Virus record (IMG/VR): IMGVR_UViG_3300045988_036188
Source of the DNA: a virus
Length of the DNA stretch: 18,203 nucleotides
Strand: one strand, 5' to 3'
Positions 1 through 18,203 of the stretch are shown piece after piece. Both the position numbers and the translations under genes were made by a program. Positions within the stretch are counted from its first letter, which is position 1; every line of letters starts with the position of its first letter. Under the pieces are notes generated by a model, which was given only the letters and a program-made list of their open reading frames with translations, did not search any database and had not been told where the DNA came from.

Positions 1-71
1 CCTGTCCCCCCGTTTCCCATGTACCTCCCCAGCGCCGCAGTCTTGTACGGGCTAGGGAGTACATGAGGAAC
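1..71. repeat. Left inverted terminal repeat (71 bp), exact reverse complement of 18133..18203
   Basis: Direct comparison: 1-71 (cctgtccccccgtttcccatgtacctccccagcgccgcagtcttgtacgggctagggagtacatgaggaac) equals the reverse complement of the last 71 nt. The match breaks at position 72. It contains an internal inverted pair, CATGTAC (18-24) and GTACATG (60-66). Confidence 0.9.
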
Positions 72-107
72 AAGAACAACATCATTCATATGTATATCTC
101 CTTTCTT
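1..107 (-). other. SD (AAAGGAG) plus ATG (plus 89..87) opening a 29-codon frame that runs off the left genome end without a stop codon; could be a terminal non-stop ORF or a short leftward RNA
   Basis: The minus strand reads aaagaaaggagatatacatATGaatgatgttgttcttgttcctcatgtactccctagcccgtacaag... to the end of the sequence. There is no in-frame stop. Confidence 0.3.
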
Positions 108-116
108 TGTGACTAC

Positions 117-145
117 ATTATAGCATAGGTGGTGAGCATATGCAA
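117..145 (-). promoter_or_regulatory. Leftward sigma70-like promoter (minus strand TTGCAT-17-TATAAT) next to the left terminus
   Basis: The minus strand reads cTTGCATatgctcaccacctatgcTATAATgtagtcac. The -35 lies at plus 140..145, the spacer is 17 nt, and the -10 lies at plus 117..122. Confidence 0.5.
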
Positions 146-157
146 GCACATATTATG

Positions 158-409
158 TTATTGCTTACGTACACGCTTAGGCTTCACACTATGCGCATAA
201 TACTTGCGGCGTACATAGTACATGAAGCACACGACGAACGCAAGCAGTAGAACGGGGTTACTTGTGACGCAATCAAAGACATACATAGCGCACTCTATAA
301 GCGTATCAATCAGCGCAAAAAGCAGCCGCAGAAGTTCGCTAAAGAAGCCGCCTATATTGTCCGTTAGGTTGTTAGCCGCTGTGTATACCTGTTCGCTGGT
401 GCTGTACAT
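158..409 (-). CDS. Small membrane protein (83 aa) with two hydrophobic segments and a basic C-terminal tail; function unknown
   Basis: Internal ATG of track ORF 158..544, preceded on the minus strand by aaaggagtaacaATG. The sequence ...SNPVLLLAFVVCFMYYV is followed by RRKYYAHSVKPKRVRKQ. The promoter lies just upstream on the minus strand. Confidence 0.55.
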   Translation of the reverse strand: MYSTSEQVYTAANNLTDNIGGFFSELLRLLFALIDTLIECAMYVFDCVTSNPVLLLAFVVCFMYYVRRKYYAHSVKPKRVRKQ

Positions 410-437
410 TGTTACTCCTTTCGGTTGGTGTACTATT

Positions 438-466
438 ATAATATAGCAATCGTGTACAGTTGTCAA
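438..466 (-). promoter_or_regulatory. Leftward promoter for the 158..409 gene (minus strand TTGACA-17-TATTAT)
   Basis: The minus strand reads tacTTGACAactgtacacgattgctaTATTATaatag. A second TTGACAA copy lies 14 nt further upstream (plus 475..480). This forms a TTGTCAAGT direct repeat on the plus strand. Confidence 0.5.
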
Positions 467-528
467 GTACATATTGTCAAGTGGTAAATGCGGCTTTATG
501 TAGGAAATATGGAGTACATAAACAGCTA

Positions 529-557
529 TTGCAAAGTGGTACATAGTGGCGTATATT
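529..557 (+). promoter_or_regulatory. Rightward early promoter (TTGCAA-17-TATATT)
   Basis: Reads TTGCAAagtggtacatagtggcgTATATT, about 50 nt upstream of the 607 ATG. It is divergent from the leftward promoter. Confidence 0.45.
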
Positions 558-606
558 GTAATTGCGCCGAAGGGAAGGCGCTAGAATACAACAGAAAGGG
601 ACGAAA

Positions 607-924
607 ATGAAACTCCGCAACATGAGCGCCACCGTTGACCATGTGGCATCTATCACGCTAAGGCTTGAGAATGGCGAGAACTTGCAACTTGAGAATGCAT
701 ATGTTCTCACCTCGTATGCGTCGCGTGTGGCTGTGTTCTGCAAGATGCGTTGCTATCTGCTTCCGCGCTATGACTGCAGCGTAACCACGTGGAAGCATGT
801 ACATGCGTTCATCAATGATTTTTGCGACTTCGTGCCCGATATGAGCGCTGCCGATATTCGCGCGACGGCGAAAGGTGCGGACGATGATAGCCCGTATTGG
901 TTTGCTGCGGGCATTGTTGAGTAG
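607..924 (+). CDS. Hypothetical early protein (105 aa)
   Basis: ATG preceded by cagaaagggacgaaaATG (SD AAAGGGA). This is an internal start of track ORF 562..924. No recognisable motif. Confidence 0.55.
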   Translation: MKLRNMSATVDHVASITLRLENGENLQLENAYVLTSYASRVAVFCKMRCYLLPRYDCSVTTWKHVHAFINDFCDFVPDMSAADIRATAKGADDDSPYWFAAGIVE

Positions 925-989
925 GCAACGATGGACGTGATTCTCGCTATCATTGTAAGTGTCAGTTAAACAAGTCAAAGGAGCCTACC

Positions 990-1148
990 ATGTTCTACGT
1001 AATCAAATATTACCAACTCAACAAAGAAACCGGGGTTTACGAGCTTAAACATATGCACTGTGATACGATCAAAGCAGCATGCGAATATCTTCAATTCATG
1101 GAAAAACATCCGTCTTACGTTTTCGTTTCCATGAAGAAAGTAGGGTGA
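990..1148 (+). CDS. Hypothetical small early protein (52 aa, MFYVIKYYQLNKETGVYELKHMHCDTIKAACEYLQFMEKHPSYVFVSMKKVG)
   Basis: Absent from the ORF track, presumably because it falls below the length cutoff. Strong SD caaaggagcctaccATG. Clean frame ending in TGA at 1146..1148. Confidence 0.55.
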   Translation: MFYVIKYYQLNKETGVYELKHMHCDTIKAACEYLQFMEKHPSYVFVSMKKVG

Positions 1149-1150
1149 CT

Positions 1151-1225
1151 ATGAACCCGGAAACCATATTCGCCATCATAGCATATGCAATCGGAATGGT
1201 TTACATTTGCAGGAGGTATCGATGA
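1151..1225 (+). CDS. Possible 24-aa hydrophobic micropeptide (MNPETIFAIIAYAIGMVYICRRYR)
   Basis: The ATG lies 2 nt after the upstream stop. Its own stop TGA overlaps the next ATG (ATGA at 1222-1225), suggesting translational coupling. The SD is weak. Confidence 0.25.
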   Translation: MNPETIFAIIAYAIGMVYICRRYR

Positions 1226-1410
1226 AACAAGAAAAGCAAGATTATTTAAATGGATACGAGCTTTCAAAGCTTCATGGTTTCATCAAAGCGAACGGTGATA
1301 TGCACGAGCATGGAAGCGTTCCTAAACATTTGAGCTATTGGGCTGAAAAAGGCTATATAGCTGGCATAGATGAAAGGGAGTTTAAAAGGGATTTAATTCT
1401 ATATTTTTAA
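1222..1410 (+). CDS. Hypothetical small early protein (62 aa)
   Basis: Reads gcAGGAGGtatcgATG, a strong SD with 5-nt spacing. The track ORF 1207..1410 begins at an upstream TTG. Confidence 0.6.
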   Translation: MKQEKQDYLNGYELSKLHGFIKANGDMHEHGSVPKHLSYWAEKGYIAGIDEREFKRDLILYF

Positions 1411-1450
1411 ATTTAGGCAACATGCCCATCTGTTAGAAAGGAGTAGTACA

Positions 1451-1774
1451 ATGGCGACTAAATTGGAAAAGAACGTTCGTAAGATTATCGACCATCATGG
1501 CGGCACGGTTGTGCAGCGCGGCGTAACGGGCGGCAATTGGAGCAACTGTGACGGTCTAGTAGAGGGGCGTTTGATTTGCGACAAGTATGAGCGTAACAAT
1601 TTGGCTATGTGGATTAAACACCATCATGATGCCGAATTGGTTGAGAGTACGTTCGGGTCATTTTACCAGTTGAAAGGTTATTGCATCGCCACCGGGGCGG
1701 GGTACGGGGGATGCGCGTACCGCCGTGCGAAGCAGGTATGGTATGCGGTCATCAAGATTGATGATGCGGACTAG
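1451..1774 (+). CDS. Hypothetical early protein (107 aa), His/Cys-rich
   Basis: SD reads gaaaggagtagtacaATG. Contains ...GGNWSNCDG... and HHH. No confident family assignment. Confidence 0.6.
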   Translation: MATKLEKNVRKIIDHHGGTVVQRGVTGGNWSNCDGLVEGRLICDKYERNNLAMWIKHHHDAELVESTFGSFYQLKGYCIATGAGYGGCAYRRAKQVWYAVIKIDDAD

Positions 1775-1800
1775 CTCCCCAATTATGTAGGTTTTGTGGA

Positions 1801-1854
1801 GCGGCTTGCAAGTGGGTTTTAATACTTGACAAGCCGCACTGCAAGGCGTAATAT
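1801..1854 (+). promoter_or_regulatory. Consensus promoter (TTGACA 1826..1831, 17-nt spacer, TAATAT 1849..1854) embedded in an imperfect 13-bp palindrome (gcggcttgcaagt / acttgacaagccgc)
   Basis: Reads aCTTGACAAGccgcactgcaaggcgTAATAT. The palindrome arms overlap the -35. It could be an operator and/or the terminator hairpin of the upstream gene. Confidence 0.55.
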
Positions 1855-1894
1855 ATGAGTTGCCATTAAGGTACACAACGGAAAGGATTTTATC

Positions 1895-2155
1895 ATGGCA
1901 CGCAACACGATTCAGAAGAAGTTCACCAACACGGAGGTGCGCGGGTACGTTATCAAGGACGGTCAGCCCGTGCAGGTTGCCTATCAGCTTGACAAGAAGT
2001 GCGGACTGAACACCGCGCAGGCGCTCATTCGCAAGCAGGAGCCTAGTTTTGCAGCCGTTGACGTTGTGGAGCATGAGCAGCTGTACAAGATGACGTTTGA
2101 GGACTTCAAGAAGTACGGCACCCCTTGCGACGCGACCGAAGCGGACGAGGACTAA
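1895..2155 (+). CDS. Small early protein (86 aa), Lys-rich N-terminal region and acidic C-terminal tail (DATEADED); candidate histone-like dsDNA-binding protein analogous to phi29 p6, or a DNA mimic
   Basis: SD reads cggaaaggattttatcATG. It sits two genes upstream of the terminal protein, as p6 does in phi29. The assignment rests on charge distribution and synteny only. Confidence 0.6.
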   Translation: MARNTIQKKFTNTEVRGYVIKDGQPVQVAYQLDKKCGLNTAQALIRKQEPSFAAVDVVEHEQLYKMTFEDFKKYGTPCDATEADED

Positions 2156-2166
2156 CACGGTAGAGC

Positions 2167-2186
2167 GGGCGGCGAAAACGCCGCCC
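2167..2186 (+). terminator. GC hairpin (gggcggcg-aaaa-cgccgccc) immediately after the 1895..2155 stop; no U-tract
   Basis: Perfect 8-bp stem with a 4-nt loop. Could act as an attenuator or mRNA stabiliser rather than a full terminator. Confidence 0.35.
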
Positions 2187-2207
2187 ATGAACGAAAGGAA
2201 AAAAGAC

Positions 2208-2624
2208 ATGGAGAACACCGAACTTACGACCATCACGAACGACGCGCCCGACATGGTTAAGGGCATGTACTGCTCGATCCATGCGGAGACGCAAGAGGAC
2301 AGGCTGGACATTTACGAGGCTGTTTCTAACTCCCTCTCCCTCGATGACATGGTGGGGAAGGTCGTGGAGGTTGAGAACGTCATTATTCAGCCCGTGGAAA
2401 TGACCGACAGTGCGACGGGCGAGATTACGCAGCGCAATCGCATCGTGCTTATCACCCCGAAGGGCGATGCCTACGGATGCACCAGCACGGGCGTTGAAAC
2501 CTCGATGAAGAACCTTTTCAGCATCGTAGGTTGCCCGCCGTGGAATCCCGCGATCAAGTTCGAAGTTGTGAAGAAGCAGGGGCGCAACGGGTACAAGTTC
2601 ACCAGCTTGCAGCGCCACAAGTAA
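2208..2624 (+). CDS. Putative ssDNA-binding protein (138 aa, OB-fold-like)
   Basis: SD reads cgaaaggaaaaaagacATG. It sits immediately upstream of the terminal protein, the position of SSB p5 in phi29. The beta-rich core (VGKVVEVENVIIQPVEM...RIVLITPKGDAYGC) suggests an OB fold, but this is weak. Confidence 0.45.
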   Translation: MENTELTTITNDAPDMVKGMYCSIHAETQEDRLDIYEAVSNSLSLDDMVGKVVEVENVIIQPVEMTDSATGEITQRNRIVLITPKGDAYGCTSTGVETSMKNLFSIVGCPPWNPAIKFEVVKKQGRNGYKFTSLQRHK

Positions 2625-2650
2625 GCACCCCGAAGCAGAGCGGAACGCGA

Positions 2651-2679
2651 GGGCGGGCGAAATGCCCGCCCTTTCTGTT
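2651..2679 (+). terminator. Rho-independent terminator-like hairpin (gggcgggc-gaaat-gcccgccc + tttctgtt)
   Basis: Perfect 8-bp GC stem followed by a T-rich tract, immediately before the SD of the terminal protein gene. Likely a partial terminator or processing site. Confidence 0.5.
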
Positions 2680-2693
2680 AAGGAGGTGATCCG

Positions 2694-3509
2694 ATGACCA
2701 AGGCTAACGAGAACGCCCGCGCCCGTGTTGCGGATGCAGAACGGAGGGCGCGGCGCAAGATCAAGAGATTGCAGAACAAGGGCGTAAGGACGGGCAGCGT
2801 AGAGCCGTTCAGGACGGTTGACCCGTCGAACACGAGGGCGCTAAACTCATACGCCAACCAGTTGGAAAAGTTCATATCACGTTCGACCCGTTTCGTTGCG
2901 GGGCGCGACGGCACCCCGATACCGTACACGGCTTATAGGGATTACAAACGGCTTGAAAGGCAATGGAACAGGGAACATAATAGATACTGGCAGAAGTTTG
3001 CCGCGCATCCGTTCCTGACTGCCTACGGCGAGAGCGATACCACATTGGGGATGCGTTCGGCTATGGCTCATGTTAAGGGCTTGCCGTTCGGAAACATAGA
3101 CTATCAGCGCCAACTACTCCCCGAGCAGATACGCAGCGAAGCGGATTTGCGGAAGCGAGCGCAGATTTTGAAGCGCGAACTATCCCCGACGTACCAGCGC
3201 AAGCGGATAACGCAGCTTCGCAAGAACCTTTTGGAACACGCCGCGACGTTCAACGACCCGCGAATACCCAACATGATTAGGAAGTTGAGCAACGAACAAC
3301 TGTTTGCGTTGCAGAACTTCACAAACTTCGTCCCCCTTTATTACAGGTACATAAACACCGACCGCGATAACGTGATGGGCGCACAGGCTGACGCTATGGA
3401 CGATGAAGCGCAGAAAGAGCATATGATACTGACCATTCAACAGGTTCAGAACCAGTACCCCAAGAAGCAGACCGGAAAACGCAAGCGTAAAAGCAAAAAA
3501 CGTAGGTAG
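2694..3509 (+). CDS. Terminal protein candidate (271 aa), highly basic with a C-terminal KRKRKSKKRR tail
   Basis: Perfect SD taAGGAGGTGAtccgATG. It lies directly upstream of, and is translationally coupled to, the protein-primed-type polymerase (stop 3507-3509, pol ATG 3512). Size and basic character match phage terminal proteins. The priming residue cannot be assigned from sequence. Confidence 0.6.
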   Translation: MTKANENARARVADAERRARRKIKRLQNKGVRTGSVEPFRTVDPSNTRALNSYANQLEKFISRSTRFVAGRDGTPIPYTAYRDYKRLERQWNREHNRYWQKFAAHPFLTAYGESDTTLGMRSAMAHVKGLPFGNIDYQRQLLPEQIRSEADLRKRAQILKRELSPTYQRKRITQLRKNLLEHAATFNDPRIPNMIRKLSNEQLFALQNFTNFVPLYYRYINTDRDNVMGAQADAMDDEAQKEHMILTIQQVQNQYPKKQTGKRKRKSKKRR

Positions 3510-3511
3510 CT

Positions 3512-5224
3512 ATGGAGTACGCCGCAGACTTCGAGACAACCACAGATATAAATGATTGTCGCGTTTGGGCGTGGTGCGTGTGCGAGATTGACAACCCCGA
3601 CGCACTAAGCTATGGCACGGACATTGCCACGTTTCTTGATTTCTGCAAGGTTCACGGCGGTACATATTATTTCCACAATGCTGCATTCGATTGTGAGTTC
3701 ATTATATGGTACCTGCTGACCAACGGATTTGAGTACAGCGAAAAGGCGAGGACAAAGACTTTCAAAACGCTCATATCAAACATGGGCAAGTTCTATCAGA
3801 TGAAGGTTTGCTTTGAGAAGAAGGGCAAGAATAAAGCGCTAACCTGCACATTCAAAGACAGCTTGAAGAAACTCCCCATGAAGGTATCGCAGATTGCAAA
3901 GGCTTTCGACCTCCCCATATCCAAGTTGGAGATTGACTATACGGAGTACCGCCCCGTAGGTCACGAGTTGACAGCGCAGGAACGAGACTACATCAGGAAC
4001 GACGTTCAGATCGTCGCTAGGGCGCTGCATCAGCAGTTCGGCAAGGGGCTTGACAGGCTCACCATCGGAAGCGACGCGCTCAACGGGTACAAGGACATAA
4101 TAGGCTCGAAGTGGGATGACTGGTTCCCTAAGATTCATCTGGAAATGGACGCGATGATACGCAAGGCGTATCGCGGCGGCTACACATACGCGAACCCTAG
4201 GTTTCAGGCTGACGAGGAACACGAGTACAGGCTGCAGGGCTACGGGGCTGCGTTTGACGTTAACTCGTTGTACCCCGACGTTATGTACAACAGACCGTTG
4301 CCAATCGGGCAGCCGATATATTTCCACGGAGAGTACAAGTACAACCCCCAATATCCCCTGTACATTCAATTCCTAACCTGCCATTGCAAGTTGAAGCCCG
4401 ACCACCTCCCCACGTTGCAGATTAAGAACAACCCGTTCTACTCCGAAACGGAGTACATCCATGACACGGAGGGAACAGTTGAGTTGGCTTTGACCAACAT
4501 AGACTTGGAAATACTCATGCAGCAGTACGACGTGACGGTGTTTTCGTACAACGGCGGGTACATGTTCGAGCAAGCCACTGGACTGTTCAAAGATTACATA
4601 GACTATTGGATGCACATTAAAGAAACTACCACGGGCGGTTTGCGACAGCTTGCGAAGCTCATGTTGAATTCACTTTATGGCAAGTTCGCCACGAACCCCG
4701 ACGTTACGCCGAAACTGCCTTACTTGAAAGAGGACGGTTCAGTTGGGTACAGATTGGGAGAGAAAGAGACGCGCGACCCCGTGTACACGCCTATGGGTTG
4801 CTTCATTACCGCATGGGCTAGGTACAAGACCATCAATGCAGCGCAAAGCGTATACGATAGGTTCATGTATTGTGACACGGACAGCATACACATTTGCGGC
4901 ACAGACATTCCCGAGGGTTTGGAGGTGCATCCTACACGTTTGGGCGCGTGGAAGCATGAGAGCAATTTCAGCATGGCTAAATATATCAGGGCTAAGACGT
5001 ACATGGAGAGAATCTATCAGGTTGGCAAGATGGTTGATGGCGAATACAGGATGGTTGACGTTCAGCCGTTCGATGACGTTAAGTGCGCTGGTATGCCAGA
5101 GGAGTTGAAGCGCATGGTGACGTTCGACAGTTTCAAGAGGGGCTTGCAGCTTCACGGGAAGTTGAAGCCAAGGCACGTTAGGGGCGGTATAGTGCTCGAA
5201 CCCATAACGTTCACGCTCACCTGA
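3512..5224 (+). CDS. Family B DNA polymerase, protein-primed (phi29-like) type, 570 aa
   Basis: Exo I DFETTTD, Exo II YFHNAAFDCEF, Exo III YIRNDVQIV, motif A DVNSLYPDVMY, motif B KLMLNSLYGKF, motif C YCDTDS and KxY (KYIRAKTYME) are all present. Length of about 570 aa and the adjacent terminal protein gene fit the protein-primed type. Confidence 0.95.
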   Translation: MEYAADFETTTDINDCRVWAWCVCEIDNPDALSYGTDIATFLDFCKVHGGTYYFHNAAFDCEFIIWYLLTNGFEYSEKARTKTFKTLISNMGKFYQMKVCFEKKGKNKALTCTFKDSLKKLPMKVSQIAKAFDLPISKLEIDYTEYRPVGHELTAQERDYIRNDVQIVARALHQQFGKGLDRLTIGSDALNGYKDIIGSKWDDWFPKIHLEMDAMIRKAYRGGYTYANPRFQADEEHEYRLQGYGAAFDVNSLYPDVMYNRPLPIGQPIYFHGEYKYNPQYPLYIQFLTCHCKLKPDHLPTLQIKNNPFYSETEYIHDTEGTVELALTNIDLEILMQQYDVTVFSYNGGYMFEQATGLFKDYIDYWMHIKETTTGGLRQLAKLMLNSLYGKFATNPDVTPKLPYLKEDGSVGYRLGEKETRDPVYTPMGCFITAWARYKTINAAQSVYDRFMYCDTDSIHICGTDIPEGLEVHPTRLGAWKHESNFSMAKYIRAKTYMERIYQVGKMVDGEYRMVDVQPFDDVKCAGMPEELKRMVTFDSFKRGLQLHGKLKPRHVRGGIVLEPITFTLT

Positions 5225-5238
5225 TAGGAGGTACAGCA

Positions 5239-5406
5239 ATGATCGAGCGCAGTTTCAGGATTGACGAATCCATGTACGAGCAGCTGAAGGAGATTGGCGA
5301 GAGGGAGAACCTGCCCATATCGTATCTGGTGCGCGTCGCGATCTCGCAGTTTTTGAACGCCTACTCCGATTCGATCGATTTGGTGAAAATGAACGCGAGT
5401 GCTTGA
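5239..5406 (+). CDS. Ribbon-helix-helix (CopG/Arc/MetJ-like) transcriptional regulator, 55 aa
   Basis: Absent from the ORF track, presumably because it falls below the length cutoff. Perfect SD tAGGAGGtacagcaATG. The protein reads MIERSFRIDESMYEQLKEIGERENLPISYLVRVAISQFLNAYSDSIDLVKMNASA. The N-terminal beta-strand (RSFRIDESMY) followed by two helices is the typical RHH layout. Confidence 0.65.
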   Translation: MIERSFRIDESMYEQLKEIGERENLPISYLVRVAISQFLNAYSDSIDLVKMNASA

Positions 5407-5431
5407 CAGTGCTTGCGAAGTGGGTTATGTT
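5403..5431 (+). promoter_or_regulatory. Late promoter (TTGACA-17-TATGTT) overlapping the RHH stop codon, flanked by a GTGCTTG direct repeat
   Basis: Reads aGTGCTTGACAGTGCTTGcgaagtgggtTATGTT. The -35 is at 5403..5408 and the -10 at 5426..5431. The ATG of the first late gene is at 5620. Confidence 0.5.
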
Positions 5432-5619
5432 GGCTATGGTGATACCCAATCCGTCTGGACGATGACCGATGCGGGGTTGCTACGGGTGATGCCGCCCGCA
5501 CGAGTGCGAGCCGCATTAGCAGCGGCGGCGTTTCGGGAATGGCAATATCACCAGCACAGTCAGCCCTCGCCACGGTCACAACCGGATGGCGGGGGCTATT
5601 TTGTTGGAAGGAGAAGAAC

Positions 5620-5973
5620 ATGAACCTAGAGGATTTGCTCGCTTGTCTCCGTGAGAGGATGGAGGATGGCGAGTACGCGACCGCAGAGACGTTCCTCACG
5701 GACATGGCTAAGCGGGGAGCGGATGCCGACGAGTACCGAAGTTCTGCGGAAGCCCGCATGAGCGAGTATGCGTCGAACGAGGAAGCCATGAAGGCTGACA
5801 TTCAGAGTTTGAAGGCTCGCAACTATGACCTGCTGATGCAGATTCCCGCCGACAACAGCGGGGACAACGACGGTGACGGTGTTGTCGTTGAGGACGTGGA
5901 CGAGGACGGCACCGTGTACCACATCGACAACCTTTTCACCGATGACAAGGAGGACAGCAACAATGGCAACTAA
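5620..5973 (+). CDS. Putative scaffolding protein (117 aa), acidic with predicted coiled coil
   Basis: SD reads ttGGAAGGAGaagaacATG. Acidic composition (EDGE..., DNDGDGVVVEDVDEDG). It lies immediately upstream of and overlaps the major capsid gene, as scaffold gp7 does in phi29. Confidence 0.55.
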   Translation: MNLEDLLACLRERMEDGEYATAETFLTDMAKRGADADEYRSSAEARMSEYASNEEAMKADIQSLKARNYDLLMQIPADNSGDNDGDGVVVEDVDEDGTVYHIDNLFTDDKEDSNNGN

Positions 5974-7408
5974 GACTATCAAGACGCTGAACGCGACGAA
6001 CGCGCAGATTTTGAACGCGATTCGCACCGATGCTTCGTTCGCGTACCAGCAGCGCATTCCTGCTGCGACGCAGGGTGACATTACCGAGACGGTGAACAAC
6101 CTGCTCGAATACCGCCCGATGATGAACGAGTTCATCGACGCGCTTGTGAACCGCATCGGAGACGTTGTAATCAAGAGCAAGGTTTGGACTAACCCGCTCG
6201 CGCAGTTCAAGCGCGGTATGATGCAGTACGGCGAGACCATCGAGGAACTTGCCACCACGCTGATCCAGGCTAAGCGCTACGACCCGAACAAGTGCTATGA
6301 TGACGTGTTCGCTTGCCACGCGCCCGACGTTATGAGCAACTTTCACAGCATCAACCGTCAGGACTACTACGAGTTGACCGTCAACGACATGCTTCTGCGC
6401 CGTGCGTTTTTGAACGACTACGGGCTGCAAGACCTCGTGGGGCGCATCATGGAAACGCCGTACACGTCCGACTACTGGGACGAGTACCTTATCATGCGAA
6501 ACCTTTTCGCAGAGTACGCGCGAATCGACGGCTTCTACAAGGTGAACGTTCCCGATGCTTCGGCTGCGTCCACCCGTGCGGAGAAGCAGGACGATGCTAT
6601 GGCGATTACGGAAGCCGTGCGCTCGATGGCTGGCAAGATGCGCTTTCTTTCTGGACAGTACAACGCCGCAGGCGCGCCGACGTTCACGAACAACAACGAC
6701 CTTGTTCTGTTCGCAACTCCCGAGTTCGTGGCTATGCTCGACGTTAACGTTATCGCGTTCGCGTTCAACGCATCCGCAGCCGACTTCAAGATGCGCGTTA
6801 TCGAGATTGACGATTTCGGCATCGACGGTTGCCAAGCCATTCTGTGCGACCGCGATTTCTTCATGTGCGCGGACACGCTTATCGACTTCGAGAGCATCCG
6901 CAATCCCAAGGCGATTTCGTGGAACTACTGGCTGCATCACCACGGCATCTATTCCGTGTCCCGTTTCGTGAACGCAGTCATGTTCACCACGGAAGCTGGC
7001 ACCAGCGTGACTGTTCCCGCCATTAAGGCAACTGGTGTTACGCTTGATTATGCGGAGGTTGACGGAGTGAAACCCACTTACGCAGAGCGCGGTGGAAAGA
7101 CGCGCCTTATCGCCACTGTTCAGGGCACCGTAACGCCCGAGACGGAGGGGTACACGGTTCCGCAGGGCTGCACGTTCGCAATCACCGCGAACAACACGGG
7201 TGTTGAGAGCGGCGGCGTTCGGTTGAAGCTGGGCACGTTCGTGGATGCCGAGGGCGTGCTGCACGTAGCCGAGGATGAAGTTGCGGAGAACGTGACTGTT
7301 ACCGCGACCAGCACCTATATCGACCCGACGGTTGCCATGGGCGAGCAGGTGTACCAGCACAAGGATTTGATTATCGGCATTGACAAGGCGTACACGTCCG
7401 CAGGCTAA
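5963..7408 (+). CDS. Major capsid protein (481 aa) with C-terminal bacterial Ig-like (BIG2-type) domain
   Basis: SD reads acAAGGAGGacagcaacaATG. The N-terminal region (…NAIRTD…VNRIGDVVIKSKVWTNPLAQFKRGMMQYGETIEEL…) resembles the phi29 gp8 major head protein as I recall it. The C-terminal beta-rich segment TVPAIKATGVTLDYAEV…VTVTATSTY looks Ig-like. Confidence 0.8.
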   Translation: MATKTIKTLNATNAQILNAIRTDASFAYQQRIPAATQGDITETVNNLLEYRPMMNEFIDALVNRIGDVVIKSKVWTNPLAQFKRGMMQYGETIEELATTLIQAKRYDPNKCYDDVFACHAPDVMSNFHSINRQDYYELTVNDMLLRRAFLNDYGLQDLVGRIMETPYTSDYWDEYLIMRNLFAEYARIDGFYKVNVPDASAASTRAEKQDDAMAITEAVRSMAGKMRFLSGQYNAAGAPTFTNNNDLVLFATPEFVAMLDVNVIAFAFNASAADFKMRVIEIDDFGIDGCQAILCDRDFFMCADTLIDFESIRNPKAISWNYWLHHHGIYSVSRFVNAVMFTTEAGTSVTVPAIKATGVTLDYAEVDGVKPTYAERGGKTRLIATVQGTVTPETEGYTVPQGCTFAITANNTGVESGGVRLKLGTFVDAEGVLHVAEDEVAENVTVTATSTYIDPTVAMGEQVYQHKDLIIGIDKAYTSAG

Positions 7409-7418
7409 GGAGTAAGTC

Positions 7419-9596
7419 ATGGCACAAGATTTCCCTGGGTTGCCAGAGAACATCTATGAGTACGAGAATAGGTTTAACTATTCGGTATGGACACCGAACA
7501 CGTCTATTCTCATGTGCAACGTGCCGTGGGATTCTTCGTACCGTGACGTGGTGCGCTTTGATTCCGACAAGGAGCGGGACGCTTATTTCGCGTCCCGCTC
7601 CGTTGACGGGTATGCGTTCACGCTGAACGGGCTTGTATATCTTCGATACGGCGAGCCTATCCGCGTGAACGCGCCCTTTGACATGGTTACACGTTGCAAC
7701 TACATGGTTGTGAAGAACCCGCTGCAACCCGTACCTCCGTCTGGCGGCAGACAGCCAGACGTTTTCTACTACTTCGTGAACGACGCGAAGTACATAGCGC
7801 CGAACACCACGCAGGTGAATGTGCAGCTTGACGTGTGGATGACATACTACGACAGAATCAGCTTCGACCTTTGCTACGTGAACAAGGGTCACATCGGAAT
7901 CGCCAACGAGAACAGCACCATCTACAACCTTTCGGAGTACATGACAGATGCGGAGGGTTTGAACATAGGTGACGAGTACGAGATTACAGACCTCGCAATC
8001 GACAACTTTCTCAATGAACCGCCGTACATCGTTATCATGTGCACCGCTGATTTAACTGCTGGGTTCGGCAGCGTGTCAAACCCGACGCTCAAAACGGCTA
8101 CTGGTTCCATCAACGACGGTATGCCGTCTGGTTCGGCGGTGTACGCTTGCAACAGCGTGAACTTCTTGGAGTTGATGAAGAAGATGCAAGATGCGCCGTG
8201 GGTTTCGCAGTGCATCAGCATGGTCACGGTGGTTCCTGCACGTTTCGTTCAGAACGCCACGGAAACGACCGTTGCGGGAGTCCCTATGTTTCGTATGCCA
8301 GAAACACCGGCCGAGAACATCTCATCGTTGCACCTGATGCACGTTATGGACATGTTCCATATTCCCGAGCGGTACAAGAACCTTTTGAAGTTCTACACGT
8401 CACCGTACTGCGTTATCGAAATGACGGCGTACAACGGCGGCGAGATTGTGCTGAAGCCCGAATGCTTGCAGATTAACTCGTACCAAGGTCAGGACAGCAT
8501 CTTGCTTGTCACGGAGACGGTTGTGGCACCGCCCGACATTCGAGGCTATTCGTATGTGGAGGGGTACAACACAGCCAACGGGGTTGGCGGCAGAGTTGAT
8601 GCTGACTACTATCTTCCTAGCGGCGAATCGTTCCCGCATTCGGAGTCCAACCAAGAGGGTTTGGACATAGCCATTCAGTTCAGCAACTTTCCGCAGTTCT
8701 CGCTTGTGAACAATCAGTACATATATTATATGGCATCGAACCGAAACAGGCTTGCGTACCAGTTCGCCGCAGCAGATTGGTCACAGCAGAAATCGCTTAC
8801 GGCAGCGCAGCTTTCGTTCAACCAGAGCGGGGCGAACATGCAGAACGCATGGGCGAACCAGCAGGTAGCCAATCAGGCGAACTGGGCATTGAGCGGAATA
8901 TCGCAGGAGAAGAACCTGTGGAACGGCGCTTCGTCCATGATTTCGTCTGGCGTTGGCGCTGTTGGCAGCCTTGCATCTGGCAACTTCGGCGGTGCCGCCG
9001 CGGACGTTGCCAACATGGCGCTCGCTGGTGCGAACACCGCGCTGAACGCCGACTGGATTAACAGGACTACCGCGACGCAGGTCGGCGCGGCTACCGCGAC
9101 CACGCAGAACAACATCGGCTTGCAGGGGTATATGAGGGACACGAACTATGACTATGCCGTGTACGCCGCGAACGGGGACTACGAGACGGCTATTCAGGGC
9201 ATTCAGGCAAAGGTTCAGGATGCGCGGCTCACGCAGCCGTCCACTTCGGGACAGAACGGCGGCGATGCGTTCAACTTCTGCAAGGGGTACATGGGCGTGC
9301 GGTTGAAGTTCAAGAGGTTGAAGCTGAACTTCCTGCGTCAGGTTGGCGATTTCTGGCTGCGCTACGGCTACTACGTGAACCGTTGGATTGTGCCGCCCGC
9401 CGACTTGAAGTGCATGGAGAACTTCACGTATTGGAAGATGCAGAGCGTTTCGCTTTCGACAAGCGAGGTTCCCGAACTGTTCAAGGAGAGCATCAGGGGC
9501 ATTTTTGAAAAGGGCGTGACAGTTTGGAGCGACCCTGATAAAATGTACAAGATTGACCTAGCCGACAACGAGCCTGTGAAGGGGGTGCGTTACTGA
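7419..9596 (+). CDS. Tail knob / distal tail tube protein (phi29 gp9-like), 725 aa
   Basis: SD reads ctAAGGAGtaagtcATG. The N-terminal region (…ILMCNVPWDSSYRDVVRFDS…) and C-terminal region (…YGYYVNRW…FTYWKMQ…IRGIFEKGVTVWSD) follow the pattern of phi29 gp9. There is an internal Gly/Ala-rich hydrophobic loop (GASSMISSGVGAVGSLASGNFGGAAADVANMALAGA) like the gp9 membrane-penetrating loop. Confidence 0.8.
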   Translation: MAQDFPGLPENIYEYENRFNYSVWTPNTSILMCNVPWDSSYRDVVRFDSDKERDAYFASRSVDGYAFTLNGLVYLRYGEPIRVNAPFDMVTRCNYMVVKNPLQPVPPSGGRQPDVFYYFVNDAKYIAPNTTQVNVQLDVWMTYYDRISFDLCYVNKGHIGIANENSTIYNLSEYMTDAEGLNIGDEYEITDLAIDNFLNEPPYIVIMCTADLTAGFGSVSNPTLKTATGSINDGMPSGSAVYACNSVNFLELMKKMQDAPWVSQCISMVTVVPARFVQNATETTVAGVPMFRMPETPAENISSLHLMHVMDMFHIPERYKNLLKFYTSPYCVIEMTAYNGGEIVLKPECLQINSYQGQDSILLVTETVVAPPDIRGYSYVEGYNTANGVGGRVDADYYLPSGESFPHSESNQEGLDIAIQFSNFPQFSLVNNQYIYYMASNRNRLAYQFAAADWSQQKSLTAAQLSFNQSGANMQNAWANQQVANQANWALSGISQEKNLWNGASSMISSGVGAVGSLASGNFGGAAADVANMALAGANTALNADWINRTTATQVGAATATTQNNIGLQGYMRDTNYDYAVYAANGDYETAIQGIQAKVQDARLTQPSTSGQNGGDAFNFCKGYMGVRLKFKRLKLNFLRQVGDFWLRYGYYVNRWIVPPADLKCMENFTYWKMQSVSLSTSEVPELFKESIRGIFEKGVTVWSDPDKMYKIDLADNEPVKGVRY

Positions 9597-10495
9597 TGGG
9601 AAGGAATCGCAAGGGCAAGCGCAACACGTGGCAGTCTGCTGAAATGAATAACTTGCAGTACCGCATGTACTATGAAATGTTGGAGCAGATGGCTTGCGCG
9701 ATATACCGTTGGGAGGGATTGCCGACGGAGATTGACCAGCGCTTTCTCGAACTGACACTTTTCAATCGCGGAATGAGCGTGTTTTTCTGGGATGACGAGT
9801 ACGATGCTTATTTCTCCACTATGGGCGCACCGTCTGGGCAGATTAACATGTACCAGAATCCGCTTGCGTATATCGCATACGGCACTAACGGCTTTCATCG
9901 TCGGTTGAAGTCTACCGAATGTGTACCCATCTGGAACAACTATCTGCGCAGACCAGACATTAACGCAATGCGAATCTACGCGCGTAGGCTTGCGGACATT
10001 GACAGAACCGTGGACGTGAACCTTATGAGCCAGAAGATGCCGATATTCGCGGTTGTCCCTGAATCGCAGCGGTTGACCATTCAGAACCTTATGAAGCAGT
10101 ATGTGGGCAACGAGCCTATCATCGTGGGCGCTGACGGAATGTTCGACCCGTCGCAGATTACCTACCTTAGTTCTGGTGCGCCGTTCATCACGCCCGAACT
10201 GCTCAAAGCAAAGCAGACGGTTTGGGCAGAGATTATGACGTACTTCGGCATCGAGAACACGAACATCAGCAAAGCGGAGCGAGTTCAGAGCGCCGAGGTC
10301 GAAGCGAACAACGGTCAGATTGAAGCGAACCGCCTTATTCGCCTGAATTGCAGACGCGAAGCGTGCAGGCAGATTAACCGCAAGTACGGGCTTGAGGTTT
10401 GGTGCGACATGAACAAGGACGTTTCTAGCCAGAACATGAACGTGCTTCTCATGGCTGACCCCGAGGTTCAGACGGATGGAGGTGCTGGGTTATGA
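9596..10495 (+). CDS. Head-tail connector (portal) protein, phi29 gp10-like, 299 aa
   Basis: Start overlaps the upstream stop (TGATG). Shows gp10-like segments: …MACAIYRWEGLPTEIDQRFLE…, …EIMTYFGIENTNISKAERVQSAEVEANNGQIEAN…REEACRQINRKYGLEV. The size matches. Confidence 0.85.
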   Translation: MGRNRKGKRNTWQSAEMNNLQYRMYYEMLEQMACAIYRWEGLPTEIDQRFLELTLFNRGMSVFFWDDEYDAYFSTMGAPSGQINMYQNPLAYIAYGTNGFHRRLKSTECVPIWNNYLRRPDINAMRIYARRLADIDRTVDVNLMSQKMPIFAVVPESQRLTIQNLMKQYVGNEPIIVGADGMFDPSQITYLSSGAPFITPELLKAKQTVWAEIMTYFGIENTNISKAERVQSAEVEANNGQIEANRLIRLNCRREACRQINRKYGLEVWCDMNKDVSSQNMNVLLMADPEVQTDGGAGL

Positions 10496-11244
10496 GTTTG
10501 TACGAGGACGGAGAGTGCGGCGTTCCCTATCATCGTGGGGCGATCTTCACGGTGGAGTTGGGTTCGCTTGTCGAAAACGGATTCGATTTGGGGCTTGACA
10601 AATACCCCATTTTCGATGAAGAATACCGTGCGCCGCTGAACGCGAAGATTGTTGAGCATTTCTTCTTTCGAGAGATTGGGCAGGAGACTCCCGCGCTTTT
10701 CAGGCGTTTTCTGAACCGCAAGATGAACGAGATTATGCCGTTCTACAATCAACTGTACAAGAGCGCGTTGCAGGATTTCGACCCGTTCAGCAACTATGAC
10801 ATGCGCACGGAGGGAAGCACGAGCGGAACGTCTGACCAGTCTAGGGACTATTCGCGTACCGAGAACACGGCTACCAAGGCAACGAGCGAGACGGTGAACG
10901 ACACCGACAGCACGGCGCGAACCGTGGTAAGCACGACACCGCAGATGCAGCTTTCCGGGAACGAGGACTACGCGACCAACCTCACTGACAGCACGAGCAA
11001 CACGATTGCGAAGGGAACGAGTGCGCAGGACAGCAATGCGGAAAGCGAAGCAAGCGACACCACGAAGGCGAGTTCAAAGACGTTGGAGGATTACGTCACG
11101 CACGTGAGCGGCATATCGGGTATCACCAAGGCACAAGCCCTCATGCAGTTCCGTGAGACGTTCCTGAACATCGACATGATGGTTATAGGCGATTTGAACG
11201 AGCTTTTCATGGGTATATACACTGATTATTGGAATGCGCTTTAG
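10492..11244 (+). CDS. Lower collar protein candidate (phi29 gp11 position), 250 aa
   Basis: ATGA overlap with the connector stop. SD reads ggatGGAGGTGctgggttATG. It follows the connector as gp11 does in phi29. The Ser/Thr-rich central segment is typical of collar/tube proteins. The call rests on synteny. Confidence 0.5.
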   Translation: MSLYEDGECGVPYHRGAIFTVELGSLVENGFDLGLDKYPIFDEEYRAPLNAKIVEHFFFREIGQETPALFRRFLNRKMNEIMPFYNQLYKSALQDFDPFSNYDMRTEGSTSGTSDQSRDYSRTENTATKATSETVNDTDSTARTVVSTTPQMQLSGNEDYATNLTDSTSNTIAKGTSAQDSNAESEASDTTKASSKTLEDYVTHVSGISGITKAQALMQFRETFLNIDMMVIGDLNELFMGIYTDYWNAL

Positions 11245-11257
11245 GGAGGTGAAATTT

Positions 11258-11860
11258 ATGGGAATCTACTATCCGTTTCTTGGCGGCGGGCGAACGTGCA
11301 ACCAGATTACAACCCCGCTAGTGTACGACGAATCGCTATCCGTGGAGCAGCAGATCGCTTGTCTGTTCGGCAAGATTGCCAACATCGACAGCGATTTTGT
11401 GACTACGGTTGAGTTCGATGACTTCAAGAGCCAGATTCATGCGGAGCAGGTAGCGCAGACTGAACAGCTTGAAGGGTACACGGATTCGGAGATTGCCAAG
11501 CTGGACAAGGAGTTGCGCGACCTGATTGCAGGTTCGCAGGTTGGCTTGCTTATCTGGAACGTCACGGTTGGCAGGTACACGGGCAACGTTAAAGCAATGC
11601 GTGACTTCTTCAACGATGTTACAGTGCATGCAATCACCGTTGATGCTCTTGCGCAGCTTGACATGACTGTTGACCAGCTTGCGGAATGCGGCTTGAATGT
11701 TCGTGGATTGGCCGTTTTCAGCGGGTACCTCATGAGGGACGATTTCGTGCCAGAGGGCATCACATACGACGGCGCACCGCCGCTCGATGGAAAACTGACC
11801 TGCTCGATTCTCGCTAACGGTGAGGTGCGGGACGGGTACTTCGTAGAAGGGAGTGAATGA
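11258..11860 (+). CDS. Structural protein of unknown role (200 aa)
   Basis: SD reads ttaGGGAGGTGaaatttATG. It lies between the collar and fibre genes. No motif recognised. Confidence 0.55.
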   Translation: MGIYYPFLGGGRTCNQITTPLVYDESLSVEQQIACLFGKIANIDSDFVTTVEFDDFKSQIHAEQVAQTEQLEGYTDSEIAKLDKELRDLIAGSQVGLLIWNVTVGRYTGNVKAMRDFFNDVTVHAITVDALAQLDMTVDQLAECGLNVRGLAVFSGYLMRDDFVPEGITYDGAPPLDGKLTCSILANGEVRDGYFVEGSE

Positions 11861-11864
11861 TGGC
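11841..11864 (+). repeat. 24-bp perfect direct repeat of a translation-initiation region (tcgtagaagggagtgaatgatggc); second copy at 12211..12234
   Basis: Both copies contain the SD GAAGGGAG and an ATGATG start, one for each of the two paralogous fibre genes. Confidence 0.85.
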
Positions 11865-12216
11865 AGGAACGCCAACGACTAACTACCAGTTGCCGACTTA
11901 CGCCGACACGGACGCGCCAGATCTCACGGGCGCGTACAATCAGGCGATGGAGAAAATCGACACGCAGATGAAAACCAATTCCGACGAAGCGGCATCCGCA
12001 ACGTCGGCGGCAGGTACGGCTAAGTCCACCGCAGACAGCGCGTTGGAAACGGCTAACGCGAACGAAGCGGCAATCACCGCGCTCACGGGCAGGGTGGCCA
12101 GTTTGGAAGGCGGTTCGTTTAAGCCGCAAGATACCGACGCAACTCTGACTGTGCAGCAGTTGTCGGAAGCAAAAGTGACCAAAGCTGGCATTGTGTACTT
12201 CAAGCCCGCATCGTAG
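11857..12216 (+). CDS. Short fibre/appendage paralog (119 aa); its N-terminal anchor region is homologous to the 12227..13219 product
   Basis: The N-terminus reads MMAGTPTTNYQLPTYADTDAPDLTGAYNQAMEKIDTQMK, against MMATEYTPNYNLDLYASADKPNLRDQYNAAMGKIDTQMK in the next gene. Both share the LTGRV..EG motif. The start may be the second ATG (11860). Confidence 0.55.
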   Translation: MMAGTPTTNYQLPTYADTDAPDLTGAYNQAMEKIDTQMKTNSDEAASATSAAGTAKSTADSALETANANEAAITALTGRVASLEGGSFKPQDTDATLTVQQLSEAKVTKAGIVYFKPAS

Positions 12217-12226
12217 AAGGGAGTGA

Positions 12227-13219
12227 ATGATGGCTACGGAATACACGCCGAACTACAATCTTGACCTGTACGCTTCGGCTGACAAGCCTAACCTGCGCGA
12301 CCAGTACAACGCCGCTATGGGCAAGATTGACACGCAGATGAAGAAGAGCGCGGATGACGTTACCAACGCCAACGCCAACGTTCTCACGCTGCAAACGCAG
12401 ATGACCGAAGCGCAGAAGGACATTTCGGCGCTGGAATCCACTGTGGAGACGCACGGGACGCAAATCACGGACGTTCAAAAGACGGCTGACGATGCGCTTT
12501 CCCTCGCAAAGACCAACGAGAGCGACATTGCGGACACGCAAGCCGACGTTACGTCGCTCACTGGTCGCGTGACCGCGGTTGAGGGTGCCGCGAAGAAGAA
12601 CGAGACGGGTATTGCTTCGCTTGACACCCGCATGGACGCGGCAGAGGGCGATATCACGGAAGCGCAGAACGACATTAACGGATTGCAGACTGCCGTGAAC
12701 GGGAAAGCACCGATCAACCACGCAAGCACCGACAACACCTATGGTCAGGGTTCGTCTACGAACTTCGGGCATTTGAAGGTGGCAGACAGCGGAAGCGCGG
12801 CGGCATCGTCTGGCACGGCGGCTTCGCCGAAAATGGTTGCTGACCAGATTTCAGCATTAAAGGCACTTCTGGCACCTCAGGCGCTGGAAGCTGCGCACAC
12901 TGTCAATTACAATGGCGGTATCACAGGAAGCGGCATCTTCTCAATCTACGCCAACTCGATTACCGACATTGTTTCTGTTATGCTGAAAAACAACTCGCTG
13001 TCCACACCTGGCACAGGTGGGTACAAAACCGCAACGTTGGGCACCATCCCCAGCGGATACCGCCCGACACGCCTTCTTACGTTCACCGCTTTCTCTGGTA
13101 ATGCGTATTTGCAGATTGAATCAAACGGAGCGGTTAAATTGTCGTTTGCAGACGATGTAGCCCATACGGCAGGTGCGGAAAACGGTTGTGGCTGTATGTT
13201 CTTCGGCAACAGTAGGTGA
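12227..13219 (+). CDS. Tail fibre / receptor-binding protein candidate (330 aa): N-terminal anchor, Ala/Thr-rich coiled-coil stalk, C-terminal globular domain
   Basis: Paralogous N-terminus as described above. The central heptad-like repeats (TEAQKDISALESTVETHGTQITDVQKTADDALSLAKTNESDIADTQADVTSLTGRVTAVEGAAKKNETGIASLDTRMDAAEGDITEAQNDINGLQTAVNGK) are followed by a Gly/Ser-rich distal domain. Confidence 0.6.
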   Translation: MMATEYTPNYNLDLYASADKPNLRDQYNAAMGKIDTQMKKSADDVTNANANVLTLQTQMTEAQKDISALESTVETHGTQITDVQKTADDALSLAKTNESDIADTQADVTSLTGRVTAVEGAAKKNETGIASLDTRMDAAEGDITEAQNDINGLQTAVNGKAPINHASTDNTYGQGSSTNFGHLKVADSGSAAASSGTAASPKMVADQISALKALLAPQALEAAHTVNYNGGITGSGIFSIYANSITDIVSVMLKNNSLSTPGTGGYKTATLGTIPSGYRPTRLLTFTAFSGNAYLQIESNGAVKLSFADDVAHTAGAENGCGCMFFGNSR

Positions 13220-13225
13220 TGAACC

Positions 13226-14497
13226 ATGCCAAGTACCAGAACCATTTGCTATTACGCAATGTACGTTATCGGCGAGGTCGAATCCAACTGGAACTGGACA
13301 GCCGTGAACTACAACGACCCTATCACGATAGGGATGATGCAGTGGTATGGTACACGGGCTGCTGCGCTTCTCAACCGCATCAAAAACGAAATGCCAACTG
13401 CCTACGGGCAGTTGGCTGCTTCGTTGCGTTCGGACATTGAATCGCATGATGCCGGTAGTACGTGGTGGACTAGGCGTTACCTGAACAGGGACGAGGGAAA
13501 CAGCATCATAACTGTTTTCCAAGACGAGGAAAACCATGTGATTCAGGAGAATCAGGCTATAGCCGATTTCGAGGGGTACATTGCGACGCTTGAAGGCTGG
13601 GGAATGAGTCAGTCGTACCCGAAACCTTTGATATTCGCAATGAGCATGTACCATCAATCACCAGCAAGTGCGGGGCAGGTCATTGCAACGGCGGGCGGCA
13701 GCGCCGACCTCGATAGGATATACGGCGTTTGCATGAACCACGGGGTTCTTGGGCAGTACAGGAATCGCTACAACACCGTGTACCAGAGATTGAAGGATTG
13801 GGACGGTGAGAGCAACCCGCCTGATTTCGGTCAGAGCGGAGACGTTGACACAACGCCCGGGGGCAACACCCCTGGGATTAGCACAGAAAAAAGCAAGTTG
13901 GGGTACATCATTCAGAATGGAGATACGCTCATTCTTTACGGCAAAGACGAGTACGAAAAAGGCGTTATATTCTATCCCGCATCTGGACAGGTTTGGATTA
14001 ACGGGTACAACGCGAACGGAACTGACATTGGCGGCGGCAACGAGGGCGGCGGTTCGGAGAGCGGAAGCGAAGCGCAGAACGCCATATGCGAATTGTACCG
14101 CTCATGGCTTGACAGGTTCGCGTACTCGCAGGGTGCTGGACGGCTTGACCCCATAAGCAGCGGATATGGTGACTGTTCTTCTACGGTGTGGTTCGCGTAC
14201 CAGCAGGTTGCTGGAATCGACGTTGGCACGTGGACGGGCGCTATGGCGGGCAAGGGGACGAAGATAGCAAGCGGCTATTCTGGTGACAACCTACCCATCG
14301 AGGATATGGAGCCAGCCGATTTGGTGCTGATTATGTGGAATGGTTGGAACGGCTCATTTGACCACGTTGAACTGTACATGGGCAACAATGAACTTTGGGG
14401 ACATGGTGGACCCGATTACGGACCAGACCAAACCACAACCGATGCTAGGAACTATCCACGGTACATGTATTATTGGGAGGTGAGACGGTACCTATGA
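13226..14497 (+). CDS. Tail-associated peptidoglycan hydrolase (423 aa): N-terminal glycosidase-like region, Gly-rich linker, C-terminal NlpC/P60- or CHAP-like cysteine peptidase
   Basis: Its position matches phi29 gp13. The C-terminal region (…DPISSGYGDCSSTVWFAYQQVAG…FDHVELYMGNNELWGHGG) has the Cys…His…His spacing of NlpC/P60/CHAP enzymes. The linker reads GGGNEGGGSESGSE. Confidence 0.6.
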   Translation: MPSTRTICYYAMYVIGEVESNWNWTAVNYNDPITIGMMQWYGTRAAALLNRIKNEMPTAYGQLAASLRSDIESHDAGSTWWTRRYLNRDEGNSIITVFQDEENHVIQENQAIADFEGYIATLEGWGMSQSYPKPLIFAMSMYHQSPASAGQVIATAGGSADLDRIYGVCMNHGVLGQYRNRYNTVYQRLKDWDGESNPPDFGQSGDVDTTPGGNTPGISTEKSKLGYIIQNGDTLILYGKDEYEKGVIFYPASGQVWINGYNANGTDIGGGNEGGGSESGSEAQNAICELYRSWLDRFAYSQGAGRLDPISSGYGDCSSTVWFAYQQVAGIDVGTWTGAMAGKGTKIASGYSGDNLPIEDMEPADLVLIMWNGWNGSFDHVELYMGNNELWGHGGPDYGPDQTTTDARNYPRYMYYWEVRRYL

Positions 14498-15519
14498 GCG
14501 ACAGTATGTATTACGATTCTCACGACATTATGACGCGCAACGCTATGTTCAATTTCGTTATCGGCGGGCGTGGCACTGGCAAGACGTATGATTTCAAGTA
14601 CAAACGAATCAGGCATTTCATAAAGACTGGTAAGCAGTTCATATACTTGCGCAGATACAAGTCGGAGTTCGATGACAAGCAGGAGTTCTTTCAGGATATT
14701 GTTGACCGCTTTCCATCGTGGGAGTTCAAAGTTGAGGGAATGAAAGGGTACATCAGAAAGGTTGCAATAGGTGATGAAAAGCCAGAGAAATGGCGCGTGC
14801 TATGTTTCTTCATCACGTTGGCAAACGCACTGACCAAAAAGTCCGTACCCTATCCCGACGTTGATATGATAGGATTTGACGAGTTCATCATTGACAAGGG
14901 TTCGCTGCATTACTTGCAAAACGAGTTGAAGCAGTTCCAAGACTTCTACAACACGGTTGACCGATTTCAGGACAGGGTTAAGGTTATGTTCATGGCTAAC
15001 GCCGTGGCGCTCACCAATCCGTACTTCATCGGATGGAGGTTGAAGCCGAGGAAGGGAAAGCGCTTTCTCATGGCGCACAAAGGGTACATGTGTGTAGAGA
15101 TTGTGCAGAGCGAGCGGTTCAGGGCGCACGTGGACACGACAAGATTCGGTCAGATGATACGTGGAACGTCATATTACGATTACGCAGTGGGAAACATGTT
15201 CTACGATGACAATGACAAGTTCATCGCCAAGAAGTCGGAGGAAGCGCGATTCTACTTCGCGTTGCGGTTCGACAACAGGACGGTCGGTGTTTGGGTGGAC
15301 TACACGGAGGGTGTTTACTACGTGTCGCGCAGGTACCCGAAAGATGCGCTGGTTTACGTCTTGACAAAATCGGATATGCAGCCTAACCTGCTTATGATAG
15401 AGAAGTCTAGCGTGGTGTTGCGGAGCGTGCGCAAGCTGTACATGCAGGGAAGCGTGTTCTTCGACACTATCGAGACGCGAGAGTTCTTCAACAACGTGTT
15501 CGACTATCTGGGATTTTAG
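14494..15519 (+). CDS. DNA packaging ATPase (phi29 gp16-like encapsidation protein), 341 aa
   Basis: Walker A FNFVIGGRGTGKTY. The gp16-like stretch FIKTGKQFIYLRRYKSEFDD and a Walker B-like MIGFDEFI are present. SD reads tGGGAGGTGAgacggtacctATG, with ATGA overlapping the upstream stop. Confidence 0.9.
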   Translation: MSDSMYYDSHDIMTRNAMFNFVIGGRGTGKTYDFKYKRIRHFIKTGKQFIYLRRYKSEFDDKQEFFQDIVDRFPSWEFKVEGMKGYIRKVAIGDEKPEKWRVLCFFITLANALTKKSVPYPDVDMIGFDEFIIDKGSLHYLQNELKQFQDFYNTVDRFQDRVKVMFMANAVALTNPYFIGWRLKPRKGKRFLMAHKGYMCVEIVQSERFRAHVDTTRFGQMIRGTSYYDYAVGNMFYDDNDKFIAKKSEEARFYFALRFDNRTVGVWVDYTEGVYYVSRRYPKDALVYVLTKSDMQPNLLMIEKSSVVLRSVRKLYMQGSVFFDTIETREFFNNVFDYLGF

Positions 15520-15532
15520 GAAGGAGGTTGAA

Positions 15533-15715
15533 ATGGACACTGCTACGTTCGATATGGTGATCACGGCTATCGGCAGCGTGGGGTTCCCTATCGTGGCTTG
15601 CTGCTTCATGGGGTGGCTTTACGTCAAGATGAACGACACGCTGAAAGACCTCACGCTTGCCATTACCGCGCTCACCACGAAGTTCGATGACCATGTGGAC
15701 AAGATGGAGGGTTAG
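15533..15715 (+). CDS. Holin candidate (60 aa, single TMD)
   Basis: Perfect SD ttaGGAAGGAGGttgaaATG. The TMD reads MVITAIGSVGFPIVACCFMGWLYV. It lies immediately upstream of the endolysin. Confidence 0.65.
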   Translation: MDTATFDMVITAIGSVGFPIVACCFMGWLYVKMNDTLKDLTLAITALTTKFDDHVDKMEG

Positions 15716-15716
15716 A

Positions 15717-16664
15717 ATGATCGGCACTTTTATGAAGCGTCTTAGAATCAGCGCAATCACGGCGCTTGCCGTGTTCGCTATGCTGGTCGGCACAGCCGCG
15801 CCCGCATACGCATGGACGGAACATGACAACTTCATCGCAGACGGTCACGGCTGGTTCCAACCGCAGAACCTTGTAGTGCATTCCACGGCGAACGAGGGAG
15901 CGACCGCATGGAATCACGTCCAATACTGGCAGCGAATGGGCAACGACACGCCTATGGCGCAATGGGTTGCTGACTGGACTGACGGCGGCACGGTGTACCA
16001 GACCATGAGCGGGAACGCCGTTGCGTGGCACGTTGGCAACGGAAACTGGTACAGCGTCGGCATCGAGATTTGCGAAGCCACCAACCAGCACGACTTCGAG
16101 GTTGGATTCGACACGGCGGCGCAATGGTGCGCCGTGTACCTCAACCAGCAGGGTTGGGGCATCGACCGAATGGTTTCCCACAACGAAGCGCGTTACGTGT
16201 GGGGCGGCACAGACCACGTTGACCCTATTCCGTACTTCGCAAAGTGGGGCAAGACTTGGGGCGATTTCGAGAACCTTGTTCAGTATTACCTCGACAACCC
16301 GTCTGCTATGACCTATGACGATGGCGAGGGTTCCGCGCCCGATACGCCAGAAGCGCCTGTTCCTGACAGCATCGAGGAAGCCGCATACGGTGTGTTGCAG
16401 GGATGGTACGGAAACCAGCCAGAGCGACAGTACAATCTTGAAGCTGCTGGTTATGACTATCAGACCGTGCAGGACTACGTGAACCGTGTGTATTACGGCA
16501 TCGGCGGCGGTTCAACTGGTTCCGATTGGATTGCCGACGTTGCATACGACGTGTACCTTGGCAACTACGGAAACGGTCAGGACAGGTACGACCGCCTTAC
16601 GGCTGCTGGTTATGACTATCAGACCGTGCAGGACTACGTGAACCGTGTGTATTACGGCATCTAG
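15717..16664 (+). CDS. Endolysin: N-terminal signal peptide, N-acetylmuramoyl-L-alanine amidase (Amidase_2/PGRP-like), two C-terminal CW_7 cell-wall-binding repeats (315 aa)
   Basis: SD reads aagatGGAGGGttagaATG. The N-terminus MIGTFMKRLRISAITALAVFAMLVGTAAPAYA|WTEHD has an AxA signal-peptidase site. Amidase_2-like features are …LVVHSTA…AWHVGNGNWYSVGIEICE…SHNEARYVWGGTDHVDP. Two GxYGN…R…L.AAGYDYQTVQDYVNRVYYGI repeats match the Cpl-7-type CW_7 motif. Confidence 0.85.
   Translation: MIGTFMKRLRISAITALAVFAMLVGTAAPAYAWTEHDNFIADGHGWFQPQNLVVHSTANEGATAWNHVQYWQRMGNDTPMAQWVADWTDGGTVYQTMSGNAVAWHVGNGNWYSVGIEICEATNQHDFEVGFDTAAQWCAVYLNQQGWGIDRMVSHNEARYVWGGTDHVDPIPYFAKWGKTWGDFENLVQYYLDNPSAMTYDDGEGSAPDTPEAPVPDSIEEAAYGVLQGWYGNQPERQYNLEAAGYDYQTVQDYVNRVYYGIGGGSTGSDWIADVAYDVYLGNYGNGQDRYDRLTAAGYDYQTVQDYVNRVYYGI
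16443..16502 (+). repeat. 60-bp perfect direct repeat, copy 1 (second copy at 16602..16661), encoding the core of the two CW_7 repeats
   Basis: gctgctggttatgactatcagaccgtgcaggactacgtgaaccgtgtgtattacggcatc occurs twice and is identical at the nucleotide level. Confidence 0.9.
16602..16661 (+). repeat. 60-bp perfect direct repeat, copy 2
   Basis: Identical to 16443..16502. Confidence 0.9.
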
Positions 16665-16667
16665 CTT

Positions 16668-16697
16668 GCAGCCCTCGGAAGAGGGCTGCTTTTCTTC
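16668..16697 (+). terminator. Rho-independent terminator of the late operon (gcagccctc-ggaa-gagggctgc + ttttcttc)
   Basis: Perfect 9-bp stem with a 4-nt loop and a T-tract, starting 4 nt after the endolysin stop. Confidence 0.85.
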
Positions 16698-16726
16698 TTG
16701 ACAAGGCAAGTGGTTTTTGATACTAT
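16698..16726 (+). promoter_or_regulatory. Right-end operon promoter (TTGACA-17-TACTAT)
   Basis: Reads tCTTGACAAGgcaagtggtttttgaTACTAT. It shares the extended -35 CTTGACAAG with the promoter at 1826. Confidence 0.6.
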
Positions 16727-16762
16727 ACTATTGCAGACAAAATCGATTGAAAGGACTGTGCT

Positions 16763-17050
16763 ATGGCTAGATTGTTCTATTCCTACCGTGACGGAGAGGT
16801 GTACATTCTCCACAAGAGTTGCCCGTTGGAACTTCTCATGGACGAGCAAGCTGGTGGTAATGGGCTGCTGATTTACGCCAGCAAGGAACTGTTCGAGATT
16901 GTCGAGTACATGGACGGGGAGGAGAGCGGGTTCACCACTAGGGTGAAGCCGAAAACCAGCGAACCGTTGAGCGGAATCATGTTCGACATGGACAAGGCTG
17001 TGAGCGAGTCCTTCGAGTACGTTTCAACGGTGACGGGGAAGAAATGCTAG
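16763..17050 (+). CDS. Hypothetical protein (95 aa), acidic
   Basis: SD reads gattgAAAGGActgtgctATG. First gene after the right-end promoter. Confidence 0.6.
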   Translation: MARLFYSYRDGEVYILHKSCPLELLMDEQAGGNGLLIYASKELFEIVEYMDGEESGFTTRVKPKTSEPLSGIMFDMDKAVSESFEYVSTVTGKKC

Positions 17051-17226
17051 TCTGCATAGCCGTGATTCTGTTCGGTACCGCGCTAGTCTATTGTTCGTTG
17101 ACAAGCACGGATTGCAACACGTGTTGGAGACGTGAGCGCGAGAACATACGCGCAGCACGTGCAGGTGTGGGCATCGTCATTATCGGATGCCTGTTGGTTT
17201 GTTATCAGTTCGCGTATTGGGGGTAA
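17044..17226 (+). CDS. Small two-TMD membrane protein (60 aa)
   Basis: The start overlaps the upstream stop (ATGCTAG). Hydrophobic segments are LVCIAVILFGTALVYCSL and GVGIVIIGCLLVCYQFAYW. Confidence 0.5.
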   Translation: MLVCIAVILFGTALVYCSLTSTDCNTCWRRERENIRAARAGVGIVIIGCLLVCYQFAYWG

Positions 17227-17227
17227 G

Positions 17228-17530
17228 ATGGTTGCAGAGTTCATGGAGTTTGAGACACCGAACGAGCCACAGATGGGTACAGTGAGTTCCATTCAGGACA
17301 AGTACAACAGCATGATGCTTGATTTGAATGATGACTTGCAGGACGAGATTGGTACGCGTCGAGAACAGTTCGATTCCATTTCAAAGACTTGTGATGATTT
17401 GTACACACGAATTGGACGGGTTGATGTTGAAATGATGACAAGAACAGAAAGGAACTTAAAACTTGCGGTTATCGGTATGACGATGGGGATGATTGGAATA
17501 TGCGCAAGCGTGGCTTCTATGATTTTGTAG
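17228..17530 (+). CDS. Coiled-coil protein with C-terminal membrane anchor (100 aa)
   Basis: SD reads ttgGGGGTAAGATG. The C-terminus reads LKLAVIGMTMGMIGICASVASMIL. It is an internal start of track ORF 17132..17530. Confidence 0.5.
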   Translation: MVAEFMEFETPNEPQMGTVSSIQDKYNSMMLDLNDDLQDEIGTRREQFDSISKTCDDLYTRIGRVDVEMMTRTERNLKLAVIGMTMGMIGICASVASMIL

Positions 17531-17562
17531 AATGTGCTGATTCAAATACGAAAGGAGCATCT

Positions 17563-17748
17563 ATGCTATCTGCGCATGAGGATGTTAAGTACGAATACTG
17601 GTGCGACGGTGACCTTATTGTTTCGTTCAAAGATAAGAACAAGGCTATAAACCACTACAAGAAACGATGCAAACAAGCACCCACATCCTTGCACACAATC
17701 TTCAAAGTTGTTCCTGTACGTAAAAGCGTTGTTCAATGGGCGCCGTAG
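17563..17748 (+). CDS. Hypothetical small basic protein (61 aa)
   Basis: SD reads cgAAAGGAGcatctATG. It is an internal start of track ORF 17500..17748. Confidence 0.55.
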   Translation: MLSAHEDVKYEYWCDGDLIVSFKDKNKAINHYKKRCKQAPTSLHTIFKVVPVRKSVVQWAP

Positions 17749-17816
17749 ATGGGGTGCGTGCGGTACGAGTCCATGAAGCTCAACAACTGGTTTCGGGATA
17801 TTGTTAGGATGGGATT

Positions 17817-18065
17817 ATGATCATCACGACTAAGAATGGCGACATGGTAGATACAGTGCAGATTATCGAAGAAAACGTATATACCATAGATGATGTTAAA
17901 TACGCGGTGGAAACTGACATGTATATTGCTGCAACGGTTCAGATACGAATTTGCGATACTGGAAAGAAACAGCTGGAAGTATCAGACCCGGAAGTTGGAA
18001 AAGAAGCTCAGTACCATCTTCGACAGTTCATCAAGTACATGAAACAGTTGGGGAGGTATTACTGA
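17817..18065 (+). CDS. Hypothetical protein (82 aa), last gene before the right ITR
   Basis: SD reads gttAGGATGGGattATG. No motif recognised. Confidence 0.55.
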   Translation: MIITTKNGDMVDTVQIIEENVYTIDDVKYAVETDMYIAATVQIRICDTGKKQLEVSDPEVGKEAQYHLRQFIKYMKQLGRYY

Positions 18066-18132
18066 TGGCTGAGCCGGTTATAATCAGCGCTAGTCGCCGT
18101 CTACGGCGATAATGTTGTACTTTGTTCCCTCC

Positions 18133-18203
18133 GTTCCTCATGTACTCCCTAGCCCGTACAAGACTGCGGCGCTGGGGAGGTACATGGGAAACGGGGGGAC
18201 AGG
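18133..18203. repeat. Right inverted terminal repeat (71 bp)
   Basis: Exact reverse complement of 1..71. Confidence 0.9.

What the first reader, a model, noticed from the sequence alone, without database searches (positions are those of the whole stretch)
1..18203. Window looks like an entire linear protein-primed phage genome bounded by 71-bp perfect ITRs
Positions 1-71 are the exact reverse complement of 18133-18203, and the identity ends abruptly at position 72. A candidate terminal protein gene (2694..3509) is translationally coupled to a family-B polymerase with the full motif set of protein-primed enzymes (3512..5224). Connector, tail knob and packaging ATPase genes of the phi29 type are also present. 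Both 5' ends begin CC, which would allow initiation opposite the second template base with a one-base slide-back. The few terminal nucleotides may be missing from an assembly. Unlike phi29, early and late blocks are colinear on one strand, which is closer to the Cp-1 or Av-1 style of organisation.
Basis: partly seen in the sequence, partly recalled or inferred. Interest (0 to 1): 0.7.

Follow-up and report, generated by a model that had tools for sequence, protein, structure and literature searches.

The report
Near-complete phi29-like gut phage genome
The window is an essentially complete genome of a small phi29-type phage that copies its linear DNA from protein-capped ends, probably infects the gut bacterium Eggerthella or a relative, and also carries a previously undescribed, highly conserved small structured RNA that looks like the packaging RNA of phage phi29.

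Summary
Bases 1-71 are the exact reverse complement of 18133-18203, and identity stops at base 72. The window encodes a phi29-type set: SSB, terminal protein, family-B polymerase with TPR1/TPR2, capsid, tail knob, connector, lower collar and gp16 ATPase.

Independent metagenome assemblies of relatives end within a few bases of the same terminus. The repeat motif is found only at contig ends, and no relative sits on a contig longer than about 19 kb. These are real physical ends.

- The window lacks about 4-5 terminal bases per end. Relatives start ACACTCTGGCCCCCC and Av-1 starts TGTGTCTGTGCCCCCC, so the "CC" slide-back argument does not stand.
- One conserved gene (158-409) runs leftward.
- The closest relatives are phi29-like phages of Actinobacteria (Reje, Anjali, Av-1). 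Two segments 90-95% identical to Eggerthella phage LE1-1 point to the host.

As a phage genome this is a new, uncultivated member of a known kind.

The unexpected part is at 5403-5603: a promoter, a 117-nt domain, then a terminator hairpin. It is the most conserved block in the genome, has strong covariation, and has two loops that stay complementary. Its architecture matches phi29 pRNA, but the Rfam pRNA model does not detect it.

The parts
1..71 (.). Left inverted terminal repeat and presumed replication origin. It contains an imperfect palindrome and a C6 run. It lacks about 4-5 true terminal bases.
   Evidence: exact reverse complement of 18133-18203; the motif occurs only at contig termini in relatives, and both ends of a genome carry the same variants; hairpin potential, z about -2 to -5 in most variants.
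18133..18203 (.). Right inverted terminal repeat. At this end the palindrome extends 7 nt inward, to 18126.
   Evidence: z -5.2 and -5.7. The flank GGAGGGAACAAAGTACA is conserved in all relatives.
158..409 (-). Leftward gene for an 83-aa small membrane protein. A promoter-like site lies at 466-438 (-).
   Evidence: reading frame conserved down to about 30% amino-acid identity, with an in-frame 11-codon deletion in distant relatives. TTGACA-17-TATTAT, 11 of 12 matches.
529..1774 (+). Variable early accessory block: promoter-like site 529-557, DUF8033 gene 607-924, and small ORFs 990-1148, 1222-1410 and 1451-1774.
   Evidence: this block is replaced in relatives (identity 0.1-0.3); 952-1204 is 90.5% identical to Eggerthella phage LE1-1 35-287.
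1826..2155 (+). Promoter-like site 1826-1854 and the first gene of the conserved replication block (1895-2155).
   Evidence: TTGACA-17-TAATAT; conservation resumes at about 1800.
2208..2624 (+). phi29-type single-stranded-DNA-binding protein, followed by a terminator-like hairpin at 2655-2671.
   Evidence: PF17427 Phi29_Phage_SSB, E 1.4e-14..
2694..3509 (+). Terminal protein (271 aa), the primer for replication.
3512..5224 (+). Protein-primed family-B DNA polymerase with TPR1 and TPR2.
5239..5406 (+). Ribbon-helix-helix DNA-binding protein. Its stop codon abuts the -35 box of the next promoter.
   Evidence: RHH_1, E 2.6e-6. Anjali has an RHH gene at the same place.
5403..5431 (+). Sigma-70-like promoter (TTGACA-17-TATGTT) of the small RNA and the late operon.
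   Evidence: the -35 box is nearly invariant in relatives; equivalent promoters lie upstream of the RNA in distant clades.
5437..5553 (+). Domain I of a conserved structured RNA (117 nt). It has a closing helix made from its 5' and 3' ends, a four-way junction, a bulge loop UUGCUA plus a small hairpin (E-like), and a long hairpin with loop AUUAGCA (D-like).
   Evidence: most conserved block of the genome; 95.6% of cells paired, 19 of 37 pairs changed on both sides, 0 of 500 shuffles as good; loop-loop complementarity kept by compensatory changes; homologues in all relatives and in Curtobacterium phage Reje.
5562..5603 (+). GC-rich hairpin plus T-run. It is an intrinsic terminator and the domain-II-like 3' hairpin of the RNA. 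It lies 16 nt upstream of the next gene.
   Evidence: A hairpin is present with different sequences in distant clades.
5620..5973 (+). Scaffold-like protein, assigned by position only.
   Evidence: RBS AAGGAG. It occupies the same position as scaffold genes in Cp-1 and phi29. No family hit.
5963..7408 (+). Major capsid protein.
   Evidence: PF25622 Phi29_MCP, E 4.7e-109..
7419..9596 (+). Tail knob (gp9-like).
9596..10495 (+). Connector/portal (gp10-like) with a basic N-terminus, MGRNRKGKRN.
   Evidence: PF05352, E 3e-56..
10492..11244 (+). Lower collar (gp11-like).
   Evidence: phrog_3225 and phrog_5472.
11234..13219 (+). Three genes of unknown or fibre-like function (11234/11258-11860, 11857-12216, and 12227-13219 coiled-coil). 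This is a variable region.
13226..14497 (+). Tail-associated lysin with an NlpC/P60 domain.
   Evidence: 33% identity over 433 aa to Av-1.
14494..15519 (+). gp16-type packaging ATPase.
   Evidence: PF05894, E 4e-72, full length. for the start codon.
15533..16664 (+). Lysis genes: a YvrJ-like small membrane protein (15533-15715) and an endolysin with Amidase_2 plus two CW_7 repeats. The listed ORF starts at 15657. The likely start is the ATG at 15732, which precedes a signal-like segment.
16668..16726 (+). Terminator-like hairpin (16668-16689) followed by a promoter-like site (16698-16726).
16763..18065 (+). Right-end small genes of unknown function. 17817-18065 is 96% identical in protein to LE1-1 gp20.

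Best explanation
The window is a virtually complete genome of an uncultivated phi29-like podophage. About 4-5 bp are missing at each end. The molecule is linear double-stranded DNA bounded by inverted repeats of about 75 bp that serve as replication origins.

Shown by homology:
- It encodes a phi29-type SSB, a terminal protein and a TPR1/TPR2-bearing family-B polymerase.
- It encodes phi29-type capsid, connector, collar, tail knob and gp16 ATPase.

Inferred from what is established for phi29, Cp-1 and adenovirus:
- A terminal-protein/polymerase heterodimer initiates at each end by linking the first nucleotide to a hydroxyl residue near the tip of the C-terminal helical bundle of the terminal protein. 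The candidates are Tyr219 and neighbours Tyr216/217 or Thr222.
- The polymerase then copies the genome by strand displacement, which keeps the two repeats identical.
- The terminal reiteration seen in relatives (ACAC) would allow a two-base slide or jump back. This is speculative.

Transcription, inferred from consensus sites:
- One leftward gene and an early rightward operon start at the left end.
- A second promoter at about 1826 serves the replication genes.
- A promoter at 5403 makes a roughly 165-nt structured RNA that ends at a terminator. Read-through of this terminator expresses the late genes.
- A separate right-end unit starts at 16698.

The RNA most likely acts as a prohead/packaging RNA that bridges connector and ATPase (my estimate is about 0.4). 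Otherwise it is a cis-acting leader that controls read-through into the late genes.

The host is probably Eggerthella or a related gut member of the Coriobacteriia.
For: Ends:
- The repeat is perfect.
- The repeat motif occurs 8 of 8 times at contig termini in IMG/VR, at both ends of three contigs.
- About 20 metagenome contigs of relatives stop inside or at the repeat.
- At least three separate contigs (L085, L088/L116 and L127) begin at the same base, ACACTCTG.
- Repeat variants are identical at the two ends of a genome although they differ between genomes.
- 120 terminal-protein clusters, some with hundreds of members, are never on contigs longer than 18.2 kb.
- The terminal sequence resembles the end recorded for Av-1, and C-runs occur near the ends of phi29 and Cp-1.

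Replication genes.

Structural genes.

Gene order is identical to PineapplePizza, Reje, Anjali and Av-1.

Host: two segments are 90-95% identical in DNA to Eggerthella phage LE1-1, while core proteins are only 26-43% identical.

RNA.
Against: - No experimental evidence exists for protein linkage.
- The true terminal bases are not in the window.
- One 2.4-kb metagenome contig (L122) carries 49 unrelated AT-rich bases beyond ACAC. This is probably a chimera, but it is unexplained.
- One 19.1-kb IMG/VR contig (L008) has a different 3.7-kb left arm and no repeat at its end.
- For the RNA: the Rfam pRNA model does not detect it, although it scores phi29 at 145 bits.
- The RNA has a four-way junction, not a three-way junction.
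- It sits directly between a promoter and the late genes. Av-1, Anjali and RHph_N3_8 have a terminator hairpin at the same place (in Av-1 preceded by annotated promoter signals) but without this RNA. This fits a regulatory leader equally well.
Confidence: 0.9

Rival explanations
1. The small RNA at 5437-5603 is not a packaging RNA. It is a cis-acting leader, either an attenuator or antiterminator (put-like or riboswitch-like) or a lambda 6S-type terminated late leader, and it sets how much transcription from the 5403 promoter reads into the late genes. In this reading the two complementary loops form an intramolecular tertiary contact.
For: - The order promoter, RNA, terminator is followed 16 nt later by the first late gene, and no other late promoter was found.
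- Av-1, Anjali and RHph_N3_8 have a terminator hairpin at the same site (in Av-1 preceded by annotated promoter signals) but lack the 117-nt domain.
- There is no match to Rfam Phage_pRNA.
- A junction with kissing loops followed by a terminator is also typical of riboswitch architecture (general knowledge).
Against: - The predicted transcription start coincides with the first base of the closing helix, and the domain is 116-120 nt in every clade, as in pRNA domain I.
- The order closing helix, bulge loop, small hairpin, long hairpin loop matches pRNA.
- No alternative anti-terminator pairing was evident by inspection. No systematic search was made.
- In Reje no clear terminator follows the RNA.
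Confidence: 0.35
2. The repeats are an assembly artefact of a circular or circularly permuted genome, or a duplicated contig end.
For: - Eggerthella phage LE1-1 and RHph_N3_8 are deposited as circular records.
- Assemblers can create terminal repeats.
Against: - Artefactual overlaps are direct repeats, whereas this one is inverted.
- The same inverted repeat and the same boundary recur in many independent assemblies from different projects, always at contig ends.
- Contigs break exactly at the repeat boundary or within it.
- No contig joins the right flank to the left flank.
Confidence: 0.03
3. The sequence is an integrated or plasmid-like element of a bacterium, not a free phage genome.
For: The 2024 review lists phi29-like sequences deposited as Enterococcus and Clostridium plasmids (PMC11476376).
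Against: - No Pfam match to an integrase, partition or plasmid-replication family was found among the ORFs scanned.
- No relative lies on a contig above about 19 kb.
- A search of 185,579 species genomes for the repeat gave only two hits, in unrelated organisms. About one is expected by chance for 20 specified bases.
Confidence: 0.03
4. The palindromic repeats are covalently closed hairpin telomeres, or rolling-hairpin origins, and not protein-capped ends.
For: The terminal 75-80 nt fold into a long imperfect hairpin.
Against: - No protelomerase or nickase family was detected among the ORFs scanned.
- A complete terminal-protein and polymerase pair is present.
- The hairpin does not reach the terminal bases.
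- PineapplePizza, an isolated phi29-like phage, also has a hairpin inside its 101-bp repeat.
Confidence: 0.02

Closest known systems
phi29-like phages of Actinobacteria: Actinomyces phage Av-1 (Dybvigvirus), Curtobacterium phage Reje, Arthrobacter phage Anjali (Anjalivirus), Microbacterium phage PineapplePizza
   Same: - Genome of 16.6-19.7 kb.
- Same gene order: accessory genes, SSB, terminal protein, polymerase, small (RHH) gene, gap, scaffold, capsid, knob, connector, collar, fibre/lysin, ATPase, lysis and small genes.
- Best protein matches for the terminal protein (27-28%), capsid (36-41%), knob, collar and ATPase (38-40%).
- Long repeats in Av-1 (52 bp) and PineapplePizza (101 bp, with an internal hairpin).
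- The Av-1 end TGTGTCTGTGCCCCCC resembles ACACTCTGGCCCCCC.
- Reje carries a syntenic homologue of the RNA.
   Different: - No nucleotide-level similarity.
- The polymerase is closer to Firmicutes phages (53% to Hungatella CH17P1, 50% to phi29) than to these phages (42-47%).
- The source is the human gut and the host is inferred to be in the Coriobacteriia.
- Av-1, Anjali and PineapplePizza give no hit to the RNA model.
Bacillus phage phi29 (Salasmaviridae)
   Same: - All replication and morphogenesis protein families.
- C-run near the ends.
- A roughly 170-nt RNA made of a 117-nt domain closed by its own ends plus a 3' terminator hairpin, with two complementary loops.
   Different: - phi29 has 6-bp repeats and divergent early and late operons, and its pRNA gene is at the left end.
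- The RNA here is not detected by the Rfam pRNA model, has an extra hairpin at the junction, and lies at the boundary between early and late genes.
Eggerthella phage LE1-1 (Guelinviridae)
   Same: - Colinear phi29-like genome.
- Two small-gene segments are 90-95% identical in DNA, which implies a shared host or gene pool.
   Different: - Core proteins are only 26-43% identical.
- No terminal-protein match was found by tblastn.
- There is no RNA-model hit and no gap after the polymerase gene.
Streptococcus phage Cp-1
   Same: - Long repeat (236 bp), mostly one-strand layout, and a promoter cluster before the scaffold gene.
- Its terminal CATGTACTCCCCC resembles CATGTACCTCCCC at window 18-30.
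   Different: The proteins are much more distant: polymerase 32%, capsid 31%, no terminal-protein or collar match.

Membership tests
phi29-like protein-primed podophages (broad sense, as in PMC11476376) | Small (about 16-20 kb) linear dsDNA genome with inverted terminal repeats | tested here: met
   18,203 bp with a 71-bp perfect repeat. The termini are reproduced in independent assemblies.
phi29-like protein-primed podophages (broad sense, as in PMC11476376) | Terminal protein gene homologous to phi29 gp3, next to the polymerase gene | tested here: met
   Profile against PDB 2EX3_B, E 4.8e-11. hhalign 97.8%. Foldseek top hit 2EX3_B. 8 of 120 family members hit Pfam Phi-29_GP3. The window protein alone gives no Pfam hit.
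phi29-like protein-primed podophages (broad sense, as in PMC11476376) | Family-B polymerase with TPR1 and TPR2 insertions and exonuclease motifs | tested here: met
   End-to-end alignment with phi29 DNAP at 50% identity. The TPR2 segment NPDVTPKLPYLKEDGSVGYRLGE is conserved.
phi29-like protein-primed podophages (broad sense, as in PMC11476376) | phi29-type capsid, connector, lower collar, tail knob and gp16 ATPase | tested here: met
   All exceed the Pfam cut-offs, or reach PHROG E values of 1e-23 or lower.
phi29-like protein-primed podophages (broad sense, as in PMC11476376) | Protein covalently bound to both 5' ends | not testable with these tools
   This needs virion DNA and a protease-dependent gel-entry test.
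Salasmaviridae / Guelinviridae (ICTV families) | Close genome-wide relatedness to family members | tested here: not met
   - There is no nucleotide similarity apart from two short LE1-1 segments.
- Core proteins are 25-50% identical to phi29 and 26-43% to LE1-1, no closer than to unclassified actinophages.
- Formal ICTV metrics were not computed.
Prohead/packaging RNA (Rfam RF00044 Phage_pRNA) | Detectable by the family covariance model | tested here: not met
   There is no hit at E <= 1 on the whole window, or at E <= 10 on 5425-5615. The phi29 control scores 145 bits.
Prohead/packaging RNA (Rfam RF00044 Phage_pRNA) | Roughly 117-120-nt domain closed by pairing of its 5' and 3' ends, followed by a dispensable 3' hairpin | tested here: met
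   Domain I is 116-120 nt in all clades, and its closing helix has 4 of 8 covarying pairs. The hairpin plus T-run lies at 5562-5603.
Prohead/packaging RNA (Rfam RF00044 Phage_pRNA) | Two loops (a bulge loop before a small hairpin, and a hairpin loop) with at least 3-4 complementary bases that covary | tested here: met
   The pairs are UGCUA/UAGCA, UGCCA/UGGCA, GCCA/UGGC and CCC/GGG in four lineages. Whether the pairing is between molecules cannot be told from sequence.
Prohead/packaging RNA (Rfam RF00044 Phage_pRNA) | Three-way junction and CCA bulge in the closing helix (features listed in PMC12670572) | tested here: not met
   The model has a four-way junction with an extra 3-5-bp hairpin, and a CAA bulge on the 3' strand.
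Prohead/packaging RNA (Rfam RF00044 Phage_pRNA) | Bound to proheads and required for packaging | not testable with these tools
   An experiment is needed.

The most novel reading that the evidence does not exclude
The conserved RNA at 5437-5603 is a true packaging (prohead) RNA, or a functional equivalent. It would be encoded at the boundary between early and late genes in a lineage of gut and soil actinobacterial phi29-like phages, including the cultured Curtobacterium phage Reje.

That would extend RNA-dependent DNA packaging beyond the Bacillus and Cytobacillus phages, the only group in which the held literature reports pRNAs. It would also provide a second, very divergent pRNA architecture.
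Probability: 0.4. Interest if true: 0.75.

Novelty: new member of a known kind. Interest (0 to 1): 0.5.

Why it matters
As a genome it adds a well-delimited, near-complete representative of an abundant human-gut lineage of phi29-like phages. It has defined ends and a likely Eggerthella-type host, which is useful for taxonomy and for attempts at isolation.

Its terminal protein and polymerase are a divergent, apparently complete protein-priming pair, and the priming residue may be a tyrosine.

The RNA is the part that could change a view. The reviews and searches I read report pRNA only in Bacillus-type phages. The GenBank record of Av-1 does annotate a 'packaging RNA', but its structural support is weak. 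A covariation-supported RNA with pRNA-like architecture in actinobacterial phages would make two questions testable. One is whether RNA-dependent packaging is ancestral to the whole phi29-like group. The other is whether these phages use a new kind of late-gene RNA switch.

Tried and rejected
- pRNA at the left end, by analogy with phi29. A strong leftward promoter at 466-438 suggested this, but the downstream sequence is a conserved protein-coding gene.
- Rfam scans of the window and of the RNA region gave only sub-threshold chance hits. These were miRNA models on the repeat hairpin and D12-methyl at 14 bits against a cut-off of 57.
- The terminal protein alone against PDB sequences gave nothing. 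The family profile was needed.
- A search for the exact 40-mer of the repeat in IMG/VR gave nothing. A degenerate 21-mer worked.
- A search for the repeat in species genomes gave two hits, in a Clostridiales bin and an Anaeromyxobacter MAG. I took these as chance and did not examine them.
- tblastn with the endolysin, to find the host, was uninformative.
- The repeat hairpin as a transcription terminator was rejected. There is no T-run, and a separate terminator-like hairpin lies just inside the right repeat.
- The 19.1-kb contig L008 was considered as a possible 'larger host contig'. It shares 1963-15194 with the window but has a different left arm of leftward ORFs without Pfam matches and without the repeat. 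This is neither host-like nor explained.
- The RNA model found nothing convincing in LE1-1, CH17P1, PineapplePizza, Anjali, RHph_N3_8, Av-1, Cp-1 or phi29.
- The 'packaging RNA' annotated in Av-1 (16295-16402) folds no better than shuffled sequence and overlaps ORFs.

Full report
**Observation**

Positions 1-71 are the exact reverse complement of 18133-18203, and identity ends at base 72. The window has 52% G+C, no tRNA genes and no Rfam family above threshold. Apart from one gene, all plausible genes lie on the + strand.

**Gene content**

Pfam and PHROGs identify the following:
- a phi29-type SSB (2208-2624)
- a family-B polymerase of the organellar/viral type (3512-5224)
- an RHH protein (5239-5406)
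- Phi29_MCP (5963-7408)
- tail knob (7419-9596)
- connector (9596-10495)
- lower collar (10492-11244)
- a P60-type tail lysin (13226-14497)
- the gp16 ATPase (14494-15519)
- a YvrJ-like small membrane protein
- an Amidase_2 + CW_7 endolysin

The polymerase aligns with phi29 DNAP from residue 3 to 569 at 50% identity. The alignment covers Exo I-III, DxxSLYP, KLMLNSLYGKF, YCDTDS, KTY, TPR1 and TPR2.

**Terminal protein**

The ORF 2694-3509 gives no Pfam hit on its own, and only a weak PHROG hit. It matches 'DNA terminal protein' genes of actinophages at 25-28% identity.

- An exhaustive search returned 342 relatives.
- A profile of 120 of them hits one PDB sequence significantly, the phi29 terminal protein (E 4.8e-11).
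- Eight members hit Pfam Phi-29_GP3 directly.
- hhalign against phi29 gp3 gives 97.8% probability over residues 6-208.
- The AlphaFold model is confident (pLDDT 93, pTM 0.85), and phi29 TP is its only probable Foldseek match.

If the hhalign alignment is extended without gaps, phi29 Ser232 falls on a column that is Tyr in 79% of the family. In the window this is Ile220, flanked by Tyr219. The only low-confidence loop of the bundle is 222-226. The priming residue is therefore inferred, not shown.

**Are the ends real?**

- A 21-mer from the repeat occurs eight times in IMG/VR. Every occurrence is within 65 nt of a contig end and points outward, and three contigs carry it at both ends.
- A 17-mer from the conserved right flank retrieved about 20 further contigs of relatives from metagenome assemblies. 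All stop inside the repeat or exactly at its boundary.
- Contigs L085, L088/L116 and L127 start at the same base, ACACTCTG(G)CCCCCC, 4 nt beyond the window end. Others start 1-2 nt beyond it.
- The more distant 75%-polymerase clade ends TATGCCCCCC.
- The deposited end of Actinomyces phage Av-1 is TGTGTCTGTGCCCCCC.
- Within each genome the two repeats carry the same variants, although repeats differ between genomes. This is the pattern expected when each end is regenerated from the other.
- Terminal-protein clusters representing over a thousand sequences are never found on contigs longer than 18.2 kb.
- One IMG/VR contig has a Nextera adapter fused to position 16 at both ends. This is an artefact, not a flank.

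Two loose ends remain. L122 has 49 unrelated AT-rich bases beyond ACAC. L008 has a different left arm.

I conclude that the molecule is linear with defined ends and that the window lacks about 4-5 bases per end. The ACAC of relatives (TGTG in Av-1) would instead allow a two-base step back, which is speculation.

**The repeat itself**

The repeat is an imperfect palindrome. Folded as DNA it gives z -3.1 at the left end and -5.2 to -5.7 at the right end, where pairing continues 7 nt beyond the repeat. Eleven of 14 natural variants keep a hairpin (z about -2 to -5), using two alternative inner stems. PineapplePizza also has a hairpin inside its 101-bp repeat. The segment CATGTACCTCCCC resembles the Cp-1 terminus. 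The function is unknown. A binding site for an origin protein, or a fold in the displaced strand, are both possible.

**Relatives and host**

In the phage collection searched (GenBank phage records of August 2025) the only nucleotide matches are two short segments of Eggerthella phage LE1-1. These are 952-1204 at 90.5% and 17749-18090 at 95% identity, and each carries a small gene. The core proteins of the two phages are only 26-43% identical. This indicates recent gene exchange and hence a shared host range. It is the basis for proposing Eggerthella or a relative as the host.

The terminal protein, capsid, knob, collar and ATPase are closest to actinobacterial phi29-like phages (Reje, Anjali, RHph_N3_8, Av-1, PineapplePizza). 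The polymerase is closest to Hungatella phage CH17P1 and phi29. Gene order matches the actinobacterial group.

Near-identical and graded relatives are abundant in IMG/VR and ENA gut assemblies. The lineage has been sampled but not described.

**Transcription signals (consensus matches only)**

- A leftward promoter at 466-438 precedes the conserved leftward gene 158-409.
- Rightward promoters lie at 529, 1826, 5403 and 16698.
- Terminator-like hairpins lie at 2655 and 16668.
- The block from about 800 to 1800 is replaced in relatives.

**The unexpected element**

The 213-nt gap between the RHH gene and the scaffold-like gene is the most conserved 200-nt block of the genome. It is 94-97% identical in relatives whose coding DNA is about 80-85% identical. 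Indels of 1 nt among relatives exclude a coding function.

It consists of:
- a promoter at 5403-5431
- a 117-nt domain at 5437-5553
- an 8-nt linker
- a GC-rich hairpin with a T-run at 5562-5603
- 16 nt further on, the next start codon

Homologues found by nhmmer and by a covariance model lie at the same position in every relative. These include the 75% and 66% polymerase-identity clades. Curtobacterium phage Reje has a hit at E about 0.06, located exactly in the syntenic gap.

On the model-fitted alignment of 20 distinct sequences:
- 95.6% of cells are paired.
- 19 of 37 pairs show changes on both sides.
- No shuffle out of 500 reaches the observed values.
- Versions with the partner slid by 1-3 columns pair in 34-50% of cells.

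The caveat is that the alignment was fitted to this structure. However, an independent RNAalifold run on MAFFT alignments recovers the same closing, C-like and E-like helices with covariation.

The fold is:
- a closing helix made of the first and last 8 nt, extended by two 3-bp segments
- a small hairpin
- a helix carrying a bulge loop (UUGCUA) topped by a 3-bp hairpin with a conserved GUGAWA loop
- a 12-bp hairpin with loop AUUAGCA

The bulge loop and the hairpin loop are complementary. They stay complementary through compensatory changes: UGCUA/UAGCA, UGCCA/UGGCA, GCCA/UGGC and CCC/GGG.

Domain size, helix order, complementary loops and the 3' terminator hairpin all parallel phi29 pRNA, which has a 117-120-nt domain I and 174 nt in total (PMC5066667). 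The connector has a basic N-terminus (MGRNRKGKRN), like phi29 gp10 (MARKRS) and Reje. Anjali, PineapplePizza and LE1-1, which gave no RNA hit, lack it. The role of the phi29 RKR motif in pRNA binding is from my own knowledge.

Evidence against membership of the pRNA family:
- The Rfam pRNA model does not see the RNA, although it scores phi29 at 145 bits.
- The junction is four-way.
- The element sits between a promoter and the late genes.
- Av-1, Anjali and RHph_N3_8 have a terminator hairpin at the same site (in Av-1 preceded by annotated promoter signals) without this domain.

I therefore hold two readings: packaging RNA (about 0.4) and cis-acting late-gene leader (about 0.35), with the remainder for some other function.

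The literature I could read reports pRNAs only in Bacillus and Cytobacillus phages (PMC5066667, PMC11476376, PMC12670572). The Av-1 record annotates a 'packaging RNA' at a different site, but it folds no better than shuffled sequence.

**Verdict**

The finding is correct and well supported. It describes a new but ordinary member of the phi29-like phages, closest to the actinobacterial group. The terminal bases are incomplete and one gene runs leftward. The structured RNA at 5437-5603 is the feature that deserves follow-up.

Noticed in passing
window 5403-5603: A promoter, a 117-nt structured RNA domain and a terminator hairpin. This is the most conserved block of the genome. It has strong covariation and two loops that stay complementary, and it resembles phi29 pRNA in architecture. 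It is absent from Rfam.
   Followed up: yes
L148 (Curtobacterium phage Reje) 3966-4069: A syntenic weak hit of the RNA model (19.7 bits, E about 0.06). Its closing helix has a completely different sequence (GAUACCUAG/CUAGGUAUC), but it has the same helix order and a GGGCUGAUACCC hairpin. It overlaps the annotated start of gp05.
   Followed up: partly
window 952-1204 and 17749-18090: Two segments are 90.5% and 95% identical in DNA to Eggerthella phage LE1-1, and each carries a small gene of unknown function. The rest of the two genomes is only distantly related. This implies recent exchange and a shared host.
   Followed up: partly
window 1-80 and 18124-18203: The terminal repeat is itself an imperfect palindrome, and at the right end the pairing extends beyond the repeat. 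Most natural variants keep a hairpin through two alternative inner stems. PineapplePizza also has a hairpin in its repeat. The function is unknown.
   Followed up: partly
window 18-30; L152 (Cp-1) 5-17; L151 (Av-1) 1-16; L092 (phi29) 8-17: Near-terminal sequence motifs are shared across distant phi29-like phages. CATGTAC(C)TCCCC occurs in the window and in Cp-1. TCTGxGCCCCCC occurs in relatives of the window and in Av-1. phi29 has a C-run at the equivalent place.
   Followed up: no
L122 (OGYS01009146.1), first 49 nt in outward orientation: One short metagenome contig continues 49 AT-rich bases beyond the ACAC terminus. It is probably a chimera, but it is unexplained.
   Followed up: partly
L008 1-3771 (IMGVR_UViG_3300045988_054355, 19,127 nt): A close relative (97% identical over window 1963-12828) has a different, longer left arm of leftward ORFs. 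These ORFs have no Pfam matches, and there is no terminal repeat at the contig end.
   Followed up: partly
L005/L048 and L026, contig ends: Nextera transposase adapter sequence is fused to the phage repeat at the ends of public IMG/VR contigs. This creates artificially extended 'repeats'.
   Followed up: yes
window 3512-5224 compared with the other core genes: The polymerase is closest to Firmicutes phages (53% to Hungatella CH17P1, 50% to phi29). The terminal protein and the structural proteins are closest to actinobacterial phages. This suggests a mosaic history.
   Followed up: no
L151 (Av-1) 4471-4611; L149 (Anjali) 4993-5294; L150 (RHph_N3_8) 5589-5743: Other actinobacterial phi29-like phages have a strong terminator hairpin in the gap immediately upstream of the scaffold gene. 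In Av-1 it follows the annotated promoter signals. A short terminated transcript ahead of the late genes may be a general design in this group.
   Followed up: partly
window 5467-5541: A sub-threshold resemblance (14 bits, cut-off 57) to Rfam D12-methyl RNA, including UUGCUA and AGCA in two loops. This is probably chance.
   Followed up: no
L151 (Av-1) 16295-16402: The GenBank record annotates a 'packaging RNA' that overlaps minus-strand ORFs. It folds no better than shuffled sequence (z +0.8) and is not hit by Rfam pRNA.
   Followed up: partly

What the first reader, a model, noticed from the sequence alone, without database searches (positions are those of the whole stretch)
1..145. Strong leftward promoter plus SD-ATG reading into the left ITR with no stop codon: terminal non-stop ORF or small pRNA-like RNA?
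On the minus strand, TTGCAT-17-TATAAT (plus 117..145) is followed about 8 nt downstream by aaagaaaggagatatacatATG (ATG at plus 89..87). The frame then continues MNDVVLVPHVLPSPYKTAALGRYMGNGGT… to the physical end without a stop. On a linear genome this gives either a run-off transcript of about 109 nt or a non-stop mRNA. The right end carries the same 71-bp ITR frame but has no SD and no consensus promoter, so the signal is specific to the left end. In phi29-like phages the packaging RNA is encoded at the left end and transcribed leftward, and this genome encodes a gp16-type ATPase that would need such an RNA. I could not identify a pRNA-like fold by eye.
Basis: seen in the sequence. Interest (0 to 1): 0.6.

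Follow-up and report, generated by a model that had tools for sequence, protein, structure and literature searches.

The report
Outward promoter transcribing the left terminal repeat
A small phi29-like gut phage has a conserved strong promoter pointing off the left end of its linear genome, so it should make a roughly 110-base hairpin RNA from the terminal repeat; the "gene without a stop codon" seen there is most likely a by-product, and the RNA is not a recognisable phi29 packaging RNA.

Summary
On the minus strand, TTGCAT-17-TGcTATAAT (145..117), AAGGAG (103..98) and ATG (89..87) open a frame that runs off the left end through a perfect 71-bp ITR. The window is a complete phi29-like podovirus genome with terminal protein, PolB and a gp16-type ATPase. 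Its nearest isolate is Eggerthella phage LE1-1.

The open frame is weak evidence, because two of the three outward frames are open across the ITR. The ORF is also not conserved. Clade C relatives (PolB 75%) keep the outward promoter but mostly lack the ATG, and an ITR variant changes 5 of 17 residues.

Two things are conserved:
- **The outward promoter with its leader.** In clade C a 33-nt -10+leader block differs at 1 position against 34% background (P about 2e-5).
- **A long hairpin across the ITR.** It recurs in clade C despite unrelated sequence. It is always more stable in the outward sense and reaches the last nucleotides at the right end.

Rfam's pRNA model finds nothing here but scores 145 bits on phi29.

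Best reading: a dedicated promoter makes a roughly 110-114 nt non-coding run-off RNA, consisting of a leader with an SD-like element plus the ITR hairpin. Its function is unproven. It could act in trans as an RNA, or the transcription itself could act in cis on the replication origin.

The parts
140..145 (-). -35 hexamer TTGCAT of the outward (leftward) promoter P_L2
   Evidence: Sequence and pattern match 117..145. TTGCA-type -35 boxes recur in this phage's other promoters and in clade C.
117..125 (-). Extended -10 element TGcTATAAT
   Evidence: It is the only TGNTATAAT in the window. It is identical to the -10 of the phi29 pRNA promoter A1, TGCTATAAT. It is conserved as TGaTATACT in L013 and as TGCTAYAAT in clade C.
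108..112 (-). Predicted transcription start, about 7 nt downstream of the -10 (around position 110)
   Evidence: Inferred from promoter geometry. Not measured.
96..103 (-). SD-like element GAAAGGAG, either a ribosome-binding site or a possible 5' stabiliser
   Evidence: The same motif, GAAAGGAG(G), is in L025, in the leftward gene's own leader, and in degenerate form (GAAAGATA) in clade C. For the STAB-SD precedent see PMC4113751.
1..89 (-). ATG (89..87) and the 29-codon frame that is open to the physical end
   Evidence: It is not conserved outside type A, so it is judged incidental.
3..81 (-). Long imperfect hairpin of the outward-sense strand. It spans the ITR plus about 10 nt of flank and has a 6-nt loop.
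   Evidence: MFE -44.7 kcal/mol with z = -5.4 for the minus strand, against -30.2 and z = -2.6 for the plus strand. The same architecture appears in types A and B and in the sequence-unrelated clade C.
1..71 (.). Left inverted terminal repeat
   Evidence: 71 nt, 100% complementary to 18133-18203.
18133..18203 (.). Right inverted terminal repeat. It is transcribed outward by read-through of the rightward operon.
   Evidence: The gene map is all rightward.
18108..18203 (+). Right-end hairpin. The conserved flank (ATAATGTTGTACTTTGTTCCCTCCG) pairs with the terminal G-run and the last nucleotides.
   Evidence: One search gives -58.9 kcal/mol with the consensus terminus and -65.2 kcal/mol in L087. 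The flank is invariant in all right ends.
158..409 (-). The only leftward protein gene, an 83-aa predicted membrane protein. Its transcripts also read into the ITR.
   Evidence: Its promoter TTGACA-17-TATTAT lies at 466..438. In type B relatives this gene stops 3 nt from the ITR.

Best explanation
The left end carries a dedicated, functional sigma-70-type promoter (TTGCAT-17-TGcTATAAT) that fires away from the genes and off the physical end of the linear, terminal-protein-capped genome. Its product is a short run-off RNA of about 110 nt in the window, or about 114 nt with the missing terminal bases.

The RNA has two parts:
- A purine-rich leader of about 40 nt that carries an SD-like GAAAGGAG.
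- A hairpin of about 75 nt made from the ITR.

The RNA is non-coding in function. The SD/ATG and the open frame arise because the phage's standard promoter-leader cassette was placed against a GC-rich repeat that happens to lack stop codons.

Inferred mechanism, not shown:
- 30S binding at the SD-like site protects the 5' end.
- The near-terminal hairpin protects the 3' end.
- Together these would make the ITR hairpin RNA abundant and stable.
- The right ITR is already transcribed outward at the 3' end of the rightward operon, so the left promoter gives the left ITR the same treatment.

I think the RNA most likely works at the genome ends or in the packaging motor, in a position analogous to phi29 pRNA. 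It is not a member of that family.
For: **The promoter is real and conserved.**
- The consensus elements are rare in the window.
- The promoter is identical or nearly identical in 10 independent type A contigs.
- It is kept in L013 (TTGAAT-17-TGaTATACT, with a diverged spacer), and its block is kept in L017, L026 and L019.
- Clade C has a completely different ITR and no leftward protein gene, yet an outward TTGCAC-17-TGcTACAAT sits just outside the left ITR only.
- In clade C the 33-nt -10+leader block shows 1 difference between L020 and L028, against 77 of 229 elsewhere (binomial P = 2.4e-5).
- L025 also has an outward TTGACA-17-TAATAT followed by GAAAGGAGG.

**The hairpin is conserved.**
- Fold z-scores are -3.6 to -5.4 for types A, B and C.
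- The outward sense is 5-15 kcal/mol more stable at all nine ends tested, with 2-8 G·U pairs against 1-2 in the inward sense.
- Variable pairs change through G·U intermediates: one pair occurs as UG, UA and CG, and another switches between CG and UA.
- Three different flanks (right end, left type A, left type B) all pair with the terminal G-run.

**The ORF is not conserved**.

**An SD-like 5' stabiliser has a precedent** in STAB-SD, PMC4113751.
Against: - There are no expression data, so the transcription start, the run-off end and the RNA's stability are all inferred.
- Covariation within the family is weak. In 59 of 500 shuffles the covariation score reached the observed value. Hairpin conservation therefore rests mainly on the comparison of A/B with clade C and on the strand asymmetry.
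- A DNA-level function of the 3'-ending strand would produce the same asymmetry.
- Type B relatives manage without the dedicated promoter.
- In type A the SD, the 8-nt spacing and the ATG are all perfect. They are retained in L006 even though its spacer carries 3 substitutions. That pattern is what a translated start would look like.
- The promoter-leader cassette resembles the leftward gene's own cassette, so it could be a duplicated remnant.
- L025's contig end could not be confirmed as a genome terminus.
Confidence: 0.5

Rival explanations
1. The act of transcription matters, not the RNA. Outward transcription through each GC-rich ITR transiently opens the end. It may do so through a G-rich RNA:C-rich DNA hybrid. 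The 3'-ending template strand is then freed, folds into its hairpin and presents its last nucleotides to the terminal protein-polymerase complex. The right end gets this from operon read-through, so the left end needs its own promoter.
For: - Every genome in the lineage has outward transcription into both ITRs. The source is a dedicated promoter in types A, C and D, the abutting leftward gene in type B, and rightward operons at all right ends.
- The ITR is 62% GC, against 52% for the genome and 33% for the adjacent 72-160.
- A C6 run lies 9-15 nt from the 5' end in all clades and in Actinomyces phage Av-1.
- The strand that folds best is the non-template strand of outward transcription, which is also the template strand for protein-primed initiation.
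Against: - A very stable hairpin in the nascent RNA competes with R-loop formation.
- Conservation of the transcribed leader and of the SD-like motif is not explained if RNA sequence and stability are irrelevant.
- Type A already has read-through from the upstream leftward promoter, with no terminator in between, so a second promoter would be redundant.
- As far as I know, no protein-primed replicon is known to need transcription for origin firing.
Confidence: 0.2
2. The cassette is a neutral remnant or duplicate of the phage's leftward promoter-RBS-start module. Terminal recombination or ITR conversion left it next to the repeat, and it has no function of its own.
For: - The cassette has the same architecture as the leftward gene's promoter and leader: cTTGaCA-17-(TG)cTATAAT, then GAAAGGAG, then ATG.
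- ITRs and flanks clearly reassort. L093 has a type A ITR with a type B flank, and L105 has the reverse.
- Type B genomes lack the cassette.
- The left flank looks like a decayed copy of the right flank.
Against: - A neutral promoter should decay. Instead the -35, the spacer length, the TG and the -10 survive across PolB identities of 75-99%, while spacers and ITRs diverge (P = 2.4e-5 in clade C).
- In clade C it is the only leftward transcription unit.
- In clade C it also has an invariant AT-rich tract upstream, resembling an UP element.
Confidence: 0.15
3. The non-stop ORF is truly translated and that translation is the point. Either the 29-31-aa peptide is functional, or ribosomes deliberately run to the 3' end of a stop-less mRNA. 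The latter could keep RNA polymerase coupled until run-off, or engage or titrate tmRNA.
For: - The RBS is near-ideal: AAGGAG, 8 nt, ATG. That pattern is expected 0.1 times per genome.
- In L006 the SD and ATG are intact although 3 of the 8 spacer bases differ.
- The two substitutions seen in the non-ITR codons are synonymous: GAT to GAC and GTT to GTC.
Against: - Four of five clade C genomes have no ATG, L025 has no canonical start, and type B has no cassette.
- The L105 ITR variant changes 5 of 17 residues (S>T, P>L, Y>H, T>I, L>M) in a pattern that follows hairpin pairing rather than protein conservation.
- Two of three frames are open by composition alone.
- A non-stop product would normally be tagged and degraded.
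Confidence: 0.1
4. It is a genuine, highly diverged member of the phi29 pRNA family. It would form a ring on the connector and dock the gp16-type ATPase.
For: - It occupies the same genomic niche as phi29 pRNA: the leftmost unit, transcribed leftward from a TGCTATAAT promoter.
- Its size is close to the 120-nt functional pRNA (PMC11476376).
- The genome encodes a gp16-type ATPase.
- The connector has a strongly basic N-terminus, MGRNRKGKRN. From my own knowledge, this resembles the RKR motif of phi29 gp10 that binds pRNA.
Against: - RF00044 gives no hit at E <= 10, even on a 620-nt query. The positive control scores 145 bits.
- The predicted fold is one hairpin with a free 5' leader. It has no 5'/3' A-helix, no three-way junction and no pair of complementary loops.
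- Type B phages lack a discrete gene for it.
- Unlike pRNA, the RNA runs to the DNA end and consists of the ITR.
Confidence: 0.04

Closest known systems
phi29 prohead/packaging RNA (pRNA, Rfam RF00044) and its promoter A1
   Same: - It is the leftmost transcription unit of a phi29-like genome.
- It is transcribed leftward from a strong promoter with the identical extended -10, TGCTATAAT.
- The product is a small, structured RNA of roughly 110-120 nt with no conserved coding capacity.
- The phage has the gp16-type ATPase and a basic connector N-terminus.
   Different: - There is no covariance-model match (against 145 bits for phi29).
- The fold is a single hairpin rather than a 3WJ with a closing helix.
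- phi29 pRNA ends at a terminator 146 nt from the end and contains no ITR. This RNA consists of the ITR and runs off the end.
- Some close relatives (type B) have no dedicated gene for it.
STAB-SD 5' mRNA stabiliser of Bacillus thuringiensis cry3A (Agaisse and Lereclus 1996; reviewed in PMC4113751)
   Same: An SD-like GAAAGGAG(G) lies close to the 5' end of a transcript. It could bind the 30S subunit without serving a conserved ORF and so block 5'-3' exonuclease. The motif is present in the window and in L025.
   Different: - In type A a perfectly spaced ATG follows, so real initiation cannot be excluded.
- The motif is degenerate in clade C (GAAAGATA).
- Nothing is known about RNase J or 30S effects in Eggerthella.
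3'-terminal stabilising hairpins of phage mRNAs (T7 RNase III sites; terminator-type 3' hairpins)
   Same: A long imperfect hairpin with internal loops sits at the very 3' end of transcripts. At the right end it is almost blunt, which should block 3' exonucleases. This comparison draws on my own knowledge of T7 early mRNA processing.
   Different: - There is no U-tract, so it is not an intrinsic terminator.
- The 3' end is made by run-off at the DNA end rather than by processing.
- The element is also the replication origin repeat.
- RNase III cleavage was not tested.
Terminal palindromes of Streptomyces linear replicons (fold-back of the 3' strand for terminal-protein end patching)
   Same: It is an actinobacterial host system in which the 3'-ending strand of a TP-capped linear DNA folds into hairpins near the terminus. 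This is my own knowledge and is a lead only.
   Different: - This phage uses a phi29-type TP and PolB, with full-length strand-displacement replication rather than end patching.
- It has a single hairpin rather than multiple palindromes.
- There is no sequence relationship.

Membership tests
phi29-type pRNA (Rfam RF00044) | Match to the pRNA covariance model (3WJ core) | tested here: not met
   There is no hit at E <= 10 in the whole window or in 1-620 with lax filters. The model scores 145.4 bits on phi29 201-318. It also finds nothing in the non-Bacillus relatives Av-1, Athos and Voltaire, so its reach is limited.
phi29-type pRNA (Rfam RF00044) | 5' and 3' ends paired in an A-helix that closes a three-way junction | tested here: not met
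   MFE and centroid folds of the predicted transcript in three clades give a free 5' leader plus one long hairpin.
phi29-type pRNA (Rfam RF00044) | Two loops with complementary bases for intermolecular ring formation | tested here: inconclusive
   There is only one apical hexaloop. It is not conserved (AAGACU, AAGGUU, AAGUUU; CAGAGC in clade C) and is not self-complementary. Inspected by eye only.
phi29-type pRNA (Rfam RF00044) | Encoded at the left end and transcribed leftward from a strong constitutive promoter | tested here: met
   Position and promoter type match. Expression was not measured.
phi29-type pRNA (Rfam RF00044) | Binds the prohead connector and is required for gp16-driven DNA packaging | not testable with these tools
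   Only indirect evidence is available: a gp16-type ATPase and a basic connector N-terminus.
Protein-coding gene (small ORF) | Start codon with RBS | tested here: met
   AAGGAG-N8-ATG at 103..87. It is present in all type A contigs.
Protein-coding gene (small ORF) | Stop codon and a defined product | tested here: not met
   The frame is open to the end in the window and with the extended consensus terminus, giving 31 codons.
Protein-coding gene (small ORF) | Conservation of the reading frame and amino-acid sequence in relatives | tested here: not met
   Four of five clade C genomes lack an ATG, L025 has no canonical start, and type B lacks the cassette. L105 has 5 replacements in 17 residues.
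Intrinsic (Rho-independent) terminator | GC-rich hairpin followed by a U-tract | tested here: not met
   The hairpin is followed by ...GGGGGGCCAGAGUGU with no U-run. The terminator scan does not list it.
STAB-SD-type 5' stabiliser | SD-like sequence near the transcript 5' end that stabilises the RNA independently of translation | not testable with these tools
   The sequence motif is present and the precedent is in PMC4113751. The stabilising effect needs half-life measurements.
Structured RNA under selection | Statistically supported covariation of base pairs | tested here: inconclusive
   - Within types A and B, 86% of cells pair, against 41-54% in slid controls. However, the covariation score is reached by 59 of 500 shuffles.
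- Only one pair switches CG<->UA, and one occurs as UG/UA/CG.
- The stronger support is that the same hairpin architecture recurs in the sequence-unrelated clade C (z = -3.8 and -4.2).

The most novel reading that the evidence does not exclude
This lineage of phi29-like phages outside the Salasmaviridae uses its inverted terminal repeat as an RNA gene. A dedicated outward promoter at the left end, together with operon read-through at the right end, produces a stable ITR-hairpin RNA. This RNA would take over the pRNA role in the gp16-type packaging motor, or would be required to fire the protein-primed origins. Either case would be a structurally new class of phage end-associated RNA.
Probability: 0.2. 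Interest if true: 0.85.

Novelty: new variant of a known kind. Interest (0 to 1): 0.55.

Why it matters
A recent review describes pRNA as unique to phi29 and related Bacillus phages (PMC11476376). Many other phi29-like phages carry the same gp16-type ATPase, and no RNA partner is known for them.

This lineage has a conserved promoter whose only product is a small structured RNA made of the terminal repeat. That gives a concrete and cheap set of tests: a Northern blot or RACE, RNase sensitivity of packaging, and a promoter knockout.

If the effect instead acts in cis, it would be the first case I know of in which transcription helps a protein-primed origin. That would bear on engineered orthogonal replication systems built on such replicons.

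If neither holds, the finding still warns annotators that SD-ATG frames running off TP-capped genome ends are not genes.

Tried and rejected
- **Rfam searches.** I ran Rfam on the whole window and on 1-620 and 7400-7800 with permissive filters. The only hits were weak miRNA-type matches on the hairpins and no pRNA. The positive control on phi29 worked. Av-1, Athos and Voltaire also gave no pRNA hit, so the model does not reach beyond Bacillus phages.
- **Covariation within types A and B.** This was not significant, because the sequences are too similar.
- **Second end of L025's contig.** I searched for it to confirm an ITR and found only one end.
- **L005.** Its left 3.7 kb is unrelated, GC-rich, leftward-coding DNA. 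It is probably a chimeric contig or a different module and was not informative.
- **Outward promoters in other phages.** I checked the ends of Av-1, Athos, Voltaire, CH17P1 and LE1-1. None was clearly present, and LE1-1 has an inward promoter inside its 29-nt ITR.
- **Literature.** I searched for transcriptomes of Eggerthella podoviruses and for terminal run-off promoters in protein-primed replicons and found nothing relevant.
- **First z-score scan.** It timed out and was repeated with fewer shuffles.
410-606 is a divergent promoter region. 5438-5619 is a late-promoter leader upstream of a probable scaffold-like ORF. Neither stood out in the structure scan.
- **Vector contamination.** I rejected this as the source of the pET/T7-like RBS, because the same sequence occurs in many independent metagenome contigs.
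Full report
**What the window is.** The 18,203-bp window is a complete or near-complete linear genome of a small phi29-like podovirus.
- PHROG matches identify:
  - a terminal protein (2694-3509);
  - a family-B DNA polymerase (3512-5224);
  - the major head protein;
  - the tail knob;
  - the upper and lower collar;
  - a gp16-type encapsidation ATPase (14473-15519);
  - an endolysin.
- All of these genes are on the + strand.
- The only convincing minus-strand gene encodes an 83-aa membrane-like protein (409..158). It is driven by TTGACA-17-TATTAT at 466..438.
- The two ends form a perfect 71-nt inverted repeat.
- The nearest isolate in the phage collection is Eggerthella phage LE1-1 (Guelinviridae), which matches only in patches.

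**Checking the observation.**
- The promoter is TTGCAT (145..140), a 17-nt spacer, and TATAAT (122..117).
- AAGGAG lies at 103..98, and the ATG at 89..87 follows it after eight bases.
- The frame MNDVVLVPHVLPSPYKTAALGRYMGNGGT runs off the end.
This is the only TGNTATAAT in the genome (0.34 expected).
- The same 9-mer is used by the phi29 pRNA promoter A1.
- TTGCA-N17-19-TANAAT is expected 0.07 times, and AAGGAG-N8-ATG 0.10 times.
- The generic scanner skips the site only because TTGCAT matches the -35 consensus at 3 of 6 positions. TTGCA-type -35 boxes recur in this phage's other promoters.
- The missing stop codon is weak evidence. Two of the three outward frames are open across the GC-rich ITR at both ends, and the right end even has an in-frame ATG without an SD.

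**The true terminus.** Six related contigs from different assemblies begin exactly with ACACTCTGG/CCCCCCCG. Others carry sequencing adapters directly abutting ITR sequence. The window therefore probably lacks about four terminal bases. With those bases added the frame is still open, at 31 codons.

**Relatives.** A PolB-based scan of IMG/VR gave 42 loci. An ITR-pattern scan of metagenomes gave 19 more genome ends. The left ends fall into the following types.

| Type | Members | Left-end arrangement |
|---|---|---|
| A | window and 9 other contigs, at least 95% identical | ITR plus the promoter/SD/ATG cassette |
| B | 5 contigs | Same ITR family, no cassette. The leftward membrane-protein gene stops 3 nt from the ITR. 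|
| C | 5 contigs, PolB 75% | Unrelated ITR of about 63 nt, confirmed at both contig ends. No leftward protein gene. An outward TTGCAC-17-TGcTACAAT sits just outside the left ITR only. |
| D | L025 | Outward TTGACA-17-TAATAT followed by GAAAGGAGG and no canonical start codon. Its terminus could not be confirmed. |

In addition, L013 keeps the promoter as TTGAAT-17-TGaTATACT with a diverged spacer. L017, L026 and L019 keep the promoter block.

**Is the promoter under selection?** In clade C, I compared L020 with the most divergent member, L028. The 33-nt block that covers the TG, the -10 and the first 20 or so transcribed bases differs at 1 position. The surrounding sequence differs at 77 of 229 positions, and the differences include the spacer, the linker and the ITR itself. 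The binomial P is 2.4e-5. An invariant AT-rich tract also lies upstream of the -35. Together with the type A, L013 and L026 data, this argues that outward transcription is maintained by selection across PolB identities of 75-99%.

**Is the ORF under selection?** It is not.
- Four of the five clade C genomes have no ATG in the leader.
- L025 has no canonical start, and type B has no cassette.
- L105 carries a type-B-like ITR next to a type A flank. There the peptide changes at 5 of 17 positions (S>T, P>L, Y>H, T>I, L>M), in a pattern that follows hairpin pairing.
- In favour of translation, the SD, the 8-nt spacing and the ATG are intact in L006 although three spacer bases differ. The two substitutions in the non-ITR codons are also synonymous. 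These counts are too small to carry weight.

**The ITR is a hairpin with a preferred strand.**
- The predicted transcript (110..1, minus strand) folds into a free leader of about 30 nt plus one long imperfect hairpin spanning 81..3. Its MFE is -44.7 kcal/mol with z = -5.4.
- The complementary strand gives -30.2 kcal/mol with z = -2.6.
- The weak Rfam miRNA-precursor hits simply reflect this hairpin.
- Types A and B and the sequence-unrelated clade C all give a hairpin with a hexaloop and 2-3 interruptions. Their z-scores range from -3.6 to -5.0.
- At all nine ends tested, the outward sense is 5-15 kcal/mol more stable. It contains 2-8 G·U pairs, against 1-2 in the inward sense.
- The variable pairs move through G·U intermediates.
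- The hairpin reaches beyond the ITR. The right flank (UCCCUCCG), the type A left flank (UGUUCUUG, whose four C-to-U differences all keep wobble pairing) and the type B flank (AGCGUCU) each pair with the terminal G-run.
- At the right end the conserved flank pairs with the very last nucleotides, which gives a nearly blunt hairpin. The MFE is -58.9 kcal/mol, and -65.2 kcal/mol in L087.
- Formal covariation within types A and B is not significant, because 59 of 500 shuffles reach the observed score. The case for a selected structure therefore rests on the between-clade recurrence and the strand asymmetry.
- The same asymmetry would arise if the folding species were the 3'-ending DNA strand rather than RNA.

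**Comparison with pRNA.**
- Rfam RF00044 finds nothing in the window at E <= 10, even when only 620 nt are searched. It detects phi29 pRNA at 145 bits.
- It also finds nothing in Av-1, Athos or Voltaire, so its reach outside Bacillus phages is limited.
- The fold has no 5'/3' closing helix, no three-way junction and no pair of complementary loops.
- phi29 pRNA ends 146 nt from the genome end and contains no ITR. This RNA is made of the ITR and runs off the end.
- The similarities are the niche (leftmost unit, transcribed leftward), the TGCTATAAT promoter, the size, the gp16-type ATPase and a basic connector N-terminus, MGRNRKGKRN.
- It is therefore not a member of the pRNA family. A pRNA-like role is neither supported nor excluded.

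**What the SD-like element may be.** The promoter-leader cassette has the same architecture as the leftward gene's own promoter and RBS. That architecture is TTGaCA-17-(TG)cTATAAT, then GAAAGGAG, then ATG. GAAAGGAG(G) near a 5' end matches the logic of the STAB-SD stabiliser described for cry3A mRNA, in which a bound 30S subunit blocks RNase J1 (PMC4113751). A 5' 30S-binding site combined with a 3' near-terminal hairpin is what one would build to make a small RNA stable. This step is inference.

**Synthesis.**
- *Shown:* the sequence elements, their rarity in the genome, their conservation, the lack of ORF conservation, the hairpin with its strand bias, and the absence of a pRNA-family match.
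- *Inferred:* that the promoter fires, that the RNA runs off at the terminus, that the RNA is stable, and what it does.
- *Common denominator:* both ITRs are always transcribed outward. The right ITR is covered by read-through of the rightward operon, whose last promoter lies at 16698-16726 after the terminator at 16668-16689. The left ITR is covered by a dedicated promoter in types A, C and D, or by the abutting leftward gene in type B.
- *Estimates:*

| Reading | Probability |
|---|---|
| Best explanation: a conserved, dedicated promoter produces a non-coding leader-plus-ITR-hairpin run-off RNA | about 0.5 |
| Cis-acting transcription that opens the GC-rich protein-primed origin | 0.2 |
| A neutral remnant of a duplicated cassette | 0.15 |
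| A genuinely translated non-stop ORF | 0.1 |
| A true diverged pRNA | 0.04 |

**Novelty.** I found no description of an outward, end-directed promoter conserved next to the ITR of a protein-primed phage. The closest isolate, LE1-1, has the conventional arrangement of an inward promoter inside its ITR. I rate this a new variant of known kinds: a left-end small phage RNA, or a 3'-stabilising hairpin. It would rank higher only if a packaging or replication role were demonstrated.

Noticed in passing
window 7515-7700 (+), inside tail-knob gene 7419-9596: A very stable multibranched RNA fold lies within coding sequence. The fold has a closing helix and three hairpins, one with a perfect 12-bp stem. 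For 7500-7720 the MFE is -104 kcal/mol with z = -7.3. Across 10 relatives, 12 of 66 pairs show double changes, some through paired synonymous codon changes. The many G·U pairs favour the mRNA sense. The structure decays in the most distant relatives and has no Rfam match. It may be a cis-regulatory or stabilising mRNA element, and it is the only other candidate for a structured RNA of pRNA size.
   Followed up: partly
window 18108-18203 and right ends of L086, L087, L100, L102: The right-end flank ATAATGTTGTACTTTGTTCCCTCCG is invariant in all right ends, even where the ITRs differ. It pairs with the terminal G-run and with the last bases. The right terminus is therefore an imperfect palindrome of about 95 nt, and the left flank looks like a copy of it that has decayed through C-to-T changes.
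   Followed up: partly
window 1-5 and 18199-18203; L006, L087, L092, L093, L099, L102 starts: The window's terminal bases (CCTGT...) differ from the consensus terminus ACACTCTGG/C seen at six independent contig ends, and they lack about 4 nt. From my own knowledge of adenovirus and PRD1, the ACAC dinucleotide repeat would suit a jumping-back or sliding-back protein-primed initiation. A C6 run 9-15 nt from the 5' end is shared by all clades and by Actinomyces phage Av-1.
   Followed up: no
window 87-103 (-): The 17-mer AAGGAGATATACATATG is, from my own knowledge, identical to the T7 gene 10 / pET-vector ribosome-binding site and start. It occurs in many independent metagenome contigs, and L006 has a variant spacer, so it is natural and coincidental rather than vector contamination.
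   Followed up: partly
L093 and L105 versus window (left ends): ITR type and flank type reassort. L093 has the type A ITR next to a type B flank. L105 has a type-B-like ITR next to the type A cassette. This implies recombination or ITR conversion at the repeat boundary.
   Followed up: no
L005 1-3770 (IMGVR_UViG_3300045988_054355): This 19.1-kb contig matches the window at 97% from position 1963 onward. It replaces the left 2 kb with 3.7 kb of unrelated, GC-rich, leftward-coding DNA. It is either a chimeric assembly or an alternative left module.
   Followed up: partly
window 9596-9625 (+), connector N-terminus: The upper-collar/connector protein starts MGRNRKGKRN, a strongly basic tail. From my own knowledge, this is reminiscent of the N-terminal RKR motif of phi29 gp10 that is needed for pRNA binding.
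   Followed up: no
window 1790-1840 (+): A stable hairpin overlaps the -35 region of the rightward promoter TTGACA-17-TAATAT (1826-1854), in the intergenic region before the SSB-region genes. For 1770-1900, z = -3.5. It is a possible terminator/promoter junction or an operator.
   Followed up: no
L001 (Eggerthella phage LE1-1, MW679025) ends; L109 (Av-1) 16295-16402: The LE1-1 record is labelled circular. However, it starts with a repeat of about 29 nt that recurs inverted 17 nt from its other end, so it is probably a linear ITR genome. That repeat contains an inward promoter. The Av-1 record annotates a predicted 'packaging RNA' near its right end, which Rfam's pRNA model does not detect.
   Followed up: partly
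window 18081-18086 (+): A lone TATAAT hexamer sits at almost the mirror-image distance from the right end (118-123 nt) as the left -10 box sits from the left end (117-122 nt). It has no -35 or TG element, and it is absent from most relatives' right ends.
   Followed up: partly

Follow-up and report, generated by a model that had tools for sequence, protein, structure and literature searches.

Which product does the promoter between the replication and the structural genes of a phi29-like phage serve first, and is this promoter controlled by the small DNA-binding protein whose stop codon lies within it? The window analyzed here (the whole stretch of DNA, 18,203 nucleotides) is the complete 18.2-kb genome of such a phage from the human gut, whose host is probably an Eggerthella-like gut actinobacterium. 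Nearly all genes are located on one strand, and the phi29 packaging set is present with gp16 ATPase, gp10 connector, phi29-type capsid protein, SSB and polymerase (Table 1). The first-pass annotation had proposed an early-to-late switch at this position, in which a ribbon-helix-helix (RHH) protein acts on a late promoter flanked by a direct repeat. We consider it probable that the feature is instead the junction of the early replication operon and a gene for a prohead RNA (pRNA). According to this reading, a conserved sigma-70-type promoter, which holds the stop codon of the RHH gene, would start a non-coding RNA of about 168 nt at approximately position 5438, composed of a 115-nt domain with pRNA architecture and a terminator hairpin. 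By analogy with phi29, copies of this RNA would be linked bulge to loop and form a ring that sits on the prohead's gp10 connector; this ring would dock the gp16 ATPase via the A helix and be needed for DNA packaging. One promoter would probably feed both the pRNA and the late operon, with the terminator setting their ratio. The order of polymerase, small ORFs, promoter and pRNA corresponds to the order in phi29 along its early strand.

Table 1. Coordinates of the features discussed in the text (window positions).
Feature	Position	Strand	Basis
Protein-primed family-B DNA polymerase	3512..5224	+	Pfam DNA_pol_B_2, E=6.9e-76; directly upstream of the RHH gene
Shine-Dalgarno AGGAGG of the RHH gene	5226..5231	+	7 nt before ATG 5239, read from sequence
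55-aa Arc/CopG-like RHH gene	5239..5406	+	Pfam, PHROG and PDB profile matches; codon-position bias
GTGCTTG-aca-GTGCTTG direct repeat, two copies of a 10-bp unit (5399-5405, 5409-5415)	5399..5415	.	read from sequence
Sigma-70-type promoter TTGACA-17-TATGTT (-35 5403-5408, 17-nt spacer, -10 5426-5431)	5403..5431	+	scan, 10/12 positions; conserved in relatives
Candidate prohead (packaging) RNA domain I, 115 nt	5438..5552	+	covariance-model match 5439-5551, conservation, compensatory changes, fold energies
A helix, 5' strand	5438..5452	+	GGUGAUA 5438-5444 pairs with UAUCACC 5546-5552; CCAAUCC 5446-5452 pairs with GGAAUGG 5536-5542
Extra small hairpin GUC-UGGACGAU-GAC	5453..5466	+	predicted fold; L020 counterpart GUCA-GGGCGU-UGAC
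C helix	5470..5500	+	UGCGGG 5470-5475 pairs with CCCGCA 5495-5500; covariance-model alignment
CE bulge GUUGCUA	5476..5482	+	inside C helix; aligned by the model to the family CE bulge
E hairpin CGG-GUGAUG-CCG	5483..5494	+	inside C helix; aligned to the family GUGAAA hairpin
D arm with hairpin GCCGC-AUUAGCA-GCGGC	5501..5535	+	predicted fold
A helix, 3' strand with 3-nt bulge CAA (5543-5545), 7-8 bp from junction	5536..5552	+	predicted fold
Intrinsic terminator (hairpin 5562-5597, then UUUUGUU), counterpart of pRNA domain II	5562..5605	+	sequence and fold
First late gene, scaffold-like position	5620..5973	+	no family match
phi29 gp10-type connector (portal)	9596..10495	+	Pfam Phage_connector, E=3e-56; expected RNA docking partner
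phi29 gp16-type encapsidation ATPase	14473..15519	+	Pfam Podovirus_Gp16, E=3.9e-72; expected A-helix partner

The RHH gene, its overlapping promoter and the terminator

The 55-aa ORF and its Shine-Dalgarno sequence, both already noticed in the first-pass annotation, were confirmed. The gene, which starts 14 nt past the stop codon of the DNA polymerase, closes the block of terminal protein and polymerase genes. The previous assignment to the RHH fold agrees with three profile libraries, which match the strand-helix-helix core of the protein: RHH_1 of Pfam covers residues 5-39 (E=2.6e-6, 27.6 bits against a cut-off of 20.5) and RHH_3 scores 23.4 bits (E=5.9e-5), PHROG 3180 'Arc-like repressor' matches with E=7.9e-11, and the best solved structure is the RHH protein ORF56 (2k9i, E=2.8e-4). 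Substitutions relative to related phages favor third codon positions, e.g. 5/0/21 and 4/1/18. Using tblastn we found 21 relatives in IMG/VR, of which 19 (L002-L020) belong to the group of the window phage, and a scan of metagenomes with the RHH alignment added 24 further ones, all of them near-identical relatives and no new divergent lineage. Judged by its sequence, the ORF encodes a genuine RHH DNA-binding protein of the Arc/CopG type, which is most likely a transcription regulator. The statement that it lies exactly at the boundary between replication and structural genes was too narrow: the RHH gene does close the replication block, but 213 nt of non-coding sequence (5407-5619) precede the first late gene. 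A homolog of phi29 p4 is not apparent, as stated before; a Pfam scan of ten small ORFs outside the structural block, all on the plus strand (the left end also carries one on the minus strand), gave no match at all, and the fold of the RHH protein differs.

The promoter coordinates given in the first-pass annotation hold, and the stop codon TGA (5404-5406) of the RHH gene is indeed placed inside the -35 box. By itself the promoter match is at chance level, with 22 promoter-like sites in the window compared to 15.8 ± 4.1 expected. The call is supported because hexamers and spacing are conserved while the spacer drifts: about 30 sequence variants keep both hexamers and the 17-nt distance, which is within the 16-18 nt of a sigma-70-type promoter, and in L018 12 of the 17 spacer positions differ from the window. 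The predicted transcription start at about 5438 coincides with the first base of the A helix, the predicted functional 5' end of the RNA. This base is located 7 nt past the -10 box in the window as well as in L106, L154 and L164, a promoter-to-helix geometry common to family members. A second, overlapping promoter (TTGCGA-17-TATGGT, 5412-5440) was rejected, as its start would truncate the A helix. Relatives without the RHH gene have consensus promoters at the equivalent place.

The predicted transcript runs for about 168 nt from 5438 to the terminator, which was missed by the consensus terminator scan because its 14-nt loop exceeds the 8-nt limit of that scan. The terminator stem is retained through G-U changes, and the L020 version has a better U-tract. 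The late genes begin 14 nt past the U-tract; their ribosome-binding site follows it directly and leaves no room for a promoter of their own. The promoter scan found no promoter-like site between 5431 and 7440, and the promoter at 5403 is the sole one upstream of the structural genes. As the late genes do not possess their own promoter, their transcription would therefore have to come from read-through of the terminator, and late-gene expression probably depends on it. Start, termination and read-through of this transcript are predictions from the DNA sequence. Consequently, the term "late promoter" used in the first-pass annotation has to be qualified: the immediate product would be the structured RNA of about 168 nt, whereas the late genes are probably served by read-through.

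The direct repeat and possible operators of the RHH protein

The switch suggested in the first-pass annotation implies that an RHH dimer of dimers binds both GTGCTTG copies over the -35 box and turns the late promoter on or off in the manner of p4. Several observations are in line with such an arrangement: the RHH protein is genuine and belongs to the Arc/CopG type of repressors, three lineages have an RHH gene directly ahead of the boundary between pRNA and late genes, and the promoter at 5403 probably also serves the late genes by read-through. The repeat is present as described, it overlaps the -35 box and is retained in most close relatives, and its 10-bp spacing suits RHH dimers on the same face of the DNA, as is the case for RHH operators. 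Nevertheless, the repeat does not exceed what is expected by chance. The window contains ten 7-mer direct repeats with a gap of at most 6 nt compared to 9.2 ± 3.8 in simulated sequences, and GTGCTTG was counted six times with 3.0 expected, a number matched by 20 of 200 shuffles. The exact tandem occurs once, and a search for the motif or the tandem elsewhere in the window revealed no second operator-like site. The first copy is accounted for by the last codons of the RHH gene (Ala-stop) together with the -35 box. In L017 the second copy has become GCGTTTG and in L018 and L019 GCACGGC, and both copies are gone in L020, whereas the N-terminal strand MIERSFRI of the RHH protein is invariant in these four relatives; a repeated operator conserved together with the DNA-reading strand is therefore not represented by GTGCTTG. 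Three copies of the 10-bp unit are present in L013 and L192, a pattern that resembles replication slippage. For these reasons a role of the repeat as an operator is not supported. Around the promoter, no alternative operator common to the window, L018 and L020 was found.

The properties of the promoter point in the same direction. A regulator-dependent late promoter would be expected to have a weak or absent -35 box; here TTGACA is perfect and the spacer is 17 nt long, and such a promoter needs no p4-like activator. A repressor that is made from the early operon and acts at this site would lower or delay the late promoter and would not trigger late expression, and in addition the first product of the promoter would be the pRNA. 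Taken together, we regard a repeat-binding switch at this promoter as quite unlikely.

It is also conceivable, yet unlikely, that the RHH protein regulates other promoters, either by shutting off early genes late in infection or through AAGTGGKTT sites, and that its adjacency to the pRNA gene reflects conserved gene order only. AAGTGGKTT is present four times in the window with 0.18 occurrences expected, and three of the four copies are located on the plus strand at the three strongest plus-strand promoter-like sites (1810, 5418 and 16708), the one at 1810 being conserved in two relatives. A late-acting repressor would also have precedents among phage RHH proteins, as Arc and Mnt of P22 act late. 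However, the enrichment of the motif is a post hoc finding and its placement relative to the -35 and -10 boxes varies among the three sites. Moreover, the copy at 5418 is not conserved in L007, L016, L018 and L019, and no repeat or palindrome typical of RHH operators is evident.

A candidate prohead RNA downstream of the promoter

We return to the reading of the locus as a pRNA gene and to the structure and the conservation of the 115 nt following the promoter. The ends of this domain are paired in the A helix, which has a 3-nt bulge on its 3' strand and a distal helix of only 7 bp, and UGCUA of the CE bulge (5478-5482) is complementary to UAGCA of the D loop (5517-5521). If the CE bulge and the D loop are forced to be unpaired, the predicted fold is exactly the comparative one with -44.8 kcal/mol (-46.7 without constraint), and the fold of the 177-nt region has a z value of -2.8. 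Because of the extra hairpin at 5453-5466, the usual three-way junction would become a four-way junction in the window RNA; a three-way A/C/D junction is absent in the window group, while 27 relatives at other loci have one.

Between 5438 and 5552, relatives have 97-99% identity to the window, although in the same phages the neighboring RHH coding sequence is only 68-86% identical. Within the window group every polymorphism of this stretch is found in a loop or bulge; the 3-nt bulge of the A helix, for example, varies between CAA, CAC and AAA with pairing unaffected. The covariation seen in this group comes essentially from a single divergent relative, L020, in which the A helix (GGUGGUU/AACCACC and CCCAUUC/GAAUGGG) differs from the window by four double compensatory changes and the C helix by two. 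The bulge-loop pair also covaries, from UGCUA/UAGCA in the window to UGCCA/UGGCA in L020, and no change between both phages breaks pairing in the A helix, the C helix or the bulge-loop pair. The D arm is built differently in L020 and was left out of this pair-by-pair comparison. Complementarity of at least 4 nt between CE bulge and D loop that covaries between phages extends to the whole family, with about a dozen distinct bulge-loop duplex sequences: cognate combinations form on average 4.27 contiguous Watson-Crick pairs compared to 2.66 in non-cognate ones, and at least four pairs are reached by 81% of the cognate and 16% of the non-cognate combinations (permutation p<=5e-5). The pairing would fit an intermolecular contact or an internal pseudoknot alike. 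In the Av-1-like RNAs, bulge-loop pairing could not be established by eye.

To place the window RNA into a wider context, we analyzed loci anchored at the polymerase gene. In many of them the polymerase gene is followed by a consensus promoter and a 100-113-nt RNA of the same architecture, and in many the next gene after the RNA encodes the gp16 ATPase. A family covariance model (R3) was built only from these metagenomic polymerase-anchored relatives; it was seeded from one sequence and then iterated, because MAFFT in combination with RNAalifold recovered just the E hairpin from ten hand-trimmed relatives. An alignment of L106 with L154 was dropped because of a one-column register shift between their A helices. 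The covariance models find 27 members just downstream of DNA polymerase genes. In the alignment of these members 90.9% of the cells pair compared to 40-43% with slid partners, and double changes were seen at 39 of the 41 pairs, although these pair counts are inflated because the alignment was fitted to the structure of the model.

R3 recognizes the true pRNA of B103 at its known position (178-287) as top match with 20.1 bits and E=0.0037 (both whole genomes), and that of phi29 at its known position (206-317) with 11.3 bits. It also matches the cultured Eggerthella phage LE1-1 (27.4 bits, E=2.4e-5) and the Arthrobacter phage Mendel, where the RNA starts 2 nt past the RHH gene (26 bits, E=6.8e-5). 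In LE1-1 the RNA is placed elsewhere, ahead of the encapsidation genes, which argues for a conserved association with the packaging machinery and not with one operon. In the window, R3 aligns in full length to 5439-5551 with all elements as predicted; its 9.9 bits correspond to E=3.4 over 37 kb and to E=0.019 in the pre-specified 214-nt gap, and are no better than those of chance hairpins elsewhere in the window, although with this model even the pRNA of phi29 reaches just 11.3 bits. The near-identical RNA copy of L018 reaches 15.9 bits (E=0.06). The Rfam pRNA model RF00044 gave no match at E<=10 either to the whole window or to the 191-nt region alone, and Rfam scans of the window, the 191-nt region, Av-1, LE1-1 and L020 revealed neither pRNA nor another credible family. 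An exact pattern scan of IMG/VR with the core of the E hairpin returned the same contigs and chance matches only, and blastn of the window RNA against 171 loci detected no homologs beyond the window group.

These data also bear on the question whether the stretch from 5438 to 5605 could be a cis-acting leader, comparable to an attenuator or riboswitch, which governs read-through into the late operon and is not a trans-acting packaging RNA. Its position ahead of the late genes, as a structured 5' leader with a terminator at its end, would be compatible with such a function, as would the many relatives in which the RNA directly precedes the ATPase gene with just a U-rich tract in between. We regard this as very unlikely, since the family model recognizes the true pRNAs of B103 and phi29, the covarying bulge-loop complementarity is a hallmark of pRNA, the RNA of LE1-1 is located elsewhere in front of encapsidation genes, and no riboswitch or leader family of Rfam matches the window region.

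Implications and comparison with known systems

To our knowledge, pRNA is the only natural RNA known to form a ring of identical molecules. It is essential to one of the strongest molecular motors and a workhorse in RNA nanotechnology. In the literature searched, pRNA is reported only from Bacillus phage phi29 and its relatives; an Infernal survey from 2025, seeded with the pRNAs of phi29, GA-1 and DLc1, yielded 50 matches in total, 12 of them new (PMC12670572). We slightly favor the view that pRNA is an ancestral part of the phi29-like motor across phages of Actinobacteria and gut Firmicutes, that it is kept at a conserved site downstream of the polymerase gene while its sequence has diverged past the reach of Rfam, and that in actinobacterial lineages (this phage, the Av-1 group and Anjalivirus) the RHH gene has become fused to the promoter or 5' helix of the pRNA. 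If this holds true, the fusion would tie the levels of pRNA and of the late-operon transcript to an early protein, and the four-way junction of the window RNA would be a new structural variant of a ring-forming RNA. A divergent pRNA family with at least about 30 members in gut and actinobacterial phages, including the cultured phages LE1-1 and Mendel, would answer the question whether pRNA is ancestral to the phi29-like motor, would offer structural biology and nanotechnology a large set of natural bulge-loop pairs and junction variants, and would correct existing annotations, among them the "packaging RNA" feature in the Av-1 record. The early/late boundary would have to be reread as well, with an RNA of the packaging machinery as first product of the promoter and late expression probably achieved via read-through.

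Compared with Arc and Mnt of P22, CopG of pMV158 and ORF56 of pRN1, the RHH protein of the window is similar in size (about 45-55 aa) and, by sequence, in its beta-strand followed by two helices. In contrast to these systems, no operator is identifiable and there is no autoregulated promoter upstream, since the gene is the last cistron of the replication operon. With p4 of phi29 it shares the character of a small predicted DNA-binding protein from the early operon of a phi29-like phage, but the fold is different. The p4-dependent late promoter A3 of phi29 is devoid of a -35 box and needs activation, whereas the -35 box in the window is perfect. Furthermore, early and late genes of phi29 are transcribed divergently, with the intervening DNA bent by p4, while almost all genes of the window phage are located on one strand.

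As a lead only, the D12-methyl RNA motif (RF02950) weakly matches the 191-nt region (14.1 bits, E=2, with a gathering score of 57). Its UUGCUA hairpin and AGCA hairpin are aligned with the CE bulge and the D loop of the window RNA; the alignment includes no A helix and places the E hairpin in an insertion.

The pRNA of phi29 (RF00044) is known from the Bacillus phages phi29, PZA, M2/NF, B103, SF5, GA-1, DLc1 and relatives. As in these phages, the window RNA is encoded by a phi29-like phage with gp10 connector and gp16 ATPase, downstream of the polymerase gene and on the early strand, and it has its own promoter, whose predicted start coincides with the first A-helix base. Shared structural elements are a domain of about 115-120 nt closed by the A helix of its 5' and 3' ends, in which a 3-nt bulge lies some 8 bp away from the junction, the C helix with the 5' CE bulge, the E and D hairpins, a covarying CE bulge/D loop complementarity over 4-5 nt, and a 3' hairpin domain, which results in a predicted total of about 168 nt compared to 174 nt in phi29. 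The window RNA differs in that it is not detected by the Rfam model, has a four-way junction and the 3-nt bulge on the 3' strand, and combines a short distal A helix (7 bp) with a long D arm. Instead of occupying a genome end, its gene is part of the late-operon leader and lies on the same strand as that operon, the RHH gene abuts its promoter, and the host is probably an Eggerthella-like gut actinobacterium and not Bacillus.

The closest parallels in gene organization are the Arthrobacter phage Mendel (Anjalivirus) and the Actinomyces phage Av-1 with its relatives, where a small RHH gene between polymerase and head genes (gp09 and ORF7, respectively) is found at the position equivalent to that in the window; in Mendel it is already annotated as RHH. 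Using hhalign, similarity to the window RHH family was weak for the Av-1 family (85%, E=5.9e-6) and undetectable for Mendel gp09. The records of both phages have no RNA annotated at the site of the pRNA-like RNA, which is located at 4935-5032 in Mendel (E=6.8e-5) and at about 4454-4557 in Av-1. Unlike in the window, the last codons of the RHH gene appear to contain the beginning of the A helix in the Av-1 group. Nevertheless, all three share the same order of RHH gene, pRNA-like RNA, hairpin and late genes.

Structured RNA downstream of the RHH gene

The ribbon-helix-helix (RHH) gene ends 213 non-coding bases ahead of the next gene (ATG 5620), and this conserved, structured stretch had been overlooked in the first-pass annotation. 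From about 7 nt past the -10 box it is near-invariant in relatives, with 97-99% identity in domain I compared to 68-86% in the adjacent RHH coding sequence and 76-93% at the 3' end of the polymerase gene. The stretch has a more stable fold than shuffled controls (z=-2.8), and its elements are listed in the table.

Coordinates of features in the window
Feature	Position	Strand	Remark
Protein-primed polymerase	3512-5224	+	
AGGAGG Shine-Dalgarno	5226-5231	+	
RHH ORF, 55 aa	ATG 5239, end 5406	+	
GTGCTTG direct repeat	5399-5405 and 5409-5415		
-35 TTGACA	5403-5408	+	contains RHH TGA stop
-10 TATGTT	5426-5431	+	after 17-nt spacer
A helix, distal	5438-5444 with 5546-5552		comparative fold
A helix, proximal	5446-5452 with 5536-5542		comparative fold
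Small extra hairpin	5453-5466		comparative fold
C helix	5470-5475 with 5495-5500		comparative fold
Bulge GUUGCUA	5476-5482		comparative fold
Hairpin CGG-GUGAUG-CCG	5483-5494		comparative fold
D arm	5501-5535		comparative fold
D-arm loop AUUAGCA	5515-5521		comparative fold
3-nt bulge CAA	5543-5545		comparative fold
Long hairpin and UUUUGUU	5562-5605	+	end of conserved stretch
gp10 connector	9596-10495	+	
gp16 encapsidation ATPase	14473-15519	+	

The ends of the RNA pair (GGUGAUA with UAUCACC), and L020, the one divergent relative, has GGUGGUU and AACCACC at the same positions. A comparison of both sequences revealed four double compensatory changes in the closing A helix, two in the C helix and no broken pair in either; the D arm of L020 is built differently and the pairwise comparison is confined to these two helices. 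Within the group, all polymorphisms are located in loops or bulges. With bulge and D loop constrained to be single-stranded, the minimum-energy fold is exactly the comparative structure (-44.8 versus -46.7 kcal/mol unconstrained). Furthermore, UGCUA in the bulge is the complement of UAGCA in the D loop, and their counterparts in L020 are UGCCA and UGGCA. Such a covarying bulge-loop contact is the hallmark of the phi29 packaging RNA (pRNA), where it joins adjacent molecules in a ring.

The observed set consists of the RHH gene, a conserved promoter over its stop codon, a structured RNA of pRNA architecture from the predicted start and a conserved hairpin with U-tract. In this arrangement the promoter would give rise to a pRNA of about 168 nt, UGCUA/UAGCA contacts would join it into a ring on the connector and the A helix would dock the ATPase, while read-through of the terminator would carry transcripts into the scaffold and capsid operon.

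L020 differs by an additional 96-aa ORF (3377-3667) between RNA terminator and scaffold-like gene and has no recognisable -35 box at its RNA promoter. Window positions 5467-5541 weakly match the Rfam D12-methyl RNA motif (RF02950, 14.1 bits), whose two hairpins (UUGCUA, AGCA) align to the CE bulge and the D loop; a relationship of pRNAs to this orphan motif from metagenomes is possible.

Promoter, direct repeat and RHH protein

A promoter-like match alone means little, since the window contains 22 of them versus 15.8±4.1 expected. Here, about 30 sequence variants preserve the two hexamers at 17-nt spacing while the spacer drifts (12 of 17 positions differ from the window in L018 of the same group), a pattern that marks a functional promoter. 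The first-pass annotation had called it the late promoter, and this position probably holds, as the promoter scan found no promoter-like site between the promoter/RNA region and the late genes, but the first and most conserved product would be the RNA.

The RHH protein had also been proposed to switch this promoter by binding the GTGCTTG direct repeat. Short repeats of this kind occur 10 times in the window versus 9.2±3.8 times in simulated sequence. Furthermore, the second copy is replaced in three group members (L017, L018 and L019) and L020 has neither, although the strand MIERSFRI is identical across all subgroups; in RHH proteins this N-terminal strand reads the DNA bases. The proposed operator is not supported, and a search for another conserved operator found none. 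In group member L013 and the relative L192, the equivalent of 5399-5418 contains the 10-bp unit GTGCTTGACA three times instead of twice, hence two -35 boxes, of which only the proximal one retains the 17-nt spacing. An activator like p4 of phi29 is not needed for a promoter with a perfect -35 box, and a repressor made early would delay rather than trigger late expression.

The motif AAGTGGKTT is present four times in the window versus 0.18 expected (1810-1818, 5418-5426 and 16708-16716 on the plus strand, 7071-7079 on the minus strand). Three copies coincide with the three strongest plus-strand promoter-like sites, but the motif was spotted post hoc and the copy at 5418 is poorly conserved in relatives. 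A longer form, GCTTGC(G)AAGTGGGTT, is common to the 1805 and 5410 regions. Positions 1799-1838 form an imperfect palindrome (GCGGCTTGCAAGT...ACTTGACAAGCCGC) across the -35 box of the plus-strand promoter at 1826 and a TTGCAA, which could serve a minus-strand promoter; RNA searches likewise pick up the palindrome as a hairpin.

The RHH call itself stands, and the positions given for the AGGAGG, the ORF, TTGACA, TATGTT and both GTGCTTG copies were all confirmed. Profile searches in three libraries returned RHH matches (Pfam RHH_1, E=2.6e-6, above cut-off; PHROG "Arc-like repressor", E=7.9e-11; the RHH protein ORF56 among solved structures, E=2.8e-4), and the protein is an unremarkable representative of this known family. 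Substitutions relative to relatives fall mostly on third codon positions (5/0/21, 4/1/18 and 16/7/28 at positions 1/2/3), which identifies the ORF as a real gene.

pRNA-like RNAs in other phages

A search with four aligned polymerases yielded 80 loci at 43-99% identity. At many of these, a consensus promoter and a 100-113-nt RNA come directly after the polymerase gene; as in the window, the closing helix of the RNA starts about 7 nt past the -10 box, and at many loci the gp16 ATPase is the next gene. In this RNA, a long closing helix with a bulge leads into a three-way junction, from which a helix with a 6-8-nt 5' bulge and a GUGAAA-loop hairpin and a second hairpin emerge. A covariance model from a single-sequence seed found 27 members in two iterations; in their alignment, which was fitted to the model, 90.9% of cells pair versus 40-43% with the 3' partners slid by 1-3 columns, and 39 of 41 pairs show two-sided changes. 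Bulge and loop were compared in 26 distinct sequences: contiguous Watson-Crick pairs average 4.27 in cognate and 2.66 in non-cognate combinations, at least four pairs are formed by 81% versus 16%, and none of 20,000 permutations matched the observed complementarity. About a dozen distinct duplex sequences are found in the family.

The third covariance model, without any Bacillus sequence, placed the B103 pRNA (178-287, minus strand, 20.1 bits, E=0.0037) as top match over the B103 and phi29 genomes together. The phi29 pRNA was matched at 206-317 (11.3 bits, E=1.4), and the alignment puts the regions of its CCA bulge, C helix and D loop in their known places. Among cultured phages outside Bacillus, Eggerthella phage LE1-1 matched at 12538-12642 (27.4 bits, E=2.4e-5), within the 210 nt that separate the lysozyme gene from the genes ahead of the encapsidation ATPase, a different genomic place than in the window. 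Bifidobacterium phage BD811P2 matched directly 3' of the polymerase gene (4742-4866, 15.9 bits, E=0.059), and Arthrobacter phage Mendel at 4935-5032 (26 bits, E=6.8e-5), with a hairpin directly downstream. The window itself is matched over the full length (5439-5551) with every element placed as in the comparative fold, but at 9.9 bits (E=3.4 when 37 kb are searched, E=0.019 when the search is confined to the 214-nt gap singled out beforehand) its model-based membership is marginal, and phi29's own pRNA does no better with this model; the nearly identical L018 copy reaches 15.9 bits (E=0.06) and L020 14.7 bits (E=0.14).

In Mendel the RNA starts 2 nt past the stop of gp09, already annotated as RHH and in equivalent position. 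Together with the window group and the group of Actinomyces phage Av-1, an RHH gene is located immediately 5' of a pRNA-like RNA in three lineages. The Av-1 ORF7 family matches the window RHH family (hhalign 85%, E=5.9e-6; RHH_1 matches are weak), and directly after ORF7 (NC_009643, 4454-4557) a covarying structured RNA matches the third model at 12.7 bits (E=0.46). Its closing helix appears to start within the last six ORF7 codons, where CCCAAGUCUGGUAAGUGA pairs with UCACUUUCGGAUAGUUGGG, and this is supported by several compensatory changes in the group, among them a stop codon changed from UGA to UAA with a matching change in the opposite strand of the helix. As the RHH gene directly precedes the RNA in three lineages and the Av-1 helix appears to extend into its codons, a functional tie between both is plausible. 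The Av-1 record places a misc_RNA "packaging RNA" not at ORF7 but at the right end (16295-16402), over minus-strand ORFs, and its annotated -35 box TTGACC is part of the RNA helix.

Genome context and comparison with phi29

The window is a complete linear phi29-like phage genome of 18,203 bases with 71-bp inverted terminal repeats and genes almost all on the plus strand, including a phi29-type SSB, a phi29-type capsid protein, a tail knob, a lysin and a probable terminal protein gene. Contigs near-identical to it originate from human gut metagenomes, and its gp16 has its closest counterparts in actinobacterial phages (Av-1 and phages infecting Bifidobacterium, Arthrobacter and Curtobacterium). 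The sole nucleotide match to deposited phages (17749-18090 to LE1-1 13868-14209, 342 nt, 95% identity) points to a recent exchange and to a host resembling Eggerthella.

At the left end, two TTGACA boxes 14 nt apart upstream of TATTAT/TATAAT (438-480, minus strand) form a strong leftward promoter, so transcription is not all rightward. An exact 60-nt direct repeat within the amidase gene (16443-16502 and 16602-16661) corresponds to two CW_7 cell-wall-binding repeats. The adjacent genes 11857-12216 and 12227-13219 share an identical 24-nt ribosome-binding-site/start region (11841-11864 and 12211-12234) and similar N-terminal coding sequence (11934-11972 and 12304-12342) and look like paralogous tail-fibre-like proteins.

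In the literature searched, two reviews (PMC5066667; PMC11476376) and a 2025 survey seeded with Bacillus-phage pRNAs (PMC12670572) restrict pRNA to phi29 and its relatives among Bacillus phages, and a Clostridium podovirus paper names it only as partner of the ATPase. On this evidence the window RNA would belong to a much larger set of pRNAs that has gone unrecognised, and is unusual in its four-way junction, its place in the late-operon leader and the RHH gene abutting its promoter. Our view of it as a divergent pRNA is built on its architecture taken together with the compensatory changes, the bulge-loop covariation, its position and the geometry of the promoter. The gene order is in agreement as well: along the early strand of phi29, SSB, terminal protein, polymerase and small ORFs are followed by promoter A1 and the pRNA, and in the window SSB, terminal protein, polymerase and RHH are followed by the promoter and the RNA.

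Follow-up and report, generated by a model that had tools for sequence, protein, structure and literature searches.

Gene content of the appendage locus

The window, i.e. the whole 18,203-nt stretch of DNA analyzed (IMG/VR record IMGVR_UViG_3300045988_036188), represents the full genome of a phi29-like podovirus and carries terminal repeats of 71 nt. Its genes for tail knob, connector, lower collar, U, A, B, gp13-like lysin and gp16 ATPase are arranged in this order (Table 1), the site of U, A and B being the position held in phi29 by gp12 (from the lower collar gene to the gp13-type lysin gene). No promoter- or terminator-like sites were found on the + strand between the tightly packed U, A and B, and neither the Rfam scan nor the tRNA scan gave a match. 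Cultured Clostridium phages belong to the corresponding human-gut podovirus group, as do relatives of an Eggerthella phage; Eggerthella phage KL11 (described in a preprint) turned out to be an unrelated 44-kb siphovirus.

Table 1. Positions of the genes, protein segments and junction cassettes in the window.
Feature	Coordinates	Strand	Remarks
Lower collar gene	10492..11244	+	matches phrog_3225, phrog_5472 (lower collar/adaptor); appendage attachment site
Gene U, 200 aa	11258..11860	+	ATG 11258, longer ORF from 11234; database homologues 200 aa
U internal unit, DMTVDQLAECGLNVRGLAVF	11660..11719	+	best-conserved stretch of U under either gene layout; weak likeness to A tail
U tail unit (C-terminal extension), GAPPLDGKLTCSILANGEVRDGYFVEGSE	11763..11857	+	only in relatives also carrying gene A
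Junction cassette, copy 1	11841..11864	+	U end (..F V E G S E stop), Shine-Dalgarno GGGAG, ATGATGGC (A start)
Gene A, 119 aa	11857..12216	+	anchor, coiled coil, linker and tail unit
A anchor, residues 1-42	11857-11982	+	
A Ala/Ser/Thr coiled coil, variable length, residues 43-85	11983-12111	+	
A linker and tail unit, residues 86-119	12112-12213	+	motif F.P..D..LTV..L..AKVT..GIVYFK
Junction cassette, copy 2	12211..12234	+	A last codon and TAG stop, Shine-Dalgarno, ATGATGGC (B start)
Gene B, 330 aa	12227..13219	+	anchor, stalk, fibre motif, head
B anchor, residues 1-42	12227-12352	+	DKPNLRDQYN invariant
B coiled-coil stalk, residues 43-165	12353-12721	+	matches P22 gp26, fibritin and sigma-1 coiled coils
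B conserved fibre motif, residues 166-210	12722-12856	+	NHAS..YGQGSSTNFGHLKV.DSG...AS.GTAASP
B hypervariable head, residues 211-330	12857-13216	+	
gp13-like tail lysin	13226..14497	+	Pfam NlpC/P60, phrog_1015 (tail protein with lysin activity); downstream end of appendage locus

The product of gene U is built of an N-terminal gp12-like attachment motif, a coiled coil, a small helical domain and the C-terminal tail unit, and shows a dN/dS of 0.09. The alignment of its family with the phi29 gp12 N-terminus (residues ~20-115) gave an hhalign E-value of 6.7e-4 with a probability of just 27%, and the U profile matched the pre-neck appendage structure 6qz9 in the PDB (E=0.026). The N-terminal arm of phi29 gp12 binds the collar (PMC6542822), and it is this arm that aligns with the N-terminus of U (TPLVYDESLSVEQQIACLFGKI against LPTAFDESLTLLEKMNKIIHYL; weak similarity); no similarity to it was found for A or B. 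In its sequence, U weakly resembles the gp12 arm, and it is a putative collar-bound arm of the appendage. G, L, G and A positions of its internal unit do not vary across the alignment, and the profile of the A tail matches this unit (hhalign E=1.6e-4, probability 50%). The AF2 model of U, obtained from database homologues, was too poor for use (pLDDT 50).

The first-pass annotation described the product of gene B as a long stalk with a distal, probably receptor-binding head, and this description agrees with a trimeric-type coiled coil followed by a variable head (dN/dS 0.55), which is swapped among close relatives and in others gives way to unrelated domains, including an SGNH hydrolase. The head is therefore the likely receptor binder. 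The stalk matches the trimeric coiled-coil repeats of the P22 gp26 tail needle (E=7.9e-9) and, weakly, those of fibritin (1aa0/1avy, E about 0.01); the gp26 match is limited to the heptad-type repeats of B (..TSLTGRVTAVEG..), the N-terminal domain, virion location and function of the two proteins all being different. Against Pfam-A and PHROGs, B produced only coiled-coil-type matches, below the Pfam cut-offs, and tblastn against the phage collection returned nothing besides coiled-coil matches and one unannotated gut contig. Residues 179-204, invariant in relatives, resemble by eye what we take to be a generic tail-fibre motif (G..K..DS......AASP..V); none of the Pfam tail-fibre repeat models scored at E<=0.01 against B.

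Some of the weak PHROG matches of B carry the label "minor head protein", and trimeric coiled-coil head fibres do exist in phi29-like phages (phi29 gp8.5, Andhra gp13), so that A, or A together with B, might be seen as head fibres or as a decoration of the capsid or portal vertex. We consider this highly improbable, as the matches in question are compositional ones to coiled coil, the genes lie between the lower collar and tail lysin genes and immediately follow U with its gp12-like arm, A goes together with the U tail in relatives, and B has receptor-type variable heads (SGNH hydrolase domains in relatives).

Gene A is intact in every relative examined (11 + 20 close relatives), with a dN/dS of 0.16 overall and 0.06 in the anchor. 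Its two ends are invariant while the coil varies in length from 0 to ~90 residues across relatives. At full length (query residues 2-117) it matches many representatives of 77-170 aa with 35-68% identity. The family comprises ~50 clusters at 50% identity, formed by short and diverse homologues with a common anchor and tail architecture; A itself carries the family signature, with ..TTNY.LP.Y...D.PDL...YN.AM..ID at the N-terminus, a low-complexity coil and D..LTV..L..AKVT..GIVY at the C-terminus. The breadth of this family, together with the intact reading frame and the dN/dS value, contradicts the earlier suggestion of a decaying duplicate or decoy. The AF2 monomer of A (pLDDT 91) has an extended segment at residues 1-22, a helix at 23-87 and a second helix at 99-104 followed by a hairpin (the C-terminal helix and hairpin at pLDDT about 90); a Foldseek search of the PDB with this model gave nothing at E<=0.001. 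Matches of A to Pfam-A and PHROGs were sub-threshold (E about 0.004-0.008), and tblastn against the phage collection gave none. Coronavirus spike heptad-repeat matches of the anchor and of A in the PDB profile searches were dismissed as chance coiled-coil resemblance. Overall, the anchor and the tail unit are short modules absent from curated families.

Origin of gene A and the junction cassette

A common N-terminal anchor of the two putative fibre genes had been proposed from the sequence of this appendage locus, and the pairwise alignment is significant by BLASTP (E=5e-16), A and B being 34% identical over 146 columns that span the anchor and the coil. The alignment requires a single 36-residue gap, located inside the coiled coil, and brings the motifs NY.L..YA..D.P.L...YN.AM.KIDTQMK and LTGRV..EG of the two proteins into register. 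The identical 24-bp sequence noticed in front of both genes, TCGTAGAAGGGAGTGAATGATGGC, does occur exactly twice on the + strand (Table 1), and 200 dinucleotide shuffles yielded 0 matches to it even when <=3 mismatches were allowed. The first copy contains the last codons of U with the TGA stop (VEGSE*), the latter in an ATGA overlap with A. A repeat search showed that the DNA repeats hold one register, with 370 nt spacing, from the cassette through the end of the anchor. The view that the duplication included the gene junction is supported.

These same features (identical cassettes, in-register spacing and a common anchor) might suggest that A is a recent duplicate of B, initiation cassette included, that has since become a truncated decoy or is decaying. 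We give this reading almost no credence. The coding DNA right after the cassette is merely ~65-77% identical between A and B; the A-type and B-type anchors group separately, as conserved lineages of their own, across distant phages of 44-63% GC; and the A-B identity is the same within a genome (42%) as between genomes (41%). Moreover, A is intact and under purifying selection in its relatives, both of its ends are retained in the ~50 diverged clusters of the family, and its tail derives from U rather than from B (see below). A and B are true but ancient paralogues, and the dating of the duplication as a recent event has to be abandoned. With a duplication of this age, the identical cassettes are no relic of it and reflect a conserved, still recombining junction. 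We conclude that the cassette is conserved as a gene junction and at the same time serves as a substrate of recombination: it provides A and B with the same ribosome-binding site and start context, and unequal recombination at its copies would alter the number of A genes.

The C-terminus of A had been taken for a different small domain. The comparison of profiles identifies it instead as copied from the tail unit that ends U (hhalign probability 94%, E=1e-7), and the tail HMM also matches the C-termini of U-like proteins (L047, iE 8.5e-4; a fragment in L019, iE 2.5e-7). This link reaches significance only with diverse family profiles: neither the single sequences (Smith-Waterman shuffle p=0.09-0.32) nor hhalign on shallow alignments (E=0.029) gave a significant similarity between the A tail and U. 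A is a chimera in which a B-like anchor and coiled coil are joined to a U-type C-terminal tail unit. If the tail of A was copied from that of U, the duplicated unit consisted of the U tail, the junction and the anchor and coil of B; its U-tail part was missed in the first-pass annotation because U lay outside the coordinates covered there. Gene A probably arose by a tandem duplication across the U/B junction, encompassing the U tail, the stop/Shine-Dalgarno/start cassette and the anchor and coil, and a duplication spanning this junction would account for the presence of the cassette on both sides of A.

Gene layouts in relatives and the proposed assembly

Across relatives, gene A is absent, single or double (0, 1 or 2 copies), as observed in the comparison of copy number that had been recommended from the outset. 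In layout 1 (32 of 33 long-U loci) U with its tail is accompanied by A and B, and in layout 2 a U without tail is accompanied by B, A being missing from 22 of the 23 short-U loci; these 56 loci amount to about 11 long-U and 9 short-U lineages and are not independent observations. For example, a layout 2 genome (L028) differs from the window by one 458-nt block, made up of the U tail, cassette and A, with the indel boundary at 11762/11763. No genome with A deleted was encountered: a search of metagenome contigs for the junction that such a deletion should leave gave 0, compared to 20 with the wild-type junction, and this, along with the near-constant presence of A in long-U loci, also speaks against A as a recent, decaying copy of B. 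Additional copies of A do occur. Locus L087 (contig OPMR01000270.1) has the order U-A-A-B, with three cassettes 370 nt apart and two identical copies of A; L074 contains a perfect 321-nt duplication of the end of the U tail, the junction and A; and L020 has two short paralogues bearing the tail unit. The A-A duplications were seen in assembled metagenomes, where misassembly may have produced them. Further variants, which count against the assembly proposed below, are an A-like gene beside a short U (L070) and a short paralogue with the anchor and without the tail (MT835904). An attempt to fix the topology of the fibre by counting tail units and anchors led to no simple rule, and the mismatch of their numbers (L064, L056, L078) counts against this assembly as well.

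Taken together, we favor the reading, in our view probable, that the neck appendage (tail fibre) of this human-gut phi29-like podovirus has U, A and B as its three subunits, with A as an adaptor or extension. We infer the trimer state, the docking pairs and the virion location of the three proteins as follows. U would be the arm bound to the collar, and B the distal trimeric fibre, with an interchangeable head for binding or degrading the receptor. A would be a short structural adaptor or extension that combines a B-type anchor, a coil of free length and a U-derived helix-hairpin tail unit. With tail units acting as sockets and anchors as plugs, the anchor of A would be held by the U tail, and the tail of A, similar to the conserved unit of the U core, would offer a further socket for the anchor of B, so that A may lengthen or branch the fibre. 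This plug-and-socket pairing draws on gene order, co-occurrence and homology, which are confounded as docking evidence by linkage and shared ancestry. In correlations of distances (a crude measure over 11 lineages), the U tail and the A anchor each agree best with the other (0.45), and the A tail is associated with both the B anchor (0.51) and the U core unit (0.55); by the same crude measure over 11 lineages, the B anchor correlates best with the U core (0.68). In layout 2, where the A tail is absent, the B anchor is 96% identical, suggesting that the U core may be the docking site of B whether or not A is present and that A may form a side branch.

Another possible, albeit unlikely, explanation is that A is no fibre link and makes a separate short fibritin-like whisker, a trimer plugged into the U tail beside B, whose C-terminal hairpin, like the T4 foldon, does no more than nucleate folding or trimerisation. 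Such a whisker might aid fibre assembly, keep the fibres in a retracted state or act as an environmental sensor. In the AF2 model, A is one long helix with a terminal small helix/beta-hairpin, which recalls the anchor-coiled coil-foldon succession of fibritin, the coil of A is free in length (0 to about 90 residues), and B, with its anchor nearly unchanged without A and co-varying best with the U core, may not need A. However, the tail unit is kept at the C-terminus of A-position proteins with large globular middles, which have no need of a nucleator (P0139-P0149, L078), and U bears it after a domain that is not coiled. The A tail is also more conserved than the U tail (47% vs 31% mean identity), suggesting that it has a conserved partner, and A is not similar in sequence to either fibritin or the foldon.

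We would tentatively add a further, rather unlikely reading. If the anchor and the tail unit are a self-compatible plug and socket, trimeric fibre segments could be linked head to tail and A could be a stackable spacer, its copy number and coil length being reset by unequal recombination at the cassette. If true, such a stackable A would be a genetic dial for the reach or branching of the fibre, e.g. versus capsules of differing thickness.

Comparison with known appendages

Phages of the phi29 type are the smallest tailed phages and a model of tail structure, their appendage normally being one protein. The locus from lower collar to gp13-type lysin is the same as for phi29 gp12 (and also for the P68 gp17 and Andhra gp15 tail fibres), and by analogy with gp12, which forms twelve trimeric appendages hung from the collar, the same arrangement may be expected here. 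On the other hand, gp12 is a single chain of 854 aa and the present appendage would be divided among two or three polypeptides (U, A, B). The beta-helix tailspike and autochaperone of gp12 are found in none of them (no Pfam, PHROG or PDB match), and the distal part is, unlike that of gp12, a coiled-coil fibre with a small exchangeable head (~120 aa).

The predicted three-part plan of A is like that of T4 fibritin (wac), with an attachment segment, a variable coiled coil and a beta-hairpin unit of ~30 residues, although neither sequence nor fold searches relate fibritin to the profile or the model of A. In contrast to fibritin, A has a short helix ahead of its hairpin unit, and the base protein U possesses this unit as well. 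In T4 gp34-37, TP901-1 BppU/BppL, G7C gp66/gp63.1 and the CBA120 TSPs, one subunit docks the N-terminus of the next and receptor modules can be exchanged or added. Compared to these multi-subunit fibres, the docking proposed here would involve a tail unit of ~25 residues and an anchor of ~40 residues running into a coiled coil, the modules have no homology to gp10-like or XD domains, and A would carry both a plug and a socket from the families of its neighbours and varies in copy number.

If the proposed assembly is correct, a large and abundant group of human-gut podoviruses would make its appendage from an exchangeable base, an optional adaptor and a fibre with a swappable head, which may provide a testable map for host-range prediction and re-engineering in gut phages. 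Gene A would also be a natural example of a new structural gene that came from a junction-spanning duplication, with the junction still recombining.

Locus and relation to the phi29 appendage

The window spans the entire genome of a phi29-like podovirus, linear and presumably protein-primed; it has perfect 71-nt inverted terminal repeats and encodes a terminal protein, a DNA polymerase of the protein-primed type and a major head protein. Where phi29 carries the gp12 appendage gene, between lower collar and lysin, the window has three consecutive genes, here called U, A and B (see table). All recognised window genes lie on the + strand; the phi29 early genes are on the opposite one.

Features of the window (+ strand genes, junction repeats and genome ends)
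Feature	Position	Remark
Inverted terminal repeats	1-71 and 18133-18203	
Major head protein	5873-7408	511 aa from a putative GTG start
gp9-type tail knob	7419-9596	
gp10 connector	9596-10495	
Lower collar	10492-11244	
U	11258-11860	
Cassette 1	11841-11864	24 nt
A	11857-12216	119 aa
Cassette 2	12211-12234	24 nt
B	12227-13219	330 aa
NlpC/P60 tail lysin	13226-14497	gp13 position
gp16 packaging ATPase	14473-15519	
Amidase/CW_7 endolysin		encoded in window
Match to phage LE1-1	17749-18090	

In function and position the U-A-B set corresponds to the appendages of phi29 (gp12), P68 and Andhra, but apparent homology to gp12 is limited to U, is weak and covers the arm region alone. A profile of U homologues aligned with the gp12 N-terminal arm in hhalign (E=6.7e-4, probability only 27%; TPLVYDESLSVEQQIACLFGKI opposite LPTAFDESLTLLEKMNKIIHYL), and a PDB profile search matched U to the pre-neck appendage 6qz9 (E=0.026). 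In phi29, this arm attaches the appendage to the collar (PMC6542822). Since this homology is confined to the arm and the gp12 beta-helix body is absent from the window appendage, the latter, taken as a whole, falls outside the gp12 family. A reading of A, or of A and B together, as head fibres is poorly supported. Candidate U starts are ATG 11234, GTG 11249 and ATG 11258; the last is preceded by a GGGAGG Shine-Dalgarno, and database homologues are 200 aa long. The U start region, AGGGAGGTGAA, resembles the A/B junction repeat (AGGGAGTGAA).

Several features of the surrounding genome were recorded. The tail lysin has an NlpC/P60 peptidase together with a weak phage-tail-lysozyme match, whereas the phi29 gp13 peptidase is of the M23 type. 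The PHROG head model covers only residues 36-376 of the major head protein, and the additional C-terminal region (~135 aa) may be an Ig-like domain of the sort that phi29 gp8 has. An Rfam scan of the whole window gave no match, the phi29 pRNA family included, despite the gp16-type ATPase; a divergent packaging RNA may lie hidden in a non-coding stretch. The whole window contains no tRNA. Close DNA similarity within the phage collection was limited to one 342-nt stretch, 95% identical to Eggerthella phage LE1-1 (Guelinviridae), where it covers the end of the encapsidation gene as well as two small hypothetical genes; elsewhere the window had no comparable near-identical DNA in that collection. 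This similarity suggests that an exchange took place recently, and is a hint of an Eggerthellaceae host. Relatives come from human-gut metagenomes.

A and B as conserved paralogues

The first-pass annotation had described A and B as fibre genes sharing an N-terminal anchor and preceded by an identical 24-bp sequence, and both observations hold. This cassette, TCGTAGAAGGGAGTGAATGATGGC, has exactly two copies in the window, with no further one at up to 3 mismatches and none in 200 dinucleotide-preserving shuffles. The first copy encodes the last residues of U (..YFVEGSE) and its TGA stop, in ATGA overlap with A; the second contains the final codon of A with its TAG stop; and ATGATGGC at the 3' end of each opens the following ORF. 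BLASTP aligned A with B at E=5e-16 (~58% identity over the first ~43 residues, the annotated LTGRV..EG motif also aligned, and a 36-residue gap located in the coiled coil), and DNA similarities from cassette through anchor share a single 370-nt register. No promoter-like or terminator-like sites were found on the + strand between U, A and B; the identical initiation regions would favour matched synthesis of the A and B proteins.

Both are real, conserved genes. The order U, A, B, lysin is kept with all ORFs intact in 11 viral-contig relatives (B identity 98% down to 55%), and A is intact in 20 metagenome contigs carrying the U-A junction. Over eleven genomes, dN/dS (Nei-Gojobori) was 0.09 for U, 0.16 for A (anchor 0.06, coil 0.29, tail region 0.24) and 0.31 for B (anchor 0.07, head 0.55). 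With these values and intact reading frames, A as a pseudogene is poorly supported. Its near-invariant parts are the anchor and a C-terminal LTV.QLSEAKVTKAGIVYFK, and its length (91 to 127 aa) varies through the Ala/Ser/Thr coil that separates the two. The conserved part of B is residues 1-205; the last ~125 residues fall into four or more unrelated types in close relatives, and in more distant ones the distal part is an SGNH hydrolase. SGNH/GDSL domains were located in B-position fibres at L017:492-1868, L074:4992-6224 and L015 (LE1-1):9927-11300 (L-numbers denote surveyed relatives' loci), which suggests that some members act on a surface polysaccharide receptor by de-acetylating or cleaving it. 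In LE1-1 the hydrolase lacks the anchor and the U-like gp13 lacks the tail.

An exhaustive search of 1.8 billion representative proteins with A returned 549 proteins at E<=1e-3. Some 50 short ones (77-170 aa) have the identical plan of anchor, coil and tail; others (250-400 aa) place a globular middle between A-type anchor and tail, and many (200-500 aa) have the anchor alone in common. Neither A nor B is covered by a Pfam or PHROG family.

Chimeric origin of A and recombination at the cassette

The C-terminus of A (..DATLTVQQLSEAKVTKAGIVYFKPAS) shares a unit with that of U (..DGKLTCSILANGEVRDGYFVEGSE), and other lineages carry intermediate tails (..FSVFKLNTAKVDADTGTVYIPEEFRA, ..LDATKLNVAKVRDDGTVFIPEEFRS and ..NAMLTTQQLNVAKVDTNGNVYIPEKFRF). 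The A-tail HMM matched U-like C-termini in L047 (iE 8.5e-4) and in an L019 fragment (iE 2.5e-7), and the A-tail and U-tail profiles aligned with 94% probability (E=1e-7); likeness of the A tail to the most conserved inner unit of U, TV..LA.CGLNVRGLAV, was weak (E=1.6e-4, probability 50%). Judged from these profiles, A is a B-type anchor and coil fused to a U-type tail unit. A tandem duplication spanning the U/B junction would make exactly such a fusion and double the cassette. In a 62% GC relative, U (L078:3392-4117) has three successive tail-like units after its core, and the A-position protein (330 aa) carries fibre repeats as well as an A-type anchor and a tail.

Our survey with anchor and tail HMMs (61 loci, all 10-20-kb podovirus contigs) revealed two layouts. 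A long U, with tail extension, was accompanied by short tail-bearing A gene(s) in 32 loci and not in 1 (L051, with a diverged 186-aa protein at the A position); a short U, ending ~20 residues past CGLNVRGLAV, had an A-like gene in 1 locus (L070) and none in 22, these counts being non-independent (roughly 11 long-U and 9 short-U lineages). In short-U loci B directly follows U. The short-U relative L028 is collinear with the window at 84-85% identity outside 11763-12220, the segment comprising U tail, cassette and A, in place of which it has 13 nt; its B anchor is 96% identical. Its U/B junction, GAGAGTGTATAATGGCTAC, resembles the cassette at 16/19 positions, which marks the cassette as an old junction element (U end, Shine-Dalgarno and next gene's start). 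A U-like base with one anchored fibre also occurs in the cultured Clostridium phages CI461P1-3, annotated only as hypothetical proteins, and in MT835904, a low-GC gut contig with a short and long paralogue pair of its own.

A-type and B-type anchors group separately in lineages whose GC content ranges over 44-63%, and DKPNLRDQYN is present in every B anchor. Mean identity between lineages is 67% for B-B and 46% for A-A; A-B identity is 42% within a genome and 41% between genomes, so the duplication is ancient. The interpretation in the first-pass annotation is partly supported: it is upheld on paralogy, whereas its option of a decaying duplicate was not borne out. A reading of A as a recent copy is poorly supported. 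With an ancient duplication, the 24/24 match between the cassettes cannot be a neutral leftover. Only the Shine-Dalgarno sequence is common to both junctions in distant lineages; in the window's own lineage the pair is identical in 9/17 metagenome contigs and differs by one base in the others. The cassettes recombine. Copy number does vary among related genomes (0, 1 or 2 tail-bearing short genes). The close relative L087 (OPMR01000270.1) reads U-A-A-B, with two identical A genes and three cassettes at exact 370-nt spacing (7113, 7483 and 7853, reverse strand), either a real product of unequal recombination or an assembly artefact. In another lineage, L074:4354-4995 consists of two perfect 321-nt copies in tandem, each with the U tail end, the junction and most of A; L020 has two diverged short paralogues, both tail-bearing. 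The reciprocal product (long U, one cassette, B) was absent from the surveyed loci and from the metagenome scan (0 contigs, against 20 with the wild-type junction), which, in this small sample, agrees with selection to keep A.

Proposed assembly and significance

We infer that U, A and B are trimers, that U is fixed to the collar and that anchors plug into tail-type units. Trimeric coiled coils matched by the B stalk are those of P22 gp26, fibritin and reovirus sigma-1. In our preferred reading, the U tail would hold the A anchor and the A tail, which resembles the conserved U core unit, would offer a socket to a B anchor, so that A would extend or branch the fibre. Distance-matrix correlations, crude and all confounded by linkage (11 lineages), were 0.45 for U tail with A anchor, 0.51 for A tail with B anchor, 0.55 for A tail with U core unit and 0.68 for B anchor with U core unit; they partly fit this serial arrangement. 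The 0.68 value, together with the B anchor being unchanged in the short-U layout, gives equal support to an arrangement in which B attaches to the U core in either layout and A forms a side whisker. The AlphaFold2 model of A (41-sequence alignment, pLDDT 91) is extended over residues 1-22, followed by a single helix (23-87), a loop, a short helix (99-104) and a beta-hairpin. This predicted plan resembles that of T4 fibritin, with no detectable homology. The main rival reading, a fibritin-like whisker whose hairpin is only a folding nucleus, is less likely.

One fibre subunit docks the next in the T4 long tail fibre, in TP901-1 (BppU/BppL) and in G7C (gp66/gp63.1). The modules here differ from these and are unannotated. 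Overall, we rate the appendage as a split, modular phi29-type structure with a duplicated, copy-number-variable adaptor. Its architecture is clean, testable and widespread among abundant gut phages, and it provides an instructive origin of a new structural gene.
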